Below are positions 1-64,000 of a stretch of 64,000 bases of DNA, one piece after another (positions within the stretch are counted from its first letter, which is position 1; each line of letters opens with the position of its first letter). The notes beneath the pieces were generated by a model that saw nothing but the letters and a program-made list of their open reading frames with translations, had not been told where the DNA came from and ran no database searches. This DNA is from an uncultured Candidatus Saccharibacteria bacterium (GTDB lineage: Bacteria; Patescibacteriota; Saccharimonadia; Saccharimonadales; UBA4665): contig CAZCMS010000001.1 in NCBI GenBank assembly GCA_964499935.1, forward strand, positions 674,452 to 738,451, written 5' to 3'. The position numbers and the translations under genes were made by a program.

Positions 1-120
1 CTATCAGGGAAGGATATAACGATCACAAGACTAGCGCGAGGGCTGCCAATCGGCGTTGATCTAGAATACGCCGATCAAATTACACTTGGCAGGGCCCTAG
101 AGGGCCGTACGGCGCTATAA
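1..120 (+). CDS. recR: RecR recombination protein, C-terminal fragment (5' end outside window)
   Basis: Open frame from base 1 to TAA at 118-120 reads [39 protein letters not shown], the conserved RecR C-terminal pattern. Not in the ORF track because it lacks a start. Confidence 0.7.
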
Positions 121-136
121 CTGCTATAATATCCTC

Positions 137-1183
137 ATGACATATCCAGAAACCTCGCGCGTGACCGAACTTATTTATAACGCTCAGCATATTCTTATTA
201 TTCAAGCCGACAATCCAGACGCAGATAGCCTTGGAAGCGCCCTTGCACTCGAGGCTATCGTAGGGAATATGGGCAAAAAAACGTCACTCTATTGCTCGGT
301 GGACACCCCAACTTATTTACGATACATGGATGGCTGGGACCGAGTCGGCAAAGATATTCCAAATGATTTTGACCTTTCTATTATTGTTGACGCCTCCACC
401 ATGACGTTACTTGATGCATTTCAAGCACCAAATATACATGGCGTTATTGCAAGCAAGCCATGCATTGTACTCGATCATCATGAAATCACCGACAATCCTA
501 TTCCGTTTGCAACAACTACCATCAACGACGGGACACGTGCTTCTACTGGAGAGCTCCTATTTATTATCGGCAAAGAGAGTAATTGGCCATTTGACGTTAC
601 TGCATACGAGCACATAGCAAGCACTATCCTCGGCGACACCCAAGGACTCACTAACGAGCTCGCTACACCAGAAACCTATCGTGTAATGGCCGAACTGATT
701 GAACTTGGAGTAAACCGGCCAAAGCTCGAAGAAATTCGACGTGAATTTGGCAAGATGCCAGAAGTTATCTTTCGCTACAAAGCACAGTTAATACAGCGCA
801 CTGAACTTCATAACGATGGAAAAATAGCGATCGTTACCATACCTCAACAAGAAATTAACGACTATAGCCCGCTGTACAATCCGGCTCCACTTATTCAGAA
901 TGACATCCTGCAAACGGTTGGCGTGCAACTTGCTATTGTATTAAAACATTACGACAGCGGACGAGTGACCGCTGCAATACGCGCAAATCACGGCTATATC
1001 GTGGCGGGCGAGCTGGCACGGCATTTTGGCGGTGGCGGGCACAAATATGCCAGTGGCTTCAAAATTACCGACGGAAGACCAGTAAACGAGATAAAATCTG
1101 AGTGTATCGCTAAAGCCACCGAATTACTTGAAAACTTAAACCAGGAAGAATCTCATGAAGCTATACAACACTCTTACTCGTAA
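137..1183 (+). CDS. DHH/DHHA1-family phosphoesterase (NrnA-like)
   Basis: 348-aa ORF with DHH motif (LDHHEIT) and C-terminal DHHA1 GGGGH motif (HFGGGGHKYASGF). Confidence 0.8.
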   Translation: MTYPETSRVTELIYNAQHILIIQADNPDADSLGSALALEAIVGNMGKKTSLYCSVDTPTYLRYMDGWDRVGKDIPNDFDLSIIVDASTMTLLDAFQAPNIHGVIASKPCIVLDHHEITDNPIPFATTTINDGTRASTGELLFIIGKESNWPFDVTAYEHIASTILGDTQGLTNELATPETYRVMAELIELGVNRPKLEEIRREFGKMPEVIFRYKAQLIQRTELHNDGKIAIVTIPQQEINDYSPLYNPAPLIQNDILQTVGVQLAIVLKHYDSGRVTAAIRANHGYIVAGELARHFGGGGHKYASGFKITDGRPVNEIKSECIAKATELLENLNQEESHEAIQHSYS

Positions 1184-2579
1184 CATCGAAAAAGTTACCC
1201 CTCTACAGCCTAACGCACTCACAATCTATACCTGCGGACCGACAGTATATGATTATCCGCATATCGGTAATTGGTTTACTTTTATCCGATACGACTTACT
1301 GGTACGCACGGCAAAATTATCTGGACTTACGCCAACCTGGGTTATGAATATAACAGATGTTGGCCATTTAGTAAGTGACGCCGATGAAGGCGAAGATAAA
1401 TTACAAAAAGGTGCTCATCGCGAAGGAAAAACTGCATGGGATGTGGCAGAATACTACAGCACTTACTTTTTGGATGGACTAAAGCGACTTAATATAACCC
1501 AACCTAATTTTACGCCTAAGGCTACTGAGCATATTGCCGAGCAAATTGACATGATTCAGACCCTTGAAAGCAAAGGGTATGCATACGTAATTGACGATGG
1601 TGTGTATTATGATACGAGCAAATTCGAAGGCTATGCTGCATTTGCTCGTCTCGATCTTGACGATCTGCAAGCTGGCGCTCGCGTTGAATATAATACCCAA
1701 AAACGTAATCCGTCTGATTTTGCTCTTTGGAAGTTTAGTCCAAAAGATCAAACACGAGATATGGAGTGGGACAGTCCATGGGGAAAGGGGTTTCCTGGCT
1801 GGCATATAGAATGCTCGGCTATGGCCATGAAATACCTCGGCGAAACCATAGACGTCCACTCTGGTGGCATTGATCACGTCCCAGTGCATCACACAAATGA
1901 AATTGCCCAAAGCGAAGCAGCAACCGGGAAGCGGTTTGCAAACTACTGGATGCATGCCAACCATATAACTGTAAATGATGAAAAAATTAGCAAATCACTT
2001 GGTAATAGTATTACGCTTGAAGACATAGAAGAGAAGGGAATAAGCCTTGATGCATTTCGACTACATGTTCTAGAGTCCCATTATCGTAGCCAAAGTAAAT
2101 TTAGCTGGCAAAGCCTAGAAGCTGCACAAAACCGTCTACGGAACTGGCAAGCCGTCGCCGACCTTCGGTGGCAAGCCGTCGTACATGCACCTGGAGAGGA
2201 AATATCTCAACACGAAAAAACAGTAGAATCACTCCAATGGGGAATACGCACGTTTGTGGCAAGCCTGGAAAAAGACCTTGATACACCAAATGCGTTAAGA
2301 CAAATCGATGAGATATTCAATAAAGTGGCGGACACCTTGGTAAGCAAAACCTCCTCGCAGGTCCTCGTTTCATTCGTCGAAAAGATTGACCTCGCACTCG
2401 GCACAAAGCTATTGCAGAGCAAAGACATAACACCAGAGCAATATCAGACAATAGCCGAGCGCCAGCAAGCTCGAGATAATAAAGATTGGACAAAGTCCGA
2501 TAAATTACGTGATACATTGCTAGAGCAAGGAATTGAGCTTCAAGACACACCCAAAGGCGCTATTTGGCGACGGATTTGA
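1155..2579 (+). CDS. cysS: Cysteine--tRNA ligase
   Basis: 474 aa. Class-I HIGH-type motif (YPHIGN), KMSKS-type motif (KISKSLGN), and typical CysRS N-terminus MKLYNTLTR. Confidence 0.95.
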   Translation: MKLYNTLTRNIEKVTPLQPNALTIYTCGPTVYDYPHIGNWFTFIRYDLLVRTAKLSGLTPTWVMNITDVGHLVSDADEGEDKLQKGAHREGKTAWDVAEYYSTYFLDGLKRLNITQPNFTPKATEHIAEQIDMIQTLESKGYAYVIDDGVYYDTSKFEGYAAFARLDLDDLQAGARVEYNTQKRNPSDFALWKFSPKDQTRDMEWDSPWGKGFPGWHIECSAMAMKYLGETIDVHSGGIDHVPVHHTNEIAQSEAATGKRFANYWMHANHITVNDEKISKSLGNSITLEDIEEKGISLDAFRLHVLESHYRSQSKFSWQSLEAAQNRLRNWQAVADLRWQAVVHAPGEEISQHEKTVESLQWGIRTFVASLEKDLDTPNALRQIDEIFNKVADTLVSKTSSQVLVSFVEKIDLALGTKLLQSKDITPEQYQTIAERQQARDNKDWTKSDKLRDTLLEQGIELQDTPKGAIWRRI

Positions 2580-3699
2580 CAGGCTTAACGGATTTCTTGA
2601 GCTCTTTTGCCTCAGTCGCGTTGACTTTACCTCTTGATTGCAAATAATCTATAAGCAATACCCGCAAACAGCCTGCTACTGGAATCGCAACAAGTCCGCC
2701 CAGGATACCTGCCAGGTTAATACCGATAATCACAGAAGCAAAGACGAGTAGTGGAGACATATTTGTTGCGCTTGCCTGAATTCGCGGTTGCACAACGTAG
2801 TTTTCGATTTGTTGATATAAAATGTAATATGCCAAAATACCTATCGCAGCGACTGGAGATTCGATAAGCGCAACAAGCGTTACTACTGTGGCTCCGATGT
2901 AATGACCTATCATGGGTACGAGTCCACAAATAAACACAATCGCTGCTAACGCACCTGCATACGGCACGTGCAGTATAAGCATAGCTGGCAAAATCATAAC
3001 CGCAGCTATAAAGGCGAGTGTCACCTGGCCATTTACATATCCGCGCACTACTTTATACATGTCCTGCATTAAATACATGACGCGCTCTTTTTTATCAGAC
3101 GGCAATAGTCTCTTTCCATACGATATCCAGCGAGGCCCTTCTACAAGCATCATGAATGTTAGAACCAATACCGTGAGGACTGACACTATTCCACTCCCGA
3201 CTGTACTGACAGTTGTAACGGCAGTTGAGCCTGAATTCTTGACTGTATTTGATATTTCGTCAGAAACATTCTTGGTAGCATCTTCGAGATTATTATCTCT
3301 GATAAACTTACCTATAGCGCTGTCTTGATCTTGGAGATCGTTGACTAAGCCTGGAACAGCTTTCACAAAACTCGTAACCTGTCGTGCAGCCGGCGGTACA
3401 ACAAGCGCAATAAAACCAGAAAGCACAATTACAACTATCAGGAACGATATACTTGTCGCAAGCGTCCTGCTGCCACGTCGTTTACCAGGAAGGTGTTCAG
3501 CAATCCAATGTACTGGAGCGTTAAGCGCAATCGATAGGAAAAATGCTGTAAAAATAAGGATCAAAGCATGACTTACTTTATTAAGCGCAGCAAGCCCGAT
3601 AATCGTCAGAACAACCATAATCATAACGCGTATTACTGTTCGGTTTGATATAACGATCTCGACCGTTTGATGTTTCTGATTTTTGCCAAGGAACTTCAT
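2560..3699 (-). CDS. AI-2E family transporter (PerM/UPF0118)
   Basis: 379-aa polytopic membrane protein with an AI-2E-like layout and C-terminal conserved region (YVVQPRI...SPLLV). Confidence 0.75.
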   Translation of the reverse strand: MKFLGKNQKHQTVEIVISNRTVIRVMIMVVLTIIGLAALNKVSHALILIFTAFFLSIALNAPVHWIAEHLPGKRRGSRTLATSISFLIVVIVLSGFIALVVPPAARQVTSFVKAVPGLVNDLQDQDSAIGKFIRDNNLEDATKNVSDEISNTVKNSGSTAVTTVSTVGSGIVSVLTVLVLTFMMLVEGPRWISYGKRLLPSDKKERVMYLMQDMYKVVRGYVNGQVTLAFIAAVMILPAMLILHVPYAGALAAIVFICGLVPMIGHYIGATVVTLVALIESPVAAIGILAYYILYQQIENYVVQPRIQASATNMSPLLVFASVIIGINLAGILGGLVAIPVAGCLRVLLIDYLQSRGKVNATEAKELKKSVKPVKSVAK

Positions 3700-3717
3700 A
3701 CTTTATAGTATCCTTTA

Positions 3718-4890
3718 CTATTCTCTATCTTGCAACGCCGAAGCATAGACCGTTAGGATTTTTTCTCCGACAATAGGAGTATCGTATTGCTGTACATGTT
3801 CGCGCTGCGCTCTTCGCGCAGACATACGCAAATCGGGATTATTTACATGCTTTGCAATCAGGTAGGCAAATTCTTTGGTATTCTGTGGGTTAATAAGTTG
3901 GTCTTCCATACTATCCATTACTGTTCGATACCCAGGATTATCGCCAGCTATCACGGTACCTCGGCTGGCTGCCATTGCCTCCAATAAACTAATGCCAAAA
4001 CTTTCGCCACCCAGGCTAGGGAAAACTGCAATATCTGCTTTGTACAAAAATTCTACCTTGTCGGATTCTGCAACAAATCCAGTAAAGGCAACGTATTCTT
4101 CGAGCGCAGATGCGCGCACAAACTGCTCTAACTCAGTTCGCAATACACCTTTTCCGCCAATAGTAACGTGAAATACCTCATGCGCGAGGTTATGATCAAC
4201 CATATATTTAATTGCCTGCAAGAGCTGCATACCGCCTTTGCGTCCTACAAGACGACCAAGAAATACAATTTCTACCTTAGAATTTGCACTCGATTTTAAC
4301 GGTGTTAAAAATCGAGGTACGTCAATCATATTAGGTATGATTTGCGAGTCCACCTTATACGAGCTTTTCATAAATTTTTGGGCAGCAGACGAAACACTGA
4401 TCATCGCATCAAAACGCTTTAGCTGCCGTCGTACCCAAGCGCCTAATACATGTGTCGCGTAATGCACTAATTTTGTTTCTGGAAAAATATGAAACGTACC
4501 TACAACGGCCGTATTTTTACTGGCACGATTAATAATTCTTCCGGCCAAAAAAGGGCTATACGGCATCTGTATATGCAATATATCAAAGTTAGTCTTTTTT
4601 AAGAGTCGTGAAATTAATCTTGTATTACCTGGAAGGGGTGTGCCTCCGCTGTTACCGTTAAATCTAGTTTTTATTTTTTTGCTTAGCGAATGGACATTAT
4701 CAATTCCAATATCTTTTGTTGCACTTGTCAGATAGTGCACTTCGTGTCCTTGTCCCGTCAGCCAAGCGCCAAGTGTTTTTACGTATTGCTGCACGCCATC
4801 AGGCTTGTCTAGCGAATCATCTATCACTAAGCCTATAGTAAGTAACTTACGCTCTGTGCTCTTTGATTGCGTCAAGATATACTGCTTCAT
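3718..4890 (-). CDS. Glycosyltransferase family 4
   Basis: 390 aa with GT-B fold pattern and the conserved GT4 motif FPSLGGESFGISLLEAMA. Confidence 0.8.
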   Translation of the reverse strand: MKQYILTQSKSTERKLLTIGLVIDDSLDKPDGVQQYVKTLGAWLTGQGHEVHYLTSATKDIGIDNVHSLSKKIKTRFNGNSGGTPLPGNTRLISRLLKKTNFDILHIQMPYSPFLAGRIINRASKNTAVVGTFHIFPETKLVHYATHVLGAWVRRQLKRFDAMISVSSAAQKFMKSSYKVDSQIIPNMIDVPRFLTPLKSSANSKVEIVFLGRLVGRKGGMQLLQAIKYMVDHNLAHEVFHVTIGGKGVLRTELEQFVRASALEEYVAFTGFVAESDKVEFLYKADIAVFPSLGGESFGISLLEAMAASRGTVIAGDNPGYRTVMDSMEDQLINPQNTKEFAYLIAKHVNNPDLRMSARRAQREHVQQYDTPIVGEKILTVYASALQDRE

Positions 4891-5971
4891 ATTGTTTTAC
4901 AACGTTCGGGTAATCATACTGCTGAACATTTGCTTTTGCCCAAGCACACCATAAATCACGTAGGTCTCTTTCATTCAAGAGTAGGCCTAATCTATGGGCT
5001 AAATCATCAACTCGTTTTGGATTCACCAAAGAAATTGCACCGAGGCCTTTCATGACCGAAGCATAACCGGGGTTATTGCCAGCTACCGTCACTAGCCCAG
5101 AAGCCATTGCCTCTAGTAGTACAATGCCAAAACTTTCGCCATAAATTGCAGGGGCACAGAATAAGTCAGAAGTTTTTAATAATTCTTTCTTTTTTGATTC
5201 GGTAACATATCCCAAGAAAGTCACTTTATCATCAATACCAAGTTCAGTACTCATTGCTTCTAGTTTTTGGCGATCAACACCATCTCCAGCAATTGTCAAA
5301 ATAACATTTGGATCTTTTTCTGCTAATATTTTAAATGCCTTTAGAAGATAGGGTAGTCCTTTACGCTTTTCTAGTCGTCCAACATAAAAAATAGTCTTTT
5401 TCTTGCGTTCAGTGCGCTTTCGAGGAGCATGGAAATTATTTAAATCAATACCGTTAGGAACAATAGTTACCGGCGAGTCTGTCATTGTTCGTAAATATTC
5501 TGTTGCTGCCTCACTAACTGCCGTAAATTTATGCAAATATTTTAGAACAGACTTAGTATACGGTGTTACTACCTTGGCAAATGTACGGCTCACCATAGTC
5601 TCGGGGAGTTTTGCATGAAACGTTGCAACATTCGCACATGTCGAACGGCTCAAAATCTGACGACTTAGTATAGGAATCCACGGCTCATGAAAGTGCAGTA
5701 CGTCAAAATTTTCTTCTTCCAGCATTGCATCTATCTCGGCTCCGTTGACACTACCACCGATCTGCGAAGTAGTGTGAGTAGGGGACTTAAAATCTGCTGA
5801 AGTACCAAGATAAATTGTATTCTTGAAGCTTCTGTTTGTGCCTCGCATCTTAGGGGTAATGATCTTAACATCATGACCCAGATCAATCAGTCCAGCCTGT
5901 AACGCTTTTATACATTCCTGAACACCACCGCCCTTGTTTATATCATACGGGCATACTATACCGATTTTCAT
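4847..5971 (-). CDS. Glycosyltransferase family 4 (PimA-like)
   Basis: 374 aa. N-terminus MKIGIVCPY..GGVQ and motif GESFGIVLLEAMASG. Overlaps the downstream GT4 gene, suggesting an operon. Confidence 0.8.
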   Translation of the reverse strand: MKIGIVCPYDINKGGGVQECIKALQAGLIDLGHDVKIITPKMRGTNRSFKNTIYLGTSADFKSPTHTTSQIGGSVNGAEIDAMLEEENFDVLHFHEPWIPILSRQILSRSTCANVATFHAKLPETMVSRTFAKVVTPYTKSVLKYLHKFTAVSEAATEYLRTMTDSPVTIVPNGIDLNNFHAPRKRTERKKKTIFYVGRLEKRKGLPYLLKAFKILAEKDPNVILTIAGDGVDRQKLEAMSTELGIDDKVTFLGYVTESKKKELLKTSDLFCAPAIYGESFGIVLLEAMASGLVTVAGNNPGYASVMKGLGAISLVNPKRVDDLAHRLGLLLNERDLRDLWCAWAKANVQQYDYPNVVKQYEAVYLDAIKEHRA

Positions 5972-6006
5972 AATTACCTCCTAGTATACCATCCAAATAT
6001 ACATAT

Positions 6007-6939
6007 TTACTTTGGCTTTCTGGCAAGTTCACGTTTTAACTTCGGTGGAATCATAACAGACATGTCTTTTTTATCGCCCAAAATACTCGGGGTATGAGCG
6101 TGGGAATTCATTACTACTTGCGTGTAATCACTGAACACGACACGCATATGCTGCTCGACATTATAGTTATTGAAATAATGATCGTTACTCGCAGCAACAT
6201 GCCATACAGGAAGATCTATCTTGGTCCGGCAATTATCGAGGTCAAGAAATTCACTGGTAGTTGCCCAGTGGGTGCGAACATCGTTCGATTGCCATAGCTT
6301 TACTTCAAACTTCATCATTGCGTCGAAATCTGTAGTTTCCATACCCTCGATACGTTTCTTGCCGGCAGGCAAGCGCACATAGATATTCTTTATTACAAAC
6401 GAGTTAAGTCCTATATACCGAATAAGCCACGGTACAGGTCGGGCTGCGAATACACGAGTTGCCTTTACGAAGAATTTGCGCTGTCGTGGAGAGAACAAAA
6501 AGTCGTCCCGATGCATAAATCCAACAATACTAACCAGCAAATCCACTTTTTTAGCAAGCTCAGGATTGCGCTGTAACATACGTGTTGCAACAATAAAGCC
6601 ATACGAAATACCGACAATAGTAATGCGTCTACGCTTGTATTTCATCTTAACAAACGCAGCTAGATAGTCGGCCATGTCGTCCAGCGTGGGTTTTCGGCCA
6701 ATCTTGTACATGCTGTCCATGCCACCAAATCCAGGTAGATCGACCATGGTGACAGCACCGTAATCGTTAAGATTTTCTACTAACCCAAACCAGCGCTCCA
6801 ATAAAGCATGGTGCCCGTATACCAAAAGAATCTCGCGCTTTTTATTTTTGGGAGCAGGTACCCTTAACATACGTCCACGCATGCCATGAATATTGACATC
6901 CGCTACATAGTCAGCAAGATCTTGTTGTTTTTTACCCAT
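6007..6939 (-). CDS. Alpha/beta hydrolase
   Basis: 310 aa with a nucleophile elbow GISYG and alpha/beta-hydrolase-like spacing. Confidence 0.6.
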   Translation of the reverse strand: MGKKQQDLADYVADVNIHGMRGRMLRVPAPKNKKREILLVYGHHALLERWFGLVENLNDYGAVTMVDLPGFGGMDSMYKIGRKPTLDDMADYLAAFVKMKYKRRRITIVGISYGFIVATRMLQRNPELAKKVDLLVSIVGFMHRDDFLFSPRQRKFFVKATRVFAARPVPWLIRYIGLNSFVIKNIYVRLPAGKKRIEGMETTDFDAMMKFEVKLWQSNDVRTHWATTSEFLDLDNCRTKIDLPVWHVAASNDHYFNNYNVEQHMRVVFSDYTQVVMNSHAHTPSILGDKKDMSVMIPPKLKRELARKPK

Positions 6940-7014
6940 ATTTTCTACTTACGTTCAAGTCTACGATATGAATAGACGAGACGCAAGTTACATCATCCAC
7001 AACATACACGTTGT

Positions 7015-8217
7015 TTATTTACTTTTTAGGATTGTAACCTCGGTATAGGTATTCAGTAAATCGTGAACTTTTTTAGTTTCTGCTTCTACCGTTGTGTTAT
7101 GCAAAGATTTCGAAAGAGGTACTGCAGCTTGATCTAAGGGATACAGCGCTAAATTTTTGCGCGCCAGCAAGTTTCCGGCAGCCTTTTCTGACTGCGTCCA
7201 TTCATAGTGCATATACGTTGGCAAAAAACTAAGTTTGGTTATTTTTTTGGTCGCTATATCCATGTCCATCACAGCAATACCACCAATAAGTCCATTCAGC
7301 TCTTCTTGGGTACTCAAGAAGTTTCCTAGACTAAACCATGCAGTCATCTCATTGCCGTTGGTGCCTGTAATTTTCTTAACGGGCTGGAGCCAATGCGGAC
7401 CAGTGCCAATCACCACCGCTACTCCCTGATCGGCAAAATACTGCATCCACTGCTCTTGATCGCTGTCTTGACGAGAAGTATTTTCGTGACACCAATGCGC
7501 ACCAACAATAATTACATCTGCTTGTTCGCGTGCAGCTTTTAACTGCGTATCTGTTAATGATTTATTAAGTGTATTAAGCTCGTACGATGAAAAATTATTA
7601 TCATTGGAGCACTTTGTATACGAAAGAAATGCAAATTTTACACCTTTATTCTCAAATACGCTGATTTTGTTTTGCTCCTCAGCGGAGCGTGCCGTACCTG
7701 CCACTGCCAGTGTATCAAGTCCATCCCATGTATCTCGAGTTTCTACAATACCAGTACGACCCCTATCGTTACTATGGTTATTAGCCAAATTAATGACATT
7801 ACAGCCAAGTTGATTCAAGTTTTGTGCAAATACCGGCGGAGCGTTAAATGTAGGATATCCTGAAACACCTAAACTTTTTGCACTCGGTGATTCTTGGTTA
7901 CAAAAAGAAATATCACGATCTTTAAGATATGTTTCAACATGAGTAAACATTGGCAGGTAGTCATATCCAGCTGAAGTTTTAGCAGCCTGGTTAACTGTAT
8001 CGTGAGGCAACATGTCACCAGTAGCAATTATTCGAATAGTCGACTTTTCTTGCTTGGGAGCAGCTTTTACCGGCTGTTGGGATACGTTTGGCGCTGGCTC
8101 ATTTTTTTGGGACGCATATATGTATCCACCAACTCCAACCACCAACAATACTAAGGCTACACCTAGGAATAATTTTTTTCGTGATTTGTTTTTTCTGTTA
8201 CTCATTCGATTTCGCAT
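7015..8217 (-). CDS. CapA-family (PGA_cap) metallophosphatase-like envelope protein
   Basis: 400 aa with an N-terminal TM anchor and motifs IIATGDMLPHD, ANNHSNDRG, GAHWCHE. Confidence 0.75.
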   Translation of the reverse strand: MRNRMSNRKNKSRKKLFLGVALVLLVVGVGGYIYASQKNEPAPNVSQQPVKAAPKQEKSTIRIIATGDMLPHDTVNQAAKTSAGYDYLPMFTHVETYLKDRDISFCNQESPSAKSLGVSGYPTFNAPPVFAQNLNQLGCNVINLANNHSNDRGRTGIVETRDTWDGLDTLAVAGTARSAEEQNKISVFENKGVKFAFLSYTKCSNDNNFSSYELNTLNKSLTDTQLKAAREQADVIIVGAHWCHENTSRQDSDQEQWMQYFADQGVAVVIGTGPHWLQPVKKITGTNGNEMTAWFSLGNFLSTQEELNGLIGGIAVMDMDIATKKITKLSFLPTYMHYEWTQSEKAAGNLLARKNLALYPLDQAAVPLSKSLHNTTVEAETKKVHDLLNTYTEVTILKSK

Positions 8218-8279
8218 ACGCCTATCGTATCACACGCGTTATGTACCATAAGCGTATATCGCTGCTATACTATACATCT

Positions 8280-9056
8280 ATGAAGAAGAAAATTATTATC
8301 GTCGCTGTTATTGCTGTACTTATTGGGGTAGGCGGAGCATTTTTCATAAAATCCAGAGGCATCAGCGAGGAGTCCTCGCAACAAAAATCATACACTCAAA
8401 GTAACAAAACTACAGACAAGAAACAGGCACCAGAATTTAATAAAACACAGTTTTCAACAACTGATCCGGCAAGTTTATGGGTAGTGGTTAATAAACAACA
8501 TCCACTCAATCCCCAAACATACAATCCAGATGATCTTGTGCTCCCTAATGTCTCTCTGCGCATTCCGGGTGCTGCACAAATGAAAATGCGCAAAGAGGCT
8601 GCCACAGCGATTGAGCAAATGTTCCAGGACGCAAAATCAGCTGGCCTTAATTTGCAGATTACCACTGCTCACAGAGGTTATGCCTACCAAAAAACGTTAT
8701 ACGATGGCTACGTCGCCGAACAAGGCAAAAGCGTCGCCGATACACAAAGCGCTCGTCCAGGCTACAGCGAACACCAGTCAGGCTGGGCAGCAGATATACG
8801 CCCAGAAAGCGGAAAGTGTTATCTAGAAGCGTGCTTTGGCGACATGGAAGAAGGGAAATGGCTTGCCGAAAATGCACATTCATATGGCTTCATTCTGCGC
8901 TATCCGCAAGGCAAGACAGATATCACTGGTTACACATACGAGCCTTGGCATTTTCGTTATGTAGGCAAAGAATTAGCTGCAGAAATGAAAAAGCAGAACA
9001 TCCTTACACTTGAAGAATTTTTCGGTCTTGGTCCAGCACCAGATTACGGGCAGTAG
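8280..9056 (+). CDS. D-alanyl-D-alanine carboxypeptidase, VanY/M15B family
   Basis: Motifs SEHQSGWAADI and EPWHFRYVG. Start moved to the internal ATG at 8280 (MKKKIIIVAV, signal/TM) because the track start at 8088 overlaps the CapA gene. Confidence 0.85.
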   Translation: MKKKIIIVAVIAVLIGVGGAFFIKSRGISEESSQQKSYTQSNKTTDKKQAPEFNKTQFSTTDPASLWVVVNKQHPLNPQTYNPDDLVLPNVSLRIPGAAQMKMRKEAATAIEQMFQDAKSAGLNLQITTAHRGYAYQKTLYDGYVAEQGKSVADTQSARPGYSEHQSGWAADIRPESGKCYLEACFGDMEEGKWLAENAHSYGFILRYPQGKTDITGYTYEPWHFRYVGKELAAEMKKQNILTLEEFFGLGPAPDYGQ

Positions 9057-9058
9057 AA

Positions 9059-9979
9059 ATGAAGTTTAAAAGCAATGCACCCAACCGCAAGTCCTATCGT
9101 AAAGTAACGAGCATTTTGATTTTGATGGTCCTGGTCGGATTTGGAGTATGGTTTTTTACTATACGCAGCAACAATACCTCAGCAGATAGCCAAAGCTCAT
9201 CAGCTAAATCAGACGTAACGACGCAAGAGGAGAAAAAGAAAGTACCTAAAACAGTTGTCGATACGGCTCTTGAGACAAAAATAAAAGATTGGGTCGCCAC
9301 TCGACCAGCCTCGTACTCTATAGAACTTACAGAACTTGAAAGAAGCGACAAGACCTTAGACTTGCGCACGGCCAGCTACAACGCGGACAAATCCATGGTA
9401 CCTGCTAGCACCTATAAAGTCCTACTCGCATATGCAGCACTTCACGAAATAGAGCAGGGCACGTATACACTTCAATCCCAAACGCGATCTGGGCAAACAA
9501 TAGAGACATGCCTTAACTTAATGATCGTAAAGTCAGATAACGATTGTGGCAGAGCGATAGGATTTTTATTAGGCTGGAAACACGTAAACGAGCTGCTCAA
9601 ACAGAAAGGACTTACTAGTACCGACTTCGATAACTACACCACAGGAAGCGATGAGCCTGTAGGAGAAAAATACACGACCGCTCATGATACGCAGATTATT
9701 TTAACTTCTCTATACTCAGGTAAATTATTGAATACCGTACACACAGACTTGCTACTAGGGCTTATGAAGAAGCAGATCTGGAAAGAGCGAATTGTTACTG
9801 GCATACCAGAAGGAGTCGTAGTTGCGAGTAAGCCGGGCTGGTTACCTGGAGTTCAAACCGATATAGCAATTGTATATGGCGCTCACAGCACTTATGCGCT
9901 CAGTATCCACTCTACAGAAAGCAGAGCAGCACCACTCGCTGAGTTATCTAAAATAATATACGACTACCTAAATAGCTAA
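9059..9979 (+). CDS. Class A beta-lactamase-fold serine hydrolase
   Basis: SxxK (STYK), SDN (KSDND) and KTG-like (KPG) motifs in the correct order, plus an N-terminal TM anchor. Confidence 0.7.
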   Translation: MKFKSNAPNRKSYRKVTSILILMVLVGFGVWFFTIRSNNTSADSQSSSAKSDVTTQEEKKKVPKTVVDTALETKIKDWVATRPASYSIELTELERSDKTLDLRTASYNADKSMVPASTYKVLLAYAALHEIEQGTYTLQSQTRSGQTIETCLNLMIVKSDNDCGRAIGFLLGWKHVNELLKQKGLTSTDFDNYTTGSDEPVGEKYTTAHDTQIILTSLYSGKLLNTVHTDLLLGLMKKQIWKERIVTGIPEGVVVASKPGWLPGVQTDIAIVYGAHSTYALSIHSTESRAAPLAELSKIIYDYLNS

Positions 9980-10016
9980 TTTGTACATTAAACTTGATTT
10001 GCTTTTGCTTTTTGGA

Positions 10017-10045
10017 TTGAAATTTTAACCATAAAACGCTACAAT
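10017..10045 (+). promoter_or_regulatory. Sigma70-like promoter for tRNA-Gln
   Basis: TTGAAA (10017-10022) and TACAAT (10040-10045) with a 17-nt spacer, about 18 nt upstream of the tRNA. Confidence 0.5.
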
Positions 10046-10062
10046 AGGCGAGTTATCACTGA

Positions 10063-10137
10063 TGGGACGTGGCCAAGTGGTAAGGCACCTGGTTTTGGTC
10101 CAGGCATTCGGGGGTTCGAATCCCTCCGTCCCAGCCA
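10063..10137 (+). tRNA. tRNA-Gln (anticodon UUG), CCA encoded
   Basis: Hand-folded cloverleaf. Acceptor TGGGACG/CGTCCCA, anticodon stem CCTGG/CCAGG with loop TTTTGGT, T arm GGGGG-TTCGAAT-CCCTC, then discriminator G and CCA. Confidence 0.85.
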
Positions 10138-10149
10138 AGTTGAAGCATA

Positions 10150-10180
10150 AAAAAGGACCTCCATAAAGGTCCTTTTGTTC
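10150..10180. terminator. Bidirectional rho-independent terminator
   Basis: AAAGGACC-loop-GGTCCTTT hairpin flanked by an A-run and a T-run, directly after the tRNA. Confidence 0.55.
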
Positions 10181-10193
10181 TACTTACTGTAAT

Positions 10194-10507
10194 TTATAAA
10201 TTCTCAAGTGGTATACCAGTTTTCTCGGATACCTTACGTGCCCAAGTAATAAGTTTTTCTATTTGATTATCGCGAGCTGCAAGTTCAGTTTCATATTTAT
10301 CGATCCGTCCGATGAAACCATCTATGGTATTGAGGAGGCGGTTATGGGGATTCTTTGAGCTCAGTTATATCCTGCTCAATTTTATTAAATCTTCCGTCGA
10401 CTTGATACATAAAAGCCTGAATCAAGCCAACGATTTCTTCGGTTTGCTTTTGCAGCAGGGTATTTAGTGTATCATCAAGCTCTTCTTGGGCTGACGTAAT
10501 TACTCAT
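10194..10507 (-). pseudogene. Frameshifted small coiled-coil gene
   Basis: Two adjacent minus-strand frames read ..EELDDTLNTLLQKQTEEIVGLIQAFMYQVDGRFNKIEQDITELKE and NPHNRLLNTIDGFIGRIDKYETELAARDNQIEKLITWARKVSEKTGIPLENL-stop. They join only through a frameshift, and there is no clean start. Confidence 0.3.
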
Positions 10508-10541
10508 AACCAATATTATACCACTTATAAATTATCTGATT

Positions 10542-10569
10542 GGGGGTTCGAATCTCTCATACCCAGCCA
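10542..10569 (+). repeat. Duplicated 3' fragment of a tRNA-Gln-like gene (att-type scar)
   Basis: GGGGGTTCGAATCTCTCATACCCAGCCA matches the tRNA 3' end GGGGGTTCGAATCCCTCCGTCCCAGCCA (10111-10137) with a few substitutions. No 5' half is present. Confidence 0.65.
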
Positions 10570-10736
10570 GATGCGACAGTTTGAGATGAGGCCCATATGG
10601 GTGTCATTTGTTTTGCGTGCTCTTAGCGAGAGCATTTACCTGCCGTGCATAGCAGGTAAAATAACTACTACTAAAAGATAGGGATGCTTACTTTTTACTC
10701 TCCCTTTATATATACTTACGTATAGAGAGAAGAACC

Positions 10737-11522
10737 ATGGAAAGCAGCAGTATGGGCGATCAGAAAATAACAGGTCAACAACAAAGAGTATTACAGCTCC
10801 TCTTTAAATTTCGTTTTGTATCAACAGTATCATTAGCTATGGTTATGGGCATTAGAAAAGCTAGCACTTATGAAGCATTAGAGCAATTAGTAGCAAAAGG
10901 ATTAGTGACAAAGGTATATAAGCCAGAGTATCGGATAGATAGAAGGCCTGGATATTATTACTTAAATAAAGTCGGTGTTACGGCAGTACGAAAACTCATG
11001 GACGTGAAGGAGTCTGTAGTGCACGCCCTATACAAGAACGATGAGATGACCGACGACTTTATCTTGCACTGCATGAAAATCACAGACTGCTACGTAGGTA
11101 TTATGAAGCATCTTCCTGAGGGCTCGGACATCTTTTCCAAAAGTGAAATCAATCGCTTTAAGGAGCTTCCTAGGAACTGCCCGGATCTCTACGTACGTAC
11201 ATCCGACGGCAAAGAAGCTATTATAGTAATTGCAGACGATAAACCTGGCTACATTATCCGCAAACGTTTTGACGAGATCGTCAGCCATAGCGAAGAAGAG
11301 GGCTGGCCAAATGGAAAGTACCCACATGTTTGTTTTGTATTAAAAGATGAACGAGCTAAGTTTAGTTTTTTATATAACGCTCATAAGAAACTAGAAGACA
11401 TGGGCATGGAAGAAGATGAGTTGTCGGTACTAGCTACAAGCCTCTTGTCATCTGGCAATAACAATACGCACATATGGGCGAAGCCATACGCGCCAAAGCG
11501 TTCGGTTTCTTTGCTCGAGTAG
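10737..11522 (+). CDS. Replication-relaxation family protein (winged-helix)
   Basis: 261 aa. The N-terminal pattern QQRVLQLLFKFRFVSTVSLAMVMG...YEALEQLVAKGLV is typical of replication-relaxation/wHTH proteins of mobile elements. Confidence 0.5.
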   Translation: MESSSMGDQKITGQQQRVLQLLFKFRFVSTVSLAMVMGIRKASTYEALEQLVAKGLVTKVYKPEYRIDRRPGYYYLNKVGVTAVRKLMDVKESVVHALYKNDEMTDDFILHCMKITDCYVGIMKHLPEGSDIFSKSEINRFKELPRNCPDLYVRTSDGKEAIIVIADDKPGYIIRKRFDEIVSHSEEEGWPNGKYPHVCFVLKDERAKFSFLYNAHKKLEDMGMEEDELSVLATSLLSSGNNNTHIWAKPYAPKRSVSLLE

Positions 11523-11596
11523 CTTAAGGTTGTACTCGGGATTAAAAATATAAGGTAGATTTTATAAAGAAAGATGAGGATCTTACTAAGCTTCTC

Positions 11597-11690
11597 GACC
11601 GACAGATGCTCAGTGCAGAGAGGTGGCAATGAAAGATCTTCATCAGCGCTTTCATGTGTCACGATTATTGGCACGATTTTGGCACGATTA
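11597..11690 (+). repeat. Dispersed repeat copy 1 (possible tyrosine-recombinase 3' remnant)
   Basis: GACCGACA..GAGAGGTGGCAATGAAAGATCTTCATCAGCGCTTTCATGTGTCACGATTATTGGCACGATTTTGGCACGATT recurs at 16228-16439. Confidence 0.6.
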
Positions 11691-11839
11691 CTTACGGGCA
11701 CTCACTATGGCTACGGCCAGGCAGTAGAGGTGTCGTTTGCTGGTGAAACTATAATATATAAGCCTGAGAAGTGAAACGCGTATACAGTGTCTCATTTGTA
11801 GCATTTTAATCAGTAATATAAAAAGCTATAATCTGGTAC

Positions 11840-12853
11840 ATGACAGGAGCGCCTAAAAAGCCTTTGAATTTATTTATTGATACTAATGTTTTATTAGGAT
11901 TTTACCGTTTCACTGAGGATGACCTCGATAGACTTAGCCAGCTAGAGGATCTAATCGTAAAAACAAAAGATATAAGTCTTTTTGTCACGGAGCAGCAGAT
12001 TGATGAATTCCATAGAAATCGTGACGGTGTCATAGCTCAAGCGTTAAAGGAAGTAAGGTCTGAGATTGTAATCCCCAAGTTGTTTTCTGGACACCCTAAA
12101 TACCGTGAGATAACGAATGCATCCAGGGAGTTACGGAACAATATAGCGATGCTTAAGAGCGACACGCTTGAAGGGGCTCTACGGCAAGACTTGAAAGCAG
12201 ATAAAATTATCATGAGATTACTCTCATCTGCAATAAAAACCACACCAGCGTTTATAAAGGCAGCTAAGATCCGAATGGATATAGGTAATCCGCCCGGTAA
12301 GAATGGATCACTTGGGGATGCAATAAATTGGGAAATATTACTAGCGAATATTCCTTCGAGTGAAGATATACATATAATCTCCGTCGATAGTGATTATCGT
12401 TCACCGTTGGGTGATTATAATCTTAATACATTTTTGGAAAATGAATGGATTGATAAAAAGGGTGCAAAAGCGTACCTTTACGGCTCATTAAATGGCTTCT
12501 TTAGTCAACACTTTGCGGACATAAAATTAATTGATGAATATATCAAGGATAGTCTAATTGCTCAACTGGGTGAATCAAGTAATTTTGATCAGGCTAGGTC
12601 AATTATTAGAAAACTGCAAAGAATTGGTGGTTTATCTGAAGATCAAGTAAAGCGTCTTATGGTAGCCTCGACTACTAACGATCAAGTTTATGGAGCACAT
12701 AAGTATAGCCCGACTATTATCGGAGATAGGCTCTGGGGTATGATTAAACCTTATTGGAGTAGTCTTAGCGACATTGAGCAAGAGATATGGATTGATCATT
12801 TCCCTGATGAGCAGATGCGTGAGCGAGAAGAGAATCTTGAGCCTCCATTTTAA
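11840..12853 (+). CDS. PIN-like domain protein (DUF4935-like)
   Basis: 337 aa. N-terminus LFIDTNVLLGFY is the first acidic PIN motif. Later D/E-rich conserved positions (ISVDSDY) also fit. Confidence 0.5.
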   Translation: MTGAPKKPLNLFIDTNVLLGFYRFTEDDLDRLSQLEDLIVKTKDISLFVTEQQIDEFHRNRDGVIAQALKEVRSEIVIPKLFSGHPKYREITNASRELRNNIAMLKSDTLEGALRQDLKADKIIMRLLSSAIKTTPAFIKAAKIRMDIGNPPGKNGSLGDAINWEILLANIPSSEDIHIISVDSDYRSPLGDYNLNTFLENEWIDKKGAKAYLYGSLNGFFSQHFADIKLIDEYIKDSLIAQLGESSNFDQARSIIRKLQRIGGLSEDQVKRLMVASTTNDQVYGAHKYSPTIIGDRLWGMIKPYWSSLSDIEQEIWIDHFPDEQMREREENLEPPF

Positions 12854-13039
12854 GAGCTGGAATGTTGCTGGTGGTTCGTGACCCGTATGGGGAGCTGGGA
12901 CTTAGACAAGGCAACCCTGACGACTTAAGTCAGTAGTAGGTTGCCGAATTCGGTCTTCAGTCTCATGCCCGAAACACTTCTCGGCGCATAGTTTGAAGTG
13001 CGCTGTCCGGCCTCCCGAGCCAAGTCGCAATTAGACAAA

Positions 13040-13070
13040 GTTAGAGCCGTGAAAATGTTTCTAACTTTTT
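13040..13070 (+). terminator. Putative rho-independent terminator
   Basis: GTTAGA-14 nt-TCTAAC hairpin followed by TTTTT. It closes the GC-rich structured spacer 12860-13075. Confidence 0.4.
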
Positions 13071-13107
13071 GTATGCACAGAATTGAACCAATGTTACTAT
13101 TAACTTT

Positions 13108-13542
13108 ATGAATATAAACCCCCGCTTAGAAGAAATTGACGACTCACTTTACCGAGTTGCCGTACGGGCACTAATTGTATCTGACAACAAAATGTTGGCA
13201 GTAAAAGAAGTAGACGGGGGCGACTGGTGGGCTATCCCTGGAGGTGGCGTAGATTATGGCGAGTCTCTGAAAAATTGCCTATTGCGGGAGATCAAAGAAG
13301 AAATCGGCGTTCTGAGTGATTCCGTACTGAGCGACTTCCAAATCATTCACTACAACATCGGGAAAGTTGTAAATGGCGTTCCTCGAATGAACATATTCTT
13401 CAAAGCAGTCGTACCTCAGGACGAGATCGTGAGAACAGACCACATTGAAGAGTGGGGATGGTTCACGAAAGATGAGTTCATGGAGTTAGACATGAATCCT
13501 TCGTATGATAAAGCTGAGCTAGCTAAGATTATTTTTGCCTGA
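13108..13542 (+). CDS. NUDIX hydrolase
   Basis: 144 aa with a complete Nudix box: GGGVDYGESLKNCLLREIKEEIGV. Confidence 0.85.
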   Translation: MNINPRLEEIDDSLYRVAVRALIVSDNKMLAVKEVDGGDWWAIPGGGVDYGESLKNCLLREIKEEIGVLSDSVLSDFQIIHYNIGKVVNGVPRMNIFFKAVVPQDEIVRTDHIEEWGWFTKDEFMELDMNPSYDKAELAKIIFA

Positions 13543-13573
13543 TATATCTGCGTATACGGAATCTAGCTTTATT

Positions 13574-13604
13574 ACGGCTATTACTTCCTCTATCGTTGTA
13601 AGCC
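13574..13604 (+). repeat. Cassette-junction repeat, partial copy A
   Basis: ACGGCTATTACTTCCTCTATCGTTGTAAGCC aligns to copies at 14276 and 15251. Confidence 0.6.
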
Positions 13605-13618
13605 ATTAAGCTTATGCT

Positions 13619-13647
13619 TAAAGACTTCTTTGGAAGTCTTTTGTTTT
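13619..13647 (+). terminator. Rho-independent terminator
   Basis: AAAGACTTC-TTTG-GAAGTCTTT hairpin followed by TGTTTT. Confidence 0.6.
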
Positions 13648-13705
13648 GGCAAGAAAACAGGGGTGATGATTACAAAATAAGGCTTGTTTCTGCTATAATA
13701 GTTAT

Positions 13706-14257
13706 ATGCAAGATATAGATTCAGCCAGCAAAGACCGAGCCATAAAACTATTTGATAGTGCTGAGCTTGCATCGTTTGAAGTTGGAACAACGAAAGGTTT
13801 GCAGCAAATTCACAATTATCTCTTTGGCGGTTTATACGACTTTGCTGGCAAGATTCGATCCAAAAATATCAGCAAGGGGGGCTTCACCTTTGCGTCTGCC
13901 ATTTATCTAGTAAATGGTTTGGCCGAAATAGACAAAATGCCAGAAGCAACCTTTGAAGAGATTATTAAAAAGTATGTTGAGATGAATATAGCTCACCCTT
14001 TCATGGAGGGGAGCGGCCGCAGTACGCGCATCTGTTTAGACTTAATTTTGAAAAAAAACCTCAAGCAATGTATCGATTGGCAAAAAATAGACAAGAATGA
14101 TTATATGAATGCGATGCAGCGCAGCCCGGTCAACGATTTAGAGATTCGCGAACTACTACGTACTGGCCTCACGGACAAGATAGACGACCGAGAAGTATTC
14201 ATGAAAGGCATAGATCAGTCATACTACTACGAAGAGTCGGATGACTACAAAGGCTAA
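13706..14257 (+). CDS. Fic-domain protein, single-domain (class III-like)
   Basis: 183 aa. Fic motif [12 protein letters not shown]. The C-terminal SYYYEE sits where the class III inhibitory SxxxEG helix is found. Confidence 0.8.
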
Positions 14258-14275
14258 GTAGCCTCCTGCTTGGCT

Positions 14276-14335
14276 GCGGTTATAACTTCCTTTATCATTG
14301 CGAGCTAAAGTTAGAACCAAAATTACAGAGATGAG
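14276..14335 (+). repeat. Cassette-junction repeat, copy B
   Basis: GCGGTTATAACTTCCTTTATCATTGCGAGCTAAAGTTAGAACCAAAATTACAGAGATGAG is highly similar to 15251-15310. Confidence 0.7.
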
Positions 14336-14428
14336 AGTCTATATCTTCATTATGGGGTATGATTAATTCATGACGAATGCAGTTGATAATAACAGTTGGG
14401 GCTTATGGCAGCCTAAAGAACTCGCAAG

Positions 14429-15217
14429 GTGCCGAGAACTAAGGTTATGATGACTAAAAAAATAAAACCTGAAGCAATCACCAAAAAGAGCATAAAGCTG
14501 CAGAACCACTTAGGGTTGGCTGCAAGCATGTTAATCACCACTTTTATAATACTCAAAGTCTATGCAGTGGCTGGCTGGGATGCCACAACGGCTCGAGGCT
14601 TAATTGCAGCGACTGGCACAACCAACGTTGTAGTAGGTAGTCTCATTGCATCACTGCCAATCATATACTGGTCACTATTCATATTTGCATTACCTAGAAT
14701 CGAAAGAAAGCTAGAATTAAAAAGCAAAACCTCAGTTGAAAAATACGCAATCCTTACCCACTCATGGCCGATAATACTATTAATGTTTATTGTACCGCTT
14801 TTTATATTGCTCGCCGGACTAGCTCTCCTGACTCTAATAATTATAGACAATATTTTAACCAATAAGCGAAAGAGCAGAAATAGCGACATAAATTATGTAT
14901 CTAAATTTGAGGCTAATACAATTATGCTATCGTCGATTGCGCTTGTAATATTTACGAGCCTAGGAGTGCCCTGGCTCCCAGCGCAAGCAATAGATATTCC
15001 CGATGACGGAGTACAGGTAGGCTATGTCCTGAATAGCGGAAGTCGTTATTCAGAAGTCTTGTTAGAAAAACACCGTAAGCTCGTACGAGTCAGCATAGAC
15101 CGGACGGACTCTGCTAAGTATTGCAATGTTTCATCACATTGGGTGGAGCGTACCATTATTCAGGCTATTGATTATAAGCCAAAGTATCCTAGCTGTGCGG
15201 AAACTAAAAGTAAATAG
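14429..15217 (+). CDS. Hypothetical membrane protein
   Basis: 262-aa ORF with about 5 predicted hydrophobic helices and a soluble C-terminal domain. No recognisable family. Confidence 0.5.
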   Translation: MPRTKVMMTKKIKPEAITKKSIKLQNHLGLAASMLITTFIILKVYAVAGWDATTARGLIAATGTTNVVVGSLIASLPIIYWSLFIFALPRIERKLELKSKTSVEKYAILTHSWPIILLMFIVPLFILLAGLALLTLIIIDNILTNKRKSRNSDINYVSKFEANTIMLSSIALVIFTSLGVPWLPAQAIDIPDDGVQVGYVLNSGSRYSEVLLEKHRKLVRVSIDRTDSAKYCNVSSHWVERTIIQAIDYKPKYPSCAETKSK

Positions 15218-15250
15218 TTCGGCCACAAAGCTGCTAAATCTCGTTTTATC

Positions 15251-15310
15251 GCAGCCATAACTTCCTCTATCGTTGTGAGCTAAAGTTAGGACTAAAATTA
15301 CAGAGACGAG
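15251..15310 (+). repeat. Cassette-junction repeat, copy C
   Basis: GCAGCCATAACTTCCTCTATCGTTGTGAGCTAAAGTTAGGACTAAAATTACAGAGACGAG. Confidence 0.7.
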
Positions 15311-15381
15311 GATCTTTGTTTTTGTTTTTAAGGGGGTTAGAATAGAAACTACTATAACTCAACTCGTTGTATAATAAGCGT

Positions 15382-15987
15382 ATGACAGACTACTCTAAAA
15401 AGGGGCATTATTACATTCAAGAGCCTCGTTTCGAGCTCAGGTATCTCATGCCCTTATTACCAAAAGATGCGCATATGCTAGATATGGGCGCAGGCAATGG
15501 GAATAACACAAAACTCTTCCTCGAAAGAGGTTACAAAGTAACTGCAGTAGAGCCTAATCCAGCTGCTTTAAAAATTCTAAAAGAACTACAGAACAATTAC
15601 CCTGATCAGCTGCGAATAGTTAAGGATTCAGTTGATACATATAAGCCAAAACAAAAATTTGATGTGGTGATTTGTTGTATGGTCGTTCATTTCATGAAAG
15701 ATCACCAATCGGGAACTAAGGCCATCCAAGACATCCAATCATGGACTAAGCTTGGTGGCATCAACCTACTTACTGGCTATATGAGCAATCAGCCCTTATC
15801 AAAAGACTATTCGTTTTTGCTTAAGCCAAATGAATTATCAGAACTGTACGCCAGATGGAATCCCCTCTGGTATCAAGAAAGCTTCAGACTGACATGGAAC
15901 CGTATCTATAGCCTCAAAGACCTCCCGCGCCTAATACTAGGTAAGCGAGGTTTTAAGGCAGCAAGAATCATTGCCCAAAAAGCCTAA
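15382..15987 (+). CDS. Class I SAM-dependent methyltransferase (TehB-like)
   Basis: SAM motif I: LDMGAGNGNNT. Start set at ATG 15382 because TATAAT at 15370-15375 lies inside the longer track ORF. Confidence 0.75.
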   Translation: MTDYSKKGHYYIQEPRFELRYLMPLLPKDAHMLDMGAGNGNNTKLFLERGYKVTAVEPNPAALKILKELQNNYPDQLRIVKDSVDTYKPKQKFDVVICCMVVHFMKDHQSGTKAIQDIQSWTKLGGINLLTGYMSNQPLSKDYSFLLKPNELSELYARWNPLWYQESFRLTWNRIYSLKDLPRLILGKRGFKAARIIAQKA

Positions 15988-16227
15988 AGCAGTAGTACTA
16001 AATATTGCACCAAATCCAAAGAGTGGCGAAATTATTCGTATCATTCATGTAGGTTAATCGTATCATAGTGATACGATTATGGTTTTAACAGTCACAAAGC
16101 TTCGGAGCGCTAACTAAGGGCAGCGATTATACTAAAAATATTGTCAATTTACTGCTTACCGACTCTAACGTCAAACAGAGACGAAAGTTACAGGCAAGGA
16201 TGGCTCAGGATATTTGCTAAGTTCCTT

Positions 16228-16439
16228 GACCGACAAACGCTTGATACAGAGAGGTGGCAGTGAAAGATATCACTACTCTTAGTATCATCTGGTAGCGCAT
16301 GCTACAAGTCAAAATATTAAAGTCGAGAGTCTCTCGATCGTTCGAGTACAAATTATAGAGATCGTTTGATACATAACACCAGCGATCTTCATCATCGCTT
16401 TCACGTGTCACGATTGTTGGCACGATTTTGGCACGATTT
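16228..16439 (+). repeat. Dispersed repeat copy 2, interrupted by a 118-bp insert (16269-16386)
   Basis: Same left (GACCGACAAACGCTTGATACAGAGAGGTGGCAGTGAAAGAT) and right (CTTCATCATCGCTTTCACGTGTCACGATTGTTGGCACGATTTTGGCACGATT) halves as copy 1, separated by extra sequence. Confidence 0.6.
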
Positions 16440-16506
16440 AATTAACTTTTCGTTAAAAACACTGTAAAAGATTAATTTTTAACGTAAAGTATGCTATAAT
16501 AAGCAT

Positions 16507-17391
16507 ATGATAAATCAGATCACGAAAGATAGAATAGCTGCATTAAGGGCTCAGTATGAAGAGCTTATTCAAACATATCCCGACGCTGTTCGCGAGATTG
16601 CTATTTCTGAGATACCGGAAATGGTTTACAACTCTAACGCTATCGAAAATAGTACTTTGACACTTGAAGATACTGAAGATATCCTACTCCGCGACACTAT
16701 TCGCAAAGATCAAGATATCCGTGAAGTATACGAAGCCAAGAATCTTGCCAAAGTAACCGAACACTTGCTAGAGAATCCTAGTGAACCGCTCGATACTGGA
16801 TTGATCTTATTCCTACACAGGATGCTCCTTACCCAAATAAATGATGACTGGGCTGGCAAGTTCCGGCACGGTAAGCAGTGGGTGCGTATCGGTGCGCATA
16901 TTGGTGCTAATCCAGATTTTGTACAAGGACTAATGTCCGAACTTGTCGCAAGGTACAATAGCGATAATAATTTGTATTTCTTGGATGCAATAGCTTGGTT
17001 TCATGCAGAATTCGAAACCATACACCCATTTCCAGATGGCAATGGTCGCATTGGTCGTGTACTAATAAACCAACAGCTGATGCAGCTGGGGTATCCTCCA
17101 ATTATTGTACCCAACAAGGGTAAGCGCACGTATTACTACCCAGCTTTTGATCCATACCGCATAGATGGAAAATACGATGAATTTACTGCTTTATTCGCCA
17201 GTCTTTTGATTGAGTCATTGTATCGTCGCATAACTATACTGTCGTCTAAGAAAATTATCAGATTGTCCGAATGGTCAAAGAATAATAATGCCAACGTTAA
17301 TATAACAAGCAACAAAGCTCGTCGTGGCACAATACCAGCATTTCGTATGCGTAACAAGTGGATGATTTCTGCCAATTATAAAGAACAATAG
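16507..17391 (+). CDS. Fic-family protein (class II-like, N-terminal inhibitory motif)
   Basis: 294 aa with canonical Fic motif HPFPDGNGRIGR and upstream SNAIEN, which matches the (S/T)xxxE(G/N) inhibitory motif. Confidence 0.85.
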   Translation: MINQITKDRIAALRAQYEELIQTYPDAVREIAISEIPEMVYNSNAIENSTLTLEDTEDILLRDTIRKDQDIREVYEAKNLAKVTEHLLENPSEPLDTGLILFLHRMLLTQINDDWAGKFRHGKQWVRIGAHIGANPDFVQGLMSELVARYNSDNNLYFLDAIAWFHAEFETIHPFPDGNGRIGRVLINQQLMQLGYPPIIVPNKGKRTYYYPAFDPYRIDGKYDEFTALFASLLIESLYRRITILSSKKIIRLSEWSKNNNANVNITSNKARRGTIPAFRMRNKWMISANYKEQ

Positions 17392-17458
17392 CACTTGATA
17401 ATCCAGCGATAGATCTATCATGGATAACATTTTCGAATCGCTACGAGCATAACTTTGT

Positions 17459-17489
17459 ACTTCGATTTTTCTCCCAGAAAAGTCGAAGT
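17459..17489. terminator. Bidirectional terminator hairpin between convergent genes
   Basis: ACTTCGATTTTTC / GAAAAGTCGAAGT arms (one mismatch) with a 5-nt loop. Confidence 0.5.
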
Positions 17490-17490
17490 C

Positions 17491-20106
17491 TCACCTGAGC
17501 GAACTGAGCTCGGACAACTTCTCATCTTTCTTGTTGCTCAGGTGATTCTTTTTCGGTTTTTGCGCTGCACGTTTTTTCTCAACAAGCACTAGGTCTTGCT
17601 CCACGGGCGTAGTGATTCTGACTTGCGTTTGCTCTTGTAGCGTTTTAGCATACAGCAAACGAGAAGATTCTATAGCACGCTGACTGGTGTCCCTGTCGCC
17701 ATCGTCATCAACGACCACAGTCATACCTGACATTGACTCCTGTGAGTGTACTGCCGCTATGCGAATATAGTATGCGTAGGCTGGCAGGTTTGCTATCTCG
17801 CCTTGCTCAATGAAAGGACTAAAGAGTGGCAGTACGTATCTTTCATCGGCAGGGCTACCTGACCTAAAGCAAATGACCGTACCAACATTTGCCAGAATAA
17901 TATCGACAAGGCGCTGCTGGTCTTGCTGACTGGTAGACTGCTCGGCCATGGTGAGAAATAGTTTGTATTTTCGTGCTTCACTCAGCATCTGCACAAAACT
18001 CATGGTGGCAAAGTTCTGGAACTCATCAACGTAAAGATAGAATGGTACACGGTCATCCTGTCCAATCCGTGCTCGTCTCAGTGCTGCGGTCTGGAGTTTT
18101 GCCAGTATGGTCGTGCCGAATAGTGTTGAGGTGTCCTCACCGAGTAAACCTTTTGAAAAATTACAGATTAATATCTTCCGACTGGCAAGAATATCTTCGA
18201 AGTCTATCGTCGATTTAGGTTGCTCCAGTACCCGCTTTGCAGATCCAGAAAACAAGAAACGGCCAATTTTAGCAGTGATACCCGCTGCCATCTTGACTCG
18301 CTGGAATTCACCAGCCTTACCAAGTTCATTATCCCAAAAGTCCTTCAGGTGCTTATCTTCCAGATCCTTAACAACCTTACGTCGGAACTTCGTGTCATTG
18401 AGCAGCTCAAAGATAGTGAATAACGTCGACCCTTCAAGTGTGAGCGCAGTCTGTATCGCGTTACGCAGTACATACTCTATACGGTGACCGCCTGAGTCAT
18501 CTTCGGAAAATATCTTACGTAGCACAGAGATAGTCGCCTCGGTTACAAGATCCTTTTCGCGGAGCAGGTCATCGCCCTCAATACCATCAGGAAGCTCAAG
18601 TAGATTAACACCGATGGGATGCATCAAGTCGTCTGGATTCATATAGATTACATCTGGGATACGAGATTCAGGAATATAGCGCAGTAATCGCTCGGCAAGA
18701 TCACCGTGAGGGTCAAGCACCGCTACGCCGTTACCATTCTGAATATCCTGCAATATGCTATAGAACAGCATGGTTGTCTTACCGTTACCCGTACCACCAA
18801 TAACATAGACATGTCGTTCACGCTCAGCCTCAGTCAGCCCTATTGGTGTAACCACTCCGTGATGATGACTCTCTCCCAGTAGCACCGCGAGTTGCTGGCC
18901 AGATTTCAGCGATACAGGTGCTGGAAGCGTACGACTCAGTGAGCTCGCTACATTGTCTGTTTTGCTCATACGCCGAGAGGGTACGTGATACAACGCGGCC
19001 AACTCTGCAACAGACAGTACCGAAGATCTCTTTTGGAAGAGCGATGGCAAGCGACTATAGCTCAGTGTATGGTTGAGCCGATGAATCACGGGTAGTCGCT
19101 TCTTAGCCTTCAGTTCCTGGTATGGCGGCACGCTCAGCCCATCGAGGCTAGATTGGATAGCTTGTCGATGTTCTTTGGAATGGGGGCTAGTAATAAGCAA
19201 ACGAACATCTGTCCGAAACAACGGTCGACTCACTTTTTGGTGCATGGTCTGCATCAGTTCTAGTTCAAAAGCACTGAGTGTTCGAGCTGGTCGATCACGT
19301 AAGGAGGCCGGCAACTGCTGCCGAAGTTGTTTTTGTTTACTATCGTAATAATTTTTATGGCCATACGTCGTGCCCATATAGACTTCAGACGTCAGACTCG
19401 TCATGCCATTAAGGCTACTCGCAAAGAACCGAGAAACATGCCCTATGAGTGGCATCTGCCAACTACTTATTTCACTGAGGATGTTTTCGTTACCTAAGAT
19501 TTTATGTGTCAAGGTGTTCGCTTCGCGCAAACGCACCGGTCGAGTAACTAACTGTAAGGTAATCGATTCGTCGTCCTCAAGTTTAGTCATAGCACCCATA
19601 ACATAACCCAGGGGATCATGACCTTCAAATAATGAGGTCAATGTAAGTGGCATGACGTAGTGTCCAGACTGCTTAAACACCGTAGTATCGCTATGCTGCT
19701 GAGGTTGTTCGACCACGGTGCGGACTTTCGCATCTGGTACATAGCTTGTCAGCATTTTGTGGAGTACTTTTACGTACTTTGCTTCGCAGGCGATACGGTA
19801 GCGAATGCCCTCTGCTTTAGTTGAGGCTATCTCAAAACTCACGTGCGGTTCACGTCCGATCAGTCGCTCACGCAAGGTGCGAGACGAACGCAACCCATGA
19901 AAAACAGTGAAGAGCTGTTCGGTTGCCTCAGGTGTCTTTTCAATCGAGGCTGGTGGTGTCATTTCAAGCCAGACTAATTCTCGATTCAGTAAATACCGCC
20001 AATGGAGCACCCAAAGGATCATACGCATAAGTAGTACGGCGACAATGAGAGCAACCACAATGCCAACTACTATTGGCCAGTAATGAGTAATGGCGCTGGT
20101 GTCCAT
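17491..20106 (-). CDS. Type IV secretion coupling protein (TraG/TraD/VirD4-like ATPase)
   Basis: 871 aa with N-terminal TM helices, Walker A GGTGNGKTT and Walker B-like FYLYVDEFQNF. Confidence 0.8.
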   Translation of the reverse strand: MDTSAITHYWPIVVGIVVALIVAVLLMRMILWVLHWRYLLNRELVWLEMTPPASIEKTPEATEQLFTVFHGLRSSRTLRERLIGREPHVSFEIASTKAEGIRYRIACEAKYVKVLHKMLTSYVPDAKVRTVVEQPQQHSDTTVFKQSGHYVMPLTLTSLFEGHDPLGYVMGAMTKLEDDESITLQLVTRPVRLREANTLTHKILGNENILSEISSWQMPLIGHVSRFFASSLNGMTSLTSEVYMGTTYGHKNYYDSKQKQLRQQLPASLRDRPARTLSAFELELMQTMHQKVSRPLFRTDVRLLITSPHSKEHRQAIQSSLDGLSVPPYQELKAKKRLPVIHRLNHTLSYSRLPSLFQKRSSVLSVAELAALYHVPSRRMSKTDNVASSLSRTLPAPVSLKSGQQLAVLLGESHHHGVVTPIGLTEAERERHVYVIGGTGNGKTTMLFYSILQDIQNGNGVAVLDPHGDLAERLLRYIPESRIPDVIYMNPDDLMHPIGVNLLELPDGIEGDDLLREKDLVTEATISVLRKIFSEDDSGGHRIEYVLRNAIQTALTLEGSTLFTIFELLNDTKFRRKVVKDLEDKHLKDFWDNELGKAGEFQRVKMAAGITAKIGRFLFSGSAKRVLEQPKSTIDFEDILASRKILICNFSKGLLGEDTSTLFGTTILAKLQTAALRRARIGQDDRVPFYLYVDEFQNFATMSFVQMLSEARKYKLFLTMAEQSTSQQDQQRLVDIILANVGTVICFRSGSPADERYVLPLFSPFIEQGEIANLPAYAYYIRIAAVHSQESMSGMTVVVDDDGDRDTSQRAIESSRLLYAKTLQEQTQVRITTPVEQDLVLVEKKRAAQKPKKNHLSNKKDEKLSELSSLR

Positions 20107-20657
20107 AGTGGTGCTCCTATTTTACTGTGGATGAAATTGTAGTATGCAGCGGAATCTTTGCTGAAGGTGCGAGTGCTCACGATATTGAGACCTTTGACGT
20201 TCATTTCAGATATTGTCCATGCACCCGTGACAGCATCTACATCAAAGACGTAGGCAACATGCCCAAACTCACCACGATCACTTTGAAAGACTGCGCCGAC
20301 TCGTGGAGTGTGGTTCACCTCATATCCATCAGCTCTCGCCCGATCATCCCACGTATTCGCATTACCCCAAGTCGCTGGAATAGGACTACCCGCCCAGAGA
20401 CGCATCGCAAACGACCAGTACGTACAGTTACCCCAAGCGTACGTATTACCTGGTACTTCTGGTCCCATATAAAAACCTTGCGTGGCTGCTGCTTCGGCAT
20501 TTGGAGTGGCAGCCAGAAACGATAGCGCTTCCTCGCCCAGTGCTAACACCGACATAAAGGGCAGGCTTACAATCACCACCAGACTTACGACAACTGCTGC
20601 GATGTACTTACGTGTACCACCAGAGTTCATTAAGGTGACGACGAGACCTGTATTCAC
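20070..20657 (-). CDS. CHAP-domain peptidoglycan hydrolase
   Basis: 195 aa with an N-terminal TM/signal, catalytic Cys context GNCTYWS and His context GHVAYV. GTG start overlaps the VirB4 stop (GTGA). Confidence 0.75.
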   Translation of the reverse strand: MNTGLVVTLMNSGGTRKYIAAVVVSLVVIVSLPFMSVLALGEEALSFLAATPNAEAAATQGFYMGPEVPGNTYAWGNCTYWSFAMRLWAGSPIPATWGNANTWDDRARADGYEVNHTPRVGAVFQSDRGEFGHVAYVFDVDAVTGAWTISEMNVKGLNIVSTRTFSKDSAAYYNFIHSKIGAPLWTPAPLLITGQ

Positions 20658-22387
20658 GAATAGAGCTCCGCAGGATTGGTAGTAATGAGCGGATGTTCTT
20701 TCGGTGAGGCCACCACTTGCACTGCAACGTGATGCTGATCGGCAATAATCAGGGCATCACCTCGATCACAAGTAAGCAGGAACTGTTTCTCGTATTCACT
20801 CAGATTAAATTCGCTAACAACGTTTTTAATCGTGGTCGTATCTTGACGCATGAGAATACGAAGTGCACTTTGCGATGCAATGGCTCGTCCATAATCAGAT
20901 CTTAGAAAGTCATTGGCTTGCTGAGATATGATCGACACACCGAGGTAGTACTTGCGAGCACGACGCACGAGGCCTGACACAAATCGTGCAGACTCTTCAT
21001 GCTCAAGCAACATCCAACCCTCATCAATAATGAGGAGGCGCTTTTCGGGATTAGCTTTGACTTGGTTTTGTGTGAAATTCGAGATGATCAACATCATGAT
21101 TTGACGCAAGCTTTCGGGCAAGTCTTTAATATCGAAGATAACAAGACGGTTATCGAGTTGAATATTGGTATGCGCGTTAAAGACACTTGAAAGACTACCG
21201 GAGATATATTTCTCCAAGCGTTCACAGAGTTTGATCTGTCCAAGGCTGTGAAGTTCGGCATAGAAATCTTCAAGCAATGGCATCTGGTCTTTGTGTTTTT
21301 TATAGACTTTGAGGATGGCCTTATCTACCGCAGCTTTCTCGCGGGAACTAAGGCCTTCCGCCATCAACCCAATCACTTCAGTTAAGTCTTGAGCGTGTTC
21401 AGATAGGTCGTCGCCTTTATGAAAGGTGGTCGCAAGATCAAAGGGGTTAATCTTCTCGCTGCTTTTGGCTGACAATTTAATGTACGTGCCGTTGACCGAC
21501 TCAGCGAGCCGTTTATATTCACGCTCGGGATCAATCACAATTACTTTTGTGCCTTGCATAAGCTGACGGAGTATCTCAACCTTGGTTGTGTAGCTTTTAC
21601 CTGAGCCACTCTGGGCAAACACAATTGAATTGGCGTTATGGAGACTAAACCGATCAAGGATAACAAGACTATTGTTAGATTTGTTGACGCCATACAAGAT
21701 ACCAGACTCTTGCACGAGCTCACTACTCATGAACGGAAAGGTCAGTGCAGCCGAGCTACTATCCAAATTTCGTTTCTGAGCTAACTGATCTTCTCCTCGT
21801 GGCAAAATTGACTGCAAAGCCTCAAGCTGTTGGTAGCGAGCGATCTTGCTATAAAACAAGCGTGCCGATAAAGTCGCTTCAAGTAGTTTCGTAATCTTGT
21901 TGAGTTCCTCTAGGCTATCTGCGCGAAGACAGACGTAGATACTCATCTGAAACAGTTTTTCTTGGCCACGTTGGATTTTATCTCGCAGTTCAATTGCTGA
22001 TTCAAGTGGGTCGGTAATTTCGCTGCCGACAATCTTACCAGCCCGCATCATGGCGCGCTTGGTTGATTCAAGCTCAGTAATCTTACGATGCAACTTTGGC
22101 AGTGCAAGGAGCGCGTTCACTTCGTGTACATGATAGGAAATATCGCAGTCGTGGTTGAAGTTGATAATACTGTCCATCCAGCCAGAATTTGCTACGAACG
22201 GATAACCGGCGATGAACAGGGTACGGATATAAACGCCGTCAAGGCAGAGATAGTCTGCCTGCTCCTCCAGACCAGCATAGCTCAGTACATCAACGGCATC
22301 TTGCTCACCAAAGGCCAGAACTCGTTCTTTGGCCTTCTGCTGTCGTTGCTCGCGCTTCTTTGCAACTTTTTGTATAACTTGCTGCAT
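20654..22387 (-). CDS. virB4: VirB4/TrbE-like T4SS ATPase
   Basis: Walker A AQSGSGKSY and Walker B LLIIDEGW. Start set at the internal ATG (MQQVIQK) behind GGGAGGA, directly after the upstream gene stop. Confidence 0.85.
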   Translation of the reverse strand: MQQVIQKVAKKREQRQQKAKERVLAFGEQDAVDVLSYAGLEEQADYLCLDGVYIRTLFIAGYPFVANSGWMDSIINFNHDCDISYHVHEVNALLALPKLHRKITELESTKRAMMRAGKIVGSEITDPLESAIELRDKIQRGQEKLFQMSIYVCLRADSLEELNKITKLLEATLSARLFYSKIARYQQLEALQSILPRGEDQLAQKRNLDSSSAALTFPFMSSELVQESGILYGVNKSNNSLVILDRFSLHNANSIVFAQSGSGKSYTTKVEILRQLMQGTKVIVIDPEREYKRLAESVNGTYIKLSAKSSEKINPFDLATTFHKGDDLSEHAQDLTEVIGLMAEGLSSREKAAVDKAILKVYKKHKDQMPLLEDFYAELHSLGQIKLCERLEKYISGSLSSVFNAHTNIQLDNRLVIFDIKDLPESLRQIMMLIISNFTQNQVKANPEKRLLIIDEGWMLLEHEESARFVSGLVRRARKYYLGVSIISQQANDFLRSDYGRAIASQSALRILMRQDTTTIKNVVSEFNLSEYEKQFLLTCDRGDALIIADQHHVAVQVVASPKEHPLITTNPAELYS

Positions 22388-22388
22388 A

Positions 22389-23048
22389 CTACAATCCTCC
22401 CTCAGCCTGTACGAGTGCAGTGTGCATAAGCTGCAGAGCTTGCTCAGTGAGTGGCTGTAGCTTAGCTTGCGATGGATTATAGAAACTATAGAACAGATCA
22501 AGAATTTCGAGACTCGATAGCTGGCGAGTATGCATGCCGACGCGGGTCATACCTTTACTGACAATGTCGAGCTTGAGCGATAGCTGTTCCTTCACCAGTT
22601 CAAAGTTTGCTTTGCTATTACCAACATAGGGCACAATAACGTAGAAATGACGGGTTAGTATCTTGTTATTCGTAATGAGGGAACGAATAAACTCATCGTA
22701 GTATTCGAGCTGCGAACGGTAGATAGCTTCCGGCTCATTGTCTTTGCGAAGCGCCACATCGGCCAGATATTTATCCATATCAATTTCACGGGTGCGAATC
22801 AGAATCTGTAAACTACTGCCAACCGAGTTCAAGAAGCTCTCATAGGTATCAATAATCGCGTCCTGTTCGTCTTCACTCCTGAGTTCAAAGTTGAGTGATG
22901 ATACCTGTAGTACCGCCCGGTACTGGTGACGGGGTAACATAAGGATACCGTCACGTACCCCTTGAATATCTACCTGGCTACGACTTGACGCTTTGGCTTT
23001 CGACTTCTGTAAAGCGAACATGGAGGCCTCCTTTCTTGGTTGTTTCAT
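22389..23048 (-). CDS. T4SS-associated hypothetical protein (resembles the N-terminal domain of Gram-positive VirB4 homologues)
   Basis: 219 aa in the T4SS operon. The pattern DIQGVRDGILML..YRAVLQVSSLNFELRSEDEQ recalls VirB4/TcpF-type N-termini. No ATPase motifs. Confidence 0.4.
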   Translation of the reverse strand: MKQPRKEASMFALQKSKAKASSRSQVDIQGVRDGILMLPRHQYRAVLQVSSLNFELRSEDEQDAIIDTYESFLNSVGSSLQILIRTREIDMDKYLADVALRKDNEPEAIYRSQLEYYDEFIRSLITNNKILTRHFYVIVPYVGNSKANFELVKEQLSLKLDIVSKGMTRVGMHTRQLSSLEILDLFYSFYNPSQAKLQPLTEQALQLMHTALVQAEGGL

Positions 23049-23499
23049 ATCTTACGCCAGCTTCGGGGTTGTTGAGCGCCGACAGGATTTTGCTTGATAC
23101 ATGAAGTGGCAATCGGTCAGGTACGGCTGCGACTACCTCTAGGCTTTCTTCCTTCAGTTCCGTACCTGTCTCGACCTCACGGTAATCTTGCCGCAACTGA
23201 GTGGTATTTTTGTTCCATATATAGAGCTGAGGTCTCAGGTTGTATCGGAGAATGATCAGGAGCCAACTGGCCAAAATCTTGCCACGAATACGAATCGTCA
23301 AGATCAGACAGATGACCGCTACTATCGTCATAAGAATATATTTGTAGATAGTGCCTGCCATCATGGGCGGAGGTAAAACGTACAATCCAACACTGACAAA
23401 GATCGGGACAACGAGCAGTACTATTTGCGAAAAGCCAAGGCTGCCAATGATCCGATCCTCAATAGTCGTCACTTGCGCGGGAACAACAGTTACTTTCAT
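22978..23499 (-). CDS. PrgI/VirB3-like small membrane protein
   Basis: 173 aa. N-terminus MKVTVVPAQVTTIEDRIIGSLGFSQIVLL followed by two TM helices, as in PrgI-family proteins. Confidence 0.5.
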   Translation of the reverse strand: MKVTVVPAQVTTIEDRIIGSLGFSQIVLLVVPIFVSVGLYVLPPPMMAGTIYKYILMTIVAVICLILTIRIRGKILASWLLIILRYNLRPQLYIWNKNTTQLRQDYREVETGTELKEESLEVVAAVPDRLPLHVSSKILSALNNPEAGVRYETTKKGGLHVRFTEVESQSVKS

Positions 23500-24989
23500 A
23501 TTTTCTCTCCTTTCTTAGTGGTATTTACTTTTGTTTTCATATCCTCGACAGCAGCACTGCGCGATGTGGGCTCCGATGCCTCGTACGTTGATCCTGTTTT
23601 TTGAGACACGCCTTTTGGCGTTGGCTTTGCGTTATAGGCCATCTGAGCAGTACCCCGTTTATTTTCAGCACTTTGCGACTGTCCTGTTCGTATCGCCTGA
23701 TTTTCAACACCTGGCTGTATCCACTTTTTCTTCGCCGTATCTGCCTTGGAGCTTACTGCTGTGGCTGCTGCTTTGCCACCACCAGCAATGTAACTGACAC
23801 CGTTCATAAACTGGCCACCAAGCTTGCGAGCATTGCGCGATCCAAGACTGACGTAGCTAAATTGCATCATGACACCCTGTGTACGAAGTAATGCCATGAC
23901 CGTGGCGAGCCCTACGATCATCGCCAAAAGCGTATCTGGCGCCTGATTACTATTCACGGCTGACATACCTGTAAACAATGAGGCTGCCAGTTGCAGGATC
24001 ACCACATGCACGAACAGGACGAATATTGTTGAGAGATACGTCTTCGCTGCTGTCTCCGAGAAATCTCGAAAGCCAGGCACGAGCCAGAGAAGCACCACCA
24101 GTGGCGATAGTACCGCACCAATAAACAATGTCACCAAACGACCGACGTAATAGACCAACAGTATGACCGTAAAGATCAGAAATGCCATCATCATGAGCAG
24201 GGCAGCAACTCCCTGACCTCCAGATTCTTTAACGACGCTCGTAAGTATTTGCCATACCGACGAACTACCTGACAGTTTACCGACGGCCTGGATAAGCACG
24301 TTGGACAGCTCAATAATCCCATCAATCAGGAACAGCGACGTGTTAATCAGCAGGAATATGAGCCCAACTCTCGGAAGAAGGTGCTTAAACTCTATCTCGT
24401 CAAATCCAAAGCTCGCAGCACTCATGACATGTAATCCGATCAGCGCCAGTATCACCACAAACAGCGCATTCGCAATCGCCACCATGCCAAGCCACAGATT
24501 AAACACACTTTGGTTGTCCGCCATCAGCGGCGTTGCTTTCGTAAAGAAGTCTAATGCTGCCAGAAATGGCGAGGCCACTGCTTGAATAATGTTATTTAAG
24601 AACCCAGTGACAGCCTTAATCAAAATGTCGACAAGTCCGTTGCTGACGCTATTTGGTGGTATTGCCTGTAAACTCGGCAAACTACTTTGCTGTGTCGCCG
24701 TGTTATGCCCATAGGCATTCACTAGAATCGACGTCAGTGTTACTGCTGCAAGGACTATCACCATGCCGATCAATGCACTTTTTAGCACATGCTTAGCATG
24801 CTCCATCTGTTCAGGCCTACCGGCACTGGTCATATACATATAGCCCGAGTTCACAATGAAGAACGTACAGACAATGCCAGCTAACGCCGCAAAGAGTCGA
24901 ACAGTCGGCGTTACCCAATCTCTTACAACACTAACGGCACTCGATGCATCAGCAAAGAAAGATAGGTGGATGAGAAGTATGTCACTCAT
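23496..24989 (-). CDS. VirB6/TrbL-like polytopic T4SS channel protein with N-terminal pilin-like segment
   Basis: 497 aa with about 8 TM helices and a Lys/Thr-rich C-terminal tail. N-terminal segment SGYMYMTSAGRPEQMEHAKHVL is similar to the upstream pilin-like gene. Confidence 0.55.
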   Translation of the reverse strand: MSDILLIHLSFFADASSAVSVVRDWVTPTVRLFAALAGIVCTFFIVNSGYMYMTSAGRPEQMEHAKHVLKSALIGMVIVLAAVTLTSILVNAYGHNTATQQSSLPSLQAIPPNSVSNGLVDILIKAVTGFLNNIIQAVASPFLAALDFFTKATPLMADNQSVFNLWLGMVAIANALFVVILALIGLHVMSAASFGFDEIEFKHLLPRVGLIFLLINTSLFLIDGIIELSNVLIQAVGKLSGSSSVWQILTSVVKESGGQGVAALLMMMAFLIFTVILLVYYVGRLVTLFIGAVLSPLVVLLWLVPGFRDFSETAAKTYLSTIFVLFVHVVILQLAASLFTGMSAVNSNQAPDTLLAMIVGLATVMALLRTQGVMMQFSYVSLGSRNARKLGGQFMNGVSYIAGGGKAAATAVSSKADTAKKKWIQPGVENQAIRTGQSQSAENKRGTAQMAYNAKPTPKGVSQKTGSTYEASEPTSRSAAVEDMKTKVNTTKKGEKI

Positions 24990-25009
24990 GGCCGAGGCCT
25001 ACCTATCTC

Positions 25010-25354
25010 TTAGCTGCCCCCAAAGGCATTAGTTGCCAGTGTTGCCACGATATTACTGATGACAAAAGCAGCAATCACGATAGCTAAGCCGATAGCCGAC
25101 CAAGTGAGGGTACGTTTTGCCTTATCTAGCTGCTCAGGATTACCCGAACTTGTGATGTAGGTAAATCCGCCGACCACAAAAAAACCGGTCGCAATGAGAC
25201 CGGCCAAACCTGCAAGCGCTTGAATCACGCCTCGGACAAAGTTTTGAACTTGTCCTATATCTCCCCCGGCAGCAAACGCCGGGGCACTCACCGCTAACGG
25301 CATCCCCAACGCCACAAATGCTGCGACAAAAAGTTGTTGTTTATGCTTCTGCAA
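25010..25354 (-). CDS. VirB2/TrbC-like pilin
   Basis: Signal-like N-terminus ending AFAA, then two hydrophobic helices around TYITSSGNPEQLDKAKRTL. TTG start chosen behind GGAGGA; the track ATG at 25432 lacks an RBS. Confidence 0.5.
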   Translation of the reverse strand: MQKHKQQLFVAAFVALGMPLAVSAPAFAAGGDIGQVQNFVRGVIQALAGLAGLIATGFFVVGGFTYITSSGNPEQLDKAKRTLTWSAIGLAIVIAAFVISNIVATLATNAFGGS

Positions 25355-25676
25355 CTTGTTTTCCTCCACTAAATAGTTGATACAAGGGAAATGTATCACA
25401 CTTGTAAAGCCATAAATACAGCTTAAGCGCAATCATAAAAACATAACAATTATTATCAACAGGTGCGAAAACATTGACTATTTTACAATATACTTTTTTG
25501 CATTTTTATCGAAAGATGTCTTAATTTAATAATTATTTAATAATCTAGCTCCAGTTGGTGCTATGGTTGCCACCCCTATATTTAGAATAAGCCCAGAGAA
25601 GATAAATGAGCCTGCAACCCTACTTCAACGTATCTTATAAACCATGTAACTTTGCCTGCATCAAGGACTGTCTAGG

Positions 25677-26666
25677 CTACTGTAATTCGGCTTTAAGTAT
25701 TCTTGCTAAAGCATTCATACTATTAAATTCATAGAATGCAAGGTATGCCAGCGCAAGTTTTCTGGCGTCAGTCTTACGAAGACTGACGCCTTTGCCAATA
25801 GAACTAATAAGGATAGCGTTTGCAAGCATCCGGCCAGTTCGCTTATTGCCGTCTTCAAAAGCCTGCAGGTATGGAACAAGAGTCAACGCTAGCTGTGCAC
25901 GAACAAAAGGGTTTTTTGTACGGCTGATAATAGAGAGTATTGTTTCCATATTTTCTCTCAACAGAAGGGGATTGGCGAGTGGCTCATAATTGCTTGCACT
26001 AATTCTAACGATCTTTTTTCGGATCCCGGCATCGATTCCGAGATTGCGACCAATAATCCTATGGAGCTCTTCAACGGAACTGAAAGCGATACGGTCTGTA
26101 AATAATTCATGGTTCTCAACAATGAATGCAATAGTATCTTTATGATTGAGTATCATCTGAGTCTCAAACTCAGTTCGATTTTTTGCCTTAATACCCTCAA
26201 CAAGAAGGAGTTGAGTATCGAGCAATGTGTAGGTGTTGCCTTCAAGCGCAGATGATTTCCATGAGAGCTCTATCGTCAGGTGTTCTAGTTCTTTTGCCGA
26301 CATTTTATTGCCTGTTGTTAGTTCGGTGACTTTGCTATAGTCACTGAAAAGATTATCAAGCTGCTGGCCTGATAATGAGTCCAGCCAAGTAATAAAGGCA
26401 TGACGGAATATACTTTGTGGACGATTCTCGTCTTCTAGAAGTTTATCGGCTATCATCGCGTGCATAACGGCTTCGTAGCTAGGACTATAGCTGGGACTAT
26501 TATTTGTGCCACTCTTACTAATAAGCCCAATGTCAGTAAGCCTCGCGAGTGCCCTCTGAATAGAGCGAATATCTACGTCTGGTAGATGCTTGCTGATTTC
26601 GGATGATGTCGTATCACCATTGAGTAAGTACAAGAGTACATACGAAGTTCTTTTGGTTATGTTCAT
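25677..26666 (-). CDS. Fic/Doc-family protein with N-terminal winged-helix domain, degenerate active site
   Basis: 329 aa with a wHTH N-terminus and inhibitory-type motif SSALEG. The active-site region QAFEDGNKRTGR is Doc-like (NKR) with Gln in place of the catalytic His. Confidence 0.7.
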   Translation of the reverse strand: MNITKRTSYVLLYLLNGDTTSSEISKHLPDVDIRSIQRALARLTDIGLISKSGTNNSPSYSPSYEAVMHAMIADKLLEDENRPQSIFRHAFITWLDSLSGQQLDNLFSDYSKVTELTTGNKMSAKELEHLTIELSWKSSALEGNTYTLLDTQLLLVEGIKAKNRTEFETQMILNHKDTIAFIVENHELFTDRIAFSSVEELHRIIGRNLGIDAGIRKKIVRISASNYEPLANPLLLRENMETILSIISRTKNPFVRAQLALTLVPYLQAFEDGNKRTGRMLANAILISSIGKGVSLRKTDARKLALAYLAFYEFNSMNALARILKAELQ

Positions 26667-26995
26667 ACGACAATTTTAGCATTTATTTTTATATTTTACG
26701 CATTTTTGTCGTATCCAAAGAGATTTTAACAGCTGTAACGAACATGTCTCGAGCAATAGCAGTAGGTAGGCACGCCTTTAGTGCTGTTTTGTATTTTTCT
26801 TGCGCTCTTCCTTTACGATTACTGGCTCTCAACTAGTAGCACATTTTATATTGAAACTCTTTTGCGCCCCACTTAGAATCGATAGATACCCTAAGTTGTT
26901 CTTAAATACTTCAAAATAGACTTTATATGACTAAATGGACGAGCGGTTTACTTTATACCAAAAACCACTCGCTTTGGGCATTCGAATTCCATATT

Positions 26996-27706
26996 CTAAT
27001 CGATTCTATTGAGTATCCCTCCGTAATTATAAGGCGTAAACTTATCCCCGATAAAAATGGGGTAGGCGGGGCTACCAACATTCATGGCGTCAGCGAGCTC
27101 AGGATCAAGTGGCTTGAATGCTTTGAGTATTTTAGTATCTAGCCCGAGACAATCTCTGTCCCTAAGCGTCATACGGTACATAAATTTGTAACGCTCAACC
27201 TCTGGATATTTGTTAAATTCTCTCTGTTTAGTAAGCGACGTTATTTTCTCACGCCACAATGCAACATTATTTAGTTCACTCTGCATACTGATCTCAACAG
27301 AGATGCAATTGGGAGCATATTTATTCATGCATTCGTAATCTGCAACAATCACACGCTTGAGACCAAGAAATCCTGAAACTGCAAATAACCACTGCTGTGC
27401 ACTTCCGCCAACAAAGCTGCAGTCGTTGCCCGGACACCATGTATTGTGAAAATCCAATATCAGGTCATATCGTTGACTCATTTCCATCAATTCAGCTGCC
27501 CGTCTCTCCTCAAGCACCTTACTATTAGCGTCACCAGGAAAAGATCGATTCAGATCTTGTCCCGTAAAACGAATATCTGCACTTACGGCTTGTTCGTTTG
27601 CGATAACCGAATCAATCCCTTCAATTGGTTTTCTGAGTAGAGACTCAACGAGTTCGATGCCAAGTGTTTCGTTGCCGTGCATTCCGCCAATTATTAGTAT
27701 TCTCAT
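26996..27706 (-). CDS. Succinylglutamate desuccinylase/aspartoacylase-family zinc hydrolase
   Basis: 236 aa. N-terminus MRILIIGGMHGNETLG is the family zinc-binding signature. Confidence 0.75.
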   Translation of the reverse strand: MRILIIGGMHGNETLGIELVESLLRKPIEGIDSVIANEQAVSADIRFTGQDLNRSFPGDANSKVLEERRAAELMEMSQRYDLILDFHNTWCPGNDCSFVGGSAQQWLFAVSGFLGLKRVIVADYECMNKYAPNCISVEISMQSELNNVALWREKITSLTKQREFNKYPEVERYKFMYRMTLRDRDCLGLDTKILKAFKPLDPELADAMNVGSPAYPIFIGDKFTPYNYGGILNRID

Positions 27707-28371
27707 ACCCGTTCTCCTCGTTGAATGATGATGAAATCCCTGCCATCAGGTACTTGCCGATCATCACTTCTGAAAATACGAGCGTCATCTCCGAAGTCTC
27801 GCTCGGCTGCCCTTACCATCGCTTTGTTGACTGTTCGATATGCCAAAACTTCGCAATCAAGTTCGTTCATCAAGTCAGTAACCATGTCCTTGAAGTTAGA
27901 AAGGTTTCCGGCTGCTCGAACTGTTTTATCAGCGAAGATATCATCAAGCCAAGCTATTTCTTGCTCGCCAAACTGCGCCATCAGCCACGAAGACATAACA
28001 GGTACATCACTGTACTTTTCATCCGCGATACGTCGAGCATTAGCGCGCCAGGTAATTACTGCTAGTGACATTTCACCAGCACTCGTTACTTCCCTGTACC
28101 AAGCCGTTGGTCTTGTCTGTTCTAGTTCTGCAAAACGTGCAACCAATTCATCTGGTTCATACGCCGGTTGTGCAGGTGCGTACTCACATGTTCTACAAAC
28201 TTGGCCTATAGCTAGTCGCGAAAGGCCACCTGGACAACGCTGCGGTAATTGTTTATCGGCGCATTTACTAACTTCATACCAAGGCTCGCCCGCAAAGGCT
28301 ACTTGGTACGGCTTCACAAGTTCAGTGAAGTCTTGTTGAGTAGGGGTGTAAAATTCTTGAGTTATATTCAT
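27703..28371 (-). CDS. Hypothetical protein, possibly GNAT-like with a 4-Cys insertion
   Basis: 222 aa, 4-bp overlap with the downstream deacylase gene. Contains FAGEPWYE, a C-x8-C...C-x2-C cluster and a C-terminal AYRTVNKAMVRAAE pattern. Confidence 0.35.
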   Translation of the reverse strand: MNITQEFYTPTQQDFTELVKPYQVAFAGEPWYEVSKCADKQLPQRCPGGLSRLAIGQVCRTCEYAPAQPAYEPDELVARFAELEQTRPTAWYREVTSAGEMSLAVITWRANARRIADEKYSDVPVMSSWLMAQFGEQEIAWLDDIFADKTVRAAGNLSNFKDMVTDLMNELDCEVLAYRTVNKAMVRAAERDFGDDARIFRSDDRQVPDGRDFIIIQRGERV

Positions 28372-28399
28372 GTTATTTCCTTGTAATTTTATTGCTATA

Positions 28400-28427
28400 C
28401 CAAAAACGCCAGCATCGTGCTGGCGTT
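28400..28427 (-). terminator. Rho-independent terminator
   Basis: AACGCCAGCA-CGA-TGCTGGCGTT followed by TTTTT on the minus strand, downstream of the TrpR-like gene. Confidence 0.65.
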
Positions 28428-28448
28428 CATCTTGGTATCTAAAACGAC

Positions 28449-28775
28449 TCAGTCACGAGCTGGCGATAAATGGGCATGACGAGCATCAATAACAGTAATA
28501 GCCTTTTTGTAACCACCAGCTCCAGATTGCAGCCAATCACTAATTCTGGCAATCGTCCGACTACTCAACGAAGTTTTACGAGCAATATTCGTGTAGGTTT
28601 CTTTTTTACTAAGCATACGTGCAGCTTCAAGACGAGCAGCAATCTCTGTGATTTCTTTCTCGGTCAGAACATCAGTTAATAGCGCTTGCATGTCTGTAAT
28701 CGAGTTAATAGAAGTTAACACCTCAGATAGCTGGAGTGGCATGTCTTTATTCCATTGGTCTACACACTTATTCAT
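28449..28775 (-). CDS. TrpR-related YerC/YecD-family DNA-binding protein
   Basis: 108 aa. LLTEKEITEIAARLEAARML...SLSSRTIARISDWL is the YerC/YecD HTH pattern. Confidence 0.8.
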   Translation of the reverse strand: MNKCVDQWNKDMPLQLSEVLTSINSITDMQALLTDVLTEKEITEIAARLEAARMLSKKETYTNIARKTSLSSRTIARISDWLQSGAGGYKKAITVIDARHAHLSPARD

Positions 28776-28912
28776 ACTATTACTTTACCAAAGTAAAGTG
28801 CTATTGTCAACAGAGCATCACAATACTACTAAGATATGTAAGTGAGCACACATCAAGCAACACGAGTCAATTTATTGACCTCTGTAACGATTACTGGCAT
28901 AGTGTACGCAGC

Positions 28913-29905
28913 ATGACACAAAAAGAAGTATTTGTTAACTGGATGACAGAAGAAGACCATGCCGAAGCACTAGTGATTGACAAACACTTTGACGGCCCAG
29001 AATTTGCCAATCTTGATTATGAACAAAGACTCGACATAGCCACTGCAGCTGCGCACGAAGAGCTACTTAGTAGCCACAAACCACTGCACCAAGCAGAACG
29101 TGTAGGCCATCAGGTAATGAGAGACTCGGCTCGCTGGCTACTCTACCGAGGTGCTCATATTTTTGATGAATTCCCGGCATTATCAGAGAATGAGCAAAAG
29201 TTTACACAAGCAACTCAGCAGGCACAGAAGGACCACGAGATGATTAAATTCGATGTGCCAGTTACTATATATGCGACACTTGAAGCCCTGCGTAGGCATC
29301 GTGAAAGAAACGGGCAAGCTGCGTATAACCCCGTAGAGGTAGAGAGAGACCTATCGATCATAGCGCTAATCAATAGCATCGATACCGCGATCGAGGGATC
29401 TGATGCTTTAACAATTGAGAGCGACCCAACAACATCAGAGACCATATTCAACACATCCTTATTTATGGGCACAGAGATTTATAGAGGTTCTTTTAGACGA
29501 AAAATTACCCCAGACAGCAAAGAGTACGACATAACAATCCACGAGAAATTATCTGAAGACGAACAAAAGTTTGCGGACAAAGCTCGCCTTGCACTACTCG
29601 GAACCATGATAGCACCACCGTTTTTACGTCGTTACAAAATTACGCTAAATTCTGATAATACATTAGACGCCGTGAAACAATATCCACGCAAAGGGCAACT
29701 TCACGAACTCCCCATGGAATCATTCTATGATGCTATGTATCTTGCAGACGGAATAATCTTTAGTGGCATCAAAAAAGACCGTCTTATAGAACAGGAAATT
29801 AACGCACAACCACACGAGGCTCAACTTAATGGTACGGGAAATGTTGCCCCTATCTGCACACACCCTTGGTCACCAATCCCAGAATTACGCCCCACTGCGC
29901 AATAA
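28913..29905 (+). CDS. Hypothetical protein
   Basis: Long ORF. Start moved to the internal ATG (MTQKEVF) because the upstream part overlaps the divergent gene and promoter region. Confidence 0.45.
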   Translation: MTQKEVFVNWMTEEDHAEALVIDKHFDGPEFANLDYEQRLDIATAAAHEELLSSHKPLHQAERVGHQVMRDSARWLLYRGAHIFDEFPALSENEQKFTQATQQAQKDHEMIKFDVPVTIYATLEALRRHRERNGQAAYNPVEVERDLSIIALINSIDTAIEGSDALTIESDPTTSETIFNTSLFMGTEIYRGSFRRKITPDSKEYDITIHEKLSEDEQKFADKARLALLGTMIAPPFLRRYKITLNSDNTLDAVKQYPRKGQLHELPMESFYDAMYLADGIIFSGIKKDRLIEQEINAQPHEAQLNGTGNVAPICTHPWSPIPELRPTAQ

Positions 29906-30071
29906 ACCTAACTGCAAGGAATGTAAAAGTATTAACGCTAATCGTAAATAATGGAATTGATGTAGTTCACGAATATTATATCGGAAGCGGGTTAGTGTCT
30001 ATATGTCAGCTTGCAGCTAGCGGAAATACATAAAATTTTCAGGAAAAGCCTTTTGTTATAATAGAAAAAAT

Positions 30072-30680
30072 ATGAAACGAAAAATAATTCTTATTGGAGG
30101 TATGCCTACGGCAGGTAAAACAACTATTGCTCGTCAGGTTGCAGAGCATTTTCAGCTTCCTTGTTTATCTGGCGACCAAATTAGGGTTATCATGCAATCA
30201 GTAGCAGACAGAGAAAAATACCCATTATTATTTTGCGCCGACGATTTTACTGCTGAAGAATTTCTAGCAAAATACAGCGCCGAAGAGATTGCAGAAATGG
30301 AATACAACCAAGGGTACGAAGCGTGGCAAGGGGTAAGATACTTTATTGAGCATGATTGGGTATGGAGAAAAGGATGCGTGATCGAAGGAGTATCAGTATT
30401 ACCGCCCTTGATACATGAGATAGATGCAAATAAGTGCGACGTAAAAGTGGTGTTTTTATCCGATAGCAATCACGATCGTATACGTCATGTGGTATATAAT
30501 CGTGGTTTATACGATGATGCGAAGCTATATAGTGATAATGTGAAAGACAAAGAAGTCGAGTGGGTAAAATTATTCGACAAAAAACTCAGAGAAGACGCTT
30601 CTAATGCGGGATACTCAGTAATCGAGATGAGCAAAGATAAATCTGATATAGAGAAAGTCCTTTCAGCGCTCTCTCGATAA
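30072..30680 (+). CDS. P-loop NTPase/kinase-like protein
   Basis: 202 aa with Walker A GGMPTAGKTT at the N-terminus. Confidence 0.6.
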   Translation: MKRKIILIGGMPTAGKTTIARQVAEHFQLPCLSGDQIRVIMQSVADREKYPLLFCADDFTAEEFLAKYSAEEIAEMEYNQGYEAWQGVRYFIEHDWVWRKGCVIEGVSVLPPLIHEIDANKCDVKVVFLSDSNHDRIRHVVYNRGLYDDAKLYSDNVKDKEVEWVKLFDKKLREDASNAGYSVIEMSKDKSDIEKVLSALSR

Positions 30681-30702
30681 ATTACGTCTATCGGTTTTCC
30701 AT

Positions 30703-30759
30703 TGCAGTTTCGTCGTTTACGACTCGTCAGTATAGCTTATATGTAATCTATAGACTGCT
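30703..30759 (-). ncRNA. Type III hammerhead ribozyme (copy 4, divergent helices)
   Basis: The minus strand reads GCAGU-C/UAUAG-12 nt-CUAUA/CUGACGA/GUCG-UAAA-CGAC/GAA/ACUGC. All core positions, G10.1-C11.1, A15.1-U16.1 and a GUC cleavage triplet are present. Confidence 0.8.
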
Positions 30760-30903
30760 AGGGAAGGGGTGTGATAGCCAAAAGGCTATTGATTCACACT
30801 CCCTCCCGGAGTTTTACTGGTTAACTCCACCAGAATCGATTTGCACGAATCGTGCCACCCTTCGATTAAAAGGTGTTACCTGAATTGACCGTAAACGATC
30901 AGA

Positions 30904-31146
30904 TCAGCCGTTCATCACCTTGGTGGTGACTTGAACAACCGAGTTGGGTTCGAGAACCTCATCCAGCTGGGCCTCACGACCGTTCACCTGGACCATCAGA
31001 CCTTGCTTGACCCTAACGTTCGCACAAGCGAGCGCATTAGCAACGGTCATGTCAGACGCATAGTCCAACTGATGGAGATCACCACCGAGCACAGCAACCT
31101 GCACCCAGCTCGGAGCTTCCTCGGCCACAACGATATCCGTAGACAT
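30904..31146 (-). CDS. Ubiquitin-like beta-grasp protein (ThiS/MoaD-like), C-terminal Gly
   Basis: 80 aa. VQVNGREAQLDEVLEPNSVVQV resembles ThiS/MoaD. Ends KVMNG-stop. GAGGAG RBS. Last gene of the E2-JAB-E1 operon. Confidence 0.65.
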   Translation of the reverse strand: MSTDIVVAEEAPSWVQVAVLGGDLHQLDYASDMTVANALACANVRVKQGLMVQVNGREAQLDEVLEPNSVVQVTTKVMNG

Positions 31147-31173
31147 ATCTACTTCACTACTCCTCTGTATTGA

Positions 31174-31842
31174 TCAGCGACTGAACAATTGTGCTTCTCG
31201 CACATGTACATCGATGTACGACTTGAGCTCCATATCTCGCGCAAATCGTGTCAACTGAGCAATCATGTGCCCAGCCAATACTACCGGCGGATGGATCACG
31301 GTACGCGCTGCGCACGGCAAAGGCGCACCCTCTCCATCAGGAAAAAGCCAATCCTTCTCGTAGGTGTCCACCGCATCCATATCCAGAGGGTTCAGCGCAA
31401 GCAATGTCATTTGCTCGCCACCAATCCGACCGTCAAGGTACAAAGGAACATCCGGGTTGAACTTGACTGACCCCCAAATATCGCATCGAGCCTGCATACT
31501 GTCTACACCGCTGATGACAACACCGCTGAGCGGGGTTTCTGCTGTCACAAATTCCTGGTGTGGAACAATGCTGCACTCAGACTCTCTGTAAGACTCCAGC
31601 ATTTCTGCTGCAGCCTCCACCTTGGGCCTACCAACATCGGTGCGGGAATAGATCAACTGCGCTGGCACATTGTGCGGCTCCACATAGTCCAAGTCCCACA
31701 AATGCAGCTCGCCACGAAGGCCGAGCTTCACCAACGGGAGCACCACAGCGCTACCGATTCCGCCGACACCAATCACATGGACAGGCCAGGTGAACTTACT
31801 CGGGTCGAAGATATCCGTCTGACCAGAATAGTCAGCAATCAC
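31174..31842 (-). CDS. ThiF/MoeB-type E1-like adenylating enzyme
   Basis: Rossmann motif IGVGGIGS, plus DLDYVEPHN and GVDSMQAR motifs. GTG start 7 nt after the JAB stop and behind GAGGTGA; the longer track ORF overlaps the JAB gene. Confidence 0.8.
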   Translation of the reverse strand: MIADYSGQTDIFDPSKFTWPVHVIGVGGIGSAVVLPLVKLGLRGELHLWDLDYVEPHNVPAQLIYSRTDVGRPKVEAAAEMLESYRESECSIVPHQEFVTAETPLSGVVISGVDSMQARCDIWGSVKFNPDVPLYLDGRIGGEQMTLLALNPLDMDAVDTYEKDWLFPDGEGAPLPCAARTVIHPPVVLAGHMIAQLTRFARDMELKSYIDVHVREAQLFSR

Positions 31843-31849
31843 AATTACT

Positions 31850-32479
31850 TCACCTCTCGATCTGAAGATTCGTAGGGTCGTATGGTACCGCATCAGCTGA
31901 AGCGCGAGGCTCCAAAGGAACGGTACGAAGTCGCCCAAAAAAACCCATCCCCTGGCTACGCACCTTGAGACGAATCTCGTCGGCGGTGCTGTCAAGCAAG
32001 CCTTCGTCGAACACTGTCACAATCTCGGGTATCACATCAATCTCGACCCGAAAAGGCTCGAAAATGTCCAAGCGACAGCGAAACTCGCCACGCTTGTTGA
32101 CAACCAGACTGATCAGCCAATCTCCAGGCCAGCGCTCAATATTCGCCGTATCGGTAGGGGAGAAATAGGACTCCATATTGACATGACTATGCCACTGGAA
32201 CTTGATAGATCCAGGATTCCCCGTACCGCTCAGCACCATCTCGTGAATGAAATGGGTCAGTGCATCATGGTCCACCTCAGCGTGTCCGGGCGAAGCCACT
32301 TGGTCCAAAATGAACACATCCTTCACACGGATGATGTCATCACGCACCTCCACCAAGCCAAATCCGTTGATCTCGGTCGGGCAATTGATGACGTATGCCA
32401 TCATCTTCTGCCAATCCTGAAACGAAATCTGCACTCGGGGGATACGAATCACTGCGGGGCCTGCCAAATTGACCGACAT
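31850..32479 (-). CDS. JAB/MPN (JAMM) metallopeptidase
   Basis: 209 aa with upstream Glu (TEINGFG) and the full JAMM motif HSHVNMESYFSPTD (HxHx7SxxD). Confidence 0.85.
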   Translation of the reverse strand: MSVNLAGPAVIRIPRVQISFQDWQKMMAYVINCPTEINGFGLVEVRDDIIRVKDVFILDQVASPGHAEVDHDALTHFIHEMVLSGTGNPGSIKFQWHSHVNMESYFSPTDTANIERWPGDWLISLVVNKRGEFRCRLDIFEPFRVEIDVIPEIVTVFDEGLLDSTADEIRLKVRSQGMGFFGRLRTVPLEPRASADAVPYDPTNLQIER

Positions 32480-33925
32480 CTACTTCATCTCCTCTTTATA
32501 CACGTGGAATGCTTGCAAAACATCTTTCTGATGCTCGGGGTTAACCGAACATAGACATTCAACTATCAAAGCCATCGCCTCAACATACTGCGCCTTGGCA
32601 AGGTGTTCATTGACGACTCTCTCCCGATTACCAAAACAAAACGCTCCGGTAGAGAGTCGATATACCGGGTAGCCACCTCTCCAGCTGCTCTTCACACCTG
32701 ACCGTAGCTCTTTTGCCGTTACCGTCAAGGTGTCGGCGCCAAGATCTACCTGCCAATCACCCAGGTCGTACGCTACCCCACTGTATTCATTGATGGCTCG
32801 CACGATGAGACGGATGCGATTGTTCACAACCTGCACTGCCAAAACTCCAGGCAGAGACATGATGCGATCAAATTCACCTCCAATATTCATCTCGAACAGT
32901 TGCTCGTTGGTTTCTTCGATAGCTCGCTCCAGGATCTGCTGCTGACTCGTCAAGTCATTTATCTCACCTTGCTGGCTTTTAACTTGCTCAGCGAGTGATC
33001 GCAAGACCTCGCGACCCCGCTTTACTGCCAAAACAACTTGCTTATGAGCCTCGATTCGATTCTTTTGCGCACTTTCTTGTCGCATTTCTACGTATACTGC
33101 ACGAGCACTATTAGGCGAGCTGGCATACGTCCGACTCACAGCAGGCCGCACCTCCGACGTTGAGTCTCCTCCCCCAACCAGAACATCTACTGGATTATGT
33201 CCATAGAAGTCAGGGGGCACCCACTCATCAGGTGGCGTCCACTCATCCCTTGGCTGGTGTTGCACGTCTCTTGCGCCTGGCTCCATCCTGGCTTGAAGTG
33301 GAGGATCCCAGCGAAGCAATAGCCCGCTCACAATCATGCTCAACCACCAAAAGGGGCCAAACATAAGCGTGACAACAAAGGGCCACACGTATCGCCAGGG
33401 CAAATCTGCCAATCGATGCTGCTGCTGTTCGTCCCGAAGATCAACCATATAGGCTATCAACGTTACTAGGCTAAAGAGCAGCCACATAACCAACAGTCCT
33501 GGATCAAAATACACAGCCGTTATAAAAGGCTTGAGACTGCTTTTTGTAAGGCCTAGCTTTAGTGGCTCACCTGTCTTGGCGACTTGCTTCAGCTGCCTAA
33601 GTTCCTTGGAATCTGAATCGAAAGGCTCCTCCTTATTGAGCTTGGCACTCAAATCCTGAAGACTCAAGACTTGTGTTGCCATCTGCATGCGTTTGCCACG
33701 TGTTTCTTCACTGACATCTTTTACATGCTCTTTGTTAGAGAGCATGATTTGAGCCAGTTTTTGGTTATTTCCCACGTTGTGGTTGGTGACCAAAACAATA
33801 CCGCCAGCGATAGCGATAGCAATCACACTCAATACGAGCGCAGCAATAAACATCAACGCTATCGATTCTCCGATATTGCGATCGATGAAGGTACCAAATC
33901 GCAACGGTGTCTCACGACGCGTCAT
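32480..33925 (-). CDS. Membrane-anchored coiled-coil protein with putative E2 (UBC-like) C-terminal domain
   Basis: 481 aa with TM helices near residues 20-45, 145-165 and 180-205, a Pro/Trp-rich linker, and a heptad-like region. The C-terminus has a four-strand pattern, then YPVYRLSTGAFCFGN (resembling HPN-x-G-x-IC-L of E2s) and a helix. Its stop directly abuts the JAB start. Confidence 0.45.
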   Translation of the reverse strand: MTRRETPLRFGTFIDRNIGESIALMFIAALVLSVIAIAIAGGIVLVTNHNVGNNQKLAQIMLSNKEHVKDVSEETRGKRMQMATQVLSLQDLSAKLNKEEPFDSDSKELRQLKQVAKTGEPLKLGLTKSSLKPFITAVYFDPGLLVMWLLFSLVTLIAYMVDLRDEQQQHRLADLPWRYVWPFVVTLMFGPFWWLSMIVSGLLLRWDPPLQARMEPGARDVQHQPRDEWTPPDEWVPPDFYGHNPVDVLVGGGDSTSEVRPAVSRTYASSPNSARAVYVEMRQESAQKNRIEAHKQVVLAVKRGREVLRSLAEQVKSQQGEINDLTSQQQILERAIEETNEQLFEMNIGGEFDRIMSLPGVLAVQVVNNRIRLIVRAINEYSGVAYDLGDWQVDLGADTLTVTAKELRSGVKSSWRGGYPVYRLSTGAFCFGNRERVVNEHLAKAQYVEAMALIVECLCSVNPEHQKDVLQAFHVYKEEMK

Positions 33926-33944
33926 CAGAATTCTCCCTTGTATA

Positions 33945-33994
33945 GTTTACTTCCAGTTTCAAATCTCGCTAAAGGTCTAAAACTGGAAGTAAAC
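33945..33994. repeat. Perfect 15-bp inverted repeat (cassette A 5' hairpin)
   Basis: GTTTACTTCCAGTTT (33945-33959) and AAACTGGAAGTAAAC (33980-33994), about 20 nt upstream of the operon start codon. Confidence 0.8.
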
Positions 33995-34217
33995 CGCATA
34001 CACAATTCAGGTAAATTATTAAAATACAAAGACACAATATCAACCATAAAAGGTCAATCTTACTCCTTGAATCTTATATTTAAATATAAGCACAAAATAT
34101 ACATTTAGTCAATTAGGTCGTATGATGAAACTATTCACCAATAGACGCCTTGAAATAAAATATACATACATAGGTATTAACTTTGGATAAATTAAGATTT
34201 ATAGGATAATACAGTCA

Positions 34218-35678
34218 ATGACAGGATCATTAGAGTATGATATTCCGACAGTTCTCATTACGGGATTAATCTTTGGCGTTGACGTTATTATTCGACTTGC
34301 GCTACTTTTCTATATTCCACGCAATCGGAAACCGACCTCAGCAATAGCGTGGCTGTTTGCAATTGTTGTTATTCCCATCTTTGCGACTATTCTTTTCTTC
34401 GTCATCGGTCGCCGAAGCCTATCCAAGCAACGTATAGCCAAACAAGTCCATATCAACGAACTCTACCAACGCTACAATCGCGGACTGCGACGATCCCAGC
34501 TCAACAGCAATGTTCCAGAAAAATATACCGCAGCAGCAAAACTGAGCGAAGAACTCGCATACTTGGCGCCAACAGGACACAACAATATCAATCTTATAGG
34601 TGGCTACAACACAATCATCGAACATATGACGGCTGCAGTATCAAGAGCAGAAAAATACATATACCTCGAATTTTTTGCGATGGCGCTCGATAAAACCACG
34701 GAACCATTTTTTGTCGCACTAGAGGACGCCAGAAAAAGGGGAGTAGAGGTATACGTACTTTTTGACTATCTCGGGTCACGCAAATACCCCAGATACAGAG
34801 CGATGAAAAAACGCTTGACTGCAATGGGAGTAGAGTGGCATTCAATGTTAAGAATTAGCATACTGCCGGGTAAATATAACCGTCCGGATCTCCGTAATCA
34901 CCGCAAAATCCTCGTTATAGACAACACTGATGCCTATCTTGGCTCTCTCAACCTTATTGACAAGACGTACCATCGCAGAGATGATATTAGTTACGCTGAG
35001 CTGACCGCCCACCTCGAAGGACCAGTAGTCAATGAGGCTGCAGCCGTGTTTGCGAGCGACTGGTATGCCGAAACAGATACAGTATTACATCACTTTACAA
35101 CGAATTCACAAAAACACCCCAAAGGAACATCCGTTGCTCAGATGTTGCCAAGCGGGCCCGGCTACCCATACCGCAACAACCTGAAGGTATTTGTAGAAGC
35201 TTTGCACGCTGCAAAGAAATCAATTTACATATCAAGTCCATATTTTGTGCCAGATGAATCATTGCTCGCAGCATTAACATCTGCTGCTATTCGTGGAGTA
35301 CGTGTTTGTGTGTTGAACTCCGAAGCCATGGATCAGTGGATGGTAGGGCACGCTCAAAGATCATACTATGAACAACTTATGGAATCGGGAATAGAAATTT
35401 GGCTATACAAAAAACCACAATTACTACATTCAAAATACATGATAATTGATGATGATTTGGGCATCATTGGCTCCAGCAACCTAGACATCCGCTCGTTTGA
35501 ACTTAACCTCGAAAGTAGCGTAGTATTTTACGATACAAAAGTAGCCAAAAAGCTCACAAAGCATTTTTTAAGCGACATTAATAACAGCCGGCAAATAGAG
35601 CTTACAAGTTGGCGCAAGCGCCCACGTCGCAAACAGTTCCTTGATAGCATTGCACGGCTTACTTCGGCACTACAATAA
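34218..35678 (+). CDS. cls: Cardiolipin synthase
   Basis: 486 aa with two N-terminal TM helices and two PLD HKD motifs (HRKILVID, HSKYMIIDD). Confidence 0.9.
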   Translation: MTGSLEYDIPTVLITGLIFGVDVIIRLALLFYIPRNRKPTSAIAWLFAIVVIPIFATILFFVIGRRSLSKQRIAKQVHINELYQRYNRGLRRSQLNSNVPEKYTAAAKLSEELAYLAPTGHNNINLIGGYNTIIEHMTAAVSRAEKYIYLEFFAMALDKTTEPFFVALEDARKRGVEVYVLFDYLGSRKYPRYRAMKKRLTAMGVEWHSMLRISILPGKYNRPDLRNHRKILVIDNTDAYLGSLNLIDKTYHRRDDISYAELTAHLEGPVVNEAAAVFASDWYAETDTVLHHFTTNSQKHPKGTSVAQMLPSGPGYPYRNNLKVFVEALHAAKKSIYISSPYFVPDESLLAALTSAAIRGVRVCVLNSEAMDQWMVGHAQRSYYEQLMESGIEIWLYKKPQLLHSKYMIIDDDLGIIGSSNLDIRSFELNLESSVVFYDTKVAKKLTKHFLSDINNSRQIELTSWRKRPRRKQFLDSIARLTSALQ

Positions 35679-35711
35679 GCACTTCGTCATATTACACGCG
35701 TAACAATATAT

Positions 35712-36614
35712 TTATGATCTATCGATACTGACTTTTGGCAATATATCAAGTGGTTGCTGATTCATGATAAGCTCCAACCCAGTATTTATAACTCGGCGTA
35801 CATTGTGCATCTGGAACGCAATATCATCTTCAAGCGGAATAGGCCCGTCAACACTGCGTGGCGAAATATATAGACCATGGGCAGCATCCTTTACTACAGG
35901 TGTGCGTTGTCGCAACATACTAGCTTCTTCCGCAGGTAGCGTAGCATGCCACTCATCATGCCAACCCTTTACGCAGTCTGGTGACCCTGTATTCCAATCG
36001 TGTTCGGGAGCAAATAGACCAGCCTGGCCTTGCGCAACTCTTTCGCGCAGTCGTGCACCCAAACTTTCTGCATTGTTCATATCTTTGAAATATTGAGGAT
36101 CAATATCTGCAAAACTTTCGGTATACTCGCTGTAATCCAACGCACCCTCAGGTAATGCAACAACTCTCATCAAACTATTATCCATGAAGCGCTTTGCGAT
36201 CGATTGTGGCTGAGCAATAGTAGAACGAGGCGAAGGTAGCGGTGGAGCAATCGAAACCAGCCCCACTGGTCGCTCATCCGCATGACGCTCCATAACATTC
36301 ATTGCTGCAACAGTCCCAATACAGTGCGGTATCAATAGCACAGGAGAAGCTTCGGGAAGGGTAGCTATATCATCCTCAAGGACCGTAGCCTGAAGACTTG
36401 GGTGTCTTATTTTTTGCACACCGTCTCTGTCTAGATACATACCCTCAATTACTGAATACCCCAGTTCACGCCGTGACAATTCCTGAGCCAGAAGTCGAAG
36501 AATAATTGTTGACTGCATGCCTCCACCGCCACCAGCAACCAAATACACATGAGGCATCTCACGCTCTGTTGCGTTCATTTGATGAAGATGTTCTTGAGGC
36601 CCTAATTCAGTCAT
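35712..36614 (-). CDS. Hypothetical protein (possible alpha/beta-fold)
   Basis: 300-aa ORF with no clear catalytic motif. Somewhat GC-richer than its neighbours. Confidence 0.4.
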   Translation of the reverse strand: MTELGPQEHLHQMNATEREMPHVYLVAGGGGGMQSTIILRLLAQELSRRELGYSVIEGMYLDRDGVQKIRHPSLQATVLEDDIATLPEASPVLLIPHCIGTVAAMNVMERHADERPVGLVSIAPPLPSPRSTIAQPQSIAKRFMDNSLMRVVALPEGALDYSEYTESFADIDPQYFKDMNNAESLGARLRERVAQGQAGLFAPEHDWNTGSPDCVKGWHDEWHATLPAEEASMLRQRTPVVKDAAHGLYISPRSVDGPIPLEDDIAFQMHNVRRVINTGLELIMNQQPLDILPKVSIDRS

Positions 36615-36702
36615 ATGTGGAACATTAATTTTATCTTAAAAAGTAATTTATGCATTATAGAACATTGTGAGTTGAAAGTCCAAATGCTATAGTGACTCCA
36701 AT

Positions 36703-37305
36703 ATGAGCAACGCGATAATTGTCCACGGCAAACCACAAAAAACAACTTATTTTGATCGCAGCGTGCCGTCATCAAGTAACTCAATATGGATACCTTGGCT
36801 TCAAAAAGAGTTGCTGTGTCTTAATATACCTACGCAAACACCAGAAATGCTCAATGCTTGGCAACCAGATTACCAGATATGGTCAAAAGAATTTGAACGT
36901 CACGACATTACACCTGACACACTGCTTATAGGTCACAGTATCGGGGGTGGGTTTATTACACAATGGATTAGCCAACATCCTGACGTAACTGTGGGCAATG
37001 TGTTTTTGGTTGCGCCATCGTTTGGAGATAAATTTAATATCACGCCTCGACTAGAGTACCCTACCACAAACGGTTTTTTCGAATTTGACCTTGACCCAAA
37101 CCTACTTGAACGTGTGAAGAGTCTGACTATTTTTCACTCAGACGATGACAGAGAAAGGGTAGCCACCACTGTCGAACATATCCGAGAAACCTTGCCTGCA
37201 ATCGAATATCGAGAATTTCATAACTATGGACATTTTCGTGGCAAAAGAGACATGCCAAGCGATGAGTTCCCGGAACTTCTAGAAGCAATCACGGCAAAGC
37301 TTTAA
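36703..37305 (+). CDS. YdeN/RBBP9-like serine hydrolase
   Basis: 200 aa. N-terminus IIVHGKP and nucleophile motif GHSIGG, with size typical of the family. Confidence 0.7.
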   Translation: MSNAIIVHGKPQKTTYFDRSVPSSSNSIWIPWLQKELLCLNIPTQTPEMLNAWQPDYQIWSKEFERHDITPDTLLIGHSIGGGFITQWISQHPDVTVGNVFLVAPSFGDKFNITPRLEYPTTNGFFEFDLDPNLLERVKSLTIFHSDDDRERVATTVEHIRETLPAIEYREFHNYGHFRGKRDMPSDEFPELLEAITAKL

Positions 37306-37364
37306 AGCATAAAAGCGTCAGAGCTTTAGTGCGTGATATGTAGATATACTCGTCAAAACCTTGA

Positions 37365-38381
37365 TTACAGAGGCGACTTATTGCGTCGCTTTCTAAGTAT
37401 GAACAGTGTCACGATCGAAATAACTGCCAAAAGGAGCACGGAAATACTACCGACCACAAGCATCAATGGGGCACCTTTAGATTCCGAAGCGCCTGCAGTT
37501 CTTGCGACGGCTTCTGCAACCGCATCAGGCAGAACGTTAAACTCGCCCAGATGCACTCTTGGTGATACTACTCCGGAAGCAGGATCAGTTACTTCAAGCT
37601 CTGCGTGATGCTTCCCTGAAGGCAATCCAGACACGCTGACTGACCAATTTCCGCTTGAATCAGATCGAGTCTTAAACATTTTGGGTTCTGAAAAAACATA
37701 CACAGTAACATCAACGTTCGGTGTTGTCTTTCCCTTCAACTCAAAGGATTCAGTTTTAGTGAACTCAGGTAACTTATCAGGAGTAGAGGGATCATGTTTC
37801 TGGTTATTGAATGAAACGTCACTCACCGCGGGAGGAGTCTGTTGCGTCGCTACATTTGTGGCTGTCGTAGCTGAAGGGGAATTTGATGGCGTAGCTCTTT
37901 TGGGTGGTGCAGCAGATTGCTTATTTGATGAAGTGCTCGGGGCTGCAGGAGCATGAACGGCCCTAGGGTCTGTAAATGTAACTTTTACTGATAATACCGG
38001 CACTTCAGGCCCACCATTTGGGTCTGAGATGATGGTGATAGTTTTTTCACCAGGGACTGAAGATCGTATCGTAAAAGTTCCCGTACCGCTCGACCCAGGT
38101 CCACCAACACGATCTGGGCTAATTGTCGCGCCCCCAGTTATTTGTGCGCCCATAGGCACCCCTAATTCTTCTGTCGTGTAGTCAGACCAGTCGTTAGTAA
38201 CCCATACCTTCAGGACAATCGTACTCACGCCATCTGCAGGTGCAGATGTCGCAGATAGGGTAGGTTTATAAATCCTGTTATAGCCTGCTCCTGCATTTGT
38301 ATGTCTTGTGGATACTAAAGCGAATACACTAACTGCAATTAAACTGAGAACAATGAAAACAACGGATATATTTTTAATCAT
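37365..38381 (-). CDS. Surface protein with Ig-like segments, Pro/Ser/Thr linker and C-terminal TM anchor
   Basis: 338 aa with an N-terminal signal/TM, a low-complexity APAAPSTSSNKQSAAPP linker, and a C-terminal hydrophobic helix plus RKRRNK. Confidence 0.5.
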   Translation of the reverse strand: MIKNISVVFIVLSLIAVSVFALVSTRHTNAGAGYNRIYKPTLSATSAPADGVSTIVLKVWVTNDWSDYTTEELGVPMGAQITGGATISPDRVGGPGSSGTGTFTIRSSVPGEKTITIISDPNGGPEVPVLSVKVTFTDPRAVHAPAAPSTSSNKQSAAPPKRATPSNSPSATTATNVATQQTPPAVSDVSFNNQKHDPSTPDKLPEFTKTESFELKGKTTPNVDVTVYVFSEPKMFKTRSDSSGNWSVSVSGLPSGKHHAELEVTDPASGVVSPRVHLGEFNVLPDAVAEAVARTAGASESKGAPLMLVVGSISVLLLAVISIVTLFILRKRRNKSPL

Positions 38382-38536
38382 TTTTTATTTTATTATTATT
38401 CTAATGATTATTATAAATAACCCTCTTTTCCGTGTCAAATCAACATCACGTAAGCCTACGTGAAGTAGAATTTAGTCCTGCTAGAAAACCTAAAGTTTTA
38501 TTGCTTTTGGCATAAACCTTTAGGTTGATCTTAGCG

Positions 38537-39109
38537 CTAAAATTCTGCTGAGTCGCGCAAAAATTGAGTGAATGACTCATACTTAATTACAGCCATACCA
38601 ACCTTTTGCGCCCCCTCGCAGTAGTCGTATTGGTCGTCAATCATGACACACTCATCAAGCCGTACGCCGAGTCGATCTGCAGTAATTTCGTACGCTTGAG
38701 CACTAGGCTTTGCAAAACCAATATCCCCCGATTCAACCACGACATCAAAATAACGAGGTAGCTCTTTACTAGTGAAATGCCTGGAAAGGCCGTGTTTCGC
38801 AACGTTACTTAGAAGGCCGATTTTGTAATTTGTTTTGAGTTCTTCGATATATTCTAGGAGGGCCGTGTTCTTGATTTGTCCTTCACGCAGTTTATTAACG
38901 TATTCTTCAGAACTCATGCCGAGCAGGGCAGCAGCTTGCTGTTGATACTCAACAGGCTCCAATGTGCCGTCAACCACCTTATCAACGAGTACTATAATCT
39001 TATCAGCCAATTCTGGGTCAGTCTTCTTGAGTTCAGCAAGCATCCTTGCAAGCGCGTCTTCTACAAGCACCCCGTAGCAGTCGAAAATAAGAGCTTTGAT
39101 CATATGCAA
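38537..39109 (-). CDS. HAD-family hydrolase
   Basis: HAD motif I (LIFDCYGVL), motif II/III pattern (LLSN; MIDD). Confidence 0.75.
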   Translation of the reverse strand: MHMIKALIFDCYGVLVEDALARMLAELKKTDPELADKIIVLVDKVVDGTLEPVEYQQQAAALLGMSSEEYVNKLREGQIKNTALLEYIEELKTNYKIGLLSNVAKHGLSRHFTSKELPRYFDVVVESGDIGFAKPSAQAYEITADRLGVRLDECVMIDDQYDYCEGAQKVGMAVIKYESFTQFLRDSAEF

Positions 39110-39193
39110 TTAGTATACCCCACCCCGCACCCATCACCTCTTTGCACGCAAGGAAATATTTACATAAACATATATTTATGATATAATGTAAGG

Positions 39194-39703
39194 ATGCTAG
39201 CATTCATTACTGGTGATCCAGGGGCAGGCAAAACCGCATGCCACGATATACTCCAAGAAAGAGGATACACTAGTTTTGATATCGATAGAGACGGCCTTGC
39301 GTCACCTATTAATATAGACACCGGAGAAATCACCGACACGATAGGTGATACAGCGGAGTGGCATAACCGACATGACTGGGGTCTCAACCCAGAAAAAATC
39401 GATGAAATTAAAATCGCAACAGATGATGAGATAGCATTTGTCTGCGGTACTGTCACTGATGATGGTAGATTATGGCATACGTTTGATAAACATTTTGCTC
39501 TCTACGCCGACGAAGCGACCATACTTCATCGCCTCATAACACGCCCAAATAACCCATTTGGAAAATCCCCCGCAGAAAGAGAACTCGTTATCGAAAATCG
39601 TCCAAGACGGAGAGAGTTATATCAAAAGCTAGGTGCAATACCTATCGACGCCACACAGCCTAAAGAAGCTATGGTCGACGAGATTCTTTCGCGCTTGACA
39701 TAA
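39194..39703 (+). CDS. P-loop kinase-like protein
   Basis: 169 aa with Walker A GDPGAGKTA at the N-terminus. Confidence 0.55.
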   Translation: MLAFITGDPGAGKTACHDILQERGYTSFDIDRDGLASPINIDTGEITDTIGDTAEWHNRHDWGLNPEKIDEIKIATDDEIAFVCGTVTDDGRLWHTFDKHFALYADEATILHRLITRPNNPFGKSPAERELVIENRPRRRELYQKLGAIPIDATQPKEAMVDEILSRLT

Positions 39704-39887
39704 TTTTTCTGGGCACAGGCATTACTTGCAACTGATATAATAATTCAATTAACCAAAATCTCTGGATCCTGAGTCACTACAAATACCCGTGAAACTATTC
39801 GGTGCAGTATTCAATTTTCTGGTCTGTACCACTCTTGATTTTGCTCGTTTTCAGTGGCTCATACTTTGCGAAAAAAATTCCATCGAA

Positions 39888-40202
39888 CTAACGTGATTGT
39901 GTATATTTTTCTGTGATTTTTTCATATCCGTATCTACGAATTTCATTGATAACATCAGCAGGGGAATCTGGCATATTGTGATCGCTAAACACATACACCT
40001 TTCGGTAGGGGAGCCTTGGGTCATGTCGTGACACAATTGCTTCTGCAAGCTCAGTTGCAAGCTGCAATTCTACCGCCCGGTCAGATAGTAGCCATACATT
40101 AGTTCGAAGCGTATAGGAAATTGCGATCTTGAATTCACCCCTCTTTGTAGCTACTAAAAATTTAGCTGAGTTACCAGAATGGTCTATGCGAGTTACTTTC
40201 AT
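39888..40202 (-). CDS. Hypothetical protein
   Basis: 104-aa ORF. Its start ATG lies 2 nt after the stop of a small upstream ORF. Confidence 0.4.
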   Translation of the reverse strand: MKVTRIDHSGNSAKFLVATKRGEFKIAISYTLRTNVWLLSDRAVELQLATELAEAIVSRHDPRLPYRKVYVFSDHNMPDSPADVINEIRRYGYEKITEKYTQSR

Positions 40203-40204
40203 AT

Positions 40205-40339
40205 TTACTTATCACCAGCTATTGTTCGTTTTTCATGTACTGCATTCTTACGGGCAATTTTGCGCGCCTTTTCGTATTGTGCACGTTTTGCGGTAATTTT
40301 TTGAAGTCTGTTCTGTTTCATTTTATCTCGTTTTTTCAT
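40205..40339 (-). CDS. Small basic protein (44 aa), hypothetical
   Basis: Hand translation gives MKKRDKMKQNRLQKITAKRAQYEKARKIARKNAVHEKRTIAGDK-stop. Below the ORF-track length cutoff. Confidence 0.3.
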   Translation of the reverse strand: MKKRDKMKQNRLQKITAKRAQYEKARKIARKNAVHEKRTIAGDK

Positions 40340-40530
40340 GATATACATAAAATTATAATACAAACACGAAAAGACTGTCTTTCATTTCTATCTGTAGTTA
40401 CAAAATTGACAGTGGTCATTTATTATTTTAATAATATCAATCCCTCAATGAGTGCTACGCCATCAGTAATATTATTCACAGCCAATCACTTCTATCCTCT
40501 TTATACTAATACGTGTGAAAGGAGAAGTAT

Positions 40531-40665
40531 ATGAAGGGTAAAATGGACAAAATGAGTGGCAAAGCTAAAAAAACCGCAGGAAAAATCACCGATGATAAAG
40601 AGCTAGAAGCTAGAGGTAAAATGCAAGAAACCGCAGGAAAAGTTAAAGAAAAAACAGTTCGTTGA
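40531..40665 (+). CDS. CsbD-family stress protein (44 aa)
   Basis: Hand translation gives MKGKMDKMSGKAKKTAGKITDDKELEARGKMQETAGKVKEKTVR, behind RBS GGAGAAG. Typical CsbD repeat pattern. Below the ORF-track cutoff. Confidence 0.7.
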   Translation: MKGKMDKMSGKAKKTAGKITDDKELEARGKMQETAGKVKEKTVR

Positions 40666-40755
40666 CGAAAATTCAATTTTCTTGTATGATGTTACCTACG
40701 CAATGTAGATAGTAATCCGTTGCCGTATCTTGATAAGCAAAACATAGTTCGTATG

Positions 40756-40805
40756 AAGCGAGGGACAATGATAAAATCCACCGATTTTATAACTGTCCCT
40801 CGCTT
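40756..40805. repeat. Nested inverted repeat (cassette B 5' hairpin)
   Basis: 12-bp perfect arms AAGCGAGGGACA / TGTCCCTCGCTT enclosing a second stem ATAAAAT / ATTTTAT. Confidence 0.75.
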
Positions 40806-40864
40806 TGTGCAATACGTGCACACCAGCATTATGCTGAAAATCGAGGCAAAACCAAGGAATTGCT

Positions 40865-41251
40865 ATGCTGACAGTAGACAGACAGGAAACGGCAGAGGTA
40901 GCACATACGTGTGGCCTGACCGGTGACGCGAGTCTCATGATTCGCCTCGAGAGCGATGAGGTTCACAAGGAGCGACTGCAAGCTATGCTTCCGACGCTGC
41001 TGACCAAAGACGTTGCTCGACAGCTGAGTAGGGAAGTCTCGATCAATCGTCCTTGCGACCCGAGGAGGACGCCCAAAAATAGGAGTGGAGATCGATCAAT
41101 ATCGGTCAGTGTCGCTGGAGTTCAAGTCTCGCTACATATTGAAGTAACGACGCGGAAGCCTCAGGACTTCGAACCTTTCATTTGGGCAACGCGTGAGTTG
41201 TTGGTGCCGATTCTCGCGGGTCAGCTGACCGTATATAAGAAAATGCTCTAG
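40865..41251 (+). CDS. Hypothetical protein (GC-rich cassette B)
   Basis: 128-aa ORF with RBS AAGGAA 5 nt upstream. Higher G+C than the flanks. No recognisable family. Confidence 0.5.
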   Translation: MLTVDRQETAEVAHTCGLTGDASLMIRLESDEVHKERLQAMLPTLLTKDVARQLSREVSINRPCDPRRTPKNRSGDRSISVSVAGVQVSLHIEVTTRKPQDFEPFIWATRELLVPILAGQLTVYKKML

Positions 41252-41313
41252 TCAATAACAGAAGTAACCCAGTGGCGAAAGTGACTCGCAACAGCATATT
41301 CACGCTCAGCTCG

Positions 41314-41340
41314 CACCGTCTGGTGTCTGTTTTCGTGTTT
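41314..41340 (+). terminator. Short terminator-like hairpin plus GT-rich tract
   Basis: CACC-GTCT-GGTG followed by TCTGTTTTCGTGTTTT. Confidence 0.4.
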
Positions 41341-41354
41341 TGTTTTGCTTGTCA

Positions 41355-41414
41355 TTTTCGCTCTACAAATTAAATAGTTGTACTGATGAGTCCTCAGGAG
41401 GACGAAAGCGAAAG
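41355..41414 (+). ncRNA. Type III hammerhead ribozyme (copy 1)
   Basis: UUUUCGCU-C/UACAA-9 nt-UUGUA/CUGAUGA/GUCC-UCAGGA-GGAC/GAA/AGCGAAAG. An 8-bp helix III, 5-bp helix I and 4-bp helix II, with every invariant core base present. Confidence 0.85.
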
Positions 41415-41494
41415 AATCTTTACAGCGCCAGCTGCCTTGCCGTGCTATAATCCTAAACGATTATAATTCATAAACTCTAATCTAAGGAGAAAAA

Positions 41495-41728
41495 ATGGCA
41501 GATAGAGAATCGGCACCAAACAAACAAGAAGCTCAAAGAACAGGGGAACAACTCGTAGGACCTCTTGCTGTAGCTCGACAATTTTCAGACTATGGCGAAG
41601 ACACCTTACGAATACTCGATGGTAACGGACAGCTAAAAATCGGCGGCATTGGCACAGAATATCACGACGCAGTGGAAGCAATAGTTGCAGCTGCAAACCA
41701 GGGCCTAGAACAAGACCAAAGCCAGTAA
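41495..41728 (+). CDS. Hypothetical protein (77 aa)
   Basis: ORF behind RBS TAAGGAGA and a TTGCCG..TATAAT promoter-like sequence. Confidence 0.5.
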   Translation: MADRESAPNKQEAQRTGEQLVGPLAVARQFSDYGEDTLRILDGNGQLKIGGIGTEYHDAVEAIVAAANQGLEQDQSQ

Positions 41729-41807
41729 CCACCTCTCTAATTATGCCTAGATGAACGCCTGTATTTGCGCACTAACCCTGTTAAGCTTATAGCTAGACGC
41801 TGAAACC

Positions 41808-42734
41808 ATGAGTAAACACAAACATACATTCCCCATCACAGCTCTTATAATTGCTGCAATTTTATGGGGCGCTAATACGGTGTTTATCAAAATTGGTGTT
41901 GAATCTATTCCGGTACCCGTATTTATGTCTATGCGCTTTCTAGCAGTCGGGCTTATTTTGCTGCCATTTGCAATTCGTACCTGGAAACCGCTCAAGCAAA
42001 AGGATTTTTTATTACTATGCTTGTCATCTCTGTTCTACATCACGTTTAGTGTTACGGCGCTTAACATTGGGTTAACTAAAACCACCGCTATCAACACTTC
42101 AATTATCTGGCTACTAAGCCCCTTGCTTTTATTTATACTCTCAACATCCTTTCTGAAGGAAAGAATTAATATACGCACATTTGTCGGCATATGTATTGCT
42201 CTTGCAGGTGCGCTTGTGATTATCGGCGAACCATGGTCACTGCACTCAGGTAATATGGAGGAGATTGTAGGAAATTTATTAATTGTCATATCTGTATTTT
42301 GTAATGTGATTAGTACGATTATCTGTAAGCCAATTGCAAAACGAGTAGGCTCGTATCAGTTGACATTTATGAATTTTGCTCCAGGCATAGTACCAATATT
42401 GCTATATTCCATAACACAACTACGCAAGTTGGAGATAGACACAATCACAAGCGCAAGCTGGAACGCACTCGTTGCCAGTATTATTGCGGTGATTATTGCT
42501 AATCTACTTTTCTTCTATGCATTACGATACAAAGATGCCAGCGAGGTAGGCATTTATCAGTATCTCGATACCGTAGCAACAATCGTTGTGGCGTATTTTT
42601 TACTGTCAGAAACTCCAACAGCAAAATTTGCGCTTGGAGCAACACTTGTATGTGCCGGGGTCTATGTGGCTGAGTTTTATCAAAGTAGTAAATTACAAAA
42701 ACTACTTTATAAAAATACCGGCAATAACCATTAA
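41808..42734 (+). CDS. DMT-superfamily (EamA-like) transporter
   Basis: 308 aa with 10 hydrophobic segments in two EamA-like halves. Confidence 0.75.
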   Translation: MSKHKHTFPITALIIAAILWGANTVFIKIGVESIPVPVFMSMRFLAVGLILLPFAIRTWKPLKQKDFLLLCLSSLFYITFSVTALNIGLTKTTAINTSIIWLLSPLLLFILSTSFLKERINIRTFVGICIALAGALVIIGEPWSLHSGNMEEIVGNLLIVISVFCNVISTIICKPIAKRVGSYQLTFMNFAPGIVPILLYSITQLRKLEIDTITSASWNALVASIIAVIIANLLFFYALRYKDASEVGIYQYLDTVATIVVAYFLLSETPTAKFALGATLVCAGVYVAEFYQSSKLQKLLYKNTGNNH

Positions 42735-42762
42735 ATAATCGTAAATTTGCTACTATATACAC

Positions 42763-43452
42763 ATGGGGAGGAAACAGAACAATATACGTGCATTGTCACC
42801 GAATATATTGATTATTATCGGCACTATAATTGTTCTTGTTGTACTTGCAATGATTTACTCAACCGAAAAATCCAACAAACCACTTGGTCAAGCCGATAAC
42901 TCAATCACGATTCCATGGGTGCCAAATACTGTAAAAAGATGGGAAAAACCTATCGTCGACATGTCTAAAAAATACAATGTTGACCCTAACCTGATTGCGA
43001 TCATCATGACAATAGAATCAGGCGGGTACACCAAAGCTCTCAGCGAAGCTGATGCAGTAGGGCTCATGCAGATTACTCCGCCAACTGCACAGGATATTTC
43101 GCAAAAGTTCCTCAAAAAGAGCATCAAAAAATATAAGCTTGAAGATCCATTTGCAAACATTGAATTTGGAGCAGCCTATCTAGCTTATTTGCGCGACGAA
43201 TTTGGCACAGACCAACAAGGCCCTAGCTGGGACTACACTGCAGAACTCGTTGCAGCAGGCTACAATGGTGGGCCAGGCGCAGCCAATAAACTCGAGCAAG
43301 GAAAGGGTTTAACCGATACACAAACAGTAGTGTACTCACGTGATGTCCTAAACATGTGGCGAGAGCGCAATGCAGAGACAAGCCCAACCTTTGAACGCTG
43401 GAAAGAGCGAGGCGGATCAGAACTTCTGGAAAAGGCAGCTTCGCAAAATTAG
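42763..43452 (+). CDS. Lytic transglycosylase (SLT domain)
   Basis: N-terminal TM anchor. Catalytic region IMTIESGG and GLMQITPPTA, then AYNGGPG. Confidence 0.8.
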   Translation: MGRKQNNIRALSPNILIIIGTIIVLVVLAMIYSTEKSNKPLGQADNSITIPWVPNTVKRWEKPIVDMSKKYNVDPNLIAIIMTIESGGYTKALSEADAVGLMQITPPTAQDISQKFLKKSIKKYKLEDPFANIEFGAAYLAYLRDEFGTDQQGPSWDYTAELVAAGYNGGPGAANKLEQGKGLTDTQTVVYSRDVLNMWRERNAETSPTFERWKERGGSELLEKAASQN

Positions 43453-43488
43453 CAGATTGTGTAATTACGGGCAGCGCTATATAGTACA

Positions 43489-44151
43489 TTGTGCACTATG
43501 AAACAGCAGGCACAACACATGTCCAAGTACATAAAAAAATATCGAATACTGCTTTCGACTATAGCAACTTTATTTCTCCTGGGGCTACTCTTACTTGTGT
43601 GGATATCGTACACAATTAATACGAATAAAAAATACGTACTAGAACCAGATACCAATAAGCACAGCAAAGTAGGTATTGTATTAGGTGCTGGCATTACAAA
43701 AGACGGGAAACCTTTTAGGGAACTACAGTCCCGACTTGATACAGCAGCAGATGCATTACATAAAGGTAACGTCGATAAATTAATACTTTCGGGTGATAAT
43801 CGATTCCCAAACTACAGCGAACCAGATGCTATGATTCGATATTTAAACGAAAAGAAAAATATCTCTAAAGATGTTTTGCAGCCAGATTATGCAGGGCGCA
43901 GCACCTATGAATCATGTGAACGAGCATCAAAAGTTTTTAAACTAAAAGAAACCATTATATTTTCTGCACGCTCCCATTTGCCACGAGCGATATATCTTTG
44001 TCGCCATTTCGACGTACAAGCGTACGGTATACCCAGTAAAGCCGAAGCAAACAACAGTACTCGCAGAGAAATACTCGCAGGCATAAAAGCAGTACTGAAC
44101 GTTAATGTACGGGGCGAACCTACAATTCTAGGCGATCCTATTTTGCTCTAA
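43489..44151 (+). CDS. SanA/YdcF (DUF218) family protein
   Basis: 220 aa. IVLGAGITKDGKP...LILSGDN is the DUF218 pattern after a TM anchor. Confidence 0.75.
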   Translation: MCTMKQQAQHMSKYIKKYRILLSTIATLFLLGLLLLVWISYTINTNKKYVLEPDTNKHSKVGIVLGAGITKDGKPFRELQSRLDTAADALHKGNVDKLILSGDNRFPNYSEPDAMIRYLNEKKNISKDVLQPDYAGRSTYESCERASKVFKLKETIIFSARSHLPRAIYLCRHFDVQAYGIPSKAEANNSTRREILAGIKAVLNVNVRGEPTILGDPILL

Positions 44152-44152
44152 G

Positions 44153-46357
44153 CTACATCATTTGCTGCAAAATGCGCACTAGGCTTTGCACATCTGGAAC
44201 TTGGTAATGTGCATCTGAATATCCAGGTCCCACTTTTATTGTGAAAGCATTTTCTGGCAATACCTGAAACATATCTTCATCAGTATAATCATCACCAGCA
44301 CACAGTATAAAGTCGGGTTCAAAATCCTTTACTATATCTTCGGCGACAAACCCCTTACTAATTGAGCGCGGTTTAATTTCTATGATTTTTTCTCCGGAAT
44401 ATACTTGCGCATCCGTGCCAGCAAGTACAGTCTGCAAGTCTCGCTTAAGGTTAAGATTTCGCACATACGCAAGTTCCGTCGGCACATTACGATAATGCCA
44501 TACTATCGAAAAATCCTTTTCCTCAATTTCAGCGCCAGCAGTTCTTTCGGCATACTGGAGTAGTAGTTCTAGGATAATTTCTTTGTAGTCTACAAAATTG
44601 GTAGTGACGTTTTTCCATTCCTTATCGTATTTCGTCCACGCCCCGTGCTCGGCGACCAACACCACAGGCATATTTCCAAACCAACTTTCGAGCGCCACGC
44701 GGGATCTGCCACTTACAATGCATACCTTTGTATTATCTTTCTCGGCAATAGCACGAAGCATACGCTTCAATACAATAGACGGCTTAGCTTTCACAGGATC
44801 AGGACTCGATACAAAATCACGAATAGTTCCATCATAGTCCAGAATCAATAAGCGTCTTTTTGCAGCCTTAAATGATTTAGTAATATCGCGGACTGTTTGG
44901 TTATCTATTATTTTTTTATATTGTTTTAATTGGTATTTCTTAATCTCGATCAGTTGTTCGAGAAAATCTTCGGCCCATCGCTGTACCGTATACATGGCAA
45001 TTCGTTGCTGCATACTGGCAAGGCGCTGCCTCTTTTCTTTGGCAGGCATAGATAGAGCTTGCGTAATAGCATCTTTGATCGAACATATGTCATTAGGGTT
45101 TACCTTTATGGCTTCAGGCAATTCGTCTATCGCGCCAGCTAATTCGCTCAAGATTAACACGCCATTATCAGTCTTTGATGCTACATATTCTTTTGCAACC
45201 AGATTCATACCATCTCGTAATGGAGTAACGAGCGCCACATCAGCACTCGCATATAATCCTACGACTTGAGGCAACGGTAAGTTTTTGAATTGATACGAAA
45301 TTGGGCTCCAGTCAACGGTGCCATACTCCCCATTAATTCTGCCTATTGTTTGCTCAATAGTATCTCGCAACTCTTTATATGTCTGCACTTCGGTTCGGGA
45401 GGGTACTGCGACCATAACTAGCACAATATTCTTATGTAGCTTAGGGTTTTCGCGCAGCAATACATCATACGCTTGAAGTCGCTGCATAATACCTTTAGTG
45501 TAATCAAGTCTATCAACAGAAATAATAATTTTTTGCTTTTGATACGTTTCCTTAATTTTTTCTACTTCGTTAGTTACTGCTTTGGTGTGTAGTAATTTCC
45601 TAAATTTCGCGTAATCAATGCCGATAGGGAATGCGTCAGTCAACATTGTTCTGCCTTTGTATTCGAGCATCCCGTAATTACTTTTTACACCCAGCATGCG
45701 CAAACAACTACTCAAAAAATGTCGCGCATAATCGTATATATGGAACCCTAGCAGATCTGCACCTAGCATACCTTCTAATATCTCGCGTCGCTCAGGCAAT
45801 AATCGAAATATTTCGTACGACGGGAAAGGAATATGCAAGAAAAAACCTATCGAAGCACCAGGCAACTGTGCCCGCAACATGCCTGGCAAAATAAGAAAAT
45901 GATAATCGTGCACCCATATTGTTGCTTGAGGGTCTGCGCACTTTACAACCGCTTTTGCAAACAACTCATTTGCACATTTGTACGCCTGCCAATATTCCTC
46001 GTTATGTTTTGCCGATTCCTGAAAGTAGTGGAATAGGGGCCACAGAGTATCATTAGCATATCCTTCATAAAATGACGCTACCAATTCGGCGTTAAGATAT
46101 ACTGGCACACAATTATACTTTTTCAATTTTTTTGAGATTGTGATTTTGTCTGCCGACGTTAATTCCTCTGAAACAATTCCAGGCCAACCAATCCATAGCG
46201 ACTCTTCGGTATTACCCAATGAGGACATCGCCGTCGCCAAGCCACCTGAACTTTCAGAAAATTGCAATGTACCATTTTCTTTTTTCACCGTTACCGGCAG
46301 CCTGTTTGAAACAACGATAAATTTATACTTGCTCACAATATTCCGCCTCTGTATCAT
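44153..46357 (-). CDS. Bifunctional trehalose-6-phosphate synthase / trehalose-phosphatase
   Basis: 734 aa. OtsA-like N-terminus (VVSNRLPV, VHDYHFLILP) fused to an OtsB-like HAD C-terminus (LILDYDGTI, GDDYTDEDMF). Confidence 0.9.
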   Translation of the reverse strand: MIQRRNIVSKYKFIVVSNRLPVTVKKENGTLQFSESSGGLATAMSSLGNTEESLWIGWPGIVSEELTSADKITISKKLKKYNCVPVYLNAELVASFYEGYANDTLWPLFHYFQESAKHNEEYWQAYKCANELFAKAVVKCADPQATIWVHDYHFLILPGMLRAQLPGASIGFFLHIPFPSYEIFRLLPERREILEGMLGADLLGFHIYDYARHFLSSCLRMLGVKSNYGMLEYKGRTMLTDAFPIGIDYAKFRKLLHTKAVTNEVEKIKETYQKQKIIISVDRLDYTKGIMQRLQAYDVLLRENPKLHKNIVLVMVAVPSRTEVQTYKELRDTIEQTIGRINGEYGTVDWSPISYQFKNLPLPQVVGLYASADVALVTPLRDGMNLVAKEYVASKTDNGVLILSELAGAIDELPEAIKVNPNDICSIKDAITQALSMPAKEKRQRLASMQQRIAMYTVQRWAEDFLEQLIEIKKYQLKQYKKIIDNQTVRDITKSFKAAKRRLLILDYDGTIRDFVSSPDPVKAKPSIVLKRMLRAIAEKDNTKVCIVSGRSRVALESWFGNMPVVLVAEHGAWTKYDKEWKNVTTNFVDYKEIILELLLQYAERTAGAEIEEKDFSIVWHYRNVPTELAYVRNLNLKRDLQTVLAGTDAQVYSGEKIIEIKPRSISKGFVAEDIVKDFEPDFILCAGDDYTDEDMFQVLPENAFTIKVGPGYSDAHYQVPDVQSLVRILQQMM

Positions 46358-46466
46358 AGTATGCCTCCTAGAGCATATGTACTGTAAAAAACCTCACATA
46401 CGTAACGCCAGTTGATACTAAGCAAAGAAACCATGTATTATACAAATATTTCATGAGGAGGTATCC

Positions 46467-47162
46467 ATGAGTGGCCAAGAAGGTAGTCAAGAACGAGCAG
46501 CCATTATCGAAGCAATGAGAAAAGAAGCAGAGATTAAGCTTGGTCGATTCGCTCAGCACGAAGCCTACCTTGATGGGCTGCAAGAACACTATGGCTTCAA
46601 TCTGGACGTTGCGCATGCCCTATACGGCGACACGTTGCTTCACCCCGACTACGGAGGGGTAGTAGCCCATCGATGGGGAGAATTACTTGGCGCTATCTCA
46701 GATAATCCTGGGAAGCCTCTCGTTGTTCTTGACAAGCAAGTGGCAGGCATTCAAAATCGCCACACAATTGCAGATTCACGACATGTAAACCCAGATTTTA
46801 GTGACCGCTATTTTGCAATTGGTATACCTAATGTAACTCTTGACGATTTTTTCTATAAGACTACTGAGGAGGCTACTCTTATCGGCCTAAGATACGACCA
46901 GTTACTGCAAGTTGGGACTCCAGCAAAAGACTATCGGAGGCAACTCACTACCCCTGCTGAAGATGAATCTCCAGAGCTTCTAATTCTAGGTTACCGCGGT
47001 CGCCCCGTAGTTAAACCACAGATCGACTTCATGTCTCAGCAGCTTACAGTTGTATATAATCCGAGCGACAAAGAACTTTTGGATCTTGCCACAGATAGTT
47101 CACTATTCAGCATCTTTGATTGGAGGGATGCGCTTAGGACCCCTGGAGCTACAACCAACTAG
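46467..47162 (+). CDS. Hypothetical protein
   Basis: 231-aa ORF behind RBS GAGGAGG. No recognisable family. Confidence 0.5.
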   Translation: MSGQEGSQERAAIIEAMRKEAEIKLGRFAQHEAYLDGLQEHYGFNLDVAHALYGDTLLHPDYGGVVAHRWGELLGAISDNPGKPLVVLDKQVAGIQNRHTIADSRHVNPDFSDRYFAIGIPNVTLDDFFYKTTEEATLIGLRYDQLLQVGTPAKDYRRQLTTPAEDESPELLILGYRGRPVVKPQIDFMSQQLTVVYNPSDKELLDLATDSSLFSIFDWRDALRTPGATTN

Positions 47163-47220
47163 TTGTATTTTTTGACCAAAAACTGAGATAATAGAGTTCT
47201 TACCTGAAAGGCAACTTATA

Positions 47221-48399
47221 ATGCACCCGAAACCTAAAAAGTCCCTTACAAAAACCCAGTCATACAACGCACTTATGAACGACGTACAACGACCATCAAC
47301 AGGGCGCAAACGCTACAATCAACCCGAGCCCGTAGAGCCACAAGTAGAGGAGAAAAAAAAGCGAAAATTTACATGGAAAAAGCTACTCCTCATACTTATT
47401 CTTTTAATTACTATTCCGTTATTAATAATCGGATTTTGGAATCTACGTAACTTCTCGAATGCTACTTCAAAACTTTTTGGCACCAGCAATGCCCTCGGTA
47501 TACTGGCACAAACTCCACCCGACAGTGACAACGGTCGGACAAATATATTACTCGTAGGATACTCGGCAGATGACCCCAACCATGGAGGTGCAACCCTTAC
47601 AGACTCCATTATGATACTGAGTCTCAATAAAGACAAAAAATCAGGCTATATGCTCAGTGTTCCTCGCGATCTCTACGTTACTATCCCCGGAGAAGGGCGA
47701 GCTAAGATTAACGAAGCATATCAAGACGGTGAACGCTCGAGCTTTAATGAGGCAGGGTACACACCCGGCGGTATTGGATTACTGGAAAAAACTATCCATC
47801 AATCACTTGGCGTGGAAATTCATAATTACGCACTGATCGATTACGCAGCAGTGAGGGAAATCGTCGACGCACTAGGCGGAATTACGGTCAATATTCAAAG
47901 TCCAGATGAACGCGGTATTTACGACCCTAATTTTCAACCACAAGAGGGCGGACCTTTGCAGCTTTCAAATGGGCCACAAAAAATTGACGGACAAACAGCA
48001 CTGCGCCTCACCAGAGCACGTGGAGCAACCTATGGCTCATACGGCTTTCCTCAATCCGACTTCAACCGCACCCAAAACCAGCAGCTAGTACTTACTGCGA
48101 TCAAAAGCGAACTGGATTGGAAACTTGTGTTAGATCCACGAACGAACGGAAAAATATTTAGTGCAATCGGCGATAACGTTCAAACTGATGTAAAACTTTC
48201 AGAAGTAATTCCATTGTATAGGATGTTCACAAGCGTACCTTCTGATCAATTACAGTCGATCGGACTTAATAAAATTAACGATCAGGAGTTGCTTCGTGGC
48301 TACAGAACCCCATACGGCCAGTCCGCCTTAGTGCCAATAGCCGGAATTAAGAATTTCGAAGACATCCAGGCAGCAATACAGCAACTCAACCAACAGTAA
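47221..48399 (+). CDS. LytR-CpsA-Psr (LCP) family protein
   Basis: TM anchor followed by NILLVGYSADD...TDSIMILSL...SVPRDLYV, the LCP core pattern. Confidence 0.85.
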   Translation: MHPKPKKSLTKTQSYNALMNDVQRPSTGRKRYNQPEPVEPQVEEKKKRKFTWKKLLLILILLITIPLLIIGFWNLRNFSNATSKLFGTSNALGILAQTPPDSDNGRTNILLVGYSADDPNHGGATLTDSIMILSLNKDKKSGYMLSVPRDLYVTIPGEGRAKINEAYQDGERSSFNEAGYTPGGIGLLEKTIHQSLGVEIHNYALIDYAAVREIVDALGGITVNIQSPDERGIYDPNFQPQEGGPLQLSNGPQKIDGQTALRLTRARGATYGSYGFPQSDFNRTQNQQLVLTAIKSELDWKLVLDPRTNGKIFSAIGDNVQTDVKLSEVIPLYRMFTSVPSDQLQSIGLNKINDQELLRGYRTPYGQSALVPIAGIKNFEDIQAAIQQLNQQ

Positions 48400-48407
48400 C
48401 TCTATAA

Positions 48408-49193
48408 TTAGAAGTCGTATAGTTTTTCATTGTATGACTCAAGCACTAACTTGCCGTCTTGACCAAGGTCGGGCATACCTCTATATACGGTTATACCGCA
48501 GTTAACCGGTTTATAATTCTCATCAAGCTCCAGGAATTCACTTACACCTAACCGCTCAATATTAGCTCTCATGGCAAGAATATTCAGATGATGTGTCATC
48601 ATAAAAACATTTTGGCCAACGTAATCACGTGTCATTGTACCTAAAATTGATCTGTTACGCTCGCGTACATCCGGTACACTTTCGCCTTGTGGGTAACGAT
48701 ACCAATACGGGCCTTCTTGATCACGTAATGCATCTTGTTCTGGGTGAAGAGTACGGAAAATTCTCCAGTCACTGTACAACAAAGCCAAGCCGTGCTCTTG
48801 CTCACGCAGTCTTTCATCTTCCACAACCTTGACCTCGCCAAACTCCGGCCAGCCAATAGCAATGCCTGCGAGCGTTTGGTACACACGATCATACGGAGAT
48901 GCAAGTACAACGTCAGGCAATGCGATACGCTCTTTTAGTCGCGCACCCGTCACTTCAGCTTGCCTTTTACCCAACTCGGTAATTCCTGTTGCATGATCAC
49001 CGTTTCCCAAGACCAAATCGTCACGCTCAAGAAGCCCACGGGCAAGCGCACGGGCAGTTTCGGGATCTACTTTACGTTCTTCAAAAGCTTTTTTAAATTC
49101 AAGATACTGAGGGTCGGCTTCCTTTTTTGCCTTAAGACGGTTATAGCTTGATTCTGCATGTCTGCCAATTGTTATAGTATTCGGCCATTTCAC
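48408..49193 (-). CDS. Histidine phosphatase (phosphoglycerate mutase-like) family protein
   Basis: N-terminal RHAES (RHG-type) motif and a downstream His region (MTHH). Confidence 0.75.
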   Translation of the reverse strand: MKWPNTITIGRHAESSYNRLKAKKEADPQYLEFKKAFEERKVDPETARALARGLLERDDLVLGNGDHATGITELGKRQAEVTGARLKERIALPDVVLASPYDRVYQTLAGIAIGWPEFGEVKVVEDERLREQEHGLALLYSDWRIFRTLHPEQDALRDQEGPYWYRYPQGESVPDVRERNRSILGTMTRDYVGQNVFMMTHHLNILAMRANIERLGVSEFLELDENYKPVNCGITVYRGMPDLGQDGKLVLESYNEKLYDF

Positions 49194-49269
49194 CTCGAAG
49201 TCCTCCAGTTACACCGTCCATTGTAATGCATAAATTGCAATGTTTACAACTTATTTTAAAGTATATATT

Positions 49270-50364
49270 TTATGCTTTTACAGGTTTGGTGGCACTGGTT
49301 TTTGCATCCAGTTTATTAACTTTGAGATATGTTTGAATGGTTGTGACTATAAGAATCATTAACACCGGACCAATAACAATACCCAAGAAACCGAACATAG
49401 CCAAACCTGCAAAGACAGAAACAAGCATCAAGGCCGAATCAAGCCGTGCCTCTTTGGGCACCAAACGCGGGCGAAGAACATTATCAATATTAGTCACCAC
49501 AATTATATGGCCAAGAACAACCAGTAAGCCTCCCCAGATGTTACCAAACAGCATCATAACTATCCCAATCGGAATAGTTATGATTCCGCTGCCAAGCGGT
49601 ATCATCGACAACAAGCTCAGTACAAGAACAAACACGAAAAACGCCTGGTGCATGCCTGCGATATAAATAGTCAAAGCCCCGAACACACCTTGACATATTG
49701 CAATAATAAATTGGCCTCCTACTGTTCCGCGTACCATTGCAGCGGTTTTTTTGATATAAAGTTCCGAAGCCTCTTCGCCAAGTGGATTGAGATTCTTAAA
49801 TAGTGCAACGATTTTCTCGTAGTTAATTAGCAACGATAAGAATACATAGATAAATATTATAGAACTTGTAATCAAGCCAAACACACTAGTCAGTGAACTA
49901 GTCATAAAACTCAATAAGCCACCGCCAATGTTATGCGCAAGATCGGTAAGCCCATTGGTAATGGAGCTCTGTGTAACTTGATAATCGACAAACGGAATTG
50001 CTTCTAAAATGTCATTAATAAAATCTATACCCTGGTCACCAAGCTTGCTTACATCAGTTTGACTTAACGTATCACCAATATAGCCGGCTAAATGAGAAAG
50101 TTGCGCCACACACAGCAATACAATAATCACCACAGGCACCACAACAGCCAACAATGCAATTATTAGAGTCAGTGATGCAGCACTACCGCGTGACATTTTC
50201 TTTAGCAGTCTTTTATACACTGGTGAAAATGTATAGCCAATAACTCCGGCGAGCACAAACATCGTAAAATAATCACGTAAAAAATATGCACCAAATAACA
50301 AAGCAATAATTGTCGCAATACTCAACGCCTTTTTCTGTGACTGAGTAACTGATTTTCCTGTCAT
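49270..50364 (-). CDS. AI-2E family transporter (second copy)
   Basis: 364-aa polytopic membrane protein with an AI-2E-like C-terminal region (NVLRPRLV...SALMLV). Confidence 0.75.
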   Translation of the reverse strand: MTGKSVTQSQKKALSIATIIALLFGAYFLRDYFTMFVLAGVIGYTFSPVYKRLLKKMSRGSAASLTLIIALLAVVVPVVIIVLLCVAQLSHLAGYIGDTLSQTDVSKLGDQGIDFINDILEAIPFVDYQVTQSSITNGLTDLAHNIGGGLLSFMTSSLTSVFGLITSSIIFIYVFLSLLINYEKIVALFKNLNPLGEEASELYIKKTAAMVRGTVGGQFIIAICQGVFGALTIYIAGMHQAFFVFVLVLSLLSMIPLGSGIITIPIGIVMMLFGNIWGGLLVVLGHIIVVTNIDNVLRPRLVPKEARLDSALMLVSVFAGLAMFGFLGIVIGPVLMILIVTTIQTYLKVNKLDAKTSATKPVKA

Positions 50365-50458
50365 TACTGAACTCCTATTATTACTGGTAAGCTTACTGGA
50401 TTGTGTAAAAAAATACTAGTGACTAGCTTTCGTGCACACTCTGTATATAATTAAGCTT

Positions 50459-51238
50459 ATGATAGCAGGAGAGTTTGTTTTACCTGTAACGTATGATCTT
50501 GTCGCTACACTCTTATTTGCGGCAACAGGTGCGTTACTCGCAGTAAAAAGAGGCTACGACACACTTGGCGTGGGTCTTATCGCAATTGTCAGTGGTGCAG
50601 GTGGTGGTATATTGCGTGATGCAATTTTTCTTAACATTCAGCCTGCATTTATTACAAACTGGCGATATATCGTTGCGGTAGTTATAGGACTTGCTCTTGT
50701 GTTGATGGCACGCTCGCTTTTGAACACCAAGCTTGTAGGTGTCCTCATTATCTTAGTTGACGCGGTCGGTATTGGCATGTACGGAGTATTCGGTGCCCAA
50801 AAAGCCCTGGCGTTTGGACTCAGTATTTTTGCAGCAATCATCGTTGGTGTCGTTGCAGCTACTGGCGGTAGTTTGCTTCGTGATACTATTATGAGCCAAG
50901 ACCCTAAGAATCTTCTGCCCGGTCAACTGTACGGCATCCTGGCTGTATTTGGTGTATTACTATTTTTGATACTCCACTTGCACGTTGACATACCTGCTCA
51001 TACAGCTGCATGGGTAGTCATCGCTATAACCTTTATCATCCGCTTACTCGCTATAAAGTTTGATTGGCGCACAAAAGCGGTTATTGAAATGACCGATCCG
51101 AGCGAAATACTTATCAATCAAATGAAGCCAATTCCACAAAGCATACTAGAATCACAGCAAAAAATTATTCGCTATCGTCAAGCCCACGACATAACAGGCA
51201 ATCATCATGACCAAAAAAACACCAAGCACAAGCAGTAG
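50459..51238 (+). CDS. TRIC-type cation channel family protein (UPF0126)
   Basis: Two internal repeats with Gly-rich helices (GAGGGILRD / ATGGSLLRD). ATG 50459 chosen; TATATAAT sits just upstream. Confidence 0.7.
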
Positions 51239-52031
51239 ACTCGATCGCATAGACACATTTGTGCTTGCAGGAGTCATGACAATCCTCGTTACACGAGCCT
51301 TTTTGGCTGCAACAGGGTATCCGCAAATAGGCGACGATTCATTTCATATTGCACACGTATTATTTGGTGGCGCATTTCTGACAGTTGCATTTCTTATCCT
51401 TTTGCTCGTTGAGACACCTAATAAATTATTCGCAAGCCTACTAGGTGGCGTTGGGTTCGGATTATTTATCGATGAGGTCGGAAAATTTGTTACACAAGAC
51501 AATGATTATTTTTATGAACCTGCAGTGGGCATAATATACGTTTCGTTTCTGTTGATATGGTTTGTGGGCAGATTGCTGATTGTCCGCCACGAGAAAAAAC
51601 CCTTTCTATCTCCAGCTGAGTGGCCAGATAAGCAGTGGATGAGACAACTTATTATTTTATGGTCTATCACGCAGATTATTGCCGGAGTAATTACTCTTGG
51701 ATTTGTACTCACCGAGGGTATTAGTACGGCAAACAACGTACTTCAGATTACACTTCTGGGTATTGCAAGTGGCATCATATATTCTGCTGCGATCGCACGA
51801 GGAATATATCAATACTTCACCAACAAAATTAATGCTGCAGCCCACACCATCCGTGGTGCAACATTATTTTGCATCGTGGCATTGTATCCGTTTTTATATT
51901 TTGAATATCCACTTGAAGCAACTTTTGGATTACTACCAACACTCCTGGTAGTCGTTGGCTTATCAGAGGTTTCGGTAATAAGTATTCTTAAAAAACTTAT
52001 ACTTAAAACCCACAAACAACACATCGACTGA
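51207..52031 (+). CDS. Hypothetical membrane protein
   Basis: 274-aa ORF with about 7 hydrophobic segments. Confidence 0.5.
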
Positions 52032-52062
52032 TATACTGTACATATTATAAGAGGGGGATTTT

Positions 52063-52659
52063 ATGTTTACACTACCAGATCTAGAGTATAACTATGACGC
52101 ACTCGGCAAATATATCAGTAAAGATATTATGGAACTGCATCATAGCAAGCACCATCAAACATACGTTGATAAGCTGAATGCTGCTATCGAAACAACGTCA
52201 GAACTACAAGATAAAACCCTGGTTGAGTTAATCGCGAATCTTGATGCAGTGCCAGAAAATATTCGCACAGCAGTACGCAATCATGGTGGCGGACATTATA
52301 ACCACACCGAATTTTGGAAATACATGTCACCAAACGGTGGTGGCGAACCCACTGGTACACTTGGCGAAGCGCTCAAAGAAAAATACGGCAGCTATCAGGC
52401 ATTCATCGACCAGTTTACTGCAAATGCCTTAGGAGTATTTGGTAGTGGTTGGGTATGGCTGCAGCCCGATCTTGCAATTGTCACGACACCCAATCAAGAC
52501 TCACCAATCATGACAGGCGATCACGCGCCAATTCTTGGGCTTGATGTCTGGGAGCACGCATATTACTTAGACTACACGTACAAACGAGCAGACTACATAC
52601 AAGCTTGGTGGAATACTGTTAACTGGGACTACGTTGCAAGTCGCTTTGAAGGCCAGTAA
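52063..52659 (+). CDS. sodA: Fe/Mn superoxide dismutase
   Basis: [10 protein letters not shown] and [11 protein letters not shown] metal-ligand motifs, 198 aa. Confidence 0.95.
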
Positions 52660-53570
52660 TGAGCGAACACCCAAAACCTATTATTGTCCTAAAAAACCTC
52701 ACCAAGACATACGGCACTAGTCGTGGTGTATCTAATCTGCAATTAGAAGTTACCCCTGGTTCTGTCTTTGGATTTCTCGGGCCTAATGGCGCTGGCAAAA
52801 GCACGACGATTAATATGCTCCTTAATTTTACCCACCCAACAAGTGGAAGCATCCATATATTTGGCAAAAATAACGATACGCACGGACTTGAAATTCGGAA
52901 AGATGTTGGCTTTTTAGCCAGTGACATGGCGCTCGACGGCAATCTAACTGGCTGGCAACAACTAGAATATCACGGCAAATTGCGTGGTGATTACGATAAA
53001 TCCTATGTGACCGAACTTGCCAAACGCTTGCATTGCGATCTATCCAAAAAAATCAAAACTCTCTCCAGAGGCAACCATCAAAAGGTAGCACTTATTTCTG
53101 CCTTTATGCACAAACCAAAGCTTTTAATTTTAGATGAACCAACAAGCGGACTTGATCCGCTAATTCAAGCAGAGTTTAATAAGATTATTCTTGAACACAA
53201 AGCTGCCGGCAGAACGACGTTTATATCATCTCATGTCTTGAGTGAAGTTCAGGAGCTCTGCGATCGCGTTGCATTTATTCGGGAAGGGAAGATCATTGCC
53301 GACACCACGATGGACGAGCTTGCCAACGCTTCGCCTAAGGAGGTTGAGATTGAGTGCAAAGATAAGACATTGCTTGATCGCTTACAGCGATTGTCAGGCG
53401 TAGATAAGGTTACCAAAGATAAAGATCGCATCACATTTACATACACTGGGACACCTAACGACCTGACGCATCTAATTGGCATGTACGATCTGACAGATCT
53501 TGCTATTCGTGAAGCCGAACTTGAAACGGTATTTATGAAATATTACGAAAACAGTAGCGAGGAACAATAA
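52659..53570 (+). CDS. ABC transporter ATP-binding protein
   Basis: Walker A GPNGAGKST, signature LSRGNHQ, Walker B LLILDEPTSGLD. Confidence 0.9.
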   Translation: MSEHPKPIIVLKNLTKTYGTSRGVSNLQLEVTPGSVFGFLGPNGAGKSTTINMLLNFTHPTSGSIHIFGKNNDTHGLEIRKDVGFLASDMALDGNLTGWQQLEYHGKLRGDYDKSYVTELAKRLHCDLSKKIKTLSRGNHQKVALISAFMHKPKLLILDEPTSGLDPLIQAEFNKIILEHKAAGRTTFISSHVLSEVQELCDRVAFIREGKIIADTTMDELANASPKEVEIECKDKTLLDRLQRLSGVDKVTKDKDRITFTYTGTPNDLTHLIGMYDLTDLAIREAELETVFMKYYENSSEEQ

Positions 53571-54364
53571 TGCTTGGGTCAATTTTCACAAAATCTATTT
53601 TTGAACGTAAAACCTCAACGCTTGTGTGGACTATTGTCTTTGTATTATACGTTGCTCTGATCGTTGGCCTATTTCCCGCACTGAAAGAATCGTTTGGAAA
53701 GGCACTACAAAACGTCCCCGAGTCAATGCAAAGCCTTTTAGGTAATGCCAGCGACTACCAAAATATCAACGGGTATTTGGATATACAAGTAATCGCACAG
53801 ATCGTATTCCTCACCCTTATTTTGGGTATTATGCTCGGCACGAGCATGCTCGCAGGCGACGAAAAATCCGGCACCCTACACACACTACTAGCTCAGCCTG
53901 TCAGTCGCACAAAAGTCTATACTCAGAAATTTATTGCGCTGGCACTGCTGCTGGCAGTAAGTTGCATCATTGGAATCGCAGCTGGAGTTGCATTAGGAGC
54001 ACTTTTAGTTGGCGAATGGAATAATGTTGACCTTGGACGAACAATGCAGGGTATTTTCATGGTATGGCTGCTGACGCTCGCTTTTGCAACGCTTGCGTAT
54101 GTTATCGGCGCTATAACTGGAAGTAGAGGCATTGCGGGTATCGTGGCAGGTTTGTATGCATTTGGCGGATACATGATTACGACTCTTGCGTCATCGGCTA
54201 GCGCACTTAATACACTCAATACCTTTTCACCGTTCCATTATTTTAACCAGCCAAGTGTTATAAAAACAGGCTTAGACGTAGGTAATATTGCAGTATTAAG
54301 CATAGCCACGATAATTATGTTCGTAATCGGACTTATTATCTTTAGACGACGAAATATTTACTAA
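53570..54364 (+). CDS. ABC-2 type transporter permease
   Basis: 264 aa with 6 TM segments, translationally coupled (ATG overlaps the stop) to the ATPase gene. Confidence 0.7.
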   Translation: MLGSIFTKSIFERKTSTLVWTIVFVLYVALIVGLFPALKESFGKALQNVPESMQSLLGNASDYQNINGYLDIQVIAQIVFLTLILGIMLGTSMLAGDEKSGTLHTLLAQPVSRTKVYTQKFIALALLLAVSCIIGIAAGVALGALLVGEWNNVDLGRTMQGIFMVWLLTLAFATLAYVIGAITGSRGIAGIVAGLYAFGGYMITTLASSASALNTLNTFSPFHYFNQPSVIKTGLDVGNIAVLSIATIIMFVIGLIIFRRRNIY

Positions 54365-54379
54365 ACGCTAGCACTCGGT

Positions 54380-54480
54380 AAAGTTTATCTGTGGCATCAA
54401 GGAGAGTTAGGCGGAGTGCAACCAGGCGAGCCTATAAGCGAGCCTGCGTGTAACGCTCTCCTTGGTGCACAGATAAACTT
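54380..54480. repeat. Long imperfect inverted repeat between convergent genes
   Basis: Arms AAGTTTATCTGTGGCATCAAGGAGAG / CTCTCCTTGGTGCACAGATAAACTT around a GC-rich insert of about 50 nt that itself contains CAGGC..GCCTG. Confidence 0.6.
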
Positions 54481-54502
54481 CCTCCATCTAATGTAACGTT
54501 TG

Positions 54503-55447
54503 TTAAATATATTTGCGTTTTTGAGCGTACAAAAAGGCAAATACCCCAGGGATGATCGGCAACCAATACGACACCAGCCTATAGCTCAGTGCAACCGCTA
54601 ACGCAACACTACTGTCAATACCATAAGCAATGAGCACCGCGGTTAATCCTGCTTCGGCACCCACAACACCGCCAGGAGTTGGCGTTACCGTCGCTGCAAA
54701 CACGCCACCCGTCAACACTATCAATGCCGTAGCCATATGCAAGTCAACTTCGAAAGCACGCATAGCCAAAAAGAGTGCAACTGCGTGAAATGTAGTATTC
54801 AACATGGCGCATATAATTGCGCGCATGACCGCTAGTTTGCGTGTGCGATATAAGACGACTGTTCTAGCAACCTGATGGAAGAATGAGCTGATTTTCCCAA
54901 TTGGTTTTGTACGTTGTAATAACACAACGATCACCAATGCAATAGCGCCTACCACAGAAAAATAGAGCAATATCTTTTCAAGGCTCCATACTTCATTAGG
55001 CAGTATGCTGTTCCCAAAAATATTCAATGCAATAAAGCACAAAATTGCGTGTCCGATCAATCCAATGCCCGTATTCATCGCTACCACTCCTGATGCGCGG
55101 GCAAGTGTATGCTTTTGATGATATAAAAAATCAATAAACAGACTAATACCGCCCACACCAGCAGGGACTAATCGATTTATAAACATCCCGGCATATTGCA
55201 CTACAGCAATACGTGTATATGGAATTGAAGTAAATATTAACTGCTTATACGTTAGTGCAGCACACAAGACCGCAGCCATTATTGAGCATAAAGCGAGGAA
55301 AAGTAAGGTAAAATCAGCATCAGCAATAGCATTCAAGCTACCATGAAACGCACTTAGTTGTGGTGCCAGCACATACACAGCCAGTACCAAAACCACCAAT
55401 AATAATATGTTGCGCCAATTTGTTGATACTTTTTGTTTCTGTTTCAT
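54503..55447 (-). CDS. Lysylphosphatidylglycerol-synthase-TM-region-like (UPF0104) membrane protein
   Basis: 314 aa with 8 TM segments and the family-typical NRLVPAGVGG and PTPGGVVGAE motifs. Confidence 0.65.
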   Translation of the reverse strand: MKQKQKVSTNWRNILLLVVLVLAVYVLAPQLSAFHGSLNAIADADFTLLFLALCSIMAAVLCAALTYKQLIFTSIPYTRIAVVQYAGMFINRLVPAGVGGISLFIDFLYHQKHTLARASGVVAMNTGIGLIGHAILCFIALNIFGNSILPNEVWSLEKILLYFSVVGAIALVIVVLLQRTKPIGKISSFFHQVARTVVLYRTRKLAVMRAIICAMLNTTFHAVALFLAMRAFEVDLHMATALIVLTGGVFAATVTPTPGGVVGAEAGLTAVLIAYGIDSSVALAVALSYRLVSYWLPIIPGVFAFLYAQKRKYI

Positions 55448-55593
55448 GGAGTTAGTTAGGTTGTTGCTATTGATTATACATTCTTCTTACCATAATTAAT
55501 CATAAATTGACTAATATATAAATTAATACTATGATAAAATACCCTGTTGAATCTACATTCCAGTGGTGTACCTTGACAATCAGACAGTTATAG

Positions 55594-55653
55594 ACACGAG
55601 ATAAGATAGTGCTTCTTTAATTATTTTTTAAACAGCGCTACCTTATCTTGTGT
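55594..55653. repeat. Long inverted repeat (cassette C 5' hairpin)
   Basis: ACACGAGATAAG...CTTATCTTGTGT arms (one G-T pair) with partially paired extension. Related in sequence to 62157-62212. Confidence 0.7.
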
Positions 55654-55737
55654 CCTATGTGCAAAGAAAACATAGAACCGAAGTGTGCCCTAAGGGCATA
55701 CAACTGGCAAATAGTCAGAGATTAGGGGAAAGATAGT

Positions 55738-56205
55738 ATGCTGTCGTGTGATTGCCAGAAGGATAAGAGAGTTCACTACCCCAAGCCCAGTATGTGCGAC
55801 TCCCTGGCTCATGTCCTGTCAAAAGGTCACGTCATGGACGTGAAATACAGGAAGCGCATTGTATTGCTTCGTGGTAGCGAAGCCCCTTTTGCGGAGACCG
55901 TCGTCAACCTGAGTTATGCTGACGAGGGAATCTTCAAAGAACCCAGGTGGTATCTCGACCGTGACCCCAGCTTGACACCTGAAGGCGTGATCGCAGTTCG
56001 CGTGGAACGTGTTACAGAGATGAAGCTCTGCATTCCTTCTATGAGTAGGAATTTTGTAACGACCGTGCTGCCTGAGCCCAGTCGCGTATCACCTACGTTC
56101 TTCATCGATGGAACGTTGTGTCGCAATGGCGCTCGGCCTACCACCGTTCGAGATCGATACGGGAACGAGCACAAGTACGACCCCAAAAAGATGCGGGTCG
56201 TCTAG
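55738..56205 (+). CDS. Hypothetical protein (GC-rich cassette C)
   Basis: 155-aa ORF behind RBS AGGGGAAAG. GC-rich, with no recognisable family. Confidence 0.5.
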   Translation: MLSCDCQKDKRVHYPKPSMCDSLAHVLSKGHVMDVKYRKRIVLLRGSEAPFAETVVNLSYADEGIFKEPRWYLDRDPSLTPEGVIAVRVERVTEMKLCIPSMSRNFVTTVLPEPSRVSPTFFIDGTLCRNGARPTTVRDRYGNEHKYDPKKMRVV

Positions 56206-56290
56206 CTCTCCTAGCAGAGTTCGAGCAGCCCATTTCTCAAAATCACCAACCAGAAAGGATCCTCGAGCGAACTAGCAACAGACATAACTT

Positions 56291-56310
56291 CACGGTCTTT
56301 CCGTGTTTTC
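56291..56310 (+). terminator. Rho-independent terminator-like hairpin
   Basis: CACGG-TCTTT-CCGTG followed by TTTTC. Confidence 0.5.
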
Positions 56311-56341
56311 TTATACCCTACTGTACTGTCTGTTTGTCATG

Positions 56342-56399
56342 TTTCGCTCTGCAAATAAAAGAGTTGTACTGATGAGTCCTAGAGAGGACGAAAGCGATA
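56342..56399 (+). ncRNA. Type III hammerhead ribozyme (copy 2)
   Basis: UCGCU-C/UGCAA-9 nt-UUGUA/CUGAUGA/GUCC-UAGAGA-GGAC/GAA/AGCGA. Helix I has a G-U where copy 1 has A-U. Confidence 0.8.
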
Positions 56400-56461
56400 A
56401 CATATATCAAGACCAGACTATTCTTGCTGCTTATGCTATATTAAGTGTAGGTAACATTGGA

Positions 56462-57352
56462 ATGGGAAAGAAATATCTACTTTTTGTCGTAAGCTTTGTC
56501 GTGGCAACCACGGCTCTCATAACGACCCTTATACTCAACAGAGACAGTATTGCACTACTTAACCCCGAGGGCAAGATTGCAGGTCATCAGTATGATTTAC
56601 TCATGTTTGCTGTCGGACTCAGTCTTATAGTTATTATTCCTGTTTTTATACTCGCATTTTATGTTCTTTGGAAATACAACGAAAACAACAAAAAAGTTCA
56701 GTACACCCCCTTATGGGATCATAATCACAGACTAGAACTTCTCTGGTGGGGCGTTCCTATTGTATTAGTAGTGATTCTGGCAGTCATTACATTTAAAAGT
56801 TCACACGATCTCGACCCTTACAAAGCAATTCAGTCCAACAAAGAACCTGTCACTATTCAAGTGATTGCGCTCGAATGGAAATGGCTATTTATCTACCCTG
56901 AGCAAAAGATTGCTACCGTCAATCACATTACTATTCCCGAAAATCGACCAATCAACTTTAGAATCACCGCCGACGCACCAATGAACTCATTTTGGATACC
57001 AAAGCTTGGCGGACAAGTCTATGCTATGTCAGGTATGGAAACCAAACTACATCTTATGGCGGATAAACCCGGAACATACAAAGGCGTCGCTGCTAATCTA
57101 AGCGGAGAAGGGCATGCAGGCATGAAATTTACTGTAGACTCAGTATCTGATGGAGATTTTGGTACATGGATAAATACCGTTAGGCAAAGTCAGGATTTTC
57201 TAGACACAAAGACGTATGAAGAACTCGCCAAGAAGAGCAAAAACAACCCTAAAGCCTATTACTCCCAAGTCCAACCTACACTTTACAATGATATTTTAAA
57301 TAAATATATGCCGGCAAAATCCGAGCAAGAAGATAATCACAAAGGACACTAA
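56462..57352 (+). CDS. cyoA: Quinol oxidase subunit II
   Basis: Two N-terminal TM helices and a cupredoxin domain. The CuA Cys ligands are absent (ANLSGEGHAGMKF), as in quinol oxidases. Start moved to ATG 56462 because the longer track ORF runs through the ribozyme. Confidence 0.8.
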   Translation: MGKKYLLFVVSFVVATTALITTLILNRDSIALLNPEGKIAGHQYDLLMFAVGLSLIVIIPVFILAFYVLWKYNENNKKVQYTPLWDHNHRLELLWWGVPIVLVVILAVITFKSSHDLDPYKAIQSNKEPVTIQVIALEWKWLFIYPEQKIATVNHITIPENRPINFRITADAPMNSFWIPKLGGQVYAMSGMETKLHLMADKPGTYKGVAANLSGEGHAGMKFTVDSVSDGDFGTWINTVRQSQDFLDTKTYEELAKKSKNNPKAYYSQVQPTLYNDILNKYMPAKSEQEDNHKGH

Positions 57353-57361
57353 GAGGTAGCT

Positions 57362-59320
57362 ATGCTAGGAAGACTTACATTAGATGCGATACCACACGAT
57401 ATAGTGGTACTGGGAGCAGGGTTGTCGATGATTGGCATGGGCCTCACTGCCGTAGCGATTGTAACGTATCTAAAAAAATGGAAATGGCTCTGGAAAAACT
57501 GGCTCACCTCGCTCGACCCAAAGAAAATTGGCATTATGTATGCAGTAGTTGCAGGCCTCATGCTCCTTCGTGGCGCTGCCGATGCATTTATGATGCGCAT
57601 ACAACAGGTTGTAGGAGTAGGTGATTCACAAGGCTTTTTATCCTCCGATCACTTCCAACAAGTCTTTTCGGCCCACGGTACTATCATGATTTTCTTTGTA
57701 GCTATGGGTTTTATATTTGCCCTTATGAACCTTATCGTACCACTTCAGATTGGCGCACGAGATGTTGCATTTCCGTTCTTAAATTCGGTTAGTTTCTGGC
57801 TGTTTGTAGCAGGTATGGCCCTTATGAATTTGTCGCTCATTGTTGGTGAATTTTCGGCAGCTGGCTGGCTGGCATATCCGCCGTTATCAGGGCTGGAATA
57901 CAGTCCTGGCGTAGGCGTCGATTATTGGATATGGGCATTACAGATCGCAGGTATTGGTAGCTTGCTTTCTGGGGTTAACTTCTTTGCCACTATTATTAAA
58001 ATGCGCGCACCTGGTATGACACTTATGAAAATGCCGATTTTTGTCTGGAGTGTACTTGGGAGCGTTATTCTTATCATGGCTGCATTCCCAATCTTAACTG
58101 CAACACTTGCAATGCTCTCCTTGGATCGCTTAATGGGTATGCATTTCTTCACCTCGGACTTAGGGGGCAATCCTATGCTATACGTTAACCTTATATGGGC
58201 CTGGGGACACCCTGAGGTATACATTCTTATACTTCCACTGTTCGGCGTTTTTTCAGAAATTGTTGCCACATTCTCTCGCAAACGCTTGTTTGGCTATACC
58301 TCGATGGTTGTAGCGCTCATGGCAATTACATTCTTATCGTTCACTGTATGGCTCCACCACTTCTTCACCATGGGAGGAGGTGCGAATGTGAATGCATTCT
58401 TTGGCATAATGACCATGATTATTGCCATACCAACAGGAGTGAAAGTCTTTAATTGGCTCTTTACTATGTACCGCGGACGAGTACAATTCAAAACACCAAT
58501 GCTGTGGTTTATGGGTTTTGTTACCACCTTTACTATTGGTGGTGTAACCGGCGTACTTATGTCGGTGCCAGCAATCGATTTCCAGATGCACAACAGCCTC
58601 TTTTTGGTCGCACATTTCCACAATATGATCATTGGTGGAGTAGTGTTTGGCATCTTTGCTGCACTTACGTATTGGTGGCCGAAGTTCACTGGATTCACGC
58701 TCAATGAAAGAATTGGCACCTACGCATTTTGGTGCTGGGAAATCGGTTTCTTGCTCGCATTCTTGCCTCTGTATGCGCTTGGTATGATGGGCGCCACCCG
58801 ACGGCTTGATCACTACGATGCGTCATTAGGTTGGCAATGGCTGTTTATTGTAGCAGCAGTAGGTGTAGTAGTTATTGGAATGGGCATTGCATTACAGCTT
58901 TGGCAAATTACATATAGTATTCTAAAACGAAACGAAAACAGAGTAGGCAATGATCCATGGAATGGTCGCACGCTCGAATGGGCAACTACCTCGCCTCCAC
59001 AGCATTACAATTTCCCGGTCACACCCAAAGTTTCAACCCGTGATGCATGGTGGGAGATAAAGCACAGCAAAAACAAACCTCATAAAACCAGTGAGGATAT
59101 TATTATGCCAAATAATACAGGGGCAGGGGTGTTTATTGCAGGATTCAGCCTCGTAATCGGTTTTGCGCTCATTTGGCATATCTGGTGGCTGGCAATTGTG
59201 GGACTTATTGGTGGGCTTGCAACAGTGATAATCAGACTATCCAACGACGATATCGAACACGTAATTCCTGCAAAAGAGATTGCGCATGAAGAAGCAGCGA
59301 TCAAGGGGGCAAAGGCATGA
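57362..59320 (+). CDS. cyoB: Heme-copper quinol oxidase subunit I
   Basis: 652 aa with conserved [10 protein letters not shown] and HHFFTMG motifs. Confidence 0.95.
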
Positions 59321-59907
59321 GTAATCACATGGATCATAACCATCAGCAAGCAACCACAGAAAAATCCTTGTTTGGCTTCTGGACCTACCTAATGACCGAC
59401 TTGATACTCTTTGCGACACTCTTTGCTACCTACGTCGTACTTCGCAATAATACGTACGACGGACCATCGGGCAAAGATATTTTTGACATGCCGTTTGTAC
59501 TAACTGAAACGATGATATTGTTGGCTAGCAGCTTTACAATTGGTATCGCTATGCTTGCTGCATACAAAAACCAGGTACGCACTGCACTTGGCTTCCTCTT
59601 CATAACCTTCTTGCTTGGTGCTGCGTTCTTGGGAATGGAATTATATGAATTCCAGCACCTTGTACACGAAGGCTATGGCTGGAAGGCAAGCGCATTCCTG
59701 TCGGCGTTCTTTACGCTTGTAGGTACACACGGACTGCACATTCTTGCAGGTCTTATTTGGTCGGTTGTTTTGATGGTGCAAATTGCTAAACGAAAACTCA
59801 CCGTTCATACAACCCGACGCCTTGCACTCTTTAGCTTGTTTTGGCATTTCTTAGATATCGTATGGATATTTATTTTTACCATCGTTTACTTACAGGGGGT
59901 ACTGTAA
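59317..59907 (+). CDS. cyoC: Quinol oxidase subunit III
   Basis: 196 aa with 5 TM helices and [10 protein letters not shown] near the C-terminus. Overlaps cyoB by 4 nt. Confidence 0.9.
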
Positions 59908-60287
59908 TGAGTAAAAACAATACTACACAACAAAACGCTCAATACCACGGCAGTGTACACACCTATATTATAGGTTTTGTTGGCTCGGTGATCTTTACGC
60001 TTGCTGCATATTATATGGTGGTCAGCGAACGCTTTAGCTACACTACCGCGCTTACAGCAATCACTATTCTTGCGGTTGCACAATTGCTCATACAATTAGT
60101 ATTCTTCTTGCACCTTGGTAAAGAGTCAAAACCACGCTGGAATGCGATGGTATTTTCATTCATGCTACTCGTTGTTGGTATCGTAGTAATTGGCTCAATA
60201 TGGGTTATGAATAATCTGCATTACAACATGATGCCATCGCAAGAAATAGACAAAAAGATGGAGTACGAAAGCCAAAAAGGCTTCTAG
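59907..60287 (+). CDS. cyoD: Quinol oxidase subunit IV
   Basis: 126 aa with 3 TM helices. The internal ATG overlaps the cyoC stop (TAATG). Confidence 0.75.
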   Translation: MSKNNTTQQNAQYHGSVHTYIIGFVGSVIFTLAAYYMVVSERFSYTTALTAITILAVAQLLIQLVFFLHLGKESKPRWNAMVFSFMLLVVGIVVIGSIWVMNNLHYNMMPSQEIDKKMEYESQKGF

Positions 60288-60292
60288 CAAGC

Positions 60293-61156
60293 ATGTTGCG
60301 TCTGCGAGAATATTATTTATTAACCAAGCCTGGTATTATTCGTGGCAACCTTATGACCGCTGCTGCTGGGTTCTTTTTTGCTAGCCAAGGAAACTTTGAT
60401 TGGTGGCTAGGCGCAGCGGTCTTATCAGGAACTGCGCTCGTCATTGCATCGGGGTGTGTTTTCAATAACTACCTTGATCGTGGTATTGACAAAAAAATGG
60501 CACGCACCCAGGGTAGAGTGCTCGTAACAGGTGCTATCTCTGCAAAAGCTGCGCTAACATTTGCCACAACTTTAGCCACTATCGGATTCGTAATATTGGC
60601 ACTGTACACAAATTACCTTACTGTTTTTATAGGCATAGTTGGGATTGTAGATTACGTTATTTTATATGGCTACGCCAAGCGCCACTCTGTCCACAGTACA
60701 CTCATTGGCGGAGTTTCTGGGTCTACAGCGCTGGTGGCAGGATATGTTGCTGTTACAGGCAGTCTTGATGTCGTAGCGCTGTTACTGTTTCTAATCATGG
60801 CGTTTTGGCAGATGCCACATTTTTATGCGATTGGCGTGTATCGAAAAAAAGATTACACTGCAGCCGGCTTACCTATTTTACCTGTAAAAAAGGGTGTTCT
60901 AGATACTAAAAGACAAACGCTTGTCTATATTATCGGCTACATTATCACTGCTGGTCTGCTTGGTGTATTGGGCTATACCGGCTATACATATCTTCTCATC
61001 ATGACCGCACTTGGGCTGTGGTGGCTTATTGTCGCACTGCAAGGATTCAAGCCTAAAACCGATGACATAAAGTGGGGTCATAAGATATTTGGTATATCGC
61101 TTTTGATACTTATGGCGTTCTCTTTGCTGATTTCACTCGATTGGCTGCTGCCATAA
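60293..61156 (+). CDS. cyoE: Protoheme IX farnesyltransferase (heme O synthase)
   Basis: 287 aa UbiA-family protein. Motifs NNYLDRGIDKKMARTQGR and WQMPHF. Confidence 0.9.
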   Translation: MLRLREYYLLTKPGIIRGNLMTAAAGFFFASQGNFDWWLGAAVLSGTALVIASGCVFNNYLDRGIDKKMARTQGRVLVTGAISAKAALTFATTLATIGFVILALYTNYLTVFIGIVGIVDYVILYGYAKRHSVHSTLIGGVSGSTALVAGYVAVTGSLDVVALLLFLIMAFWQMPHFYAIGVYRKKDYTAAGLPILPVKKGVLDTKRQTLVYIIGYIITAGLLGVLGYTGYTYLLIMTALGLWWLIVALQGFKPKTDDIKWGHKIFGISLLILMAFSLLISLDWLLP

Positions 61157-61168
61157 TAGTCTTGTTTT

Positions 61169-61225
61169 TTTCGCTTTCGTCCTCTCTAGGACTCATCAGT
61201 ACAACTAAATATTTGTAGAGCGAAT
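61169..61225 (-). ncRNA. Type III hammerhead ribozyme (copy 3)
   Basis: The minus strand reads AUUCGCU-C/UACAA-8 nt-UUGUA/CUGAUGA/GUCC-UAGAGA-GGAC/GAA/AGCGAA. It lies 13 nt from the cyoE stop on the opposite strand. Confidence 0.85.
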
Positions 61226-61243
61226 ATGACAAACAGACAAAAG

Positions 61244-61263
61244 AAAAACACACGGAAACCGTG
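61244..61263 (-). terminator. Rho-independent terminator-like hairpin
   Basis: Minus strand CACGG-TTT-CCGTG followed by TGTTTTT, downstream of the 61323-62078 gene. Confidence 0.5.
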
Positions 61264-61322
61264 CGAATTAGAGAAAGCCTAGCGTCATACTCGCAGTAAC
61301 GCATATTGCTAAACCCAAAGAG

Positions 61323-62078
61323 TCAGCGAACCGTGTATAGATAGGGCTGTACGCTATAAGGCGTCGTAACGATAGCTTCGCTATCGTTCCAGCCAACATA
61401 TTGCCTCAGTGCGCTCATCACCGTATCGTGATGTGCGATTCGATCGTGCTCTCGATTAGCGACAATCCACACGTCGCGACCAGAGATCCTCACAGAACGG
61501 ATAGCCCCTGTGTCCGCCAAAAGCAAGCGCAAGCGCACCCACCCAAGACCACCGGCCTCGTACTGCACATTCGGCGCAATCTCCGAAGCCATGTCGGGGC
61601 CGAGCTCCAGGGAAAACCGGTACTGTCTCGTGTAACCCGAGAACAACGAACCAGGGTAGTCGACCCAGCTGATACTCCGAGCGACCTCAGAGACCTCTGC
61701 CTTCGTATAACAGTACGACTGTGTCGGTTGCTGTGGCAGTCGATCCATAATCAAGAGCGCGTTGACGCGATCAGCGATCGCACGAAGATACTCAAGTGCT
61801 TCTTCGCACTCGAATACATCGTTCGCAATCGTTACGCGGAGCGCTTGTGCGTTGACTTCGATCGTGTCGACGTGAGCAAGCTCCTTGAAGAGCATACGAA
61901 CAAACATCAACGGCTGGCGATCCATGAGAGCCATATGAGCCGGATCCTGCATATCGACACGCCGAATCTTACACGGCGTACTGTCGGGCGGAAAAATTCC
62001 CTGAGGAACGAAAAAACTCACCTCATTTCTGGCAATCTCGATCAGAATCTTCACGGTATTATTGGTCATAACAGACAT
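61323..62078 (-). CDS. Hypothetical protein (GC-rich cassette D)
   Basis: ORF with start set at the internal ATG (MSVMTNN) behind GGAGAAAG. GC-rich, with no recognisable family. Confidence 0.5.
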   Translation of the reverse strand: MSVMTNNTVKILIEIARNEVSFFVPQGIFPPDSTPCKIRRVDMQDPAHMALMDRQPLMFVRMLFKELAHVDTIEVNAQALRVTIANDVFECEEALEYLRAIADRVNALLIMDRLPQQPTQSYCYTKAEVSEVARSISWVDYPGSLFSGYTRQYRFSLELGPDMASEIAPNVQYEAGGLGWVRLRLLLADTGAIRSVRISGRDVWIVANREHDRIAHHDTVMSALRQYVGWNDSEAIVTTPYSVQPYLYTVR

Positions 62079-62156
62079 ACTGTTCTTTCTCCAAACCTGT
62101 GGCACAATACCCTCCTACAACTGTAGGAGCTGTGTTTTTCTGTAACACATCACAAG

Positions 62157-62212
62157 ATAAGGTATCGTCACTTAAGTTAATTATCATAAAAACTTAAGCA
62201 GCCATACCTTAC
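62157..62212. repeat. Long inverted repeat (cassette D 5' hairpin)
   Basis: AAGGTAT / ATACCTT and CTTAAGT / ACTTAAG arms. On the minus strand, ACGAGGTAAGGTAT...GATACCTTATCTTGTG parallels cassette C. Confidence 0.7.
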
Positions 62213-62347
62213 CTCGTATTGGTGCTATCTGATTGTCAATATACATTCTTGGAGTTACCTCAACAAAGAATATGTATATTATATACTATAATAAATGTAA
62301 CAGCAAAAAAGCGTGTACTTTATATTCATAAGCGCTATAATATAGAT

Positions 62348-62599
62348 ATGATCTTAGTACTTCACATCACTATTGCGCTCGCAAGCATCATATACACCTC
62401 CATGACATATATTTCACCAACGAAAGGCAAGGTTCAAACCTCATCCGGCCTAGCTGCATTAACACTACTAACAGGCACTGTGCTCGTTATCAGCACACAC
62501 AGTGCTCTACTGCAGGCATGCGCTACCGGAGTCACTTATCTCGCTATAGTATCGGTAGGCATTATTGCAGCGGACCGTAAACTCAAACGTTCTCATTAG
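62348..62599 (+). CDS. Small hypothetical membrane protein (83 aa)
   Basis: Internal ATG directly after TATAAT. Three hydrophobic segments. Confidence 0.4.
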   Translation: MILVLHITIALASIIYTSMTYISPTKGKVQTSSGLAALTLLTGTVLVISTHSALLQACATGVTYLAIVSVGIIAADRKLKRSH

Positions 62600-62816
62600 A
62601 ACTTGCATAAAATACCTATCTCTATCACCTGCGGTAAAAAAGATACGCATTCTATACGCTCAATATAGGGAAAAACGACAAGCAGGCACAAATACACAGA
62701 GAGAAAACACACCAGGATAGGCGAGAATCAAACATGTTATCATGCCTACTTGTTGCTTGCCCTAGCAACGAGCAACCTTTTGCACAAAGGTTAGCCAAAG
62801 CTAATACCAAGGACGA

Positions 62817-63290
62817 TCAGCTCAAGCTGATGGCGATTCCCTGACCACCCAGGAGGAGACGCTGGTAAAGACCTTGCTGCGACTCATCGCCACGCGTCGT
62901 GATACCCGTAGTCGACTTGACGTCTTCGCCAACCTGCTGCAGAAGCCCCATATAGAGCCACGCCTGCACCACGAAATAGGCATTCTCGAAAGGGATAGCG
63001 AACTCGCCGATAGAGACATATACCTCCGCGACAAACTCGGTCTCCATAATGACCAACGAGAAATCACGCGAATCAGACACAGACTGATCGGACATGTTCG
63101 GGGAGCAGTCATGCGAAATGCAGTGCAATTCGTTGGCGAGCCCCTCAGCAATCTCGGAGAAAACCTCCTCCAAACGATCCTTCGTAAACCGACCCGAGGC
63201 CGACGTAGACAGCTTGATCGAAACCTCACCACCATGACCAAACTTGATGGTGGTCTCCGCGAAAACCTGCTCCGGTACCGAAGTAGACAT
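62817..63290 (-). CDS. Hypothetical acidic protein (GC-rich cassette E)
   Basis: 157-aa ORF behind the strong RBS GGGAGGAGAG. Competing frames on both strands lack an RBS. Confidence 0.55.
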   Translation of the reverse strand: MSTSVPEQVFAETTIKFGHGGEVSIKLSTSASGRFTKDRLEEVFSEIAEGLANELHCISHDCSPNMSDQSVSDSRDFSLVIMETEFVAEVYVSIGEFAIPFENAYFVVQAWLYMGLLQQVGEDVKSTTGITTRGDESQQGLYQRLLLGGQGIAISLS

Positions 63291-63372
63291 ATGTTCTCTC
63301 CTCCCTATAAGGGAATCGTTTCTCCATTACCACCCAAATGGGCGCCAGATTCTTGTGTTTTTCGTACTGCTA

Positions 63373-63427
63373 CACGAGAATGAGGAAAGAACCCAGAAAA
63401 CTTGCTGAATTTTTTCCTCGTCTCGTG
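63373..63427. repeat. Long inverted repeat (cassette E 5' hairpin)
   Basis: CACGAGAATGAGGAAA / TTTCCTCGTCTCGTG arms with a loop of about 24 nt, 83 nt upstream of the 63290 start. Confidence 0.7.
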
Positions 63428-63781
63428 CAGGCTATTATATACCTGCTTGTCAAAATACGTCTTTGGAGTTGCCTCAACAAAGATTAAACATAATTTTATA
63501 ACTTTAATAGTGTTGTGTCAAGTATATTTTAGGGATCTCTTGAGGCTCTTGCTCTCTTTCGGTTTTGTTATATATAGCACCTAAACATTGCATTATTAAC
63601 ATTTTTATGATATAATTTATGCACTTTGTAGAGTGTTGTGGCATTGGCTCATTACTCCGAAGTACATTAACAGATCTCTGTCTATTGAGTTAGGCTACCG
63701 TTTTGGCCGGCAACATATATATGATCGAACTTTTCATTGTATGTATTTTGCCCGCCAAAACAACAAAGGAGCAGTGGCGAC

Positions 63782-64000
63782 ATGGTAACGACCGATACGA
63801 CCCGTCTGGGTGAGTTCGACACCAAGCAGGTAGCGGATTTGCGCACCCAGCGTCGTCGAAGCATCGACAATGCTGCACGCACCATCACCAGCAATATCCC
63901 GGGAGTCATTGGGGTATGCCTCTTCGGCGATCACGTTCGAGACGTCGACAAGGACACCAGCACCATCGACCTGGTCGTCATCAGCGATGCGATTCACGAG
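63782..64000 (+). CDS. Nucleotidyltransferase-domain protein (MNT-like), N-terminal part, runs off the window
   Basis: ATG behind AAGGAG. Translation MVTTDTTRLGEF...GVIGVCLFGDHVRDVDKDTSTIDLVVISD fits the minimal NTase pattern G..lFGS.aRG....SDiDl.v. Absent from the ORF track because no stop lies in the window. Confidence 0.6.
   Translation, partial: MVTTDTTRLGEFDTKQVADLRTQRRRSIDNAARTITSNIPGVIGVCLFGDHVRDVDKDTSTIDLVVISDAIHE

Follow-up and report, generated by a model that had tools for sequence, protein, structure and literature searches.

Fic genes beside an accessory type IV secretion system in a Saccharibacteria genome as probable exchangeable cargo of a mosaic genomic island

The window analyzed here, a stretch of 64,000 nt from a contig of an uncultured Candidatus Saccharibacteria bacterium, carries three genes encoding Fic-domain proteins (Fic1, Fic2, and Fic3) within a genomic island that also harbors a type IV secretion system (T4SS). 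The three open reading frames lie where the initial annotation had placed them, and their scores against the Pfam Fic profile (PF02661) were 46.3 bits for Fic1, 71.9 bits for Fic2 and 33.2 bits for Fic3, each above the gathering cut-off of 24 bits. Three of the four Fic matches of the whole assembly are found here within 13 kb. The features of the locus, with the evidence for each, are as follows.

10063–10137, plus strand: tRNA-Gln(UUG), left border of the island (ARAGORN; Rfam 64.9 bits).
10138–42760, no strand: genomic island of about 32.6 kb, from tRNA-Gln to an SLT transglycosylase gene (synteny).
10542–10569, plus strand: 28-nt duplicate of the tRNA-Gln 3' end, an att-like scar (direct repeat D8, 86% identical to 10110–10137).
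10737–11522, plus strand: candidate MobC-type relaxase (PF13814, Replic_Relax) with an N-terminal wHTH (Pfam 25.1 bits, cut-off 25.3).
11840–12853, plus strand: PIN_12 nuclease-like cargo gene (Pfam PIN_12 49.4 bits; weak PADLOC match to PDC-S34).
13108–13542, plus strand: NUDIX hydrolase cargo gene (Pfam NUDIX 65 bits; PADLOC PDC-S07, E 8e-12).
13706–14257, plus strand: Fic1, single-domain class III Fic of the NmFic type (Pfam, NCBIfam, alignment to NmFic).
14429–15217, plus strand: cargo ORF of 262 aa (no Pfam or PADLOC match).
15367–15987, plus strand: TehB-like SAM methyltransferase, cargo (Pfam TehB 62.8 bits).
16020–16095, minus strand: remnant of another wHTH-Fic gene, comprising promoter, palindromic operator and the first six codons (MNDTNN).
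16409–16438, plus strand: three direct CACGATT repeats, about 70 nt upstream of Fic2 (motif search).
16507–17391, plus strand: Fic2, class II Fic with SNAIEN and HPFPDGNGRIGR (Pfam, FICD alignment, PADLOC).
17491–20106, minus strand: VirD4-type coupling protein (Pfam TraG-D_C, T4SS-DNA_transf, TrwB_AAD_bind; present in 43 of 49 related loci).
20070–20657, minus strand: CHAP cell-wall hydrolase (Pfam CHAP 58.6 bits; an M23 peptidase instead in 15 related loci).
20654–22501, minus strand: VirB4 ATPase (Pfam P-loop_TraG 90.4 bits).
22389–23048, minus strand: TraC-like component (PF26593 on the near-identical sister-strain gene; present in 47 related loci).
22978–23499, minus strand: PrgI/VirB3-like protein (Pfam PrgI 29.1 bits).
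23496–24989, minus strand: VirB6/TrbL-like protein with an N-terminal pilin domain (Pfam T4SS_pilin, TrbL).
25010–25432, minus strand: VirB2-type pilin (Pfam T4SS_pilin, TrbC).
25677–26666, minus strand: Fic3, with an N-terminal wHTH, SSALEG and the Fic core QAFEDGNKRTGR (Pfam, FICD alignment).
26665–26714, minus strand: Fic3 promoter between the inverted half-sites ATACGACAA and TTGTCGTAT (kept upstream of 6/6 orthologues).

Synteny with three genomes of the same genus stops at tRNA-Gln. Two of these genomes aligned, on a single contig, to positions 10–10139 of the window and then from about 42904 onward, with 0.3–5 kb in between. The island has no counterpart in the three genomes despite the same flanks, and neither it nor any of the three Fic orthologues was found in them. 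A contig of a sister strain shares positions 17449–37763 at 95–99% identity. The att-like duplicate, 432 bp from tRNA-Gln, is the single tRNA-derived repeat of the island; none was found at its right end, and neither a serine recombinase homologue nor an integrase domain was found among the island ORFs, which makes the island a putative mobile element at present. Eight clustered homologues of the relaxase candidate occur in seven related loci, beside or a few genes away from the accessory T4SS, and they are usually paired with a serine recombinase.

The T4SS genes at 17491–25432 encode both mating-pair components (VirB2, VirB6, PrgI, TraC-like, VirB4, and CHAP) and the coupling protein VirD4. 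The initial annotation was right that Fic genes flank this cluster; however, the T4SS beside them is a second, accessory module of the conjugation type, and the core T4SS lies elsewhere on the chromosome. The genome contains two VirB4 genes; the accessory copy shares 37% identity with the core one at C1:101820. Core VirB4 has a counterpart in every relative, whereas the accessory type (at least 63% identity) has a patchy distribution across many families, with 51 of the order's 401 genomes carrying it, and its similarity does not follow that of core VirB4. For comparison, 49 loci with the same accessory T4SS (VirB4 63–88% identical) were assembled. Only the seven machine genes recur across these loci; frequent neighbors are a PLD-like nuclease, an Xre regulator, a PF13814 protein and a large serine recombinase. 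Since the accessory T4SS is accompanied by a relaxase candidate and, in relatives, lies next to a serine recombinase, we consider it to be a DNA-transfer element. Together with the relaxase candidate it would form a horizontally mobile backbone inserted at tRNA-Gln.

Fic2 and Fic1 occupy a slot of variable content delimited by VirD4 and the relaxase candidate; Fic3 stands alone, upstream of the gene for the pilin. The interval from VirD4 to the relaxase differs in every related locus. In the sister strain, which is 95–99% identical from VirD4 on, a complete Pycsar anti-phage system (PycC 255 bits, PycTM 101 bits) replaces Fic2 and Fic1. No counterpart of the PIN_12 gene was found in related T4SS loci, and PDC-S07, the PADLOC system matched by the NUDIX gene, is a computational candidate rather than a validated system. 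The CACGATT repeat box upstream of Fic2 has a second copy at 11660–11689, upstream of the PIN_12 gene; the box gave four matches in the window against zero expected, and a similar box lies directly upstream of a Fic gene in L082.

Fic1, a single-domain protein in the class III size range of about 180–190 aa, is an NmFic equivalog according to NCBIfam (NF046029; 287 bits, cut-off 230), and its residues 1–177 aligned with NmFic (PDB 3s6a) with 115 of 177 positions identical (E 2e-75). The active-site motif and the C-terminal SYYYEE were both present as first described. The motif departs from the canonical HxFx(D/E)GNGRxxR in that the Asn is replaced by Ser (AGC codon). This change is private to the genome, with Asn in all 119 close homologues whose motif was readable, and it may have weakened or abolished activity. 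Compared with (S/T)xxxE(G/N), SYYYEE keeps the Ser and the inhibitory Glu and has Glu instead of Gly/Asn at the last position, a residue that is the norm of the clade (113 of 120 Saccharibacteria-type Fic1 homologues). Fic1 also matched PADLOC PDC-S04 with 300 bits, a computational candidate system that is not validated. A Fic1-type gene is present in five of 61 relatives and in none of the three same-genus genomes. Its identity of 86% between families of the order, and of 65% to a protein from Neisseria, speaks for horizontal transfer; NmFic-type enzymes pass between phyla.

In Fic2, both SNAIEN and the canonical motif HPFPDGNGRIGR were confirmed. SNAIEN is in register with the inhibitory helix TVAIEG of FICD, making Fic2 a class II protein with an intact motif, and profile matches to FICD (E 1e-24) and CdFic (E 1e-20) were obtained. 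The C-terminal tail of about 60 residues is conserved and basic; it gave no Pfam match up to E 1, and no BID domain was found in it. Alignment of the tail to HTH_17 by hhalign was weak (E 4.5e-4, probability 33%), and from sequence comparison it is possibly HTH_17-like. In PADLOC, Fic2 matched PDC-S04 with 127 bits and, over part of the model, SoFic with 108 bits (E 2e-31), whereas the NCBIfam SoFic score of 30 bits is far under the cut-off of 550. A Fic2-type gene occurs in 15 of 61 relatives and again in none of the same-genus genomes.

The SSALEG of Fic3, as first described, aligned with the FICD inhibitory helix and is invariant in the family. The inhibitory helix is therefore N-terminal to the core in both Fic2 and Fic3, and the three genes represent two regulatory classes (Fic1 class III; Fic2 and Fic3 class II) instead of the three originally proposed. 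The earlier description of a Doc-like core fits the NKR of Fic3 but omits that the catalytic His, expected in a competent Fic or Doc protein, is replaced: Gln268 aligns with the catalytic His of FICD. The resulting QxFxDGNKR is found in 118 of 120 close homologues and in 104 of 107 motif-bearing representatives clustered at 50%. The family, here called wHTH-Fic(Gln), has more than 5,000 relatives, is dominant in Saccharibacteria and other Patescibacteria and is scattered in many other phyla; 13 of 61 relatives, and none of the three same-genus genomes, carry a Fic3-type gene. The proximal half-site of the Fic3 promoter overlaps the start codon, and exact copies of the half-sites occur in the window at this promoter only. 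Sites with one mismatch numbered 24 against 16.0 (sd 3.7) expected, a marginal excess that 1 of 100 shuffles reached. Groups of wHTH-Fic paralogues each have their own palindrome at the promoter, and the remnant at 16020–16095 aligned with the promoter and start of such paralogues in two genomes (G031 and G044). Among 80 loci of the family from many phyla, no conserved neighbor was found within 3 kb, a Phd-type antitoxin included. Separately, a true Doc-type gene, DHPFADGNKRTG, is located on another contig (C9).

Saccharibacteria need a T4SS for epibiotic life, and genes beside a T4SS are therefore tempting as effector candidates. The initial annotation had proposed the Fic genes as T4SS-linked, host-directed effectors, a proposal that rested on adjacency; adjacency is not conserved. 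A Fic-like gene within about 9 kb was present in 1 of the 49 related loci. When 10 of those genomes were checked with the Pfam HMM, their Fic genes proved to be on a different contig or at a distance of over 100 kb. Orthologues of Fic1, Fic2, and Fic3 (60–92% identical) are common in Saccharibacteria, sporadic among the relatives and set in unrelated contexts away from T4SS genes. Sporadic and unlinked occurrence is the very outcome that had been named in advance as speaking against the effector proposal. Searches for a secretion signal or BID-like domain were likewise negative. T4SS substrates may be encoded far from the machine, so that missing linkage weakens the effector idea and does not disprove it. 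A wHTH-Fic(Gln) gene lay close to a T4SS ATPase gene in 6 of the 80 loci, with G031 as a further case; this is somewhat above a rough estimate, and there may be a loose functional tie between this family and T4SS. Adjacency to a T4SS can thus mislead, the machine here being a second, presumably mobile copy of the conjugation type and its neighbors probably exchangeable cargo.

On balance, we regard it as probable that the three Fic genes are independently acquired and independently regulated cargo of a mosaic island whose backbone is a mobile, conjugation-type T4SS. The other possibility raised at the outset, toxin or defense cargo, fits better than effectors in view of the cargo-slot position, the PADLOC matches and the Pycsar system in the same slot of the sister strain. 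The genes are most likely toxin- or defense-type modules and not dedicated secreted effectors, and none of the three proteins would be a dedicated substrate of the neighboring T4SS. By family resemblance, Fic1 would be an AMP-transferase that its C-terminal inhibitory Glu, together with oligomerization, keeps inactive, and once released it would modify a target of its own cell, such as GyrB, and stop growth. Fic2, of class II, would likewise be an AMP-transferase, silenced by the inhibitory Glu on its N-terminal side, and would act as a toxin or an abortive-infection module like SoFic. The wHTH of Fic3 is predicted to bind its own promoter. Its Fic domain would serve as a regulatory domain that binds a ligand or partner instead of as a canonical enzyme, given that the catalytic base is gone and the phosphate-binding loop and inhibitory Glu are kept.

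For the wHTH-Fic(Gln) family as a whole, we tentatively put forward, as a possibility that we do not favor, that it constitutes a distinct, undescribed class of single-gene modules on mobile islands in which the Fic domain is a sensor. The catalytic base would have been lost under selection with the nucleotide-binding loop and inhibitory Glu retained, and the domain would control a winged-helix DNA binder that represses its own gene, or else perform non-canonical chemistry, as a switch for mobile-island addiction, defense or element control. A large Gln-for-His Fic subfamily with its own operator offers a concrete target for biochemistry.

Three other explanations were weighed against the cargo reading. 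The Fic proteins might be ordinary regulators of the cell's own proteins, for example through reversible AMPylation of gyrase, EF-Tu or chaperones, and lie on the island merely since accessory genes accumulate there. All three families are indeed widespread in Saccharibacteria with inhibitory Glu motifs kept as in FICD and SoFic, both of which AMPylate and de-AMPylate, and several orthologues sit among housekeeping genes. The low counts among the 61 relatives, the absence from the same-genus genomes and the Fic1 identities pointing to horizontal transfer argue against such a role, as does the tendency of Fic genes to cluster together and near toxin-antitoxin, restriction-modification and other defense-type genes; we consider it unlikely. 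Less likely still is that Fic3 is a transcriptional regulator of the T4SS operon, linking a nucleotide or stress signal to the conjugation genes. Such a role would suit its wHTH, its place immediately upstream of the pilin gene on the same strand, which is kept in the sister strain, and the paralogues that adjoin the same T4SS type in G031 or lie near VirD4 or VirB4 in two further loci (L113 and L123). The exact operator half-sites, however, are confined to Fic3's own promoter, and the 244 nt preceding the pilin gene contained no half-site even with one mismatch allowed. Moreover, 48 of the 49 related T4SS loci are without such a gene, and Fic3 orthologues at 60–70% identity stand in unrelated contexts with no neighbor conserved in the 80 loci.

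Equally improbable is that the adjacent T4SS exports the Fic proteins as its substrates, passing them into the epibiont's host or into conjugation recipients to modify targets there: Fic domains are T4SS cargo in Bartonella and Legionella, VbhT of Bartonella is delivered into conjugation recipients, all three genes lie less than 7 kb from T4SS genes, NCBIfam returned weak VbhT and AnkX matches, the Fic2 tail is basic and wHTH-Fic genes occasionally neighbor T4SS ATPase genes, but the linkage of 1 in 49 loci, the replacement of Fic2 and Fic1 by Pycsar, the single-domain build of Fic1 without extension, the Fic2 tail, in which no BID domain was found and which aligns weakly with a DNA-binding HTH, a VbhT score of 44 bits against a cut-off of 800, the probable DNA-transfer nature of the accessory T4SS and the DNA-binding domain of Fic3 with an operator at its own promoter all speak against it. 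In the cargo reading, ultra-small genomes carry ICE-like elements whose cargo slots hold genes of the defense or toxin type, namely Fic, PIN, NUDIX and Pycsar genes and a ubiquitin-like operon.

The backbone is comparable to streptococcal IME class 8 and FATA-type ICE elements, with which the relatives share VirD4, a PF13814/MobC relaxase, a serine integrase and mating-pair genes of the Gram-positive type. VirD4, a MobC relaxase and a serine integrase make up the streptococcal IME class 8 set, and PF13814 corresponds to the MobC relaxase superfamily (Coluzzi et al., 2017; PMC5357655). A survey of T4SS in Patescibacteria found MobC to be the commonest relaxase class, often close to the coupling-protein gene (PMC12102498). 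The island copy differs from these elements in being without an integrase and in a PF13814 match just below the Pfam cut-off.

Among the Fic proteins, Fic1 resembles NmFic of Neisseria meningitidis (PDB 3s6a, 2g03, 5cgl) over its full length, at 65% identity and equal size, including the C-terminal SYYYE inhibitory helix with its Tyr run; it differs in the Ser for Asn of the motif and the Glu for Gly after the inhibitory Glu. Auto-AMPylation activates the autoinhibited NmFic, which AMPylates GyrB (PMC12894286). Fic2 shares the N-terminal (S/T)xxxE(G/N) helix and HPFxDGNGRxxR with the class II proteins FICD/HYPE, CdFic, BtFic and SoFic, but it has neither a TPR nor C-terminal domains of the SoFic type, only a short family-specific tail. 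SoFic is an abortive-infection defense protein (10.1101/2022.05.11.491447; PMC12249575). Fic2 has no space for a downstream AS1-like small gene, with 99 nt to the end of VirD4. Fic3 has the Lys of Doc (Phd-Doc) in its loop, DGNKR against (D/N)(A/G)NKR, and differs from Doc in its Gln for His, its length of 329 aa, its wHTH, its in-cis inhibitory motif and the lack of a Phd-like partner. The closest parallel for the ensemble is the Fic network of Campylobacter fetus subsp. venerealis, which likewise comprises several fic classes (I, II, and III), canonical and degenerate, with inhibitory helices. There the genes are paired (fic1-fic2, fti3-fic3, fti4-fic4) and cross-neutralizing, whereas here three solo genes carry in-cis motifs; the degenerate Fic of C. 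fetus is without the motif Gly and Arg, and Fic3 is without the His. In C. fetus, Fic genes beside a T4SS on a pathogenicity island and an ICE act as toxin-antitoxin modules (Sprenger et al., 2017; PMC5651007).

The three Fic open reading frames reported in the initial annotation are real, as evidenced by stop-free translations that each score above the Pfam Fic threshold, and one stretch of 13 kb contains all but one of the four Fic matches of the assembly (G000). Three regulatory classes had been assigned to them. The class III assignment of Fic1 held, but the position of the inhibitory helix places both Fic2 and Fic3 in class II, so that the set comprises two classes and not three.

Fic genes, T4SS genes and a further island gene
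13706-14257, plus strand: Fic1
16507-17391, plus strand: Fic2
25677-26666, minus strand: Fic3, a wHTH-Fic
G000:C9:20164-20406, minus strand: Doc-type Fic gene on contig C9, ~130 aa, DHPFADGNKRTG; the only Fic match of the assembly outside the island
17491-25432: T4SS genes, encoding VirD4, a CHAP hydrolase, VirB4, a TraC-like protein, PrgI, VirB6 and the VirB2 pilin
31174-31995: ThiF/E1-like gene of a ubiquitin-like operon, with weak PADLOC E1-E2 and BilD matches

Genes of 127-150 aa resembling the Doc-type Fic on C9 are common in the relatives. The description of the source as an epibiont-like organism was correct, because the close homologues of the studied genes, where named, belong to Candidatus Saccharibacteria or Saccharimonadales and the genomes of the relatives measure 0.6-1.4 Mb. 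The assembly amounts to 1.47 Mb in 131 contigs, of which C1, the contig holding the window, contributes 885 kb at 43.7% G+C; contigs C2, C4, C10 and C12 have 55-62% G+C, compared with 43.7% on this main contig, and the high-G+C contigs are probably DNA of another organism.

The T4SS of the window is a second copy, apparently a mobile one. The core VirB4 of the genome, at C1:101820, is 37% identical to the VirB4 of the window and has a counterpart in every relative. Within the order, just 51 of 401 genomes, from many families, encode a VirB4 of the window type (63-88% identity), and T4SS of this type is absent from all three same-genus genomes. Similarity of the accessory VirB4 does not run parallel to that of the core protein; in genome G303, identity is 74% for the core VirB4 but 86% for its accessory counterpart. 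The same-genus genomes align to the window at 10-10139 and again from ~42904, on one contig and with 0.3-5 kb between, and the left border of the island (10138-42760) consists of a tRNA-Gln followed by a 28-nt copy of the tRNA 3' end. The island was searched for a recombinase or integrase and for a right-hand repeat (attR); neither was found, and it may no longer be self-mobile.

Comparison of 49 loci carrying T4SS of this type (L028-L036, L042-L081) showed a recurrent set limited to the seven machine genes, with a small PLD-like nuclease and an Xre regulator as frequent neighbours. The position occupied by the CHAP hydrolase in the window holds a CHAP hydrolase in 28 other loci and an M23 peptidase in 15. 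A homologue of the protein encoded at 10737-11522, which matches PF13814 at 25.1 bits, was present in seven of the 49 and was usually paired to a large serine recombinase. PF13814 represents the MobC relaxase superfamily, and class 8 of the streptococcal IMEs is defined by VirD4, MobC and a serine integrase (PMC5357655). A survey of Patescibacteria likewise reported MobC as the commonest relaxase class, often close to the coupling-protein gene (PMC12102498).

It had been proposed that Fic genes adjacent to the T4SS are candidate host-directed effectors, with conservation of this adjacency in relatives as the check. When a panel of Fic proteins covering all types found here was searched against the 49 accessory T4SS loci, a Fic gene was detected in only one of them: a wHTH-Fic paralogue in genome G031, 33% identical, at the place of a missing VirD4. 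The adjacency is not conserved, and the effector proposal is not supported, given this single locus and the sporadic orthologues in unrelated contexts. In ten of these genomes, the Pfam Fic model placed the Fic genes either on a different contig or at a distance above 100 kb, and 18 of the 50 other genomes carrying the window-type T4SS are without any Fic domain (counted from per-genome rows). Orthologues of the three Fic proteins are sporadic among 60 relatives and absent from the same genus: one for Fic1 (86% identity, in a different family of the order), three for Fic2 (~70%) and five for Fic3 (60-66%). In public assemblies, Fic1 orthologues adjoin a distant PF13814 gene or form part of a three-Fic cluster; those of Fic2 lie on a recombinase-bearing element, in NUDIX surroundings or adjoining MazG; and those of Fic3 neighbour PIN or TrmB genes, or glycosyl hydrolases. 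Of 80 Fic3-family loci, 6 had a gene for a T4SS ATPase at a distance of 10 kb or less, a few-fold above a rough, uncomputed estimate of ~3-4% for such genome size; this excess is expected if the Fic3 family and T4SS both ride mobile islands. Taken together, the comparisons indicate that the Fic genes are not tied to the accessory T4SS.

Clusters of Fic genes occur elsewhere in the order. L082:3872-8279 (GCA_043743105.1) encodes three Fic proteins within 4.5 kb, one of 348 aa, one of 215 aa that has an HTH, and a Fic1 orthologue at 90% identity, and no T4SS genes were present near this trio in the ~18 kb of contig examined. Fic pairs at most 12 kb apart were seen in at least eight other genomes.

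The alternative offered initially, that the Fic genes are toxin or defence modules on the island, is supported by the content of the same slot in a sister strain and by PADLOC matches. The sister-strain contig L038, from another sample (Logan SRR30535871), matches the window over 17449-37763 at 95-99% identity, a stretch that includes the whole T4SS and Fic3 (98% protein identity). Identity ends 42 nt past the VirD4 stop codon, and directly after VirD4, at the Fic2 position, L038 carries a complete Pycsar system (19253-20439; PycC at 255 bits over its full length, PycTM at 101 bits). The slot thus holds Pycsar in the sister strain and Fic2, a methyltransferase, orf262 (a 262-aa ORF), Fic1, a NUDIX gene and a PIN_12 gene in the window; the interval from VirD4 to the candidate relaxase differs in each related locus, and the flanks of the T4SS module hold genes for type I restriction-modification and for a reverse transcriptase. 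PADLOC assigned Fic1 to the candidate family PDC-S04 (300 bits) and the NUDIX gene to PDC-S07, and matched Fic2 to both PDC-S04 and SoFic. The ThiF/E1-like gene is one more defence-type candidate on the island. Relative to the sister strain, the window also has a 1.14 kb insertion at 28811-29954, single-copy in the genome; the 389-aa ORF lying mostly inside it (28736-29905) had no Pfam or PADLOC match.

Fic1 (183 aa) matches the NCBIfam NmFic equivalog at 287 bits, against a cut-off of 230, and aligns end to end with NmFic structures (115 of 177 identities). The Ser, the Tyr run and the inhibitory Glu are kept, but a Glu follows where NmFic has Gly; this SYYYEE ending is typical of the Fic1 clade (113/120 homologues). 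NmFic is inhibited by its Glu, forms tetramers, auto-AMPylates a Tyr as a monomer and AMPylates GyrB (PMC12894286). If Fic1 follows this model, as homology suggests, the inhibitory Glu would prevent productive ATP binding in the off state, with the target site hidden in tetramers, and released monomers would first auto-AMPylate the inhibitory-helix Tyr, with GyrB as the next target. Every close homologue in which the motif is readable (119) keeps the motif Asn, as does the 86% identical orthologue of G058, but Fic1 has Ser there (AGC codon at 14012-14014 in the assembly); this private change may blunt the NmFic-like activity.

Fic2 (294 aa) has a canonical motif, and the inhibitory helix of FICD is in register with its SNAIEN. 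It is a predicted class II enzyme for which a role in abortive infection is conceivable on the example of SoFic, which shows that proteins of this kind are able to act in this way (10.1101/2022.05.11.491447; PMC12249575). Orthologues share a basic tail of ~60 residues that matched no Pfam domain at E up to 1. An hhalign comparison with HTH_17 (excisionase-type) sequences of relatives gave a weak, in-register match (E 4.5e-4, probability 33%), which is only suggestive of an HTH_17-like tail.

Real potential for novelty lies here only in the family of His-to-Gln wHTH-Fic proteins, to which Fic3 (329 aa) belongs. Fic3 has a weak winged-helix match at its N-terminus. The helix carrying the inhibitory motif in FICD corresponds to that of SSALEG in Fic3, whereas the catalytic His of FICD aligns with a Gln in the loop QAFEDGNKRTGR. 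Every orthologue and paralogue among the relatives has this Gln, as do 118 of 120 close homologues and, after clustering at 50%, 104 of 107 representatives that carry the motif. More than 5,299 proteins belong to the family at an E-value of 1e-10 or lower, with 684 representatives at 50% identity; members at 33-38% identity occur in many Patescibacteria classes as well as in Alphaproteobacteria, Akkermansia, Bacteroidales, Clostridia and others. Fic3 could not make use of the canonical general base. Retained nucleotide binding is suggested by the conserved loop and Glu, and autorepression by the wHTH together with an operator. The promoter in all six orthologues consists of ATACGACAA, ~35 nt with a -10-like TAAAAT, and TTGTCGTAT across the start codon, and two groups of paralogues carry palindromes of their own at the equivalent place. 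Because exact half-sites in the window occur solely at the Fic3 promoter, with none upstream of the pilin gene, and no conserved partner was found among neighbouring genes of 80 loci, the data fit Fic3 as a putative autoregulated solo gene and not a member of the T4SS operon. Control of the T4SS by Fic3 through operator copies in the window is made unlikely by the same restriction of exact sites.

Repeats and remnants in the slot
11660-11689 and 16409-16438: triple direct CACGATT repeats, upstream of the PIN_12 gene and of Fic2
13560-13603, 14262-14347 and 15237-15322: conserved ~45-85 nt element, after the NUDIX gene, Fic1 and orf262
16020-16095, minus strand: remnant of a fourth wHTH-Fic gene, with its promoter (-35 box), the perfect palindrome AATCGTATCA-TAG-TGATACGATT and the first six codons (MNDTNN)

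The remnant matches intact wHTH-Fic paralogues in G031 and G044 and is apparently a trace of island turnover. The CACGATT repeats lie inside a ~107-nt duplicated segment whose copies bracket the 4.5 kb PIN-to-methyltransferase block, and this duplication likewise appears to be a trace of turnover. A related box just 5' of the 348-aa Fic gene was seen in L082, and the box may be a shared operator. Further copies of the ~45-85 nt element were seen after the Fic1 orthologue in L082 and next to the G060 orthologue of Fic2 (L013). An integron-like attC was rejected for this element, as two of its three copies, folded as single strands, did not outperform shuffled sequences (z -0.8 to +0.4) and no integrase was found; a hammerhead or other known RNA at the junctions was also discounted, Rfam returning tRNA alone over 10000-27500 at E up to 1.

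The initial observation as a whole is therefore real with corrections, its toxin/defence alternative being favoured over the effector proposal. A precedent for Fic genes by T4SS loci, as in the window, exists in Campylobacter fetus subsp. venerealis, where class I, II and III fic genes, one of them degenerate, adjoin the T4SS loci of an island and of an ICE, functioning as toxin-antitoxin modules (PMC5651007). The Fic genes beside the T4SS here are a further example of this already known arrangement.

Follow-up and report, generated by a model that had tools for sequence, protein, structure and literature searches.

Ribozyme-tailed gene cassettes as candidate insulated expression units in a Saccharibacteria chromosome

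The five gene cassettes A to E of the window (the whole stretch of 64,000 nucleotides analysed here) are probably autonomous, insulated expression units of a Saccharibacteria-type chromosome, the mRNAs of which would carry a ribozyme-made, hairpin-protected 3' end. In the layout that we propose from the sequence, a cassette would have its own promoter, a structured leader of ~170-200 nt with a long hairpin, a cargo gene or operon, a 3' hairpin and a compact type III hammerhead (Table 1). RNA polymerase would continue past the 3' hairpin and across the ribozyme, which would then fold and cut after C17. The mature mRNA would end a few nucleotides past the protective hairpin, with a 2',3'-cyclic phosphate, and the read-through RNA would be detached, insulating convergent or downstream genes. 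In this scheme, the ribozyme would take over the part that a U-tract plays in an intrinsic terminator. In cassettes B, C and D it may back up a weak terminator, and in the B-E family a single helix of 13-22 bp would hold the two mRNA ends together after cleavage. The UTR scaffold would be conserved and homogenised within a genome, while the cargo, apparently an E1/JAB/Ubl operon and orphan proteins, would evolve fast or be swapped inside it. If this is true, bacterial hammerheads, a class of so far unknown function, would gain a concrete, testable job.

Table 1. Coordinates of cassette features in the window. Promoter candidates are consensus matches only; cuts and leader-tail helices are predicted; the methods behind each hammerhead are named.
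Feature	Position	Strand	Details
A, sigma70-like promoter candidate	34015..34043	-	TTGATA-17-AATAAT
A, leader 12-mer	34003..34014	-	TTACCTGAATTG; perfect complement of 3'UTR 12-mer 30876-30887
A, 5' leader hairpin	33945..33994	-	22-nt arms, 86% complementarity
A, gene 1	32480..33925	-	481-aa membrane/coiled-coil protein
A, gene 2	31850..32479	-	JAB/MPN-like protein, HSHxxxxxxxS..D motif
A, gene 3	31174..31842	-	ThiF/E1-like adenylyltransferase
A, gene 4	30904..31146	-	80-aa ubiquitin-like candidate, C-terminus ..NG
A, 3'UTR 12-mer	30876..30887	-	CAATTCAGGTAA; complement of leader 12-mer
A, 3' hairpin	30761..30807	-	14-bp, no U-tract, 2 nt short of hammerhead
A, type III hammerhead	30702..30760	-	cut 3' of C30753; Rfam, fold, descriptor
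B, sigma70-like promoter candidate	40662..40690	+	TTGACG-17-TATGAT
B, leader-tail helix, 5' strand	40731..40751	+	21 nt
B, long 5' leader hairpin	40756..40805	+	23-nt arms, 91% complementarity
B, cargo	40865..41251	+	128-aa orphan, GC3 0.57
B, terminator-like hairpin + T-rich tract	41313..41326	+	
B, leader-tail helix, 3' strand	41334..41354	+	runs up to hammerhead
B, type III hammerhead	41355..41414	+	cut 3' of C41363; Rfam, fold, descriptor
C, sigma70-like promoter candidate	55507..55535	+	TTGACT-17-TATGAT; kept in L084
C, leader-tail helix, 5' strand	55574..55588	+	UGACAAUCAGACAGU
C, long 5' leader hairpin	55593..55654	+	28-nt arms, 79% complementarity
C, exchangeable segment	55675..56288	+	small pre-RBS hairpin, RBS, CDS, 3'UTR
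C, cargo CDS	55738-56205	+	155-aa orphan, GC3 0.62
C, terminator-like hairpin + T-tract	56291..56305	+	
C, leader-tail helix, 3' strand	56325..56339	+	
C, type III hammerhead	56342..56399	+	cut 3' of C56349; Rfam, descriptor
D, leader-tail helix, 5' strand	62225..62239	-	UUGACAAUCAGAUAG
D, long 5' leader hairpin	62152..62217	-	27-nt arms, 78% complementarity
D, cargo	61323..62078	-	251-aa orphan, GC3 0.60
D, terminator-like hairpin + T-tract	61249..61265	-	
D, leader-tail helix, 3' strand	61226..61240	-	UUGUCUGUUUGUCAU
D, type III hammerhead	61170..61224	-	cut 3' of C61218; Rfam, fold, descriptor
E, sigma70-like promoter candidate	63493..63521	-	TTGACA-17-TAAAAT; 11/12 consensus matches
E, leader-tail helix, 5' strand	63438..63452	-	UGACAAGCAGGUAUA
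E, long 5' leader hairpin	63370..63430	-	arms 10+18 nt
E, cargo	62817..63290	-	157-aa near-orphan
E, leader-tail helix, 3' strand	62676..62690	-	UGUGCCUGCUUGUCG
E, decayed hammerhead	62640..62675	-	stem-I-like hairpin + U-tract left

The hammerhead ribozymes

Judged by covariance models, folding and comparison, the ribozymes in the window are real. Rfam in E-value mode, run on the 64-kb window, returned full-length RF00008 matches at all four sites where the preliminary description had placed complete type III hammerheads: A (30702-30760, minus strand; 44.4 bits, E=1e-6), C (56342-56399, plus strand; 37.2 bits, E=1e-4), D (61171-61223, minus strand; 30.8 bits, E=7.5e-3) and B (41358-41411, plus strand; 24.1 bits, E=0.56). 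The gathering mode yielded no hammerhead match in the window, all four scoring below the gathering threshold; most copies of the class likewise score below the Rfam threshold. A descriptor that demands CUGANGA, GAAA, any base but G at H17 and three helices in the right register matched the window at these four sites and nowhere else and had no match in 50 shuffles, and the minimum-free-energy fold is the three-way junction for A, B and D. Direct counting confirmed the four C17 positions given earlier. Also borne out were the near-identity of ribozymes B, C and D, the different helices I, II and III of ribozyme A, all of which pair, and the loss of the core in cassette E, where CUGANGA/GAAA and helix II are gone and L084 shows the same decayed state.

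In strain L001, hammerhead D has CUGACGA in place of CUGAUGA, a change at the single free core position. All three stems covary, and the ribozyme is kept at orthologous positions in L084, L205, L209 and L210. Each position of stems I and III takes 4-6 standard pair types among 101 distinct copies; with a pattern made of the core and stem II only, the fold is completed by 69% of real vs 2% of shuffled flanks.

A probable 3' element of the upstream gene

The same compact hammerhead class lies 3' of a same-strand gene and a hairpin in more than 100 metagenomic or phage loci, and 44 IMG/VR phage contigs carry it. For the 103 hammerheads compared, nearest ORFs upstream share the strand of the ribozyme in a ratio of 73:12 (p=8e-12), and the strand bias of the downstream ORF is not significant (48:34). 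The stop codon lies a median of 98 nt ahead of the hammerhead. The 60 nt directly 5' of the ribozyme have a median of -16.6 kcal/mol vs -12.6 in control windows (p=6e-6), and a stable hairpin ends at most 12 nt from the ribozyme in 64 of 112 loci, with a T-tract in just 7 of these 64. The hammerhead is plausibly, on this evidence, a 3'-end element of the upstream gene.

The orthologous A operons provide a direct comparison. There, hairpin plus hammerhead alternates with a hairpin plus U-tract intrinsic terminator: the former closes the four-gene operon in the window, L205, L209 and L210, a hairpin with a T-tract closes it in L207 and L211, and a decayed hammerhead does so in L206. In the window, convergent genes face cassettes A and D, and same-strand genes, with promoter-like sites of their own after the ribozyme, follow B and C. 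From the strand bias, the gene arrangement around these four cassettes and the terminator alternation, we infer that a ribozyme which defines where the mRNA ends and shields the neighbouring genes, as suggested earlier, is plausible. Speaking against an end-making role, the terminator-like hairpin and T-tract ~30 nt upstream of the ribozyme in B, C and D would, if efficient, leave the ribozyme rarely transcribed.

Leader hairpins and a predicted leader-tail helix

The 5' inverted repeats, first described as 12-15 bp, are real, but longer and less perfect (22-28-nt arms in A-D). The leader hairpins end 20-84 nt ahead of the ATG, and compensatory changes affect 18 of the 26 pairs of the long hairpin in the eight leaders compared. 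As had been observed, cassettes B-E share both 5' and 3' sequence. Within this family the leader is also predicted to pair with its own 3' tail, just 5' of the ribozyme site (in cassette D on visual inspection, allowing a single U.U mismatch and a single G.U pair). When leaders were scored against tails, the own tail ranked first of 14 in 6 of the 14 cassettes tested, namely five of nine B-E-family cassettes and wA, the latter tied with L205A. The score was reached in 0/300 shuffles for B (own tail first of 14) and for r174, in 2/300 for C and in 11/300 for E (own tail first); for the cassette A 12-mers the score of 28 was reached by 17/300, the own tail again ranking first. Complementarity is not significant by ungapped scoring in wD, rC and rD, and the A-type orthologs and L061 lack it. 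The distal halves of the helices vary between cassettes in a compensatory fashion.

Such a helix recalls the S. aureus icaR (PMC3868564) and B. subtilis hbs (PMC5737220) mRNAs, in which a long-range helix between the leader and the mRNA's own 3'UTR affects stability or translation. The predicted cassette helix differs from these in adjoining a self-cleaving ribozyme, in leaving the Shine-Dalgarno sequence uncovered and in recurring across a cassette family with covarying strands. The precedent of 5'/3'-UTR pairing in control of translation and decay nevertheless lends something to the idea that hammerhead and helix form a regulatory switch and no constitutive end-maker, with ribozyme folding, translation or decay controlled by leader-tail pairing or by a ribosome or regulator on the leader, or that ribozyme cleavage serves to process the downstream mRNA at its 5' end. 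The 3' helix strand lies only 0-4 nt from stem III, the conserved leader of ~190 nt exceeds what a stabiliser needs, and same-strand genes follow B and C. We regard this idea as unlikely: the helix strands overlap neither the ribozyme nor the RBS, the leader matches no known riboswitch or RNA family in Rfam, the strand of the downstream gene is unbiased, A and D face convergent genes, and the genes that follow B and C bring promoter-like sites of their own, past the ribozyme.

Conserved scaffold, exchangeable cargo

A related species, with 66-80% identity in housekeeping proteins, has cassettes C, D and E at the same positions, and they are GC3-rich there too. The L084 orthologs of the D and E cargoes are 53% and 37% identical, respectively. 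At site C, the L084 occupant of the same scaffold is unrelated to the window segment between the swap boundaries 55674/55675 and 56288/56289. CDS identity between species is ~35% (the random level) for C, ~60% for D and ~50% for E; the UTR blocks are 70-95% identical. Conservation between species is far stronger in the 5' leader and the 3' tail than in the cargo. Since the replacement at site C ends before the terminator hairpin, the hammerhead is part of the conserved scaffold, not of the cargo, and the proposal that the ribozyme marks the cassette boundary is not supported. At site E, only hairpin and U-tract are left in both species. Hammerheads are near-identical within a genome and different between genomes (B, C and D of the window; X and A of L205). 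Strain comparisons are mosaic, which means that recombination is active.

Terminal inverted repeats of DNA would be an equally good reading of the complementarity between leader and tail, a point against the end-making role. The cassettes would then be mobile, with the ~15-22-bp repeats, together with the hammerhead region, as recombination or transposition sites for cargo exchange. Inverted repeats do flank each B-E cassette, the site C cargo was replaced within conserved flanks, the A-type operon stands in differing neighbourhoods, recombination is active, and hammerheads alike within but unlike between genomes are expected of duplicated or converted scaffolds. Mobile DNA is still an unlikely explanation, because the swap boundaries at site C lie ~90 nt inward of one repeat and ~40 nt inward of the other, off both repeats and ribozyme. 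Moreover, the repeat pairs covary between cassettes and offer no single protein-recognition sequence, no direct repeats resembling target-site duplications flank them in the window sequence, the scanned subset of window ORFs includes no transposase or integrase, and positions are kept between species, with no empty site seen.

GC3 excess of the cassette genes

Computed values bear out the impression that cassette genes are GC-richer than their flanks: their GC is 0.50-0.54 and their GC3 0.52-0.62, against a GC3 of 0.31-0.45 for most other window ORFs. They are the top GC3 outliers of the window, ~0.2 above neighbouring genes, and elsewhere GC3 is raised only in the T4SS region (0.45-0.52). Cargo GC3 follows host background GC3 (Spearman 0.63, slope ~1.1, offset ~+0.1), and this slope indicates an offset, not a fixed donor composition. 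The A operon shows the excess across host backgrounds from 0.38 to 0.52, and in L211 it persists without the ribozyme; phage copies show it more weakly (median +0.03). The excess is not accounted for by the mechanism proposed here. Actinomycete GC3 is far above 0.52-0.62. A recent horizontal gain of these genes, flanking elements included, from a high-GC donor such as an actinobacterial host, which had been suggested in view of the composition and would suit orphan cargo proteins and a site C cargo that differs between species, is therefore highly improbable: cargo GC3 lies far under actinomycete values and tracks the host, the A operon excess spans host backgrounds, sites C-E are syntenic and GC3-rich in a relative (with D and E orthologs equally so at 66-80% housekeeping identity), and the named members of the cassette A E1 family all come from Saccharibacteria or other CPR.

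Relation to known systems

Phage 'morons' are reportedly, according to Hendrix and colleagues, transcribed independently, each between a promoter and a terminator of its own, and deviate in base composition. The cassettes resemble them as single accessory genes with a promoter, a 3' end signal and a G+C off that of their neighbours. They are, however, not in a prophage, their 3' signal includes a ribozyme, their positions are conserved across species and their GC offset tracks host composition. As in integron attC cassettes, the cargo varies and consists mostly of orphans, and the conserved repeats around it form structures, with sequences that differ between cassettes and pairing that is kept. 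Unlike integron cassettes, each unit has its own promoter, they are dispersed in mixed orientations among housekeeping genes, and their repeats span the whole cassette vs the 60-140 bp of attC; no integrase or attI was seen here.

The cassettes would be a variation on hammerhead contexts already known from bacteria and phages. The preliminary description knew of no such system, which is roughly right for this layout, but hammerheads that flank single genes or short gene blocks have been known from bacteria and prophages since 2011 (Perreault et al., PMC3088659; review PMC6765202). These share the catalytic core and three-way junction, lie between genes of varying identity and have been proposed to process transcripts into gene-length mRNAs. 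The present ribozymes, in contrast, are in a CPR chromosome, where housekeeping genes surround them and each self-promoted unit has one, and not in a prophage polycistron. In the two papers we found no mention of a strict 3' placement after a hairpin, of alternation with a terminator at an orthologous operon, of a GC3 excess of the cargo, of a conserved UTR scaffold that takes exchangeable cargo or of a leader-tail helix. In RiboJ and 3'-UTR twister constructs (the latter, as reporters, cited in PMC6765202), self-cleaving RNA also defines transcript ends and uncouples neighbouring units; those are synthetic, and the cassettes would be a natural, evolutionarily conserved use.

Cargo proteins

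The products of cassette A recall the Bil/Bub operons (E1, E2, JAB, Ubl) in comprising a ThiF/E1, a JAB-like and a ~80-aa Ubl-like protein. The nearest solved structures of the gene 3 product are NEDD8 and ubiquitin E1, gene 2 matches Prok-JAB with E=1.3e-4, below the Pfam cut-off, the L205 ortholog of gene 4 matches SAMP2 weakly, and PADLOC gives weak E1-E2 and BilD matches. Unlike Bil/Bub operons, cassette A has no recognisable E2, and its first gene encodes the membrane/coiled-coil protein. The conserved C-terminal domain of the latter has an alpha-beta4-Cys430-alpha3 layout and is possibly, although only suggestively, E2/RWD-like (UBC/RWD). A further difference is that the operon family, judging from 179 homologs of the E1, every named one of which is from Saccharibacteria or other CPR, is CPR-specific; its neighbourhoods differ from genome to genome. 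The cassette D cargo has just two homologs in 5.8 billion proteins, and residues 18-83 of the cassette E cargo show a weak cadherin-repeat-like similarity.

Hammerhead motifs of the window

Four complete type III hammerheads are present in the window, one in each of cassettes A to D, as the preliminary description had claimed. A default gathering-mode Rfam scan of the window did not report them, its sole match being tRNA-Gln. A permissive scan of positions 30000-64000, in E-value mode, matched Hammerhead_3 (RF00008) over its full length precisely at the four sites claimed. All four motifs (24.1-44.4 bits) lie below the gathering score of 48.5 bits. This threshold is passed by only 1 of about 18 related compact hammerheads, which have a short helix I and small loops, unlike the viroid-trained RF00008 model. 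Since standard Rfam thresholds miss the compact class, bacterial hammerheads are probably under-counted in the candidate phyla radiation (CPR).

Hammerhead motifs of the window and their matches to RF00008
Motif	Position	Strand	Score (bits)	E-value
Hammerhead A	30702-30760	-	44.4	1e-6
Hammerhead B	41358-41411	+	24.1	0.56
Hammerhead C	56342-56399	+	37.2	1e-4
Hammerhead D	61171-61223	-	30.8	7.5e-3

A descriptor of our own (CUGANGA, helix II, GAAA, an in-register helix III with A15.1-U16.1, a non-G H17 and a capped helix I) found exactly these four hammerheads across the 64 kb, and 50 shuffles gave none. The type III core (CUGANGA, GAAA, non-G H17, G10.1-C11.1, A15.1-U16.1) is complete in every copy. 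Minimum-energy folding and the descriptor scan place three helices around it, I and II capped by loops and III open, and the three-way junction is the minimum-energy fold of hammerheads A, B and D. The positions given earlier for the predicted cleavage residues (C17), 41363, 56349, 61218 and 30753, are correct. It was likewise borne out that the ribozymes of B, C and D are near-identical, that the helices of A are different yet still pair, and that cassette E has lost the core.

Among 101 distinct copies, chosen by a scan that itself demanded CUGANGA, GAAA and a non-G H17, residue 17 is C in 76, A in 13 and U in 12; pair 10.1-11.1 is GC and pair 15.1-16.1 is AU in all 101. Each position in stems I and III is occupied by 4-6 pair types, and the stems differ between hammerheads at orthologous sites, which amounts to compensatory change. 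The type III fold is completed by 69% of the real instances, compared to 2% with shuffled flanks. Hence the motifs are conserved under structural constraint, and we have little doubt that the ribozymes are genuine and under selection.

Position of the ribozyme relative to genes

A search pattern limited to the core, helix II and three helix I bases yielded at least 120 metagenomic stretches and 44 IMG/VR phage contigs. The nearest upstream ORF shares the strand of the ribozyme in a ratio of 73:12 (p=8e-12), while the downstream ORF is on the same or the opposite strand in a ratio of 48:34, which is not significant. The 60 nt directly 5' of the ribozyme are unusually stable (p=6e-6); a stable hairpin ends at most 12 nt from the ribozyme in 64 of 112 loci, with a T-tract in only 7 of these 64. 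The ribozymes are 3'-end elements of the gene upstream. One contig (L155, JGI12272J11983_1283690, 1-4342), unrelated to the cassettes, has the look of a circular RNA replicon of viroid-like or ambivirus type: besides a 686-aa ORF, it carries a tandem 1216-bp repeat with type III hammerheads in both polarities.

The four-gene operon of cassette A made a direct comparison of 3' ends possible. Its E1 protein has 179 homologs, every named one of them from Saccharibacteria or other CPR, and seven further copies of the operon were recovered (contigs L205-L211). In L205, L209 and L210, it ends with a long hairpin that lacks a U-tract and is directly adjoined by an intact hammerhead, all three stems of which are unlike those in the window. 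The hammerhead of L208 has large insertions and that of L206 is decayed. In L207 and L211 the ribozyme is absent, and the operon ends with a canonical hairpin and U-tract terminator. One and the same operon can therefore end either in a hairpin and hammerhead or in a hairpin and U-tract, and it is mainly on this that we base the view that the ribozyme makes the 3' end.

Directly upstream of the operon in L205 lies a second cassette, at 4655-5863 (+), with two genes (130 and 199 aa) whose GC3 values are 0.76 and 0.84, compared to about 0.45 in the flanks. It ends in a hairpin and a hammerhead, the latter almost identical to that of the neighboring operon, and scaffolds look homogenized within a genome.

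Genomic setting and comparison with a related species

The cassettes are scattered among housekeeping genes, outside any prophage. Among the genes of the window are those for CysRS, OtsAB, the cyoABCD oxidase, SOD and ABC transporters, as well as a type IV secretion block. The closest named relatives of its CyoA are from Saccharibacteria MAGs (54-56% identity). A genome scan anchored on CyoA returned only distant relatives (at most 56% identity), without cassettes at the corresponding sites; the exception is contig L061, which has one, unrelated, hammerhead. The secretion block, at 17491-25432 (-), has a GC content of 0.46-0.50, mildly above background, and includes a VirD4-like coupling protein (871 aa), a VirB4/TraG-like ATPase (615 aa) and a VirB6/TrbL-plus-pilin protein (497 aa). 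A sixth cassette, considered at 63734-64000, was rejected: the plus-strand gene in this segment is nucleotidyltransferase-like, and no scaffold is visible. The gene (about 63786-64000, continuing at about 18050-18700 of L001, a contig of a close strain) is GC-rich and divergent from cassette E; a strong RBS precedes it, its product has the motif LFGDHVRD...DIDLVVI, and no common leader or hammerhead was seen.

The 5' inverted repeats reported for the cassettes are real, but their size had been misjudged, the arms being larger, 22-28 nt at 78-91% complementarity. The long leader hairpin covaries, with 18 of 26 pairs altered on both sides. At the 3' end, the hairpins of B, C and D are weak (5-7 bp) and accompanied by a T-tract; that of A has 14 bp and no T-tract.

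A single distant homolog of the cargo of D led to L084, a syntenic contig of a related species; its housekeeping proteins share 66-80% identity with those of the window. At the same positions it carries orthologs of D (53% identity) and E (37%) and, at the C site, an unrelated 146-aa gene; it also has one further cassette. These cassettes are GC3-rich as well (0.55-0.63 vs 0.38-0.50); three of them end in intact hammerheads, one with entirely different stems I and III, and the ribozyme of cassette E is missing in both species. In the alignment of the C site, identity is about 88% over promoter and leader, up to window position 55674, falls to random level over 55675-56288 (small hairpin, RBS, CDS and 3'UTR) and is about 90% again from the terminator hairpin through the ribozyme. 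For D and E, the UTR blocks are 70-95% identical and the coding sequences about 60% (D) and 50% (E); the codon-position pattern of D is that of a real, fast-evolving gene. It is thus the UTR scaffold that is conserved, around a cargo that evolves fast or is replaced.

In L084, a degenerate hammerhead-like sequence (~7795-7870 (+), CTGATGAGCTTAAAGGAGCAAAAGCGAG), with GAAA changed to AAAA, lies right after a FAD-oxidase gene and upstream of the promoter of the next cassette. Between strains, a His_Phos_1 histidine-phosphatase gene (window 48408-49193 (-)) is present in the window and in contig L002 and absent from the ~98%-identical L001. Strain identity is a mosaic, with 99.9% blocks beside 92-97% blocks at LytR, AI-2E, LPG synthase and UbiA+D, a pattern that indicates recombination. 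L002 and L003, which are independent metagenome contigs of the strain of the window, both end inside the hammerhead of cassette C (window ~56390), which fits assembly breaks caused by the repeated, near-identical tails of B, C and D.

Complementarity of leader and tail

A conserved block, TTGACAAnCAG..., was rejected as a -35 box, since no -10 element is properly spaced from it and better promoters lie upstream. Because the best sigma70-like sites are about 60 nt upstream, the block is probably situated inside a leader of 170-200 nt. In the B-E family, it is complementary to the cassette's own 3' tail, a feature missed by the preliminary description. The tail strand stops 0-4 nt before the ribozyme where there is one (B, C and two L084 cassettes, r174 and rD) and about 20 nt before the decayed remnant in E. 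The helix spans 22 nt in the extra L084 cassette and 21 nt in B, compared to 15 nt in C and 13-15 nt in E, and its distal half varies among cassettes with compensatory changes. By local helix score, the cognate tail is the best of 14 for 6 of the 14 cassettes (5 of 9 in the B-E family, and A, tied with the A-type cassette of L205); shuffles rarely or never matched the observed scores. Cassette A has a different, perfect 12-nt match between leader and 3'UTR. The helix is lineage-specific, being absent from the A-type orthologs and from L061.

These repeats may instead act on DNA as terminal inverted repeats. DNA transposons and MITEs are marked by terminal inverted repeats common to all copies, by target-site duplications and by presence/absence polymorphism. 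At cassettes B-E, inverted repeats exist but covary between copies, neither flanking direct repeats nor target-site duplications are visible, and no empty site was found in L084, the one related species compared. Pairing as a closing helix at the RNA level is favored, since the strands covary, the boundaries of the swapped segment fall inside the strands and no target-site duplications are visible. The proposal that the ribozyme itself marks a cassette boundary is not supported: the ends of the replacement at the C site do not coincide with it in the L084 alignment.

The GC3 offset of the cargo

Per-ORF composition confirmed that the cassette genes are richer in GC than their surroundings, as clear GC3 outliers (0.52-0.62 vs 0.31-0.45). 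The same was found in 23 of 29 metagenomic loci (Wilcoxon p=5e-5, median +0.12), the excess being weaker in phage contigs (median +0.03). Cargo GC3 follows host GC3 (Spearman 0.63, slope ~1.1), which argues for a process intrinsic to the cassette units and against a fixed high-GC donor. Import from an actinobacterial donor, as first proposed, is at odds with this tracking and with the named E1 homologs, which all fall in CPR. Strict coupling between hammerhead and GC3 excess was ruled out by L211, where the excess is present without a ribozyme. As to the cause of the offset, a separate puzzle, there are two candidates: the coding RNA may be selected for RNase resistance, or GC-biased gene conversion may act on cassettes prone to recombination.

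A proposed role in mRNA 3'-end formation

The role of genomic bacterial hammerheads has been open since 2011; reviews call them "functional orphans", and one of 2019 still described their function as undefined (PMC6765202). Perreault et al. found them beside individual prophage genes of varying identity and proposed transcript processing (PMC3088659). Pairing between 5' and 3'UTRs is known in the icaR and hbs mRNAs (PMC3868564, PMC5737220). Nothing relevant on hammerheads in Saccharibacteria, Patescibacteria or the CPR was found in the literature searched. The ribozyme class and its habit of flanking genes are already known; four features appear to be new, namely the cassette architecture as defined here, the interchange of ribozyme and terminator, the GC offset of the cargo and the closing helix.

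Self-cleavage after C17 would leave a 2',3'-cyclic phosphate 3' end a few nucleotides past the hairpin or the closing helix, and a 5'-OH on the other fragment. Such a 3' end could shield the mRNA from 3' exonucleases, while the 5' hairpins would guard the opposite end, and release of read-through RNA would insulate the convergent (A, D) or downstream (B, C) genes. We consider ribozyme-based 3'-end formation and stabilization a reasonably probable function. Of the earlier interpretation, the 3'-end and insulation role is supported by the endings of the A operon and the upstream-strand bias, and actinobacterial import and the ribozyme as boundary are not.

A broader and more speculative model, on balance doubtful, is that of "end-locked" mRNAs in CPR and some phages. 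The hammerhead would replace the U-tract and leave a cyclic-phosphate end by the hairpin, clamped to the leader in this lineage by the covarying helix, while the GC3-rich body would resist AU-directed RNases. The resulting long-lived, insulated transcripts would serve fast-evolving accessory, defense or anti-defense genes, the cargo being swappable in a conserved UTR scaffold. If true, bacterial hammerheads would gain a general function as ribozyme terminators, and the variability of the genes beside them would be explained.

The natural experiments met here (one operon with either ending, UTRs more conserved than proteins, leader/tail covariation) turn the role of the hammerhead into specific assays: 3'-end mapping, half-life and read-through. 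The design is possibly useful as a natural insulator or terminator part.

An intrinsic terminator combines a GC-rich hairpin with a directly adjoining U-tract; A has a hairpin without T-tract, and B, C and D have weak hairpins with one. Integron gene cassettes are promoterless and in one orientation, with intI/attI and attC; the units of the window have their own promoter-like sites and are dispersed in mixed orientation over 33 kb among housekeeping genes. Retrozymes and viroid-like circular RNAs have hammerheads at both ends or in both polarities, by which they can be excised and circularized, while the cassettes have one, at the 3' end only.

Cargo proteins

Cassette A encodes a 481-aa membrane/coiled-coil protein, a JAB-like protein (Prok-JAB, 22.3 bits vs a cut-off of 25), a ThiF/E1 protein (ThiF E=2e-18, NEDD8 E1 E=3e-11), most like the NEDD8 and ubiquitin E1s, and an 80-aa Ubl-like protein with a C-terminal NG, whose ortholog in L205 weakly matches SAMP2. 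The conserved C-terminal domain of the 481-aa protein has an invariant Cys430, an alpha-beta4-loop-alpha3 arrangement (pLDDT ~80-87) and a UBC-like order of secondary structure elements. Searching with its AlphaFold model in Foldseek gave no significant match, only RWD matches at E 2-8, and its designation as a putative E2 is therefore kept as a hypothesis. Of the parts of a Bil/Bub-type ubiquitin-like conjugation operon, cassette A has the E1 adenylyltransferase and candidates for the others: an E2 (catalytic Cys, UBC fold), a JAB deubiquitinase and a beta-grasp Ubl that ends in Gly. Annotated phage records gave only ThiF-like matches to this E1 (30% identity) and no DNA resembling cassette C.

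The cargo proteins of B, C, D and E are orphans, without any match in Pfam, PADLOC or PHROGs. That of D has two homologs in 5.8 billion proteins and that of E ten matches in 1.8 billion representatives; a PDB sequence search with the 481-aa protein and cargo D returned nothing meaningful. Residues 18-83 of protein E (62817-63290 (-)) weakly match a repeat present in up to 26 copies in giant proteins, and two smaller matches carry cadherin domains; as a low-confidence lead, this region may adopt a beta-sandwich fold.

Elsewhere, hammerhead cargo is diverse and largely unannotated, 42 of 70 proteins being singletons. About 6 of 47 cargo proteins from other hammerhead loci, and none of 10 from phages, have matches in Pfam, PADLOC or PHROGs. 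For one metagenomic cargo protein the Pfam match is Tad4 (E=1.4e-15), by which phages inhibit type I Thoeris; this is a hint that some of the cargo may consist of anti-defense genes. A family of ~300-340-aa proteins with no Pfam or PHROG match, characterized by the motifs EYPLF.GFE.D.SCG.EA.THVLPL and SPS.Y.CGGH, occurs in contigs L212, L215, L230, L231, L232, L241, L244, L245, L249, L255 and L086, and is encoded directly 5' of a hairpin and hammerhead in many phage contigs.

Follow-up and report, generated by a model that had tools for sequence, protein, structure and literature searches.

We identified a four-gene cassette in the window (the whole 64,000-nucleotide stretch of DNA analyzed here) that encodes a ubiquitin-like protein (Ubl), an E1, an E2-like protein (E2L) and a JAMM peptidase. 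The explanation that best accounts for the observations as a whole, and that we consider probable, is a conjugation cascade with a membrane-held E2, encoded by a mobile cassette with a hammerhead-ended mRNA and a role in biological conflict. The original prediction, in which a Ubl, a minimal E1, a membrane-tethered E2 and a JAMM peptidase make up one complete conjugation operon, survived every test that we ran.

The four ORFs all lie on the minus strand and are tightly coupled, as had been described. They encode proteins of 481, 209, 222 and 80 aa in the order E2-JAMM-E1-Ubl, and the ATG of the JAMM gene directly abuts the TAG of the 481-aa gene. The block from 30800 to 33600 has a GC content of 0.47–0.58 compared with 0.26–0.41 in the flanking and adjacent intergenic DNA, in agreement with the GC-rich island noted earlier. 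The DNA on which the four genes lie is at 0.51–0.58, with flanks near 0.40. An NCBI contig 885,286 bp long encodes the same proteins, and the named homologues are all from Saccharibacteria/Saccharimonadales MAGs, both of which fit the earlier remark that the genome appears reduced.

The second gene (31850..32479, minus strand) encodes a 209-aa JAMM/MPN+ metallopeptidase, identified from its ORF and motif. The predicted motif (a glutamate plus HSHx7SxxD) is intact, and residues E36 and H97-S-H99-x7-S107-xx-D110 are invariant in eight homologues. Among solved structures, P. furiosus JAMM1 (E 5e-7), determined in complex with SAMP2, is the closest relative, and Rpn11 comes next. The match to Pfam Prok-JAB is 22.3 bits, under the cut-off of 25. 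The enzyme is a candidate for both Ubl processing and deconjugation.

The third gene (31174..31842, minus strand) encodes a 222-aa single-domain ThiF-type E1 (Pfam ThiF, 66 bits; cut-off 28.1). Its predicted GTG start at 31842, seven nucleotides past the JAB stop, is supported by the N-termini of seven homologues; a longer ORF with a TTG start at 31995 is an artefact that arises when ORFs are listed mechanically. The GVGGIGS motif is retained in homologues, and G25, G27, G30, D50, D52, N58, Q62, K74, D114, R119 and R139 are invariant. Cys177 is conserved in all eight Saccharibacteria (CPR) sequences and in 29 of 30 viral relatives. Of the proteins with solved structures, UBA3 is the best match (3e-14), followed by UBA7, UBA1 and then ThiF (9e-12).

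The last gene (30904..31146, minus strand) encodes the 80-aa beta-grasp protein, which ends in KVMNG as anticipated and was identified from its ORF and a profile. The profile matches P. furiosus SAMP2/PF1061 (1rws, 8e-5; 5lda_B, 1e-4). The C-terminal NG is invariant in the homologues (n=8), two of which carry one or two residues past the glycine.

A beta-grasp protein and a ThiF-type enzyme could instead constitute a sulfur-carrier system of the ThiS/MoaD/TtuB type, in which a thiocarboxylate on the Ubl delivers sulfur to a cofactor or tRNA base. The E1 is a minimal ThiF-type domain that matches the ThiF and MoeB NCBIfam models, the Ubl relatives SAMP2 and MoaD double as sulfur carriers, and a cysteine is conserved in the E1 as well as in the 481-aa protein. 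However, the scores against the NCBIfam ThiF, MoeB and UbaA models are far under the curated cut-offs (e.g. 50 versus 275 bits), and the E1 scores better against the canonical Ubl E1s UBA3, UBA7 and UBA1 than against ThiF or MoeB. Together with the E2 fold of the 481-aa protein (below), this goes against the sulfur-carrier outcome that was named with the original prediction as its refutation. The cassette is devoid of rhodanese, cysteine desulfurase, ThiG/ThiH, MoaE and TtuA/NcsA genes, its obligate partners are a JAMM peptidase and a UBC-fold cysteine protein, and the Ubl tail is NG rather than GG. The patchy distribution, anomalous GC content, tandem copies and phage relatives are also at odds with housekeeping biosynthesis. 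We consider a sulfur-carrier system very improbable.

The first gene (32480..33925, minus strand) encodes the 481-aa membrane-anchored E2L, an ORF whose AlphaFold2 model has a mean pLDDT of 86.4. We found 575 representative homologues at E<=1e-3. The sequence has no match in Pfam, NCBIfam, PADLOC, PHROGs or PDB, and the family is not named by any curated library searched.

By sequence and structural model, the C-terminal domain (aa 341-481; 32483..32905, minus strand; motif W..YPvYR...G.FCFG.R) is an E2 of the UBC/E2 superfamily, as originally suggested. The FCFG motif is conserved among homologues, and its cysteine, Cys430 (codon 32636-32638, minus strand), is the sole invariant column in alignments of 135, 149 and 93 sequences and the candidate catalytic residue. 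The AlphaFold2 model of the domain (pLDDT 94.3, pTM 0.87) has the element order of UBC topology: a helix, four strands, the cysteine loop and three helices. Foldseek searches with this model return E2, RWD and UEV proteins as the best matches. Nine of the 12 best matches in the PDB are E2 or RWD proteins (UbcH7, UbcH8, a Plasmodium E2) at TM 0.27-0.42, with E-values of 0.05 or worse and a TM maximum of 0.42. Direct hhalign comparison of the window domain with human E2s gives P 0.016-0.058, and neither Pfam UQ_con nor any Prok-E2 family is matched at its gathering score.

Because the direct fold evidence from the window protein is weak, the assignment rests on a transitive link through viral homologues. 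The Saccharibacteria domain aligns with the E2-like domain from viral contigs at 99.1% (hhalign, E 5e-19), and the viral domain aligns with four human E2s at 94.9% (E 4e-8, score 51.3), compared with 100 column shuffles of which none scored above 18.4. In the latter alignment HPH falls on HPN, the cysteine on the catalytic cysteine, and YNPxDxY on PNPxDPL. The combined profile gives 70.7% (E 4e-5). The viral proteins have a near-canonical HPH...G..C[LW]G[ND] active-site motif, where the Saccharibacteria proteins have YPxY in place of HPN. One viral member weakly matches Pfam UQ_con, and one CPR member matches Knl1_RWD_C. A soluble subfamily has tandem domains in which the cysteine motif is kept in the first and lost in the second, as in E2/UEV pairs.

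These observations also bear on the possibility that conjugation proceeds without an E2, as in sampylation, with the E1 alone conjugating the Ubl, the JAMM peptidase reversing the reaction, and the 481-aa protein acting as a substrate, scaffold or regulator. Sampylation is established to proceed without an E2 for SAMP/UbaA of Haloferax. The Ubl and JAMM proteins are closest to the P. furiosus SAMP2/JAMM1 pair, and the direct structural likeness between the window domain and E2s does not reach significance. However, the lone invariant residue of the domain is a cysteine that aligns with the E2 catalytic cysteine, and it is difficult to reconcile a scaffold with the near-canonical motif in viral homologues or with the pattern of motif loss in the tandem-domain members. 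Moreover, wherever a locus offers enough sequence, E2L and the E1 are strictly linked. Such a mechanism is thus improbable, and we treat E2L as an E2.

The remainder of E2L would place the E2 domain at the membrane. An N-terminal module (aa 1-204; 33314..33925, minus strand), defined by hydropathy and charge counts over 135 homologues, contains three hydrophobic helices (approximately aa 17-52, 134-164 and 184-204) flanking an acidic helical loop of about 85 aa. It is modeled with a pLDDT of 88-97 (AlphaFold2), and D174 of its ADLPW motif is nearly invariant in the homologue alignment. A linker (aa 221-263) that is disordered, rich in Pro, Asp, Glu and Trp, and below 50 in pLDDT leads to a coiled-coil stalk (aa 269-340; 32906..33121, minus strand; model helices 271-311 and 315-339) whose sequence matches solely coiled-coil proteins. 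The charge distribution over homologues suggests that the N-terminus is inside. With three true spans, this topology would put the E2 domain on the cell exterior, separated from both ATP and the E1. For the proposed cascade to work, the third hydrophobic segment would need to be re-entrant or interfacial.

The predicted flanking RNA elements, a perfect 15-bp hairpin and a hammerhead ribozyme, were both recovered. The 5' UTR stem-loop (33945..33994, minus strand) has 22-nt arms that are 86% complementary, a 6-nt loop and the 15-bp perfect core (MFE -32.2 kcal/mol, z -5.9). It ends 19 nt before the E2L ATG, just upstream of an AAGGGAG ribosome-binding site. Of 11 homologous loci whose start is well defined, 10 have a hairpin of similar size but unrelated sequence at the same position. 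A consensus scan identified a sigma-70-like sequence (34015..34043, minus strand; TTGATA, 17 nt, AATAAT; 10 of 12 matches) that would start a transcript about 10 nt ahead of the stem-loop. The count of promoter-like sites in the region is not above shuffle expectation, so this sequence is only a candidate promoter.

The type III hammerhead (30702..30760, minus strand) scores 44.4 bits against Rfam Hammerhead_3 (E 1e-7 for the region), just below the gathering score of 48.5. However, the CUGACGA...GAAA core and the three stems are all complete, and the hammerhead is real. Self-cleavage is predicted after C30753 (GCAGUC^U). Immediately upstream is a stable GC-rich 3' UTR hairpin, read from the sequence (30761..30807, minus strand; 3' UTR fold z -5.7). 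No T-run follows this hairpin, and the sequence downstream of the Ubl gene yielded no intrinsic terminator. At least eight other cassettes have hammerheads 3' of the Ubl gene that differ in the sequence of all three stems, and long analogous hairpins precede the hammerhead in homologous loci. Three further type III hammerheads occur within the window. The ribozymes are a wider feature of these genomes, yet they are enriched at cassette 3' ends.

The gene order is conserved in approximately 20 independent Saccharibacteria loci, including ones retrieved through E1 alone, while the flanking genes differ. The distribution is patchy, and tandem copies occur in two loci (L009 and L019). The closest relatives of the whole cassette are found on viral contigs from IMG/VR (up to 193 kb long), amid modules containing helicase, primase, SSB, SbcCD, ribonucleotide reductase, methyltransferase and ParB-like genes. 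Ubls on these contigs end in RGG, KGG or AG, often with one to three additional residues (extensions in 6 of 10), and the viral E2-like proteins do not have the membrane module. The viral status of the contigs depends on the IMG/VR classification, as no capsid or terminase genes lie within 6 kb. Together with the anomalous GC content, these comparisons suggest that the cassette moves horizontally and has a common ancestry with those of large phage-like contigs, and its most likely role would therefore be in conflict with phages or other mobile elements, at the cell envelope. A link to anti-phage defense is drawn by analogy.

It is also conceivable, though unlikely, that the same chemistry belongs to a phage-derived module serving a mobile element, tagging host or phage proteins for takeover or counter-defense. 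In that case the copies on chromosomes would be remnants or domesticated forms, and any benefit to the cell would not be defense. Such an origin is consistent with the viral-contig relatives and their replication-type neighbors, with the match of the E1 to phrog_15670 over its full length, and with the related JAB-ThiF pair carried by crAss-like phages. In addition, we saw no defense genes or regulators flanking the Saccharibacteria cassettes, which sit among housekeeping genes and not in defense islands; this absence also counts against the reading that we favor. However, no integrase or phage genes are found near these copies either, and they make up a large, diversified clade of their own, distinguished by a specific membrane module. 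They also bear a host-type 3' hammerhead that is absent from 336 kb of viral loci. The separate clade, housekeeping setting and ribozyme point to long residence and selection in cells.

In the mechanism that we favor, a cellular conjugation cascade, all four genes would be transcribed as one unit. The mRNA would be bracketed by the 5' stem-loop and the 3' hairpin, its 3' end probably generated by hammerhead self-cleavage rather than by an intrinsic terminator. The Ubl would already end in a reactive glycine, which the JAMM peptidase would expose in relatives with one to three extra residues. The E1, probably a homodimer by analogy with ThiF and MoeB, would bind ATP, adenylate this glycine and probably accept the Ubl as a thioester on the candidate Cys177. 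The tag would then move to Cys430 of E2L, which may be held at the inner membrane face by its three-helix module and probably dimerizes through the coiled coil. As no E3 is encoded, the E2 would pass the tag directly to lysines of membrane-near proteins, and the JAMM peptidase could remove it again.

Several known systems resemble the cassette, and its parts list had originally been likened to that of Bil/Bub-type operons and CBASS Cap2/Cap3. The parts list is indeed shared, but the defining features of Bil, Bub, type II CBASS, PRTRC and archaeal sampylation are not found, and we do not assign the cassette to any of them. A search of PADLOC, proposed with the original prediction, yielded no model that fits past the generic E1 fold.

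Bil (BilABCD) has separate Ubl, E2, JAB/JAMM and E1 genes (PMC11601596 section 5; PMC1779556), an arrangement of four separate genes that the cassette shares with it and with row '6d' of Iyer, Burroughs and Aravind 2006. Bil likewise encodes no E3, and its E2 is expected to pick targets directly (PMC11601596 section 5). However, the match of the PADLOC BilD model is confined to the Rossmann segment of the E1 (31 bits), and no PADLOC model of any kind matches Ubl, E2L or JAB, thus none for BilA, BilB or BilC if these are in the library. The cassette E2 also has an added membrane module and coiled coil, and the Ubl and JAMM proteins are nearer archaeal SAMP2 and JAMM1.

Bub (6E/DUF6527) and CBASS Cap2/Cap3 are, like the cassette, bacterial ubiquitination-related E1/E2/peptidase systems, and CBASS and type I Bub also have an associated JAB peptidase. 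Bub uses serine oxyester chemistry, and its defining features are the DUF6527 protease and protein fusions (PMC11601596). The cassette, in contrast, has invariant cysteines, no DUF6527 and entirely separate genes. Type II CBASS employs an E2-E1 fusion that conjugates a CD-NTase, and a CD-NTase gene is absent from the cassette.

Broadly, the E1 groups with the short ThiF proteins of mobile elements, as do those of PRTRC and phage JAB-ThiF pairs. It shares 32% identity with the ThiF of a crAss-like phage, in which the cysteine is aligned and a JAB-like gene is adjacent, and the ParB-like genes near some viral cassettes are a further likeness. However, the PRTRC_ThiF model scores the E1 at 27-43 bits (cut-off 144.75), and no NCBIfam model, hence none for the other PRTRC components, matches E2L, JAB or Ubl.

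Among solved structures, the best relatives both of the Ubl (1rws, 5lda_B) and of the peptidase (5ld9, 5lda_A) come from archaeal sampylation (SAMP2, UbaA, JAMM1), for which the P. furiosus JAMM1:SAMP2 complex (5LDA) serves as structural reference. As in the cassette, the sampylation E1 is small and single-domain, and the tag is a beta-grasp protein ending in glycine. However, the cassette has a bacterial host and includes a UBC-fold cysteine protein as an obligate partner where sampylation has no E2, its tag ends in NG rather than GG, and its E1 scores 38 bits against the UbaA model (cut-off 450).

The cassette E2 differs from eukaryotic-type E2s (UBC) in that HPN is replaced by YPxY in Saccharibacteria and HPH in viral relatives, the helix after the cysteine starts just four residues downstream, and a membrane anchor and coiled coil are fused to the domain. 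No E2-type family model gives a hit that attains its gathering score. However, the two share the order of helix, four strands, active-site loop and three helices, a cysteine approximately 8-10 residues after a Pro-containing motif, and an NPxD-like motif within the following helices.

The ubiquitin-like conjugation cassette consists of four tightly coupled genes, all on the minus strand, and the ORF listing and spacings agree with the original prediction for each of them. The first gene (32480-33925) encodes E2L, a membrane/coiled-coil protein of 481 aa with an E2-like C-terminal domain, and its TAG stop codon directly abuts the ATG of a gene encoding a 209-aa JAMM peptidase (JAB; 31850-32479). 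The gene for the 222-aa ThiF-type E1 (31174-31842) begins with a GTG codon 7 nt past the JAB stop. This start had also been predicted, and seven homologues start at the same position. The 80-aa beta-grasp protein (Ubl; 30904-31146) is encoded last, after a 27-nt spacer that contains GAGGAG. As had been claimed, the cassette lies on a GC-rich island: the G+C content is 0.47-0.58 across positions 30800-33600, compared with 0.26-0.41 in the intergenic DNA on both sides and about 0.43 over most of the window. The neighboring genes are unremarkable, a cardiolipin synthase gene that diverges from the cassette and a P-loop kinase-like gene that converges on it. An 885,286-bp NCBI contig also encodes the same proteins.

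We identified 14 E2L homologues by word-indexed search, and a repeat with alignment A1 returned the identical 14. An exhaustive profile search extended the family to 575 representative clusters at E<=1e-3, with 195 at E<=1e-30. The contigs of six E2L homologues carry the identical four genes in identical order, and the E2L-JAB-E1-Ubl order also recurs in loci retrieved through E1 alone, wherever sequence is available. The genes surrounding the six cassettes differ from locus to locus, and include SecA, tRNA synthetases, purine genes, a Band_7 protein and glycosyltransferases. Two loci contain tandem cassettes whose copies have diverged (L009, 3387-6558 and 8001-10912; L019, 341-3005 and 4619-6739), those of L009 being separated by a 337-aa gene of unknown function. 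This combination of conserved order, varied neighbors and tandem copies is the behavior of a mobile accessory module. Named sources of the homologues are Saccharibacteria/Saccharimonadales metagenome-assembled genomes, apart from one labelled Candidatus Binatia (L011, DATKKU010000009.1). The cassette on this contig (4001-6926) shows identities to the window proteins, and spans, nearly those of loci L007 and L015. The contig is probably mis-binned, and horizontal transfer is possible.

E2L is not recognised by any curated library that we searched (Pfam, NCBIfam, PADLOC and PHROGs). However, Cys430, the cysteine of an FCFG motif, is the sole invariant column in alignments of 135, 149 and 93 homologues. 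In profile alignments it falls on the catalytic cysteine of E2 enzymes, and it occupies the loop after strand 4. In an AlphaFold2 model of the full-length protein built on the 135-sequence alignment (mean pLDDT 86.4), a helical membrane region at the N-terminus is followed by a disordered linker (aa 221-263), a pair of long helices and finally a compact domain at the C-terminus. Foldseek with this model gave no useful match, and the C-terminal domain was therefore modelled alone (pLDDT 94.3, pTM 0.87). The elements of the domain model are a helix (residues 3-19), four strands (24-30, 33-44, 47-58 and 67-72), a loop, and three helices (97-106, 110-121 and 126-135). As modelled, this order of helix, four strands, cysteine loop and three helices is the UBC topology. 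The structural match to the PDB taken alone is weak, with Foldseek giving non-significant values for the domain (E>=0.05, TM<=0.42). Still, the top matches are mostly E2s (UbcH7, UbcH8, a Plasmodium E2 and UbcH5b), together with RWD, UEV and Fts folds. Foldseek against viral predicted structures produced nothing interpretable.

Sequence searches that start from the Saccharibacteria protein reach known E2s only marginally. Searches of the PDB by phmmer and hmmsearch, using the 481-aa protein or the family, yielded coiled-coil noise alone. Pfam likewise returned coiled-coil noise for 93 family members, with no match to UQ_con or Prok-E2_A to E at E<=1. Direct hhalign comparison of the E2L domain with four human E2s (which align with one another as expected) is co-linear, placing YPxY on HPN and Cys430 on the catalytic cysteine; this comparison is marginal, with P 0.058, and P 0.016 in a second test where 2 of 200 shuffles reached the score. 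The decisive link, drawn from profile comparison, is transitive and runs through E2L domains encoded on viral contigs. The Saccharibacteria domain aligns with the viral domain over 131 columns (hhalign 99.1%, E 5e-19), and the viral domain in turn aligns with the human E2s at 94.9% (E 4e-8, score 51.3). None of 100 shuffles reached this last score (mean 11.4, maximum 18.4). A combined profile also matches the human E2s (70.7%, E 4e-5). Additionally, one viral relative matches Pfam UQ_con across the HPN-Cys segment at 14.5 bits, against a cut-off of 27, and one member of the Saccharibacteria family matches Knl1_RWD_C. The HPN motif itself is replaced by YPxY(R) in Saccharibacteria E2L and by HPH or GPH in the viral relatives. 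Known bacterial E2s likewise deviate from HPN (PMC1779556).

The original prediction hinged on whether structure and profile searches would place an E2 fold in the 481-aa protein. Given the cysteine conservation, the domain model, the transitive viral link and these smaller points, we place the C-terminal domain, as a divergent member, in the UBC superfamily and regard Cys430 as the candidate equivalent of the catalytic site. The homologues include a soluble subfamily (P0105, P0117, P0134, P0140 and P0152) that lacks hydrophobic segments and has two E2-like domains in tandem. The first of these contains YPVYR...FCFG and the second has lost the cysteine motif, an arrangement that recalls E2/UEV pairs.

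The membrane module of E2L contains three conserved hydrophobic segments (about aa 17-52, 134-164 and 184-204). The tail at the N-terminus carries a net positive charge, and the loop of ~85 aa between the first two segments is acidic. Of the three segments, the last has the lowest hydrophobicity and is interrupted at a conserved Gly-Pro. If the E2 domain relies on a cytoplasmic E1 that uses ATP, it must be cytoplasmic as well. We infer that the N-terminus lies inside, that the helical loop is extracytoplasmic, and that the third segment does not cross the membrane, this topology being a weak point of the model. The module is specific to the Saccharibacteria proteins, as viral E2L proteins do not have it.

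The peptidase was predicted to be of the JAMM type, and its zinc site is complete and invariant (E36 and H97-x-H99-x7-S107-xx-D110). Its profile matches Pyrococcus furiosus JAMM1 best (5ld9/5lda_A, E 5e-7) and Rpn11 next (1e-4), and Pfam Prok-JAB scores 22.3 bits, slightly under the cut-off of 25. The profile of Ubl is nearest to P. furiosus SAMP2/PF1061 (1rws, 8e-5; 5lda_B, 1e-4) over 65 residues. SAMP2 is also the partner with which this JAMM1 was co-crystallised. The terminal Asn-Gly of Ubl is invariant, with one or two residues past the glycine in 2 of 8 homologues. The SAMP2 match and the invariant NG support the predicted beta-grasp Ubl with a C-terminal glycine. A sampylation-like mechanism that dispenses with an E2 is contradicted by the invariant cysteine that aligns with the E2 cysteine.

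The E1 consists of a single ThiF domain of the Rossmann type with a GxGxxG loop (Pfam 66 bits, cut-off 28.1). The residues for nucleotide binding and catalysis (G25, G27, G30, D50, D52, N58, Q62, K74, D114, R119 and R139) are invariant among 8 Saccharibacteria and 30 viral sequences. Among solved structures, E1 matches best to the active adenylation domains in UBA3 (3e-14), UBA7 and UBA1, followed by ThiF (9e-12) and MoeB (4e-6), and the adenylation core aligns with UBA3. The NCBIfam ThiF, MoeB and UbaA models all score far under their cut-offs. Placement of this protein among sulfur-carrier enzymes was the other result on which the prediction would have foundered, and UBA3, UBA7 and UBA1 rank above both ThiF and MoeB. 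A sulfur-carrier system is the alternative to protein conjugation; however, it has no sulfur-transfer or biosynthetic partner, and it leaves the obligate JAMM and UBC-fold proteins unexplained. Cys177 of E1, within LPCAART, is kept in all eight Saccharibacteria sequences and in 29 of the 30 viral ones. Matching the C-terminal half of E1 to solved structures gave nothing as to the place of Cys177 in the fold.

A thioester cascade is the best-supported reading of these proteins. E1 would adenylate Gly80 of Ubl, which would then pass to Cys177 of E1 and on to Cys430 of E2L at the membrane. E2L would hand Ubl to lysines of target proteins, and the JAMM peptidase may both mature Ubl and remove the tag.

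The window E1 has 30 relatives in IMG/VR. The E2-like genes that accompany them surfaced solely through a domain-HMM scan of the viral E1 neighborhoods. A tblastn search of isolate phage genomes with the E2 domain gave no match, and scanning IMG/VR for the pattern of the E2L alignment also found none. In the HMM scan, JAB genes adjoin nearly all viral E1 genes, and E2L-like and Ubl genes occur beside many of them, often in the Saccharibacteria order. Examples among the viral contigs (L035-L064, up to 193 kb) are the cassettes at 1943-7003 of L035, 4071-6865 of L037 and 3865-6657 of L041. The viral E2L proteins have the near-canonical motifs HPH(I/V)...G..C[LW]G[ND] and YNPxDxY. The viral Ubl tails end in RGG, KGG or AG, and in 6 of 10 the tail is followed by one to three extra residues, which supports processing by the adjoining peptidase across the family. 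Judged by gene content and motifs, the viral cassettes look like complete phage-encoded ubiquitination-like cascades, and appear nearer to eukaryotic ubiquitin chemistry than most bacterial versions. An additional pair of genes is found in a crAss-like phage, Bacteroides phage PhiCrAssBcn20 (OQ221555.1, 1726-4076), where a metalloprotease with a weak Prok-JAB match adjoins a ThiF gene. Over 188 residues the ThiF protein and the window E1 are 32% identical, and the cysteine of the phage protein aligns with Cys177. Its annotation as a 'thiamine biosynthesis protein' is probably misleading.

The genes around the viral cassettes encode helicase, primase, SSB, SbcCD, ribonucleotide reductase, methyltransferase and ParB-like proteins. 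No capsid or terminase gene occurs in the 6-kb flanks. The likeness of the Saccharibacteria cassette to Bil, Bub and CBASS suggests, by analogy, a role in defence. However, the viral relatives are surrounded by replication genes of phage type, and a defence neighborhood is absent from the Saccharibacteria loci. A module that originally served mobile elements is therefore a credible, if less likely, alternative.

The operon was predicted to be flanked by a hairpin and a hammerhead ribozyme, and both elements were found. The hammerhead (30702-30760, minus strand) has a complete CUGANGA/GAAA core and three helices, and scores 44.4 bits (E 1e-7) against an Rfam gathering score of 48.5. Helix III is open and the cleavage-site nucleotide is not G, as in type III hammerheads, and self-cleavage is predicted 3' of C30753. 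A GC-rich hairpin (30761-30807, minus strand) lies directly upstream of the ribozyme, and no intrinsic terminator is present at the 3' end of the cassette. The predicted flanking hairpin (33945-33994, minus strand) occupies the 5' UTR. In 10 of 11 loci a 5' hairpin of unrelated sequence is found equally far from the start codon.

Using a strict descriptor, we identified hammerheads at the same position, 100-170 nt past the Ubl stop, in eight distinct cassettes. Relaxed inspection revealed further variant or decayed copies in L005, L018, L024, L025 and L028. All three stems vary in sequence between loci yet stay paired, and the core is kept. A MAFFT alignment of five hammerheads was out of register, and descriptor searches with a shuffle control were used in place of a covariance model. 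The descriptor matches 15 times in 243 kb, compared with none in 20 shuffles, and is absent from 336 kb of viral loci. Hammerheads follow roughly 8 of 21 cassettes compared with 7 of ~174 other genes, an odds ratio of about 15 (p about 2e-5) based on approximate gene counts. Elsewhere, L007 (6061-6257) and L015 (4950-5150) have a 3' UTR with a long hairpin in which a hammerhead core is not recognisable, and the cassette of L022 has a classical terminator with a T-run instead. The solution to forming a 3' end thus varies among cassette lineages.

The window contains three further type III hammerheads (41355-41414 and 56344-56397 on the plus strand, 61170-61224 on the minus strand). Two score 37.2 and 30.8 bits with Rfam and the third was found by descriptor only. 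Each lies 100-140 nt 3' of an ORF that has no Pfam match (40865-41251 and 55738-56205, plus strand; 61323-62105, minus strand). The three resemble each other in their extended flanks, a similarity that the hammerhead of the Ubl cassette does not share. Similarly, the hammerheads upstream of the L010 and L012 cassettes are those of the genes that come before, at their 3' ends. These copies following other genes suggest a role for hammerheads as 3'-end elements in Saccharibacteria. The G+C content of positions 61001-62000 is 0.506, compared with about 0.43, and this region overlaps the ORF at 61323-62105 (minus strand), which is followed by a hammerhead and may be another acquired, hammerhead-terminated gene.

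We considered whether the hairpin and hammerhead delimit a transposon-like or retrozyme-like element. There is no transposase, integrase or reverse transcriptase nearby, both structures lie inside transcribed UTRs, and the assignment of the L010 and L012 copies to preceding genes also argues against such ends. We therefore read the two elements as parts of the transcript, a protective 5' stem-loop and a ribozyme-made 3' end. Hammerheads of type III that lie behind a stable hairpin 100-170 nt past stop codons in several Saccharibacteria genomes are a lead separate from the conjugation genes.

A joint reading of the proteins and RNAs can be offered, although we consider it rather improbable as a whole. 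The cassettes would represent a fourth, unnamed lineage of prokaryotic ubiquitination common to large phages and Saccharibacteria. The phage cassette would be a full E1-E2-Ubl-deubiquitinase cascade of near-eukaryotic character, with an HPx...Cys E2 and an RGG-tailed Ubl that carries a propeptide. In Saccharibacteria, fusion of the E2 to a membrane module with an extracytoplasmic loop would create a signal-gated 'sensor E2' that tags proteins at the envelope, whether components of incoming phage or proteins at the interface between epibiont and host. The hammerhead would form the 3' end of the mRNA, as part of a wider, undescribed use of such 3' ends in reduced genomes.

Protein conjugation has been demonstrated for three families of bacterial ubiquitination-like operons: type II CBASS, Bil and Bub. 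The cassette would add a family whose proteins are left unnamed by Pfam, NCBIfam, PADLOC and PHROGs, which recognise only the generic ThiF domain of E1, plus a PHROG of 'unknown function'. It would also extend Ubl conjugation to Patescibacteria (CPR) and to large phage-like contigs. We are aware of no other bacterial E2 that has a membrane anchor and a coiled coil, and such an anchor suggests that conjugation is confined to, or controlled from, the envelope. The pairing of archaeal-type SAMP2/JAMM1 parts with a true E2 would bear on the origin of E2-dependent cascades from E2-less ones. Among the open-access literature we found no paper linking Ubl systems or hammerheads to Saccharibacteria/CPR, and none on phage-encoded E1-E2-JAB cassettes.

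The proposed kinship with Bil, Bub and CBASS held for the parts list but not for the features that define each system. Ubl, E2, JAB and E1 are the parts of Bil (row 6d of PMC1779556). However, the window E1 has a single domain of 222 aa, and PADLOC BilD (architecture from PMC11601596) matches only its residues 72-173, at 31 bits. PADLOC, suggested as a check for the gene combination, matches only segments of E1, and none of its models matches Ubl, E2L or JAB. Bub systems are defined by the DUF6527 serine protease BubE, Ubl-E2 or E2-E1 fusions, and serine oxyester catalysis (PMC11601596), whereas this cassette has no DUF6527 or extra gene, encodes four separate proteins, and has invariant cysteines. 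Type II CBASS combines a CD-NTase, the Cap2 E2-E1 fusion and the Cap3 JAB; there is no CD-NTase or effector gene near the window cassette, and PADLOC 'E1-E2' models cover only residues 71-153 of its E1. PRTRC systems combine a ThiF with PRTRC proteins A to E and ParB. PRTRC_ThiF scores 27 bits with the window E1 and 33-43 bits with the viral ones, compared with a cut-off of 144.75, and no NCBIfam model, hence none for proteins A to E, matches E2L, JAB or Ubl at E<=0.01. The cassette resembles archaeal sampylation in that Ubl is similar to SAMP2 and JAB to JAMM1, but the tail is NG rather than diglycine, the UbaA match (38 bits) is far below its cut-off of 450, and the E2-fold partner is obligate. 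From its sequence relationships, we class the cassette as a further lineage of putative ubiquitination-like cassettes, found in Saccharibacteria and on large phage-like contigs, with a membrane-anchored E2 in the Saccharibacteria branch.
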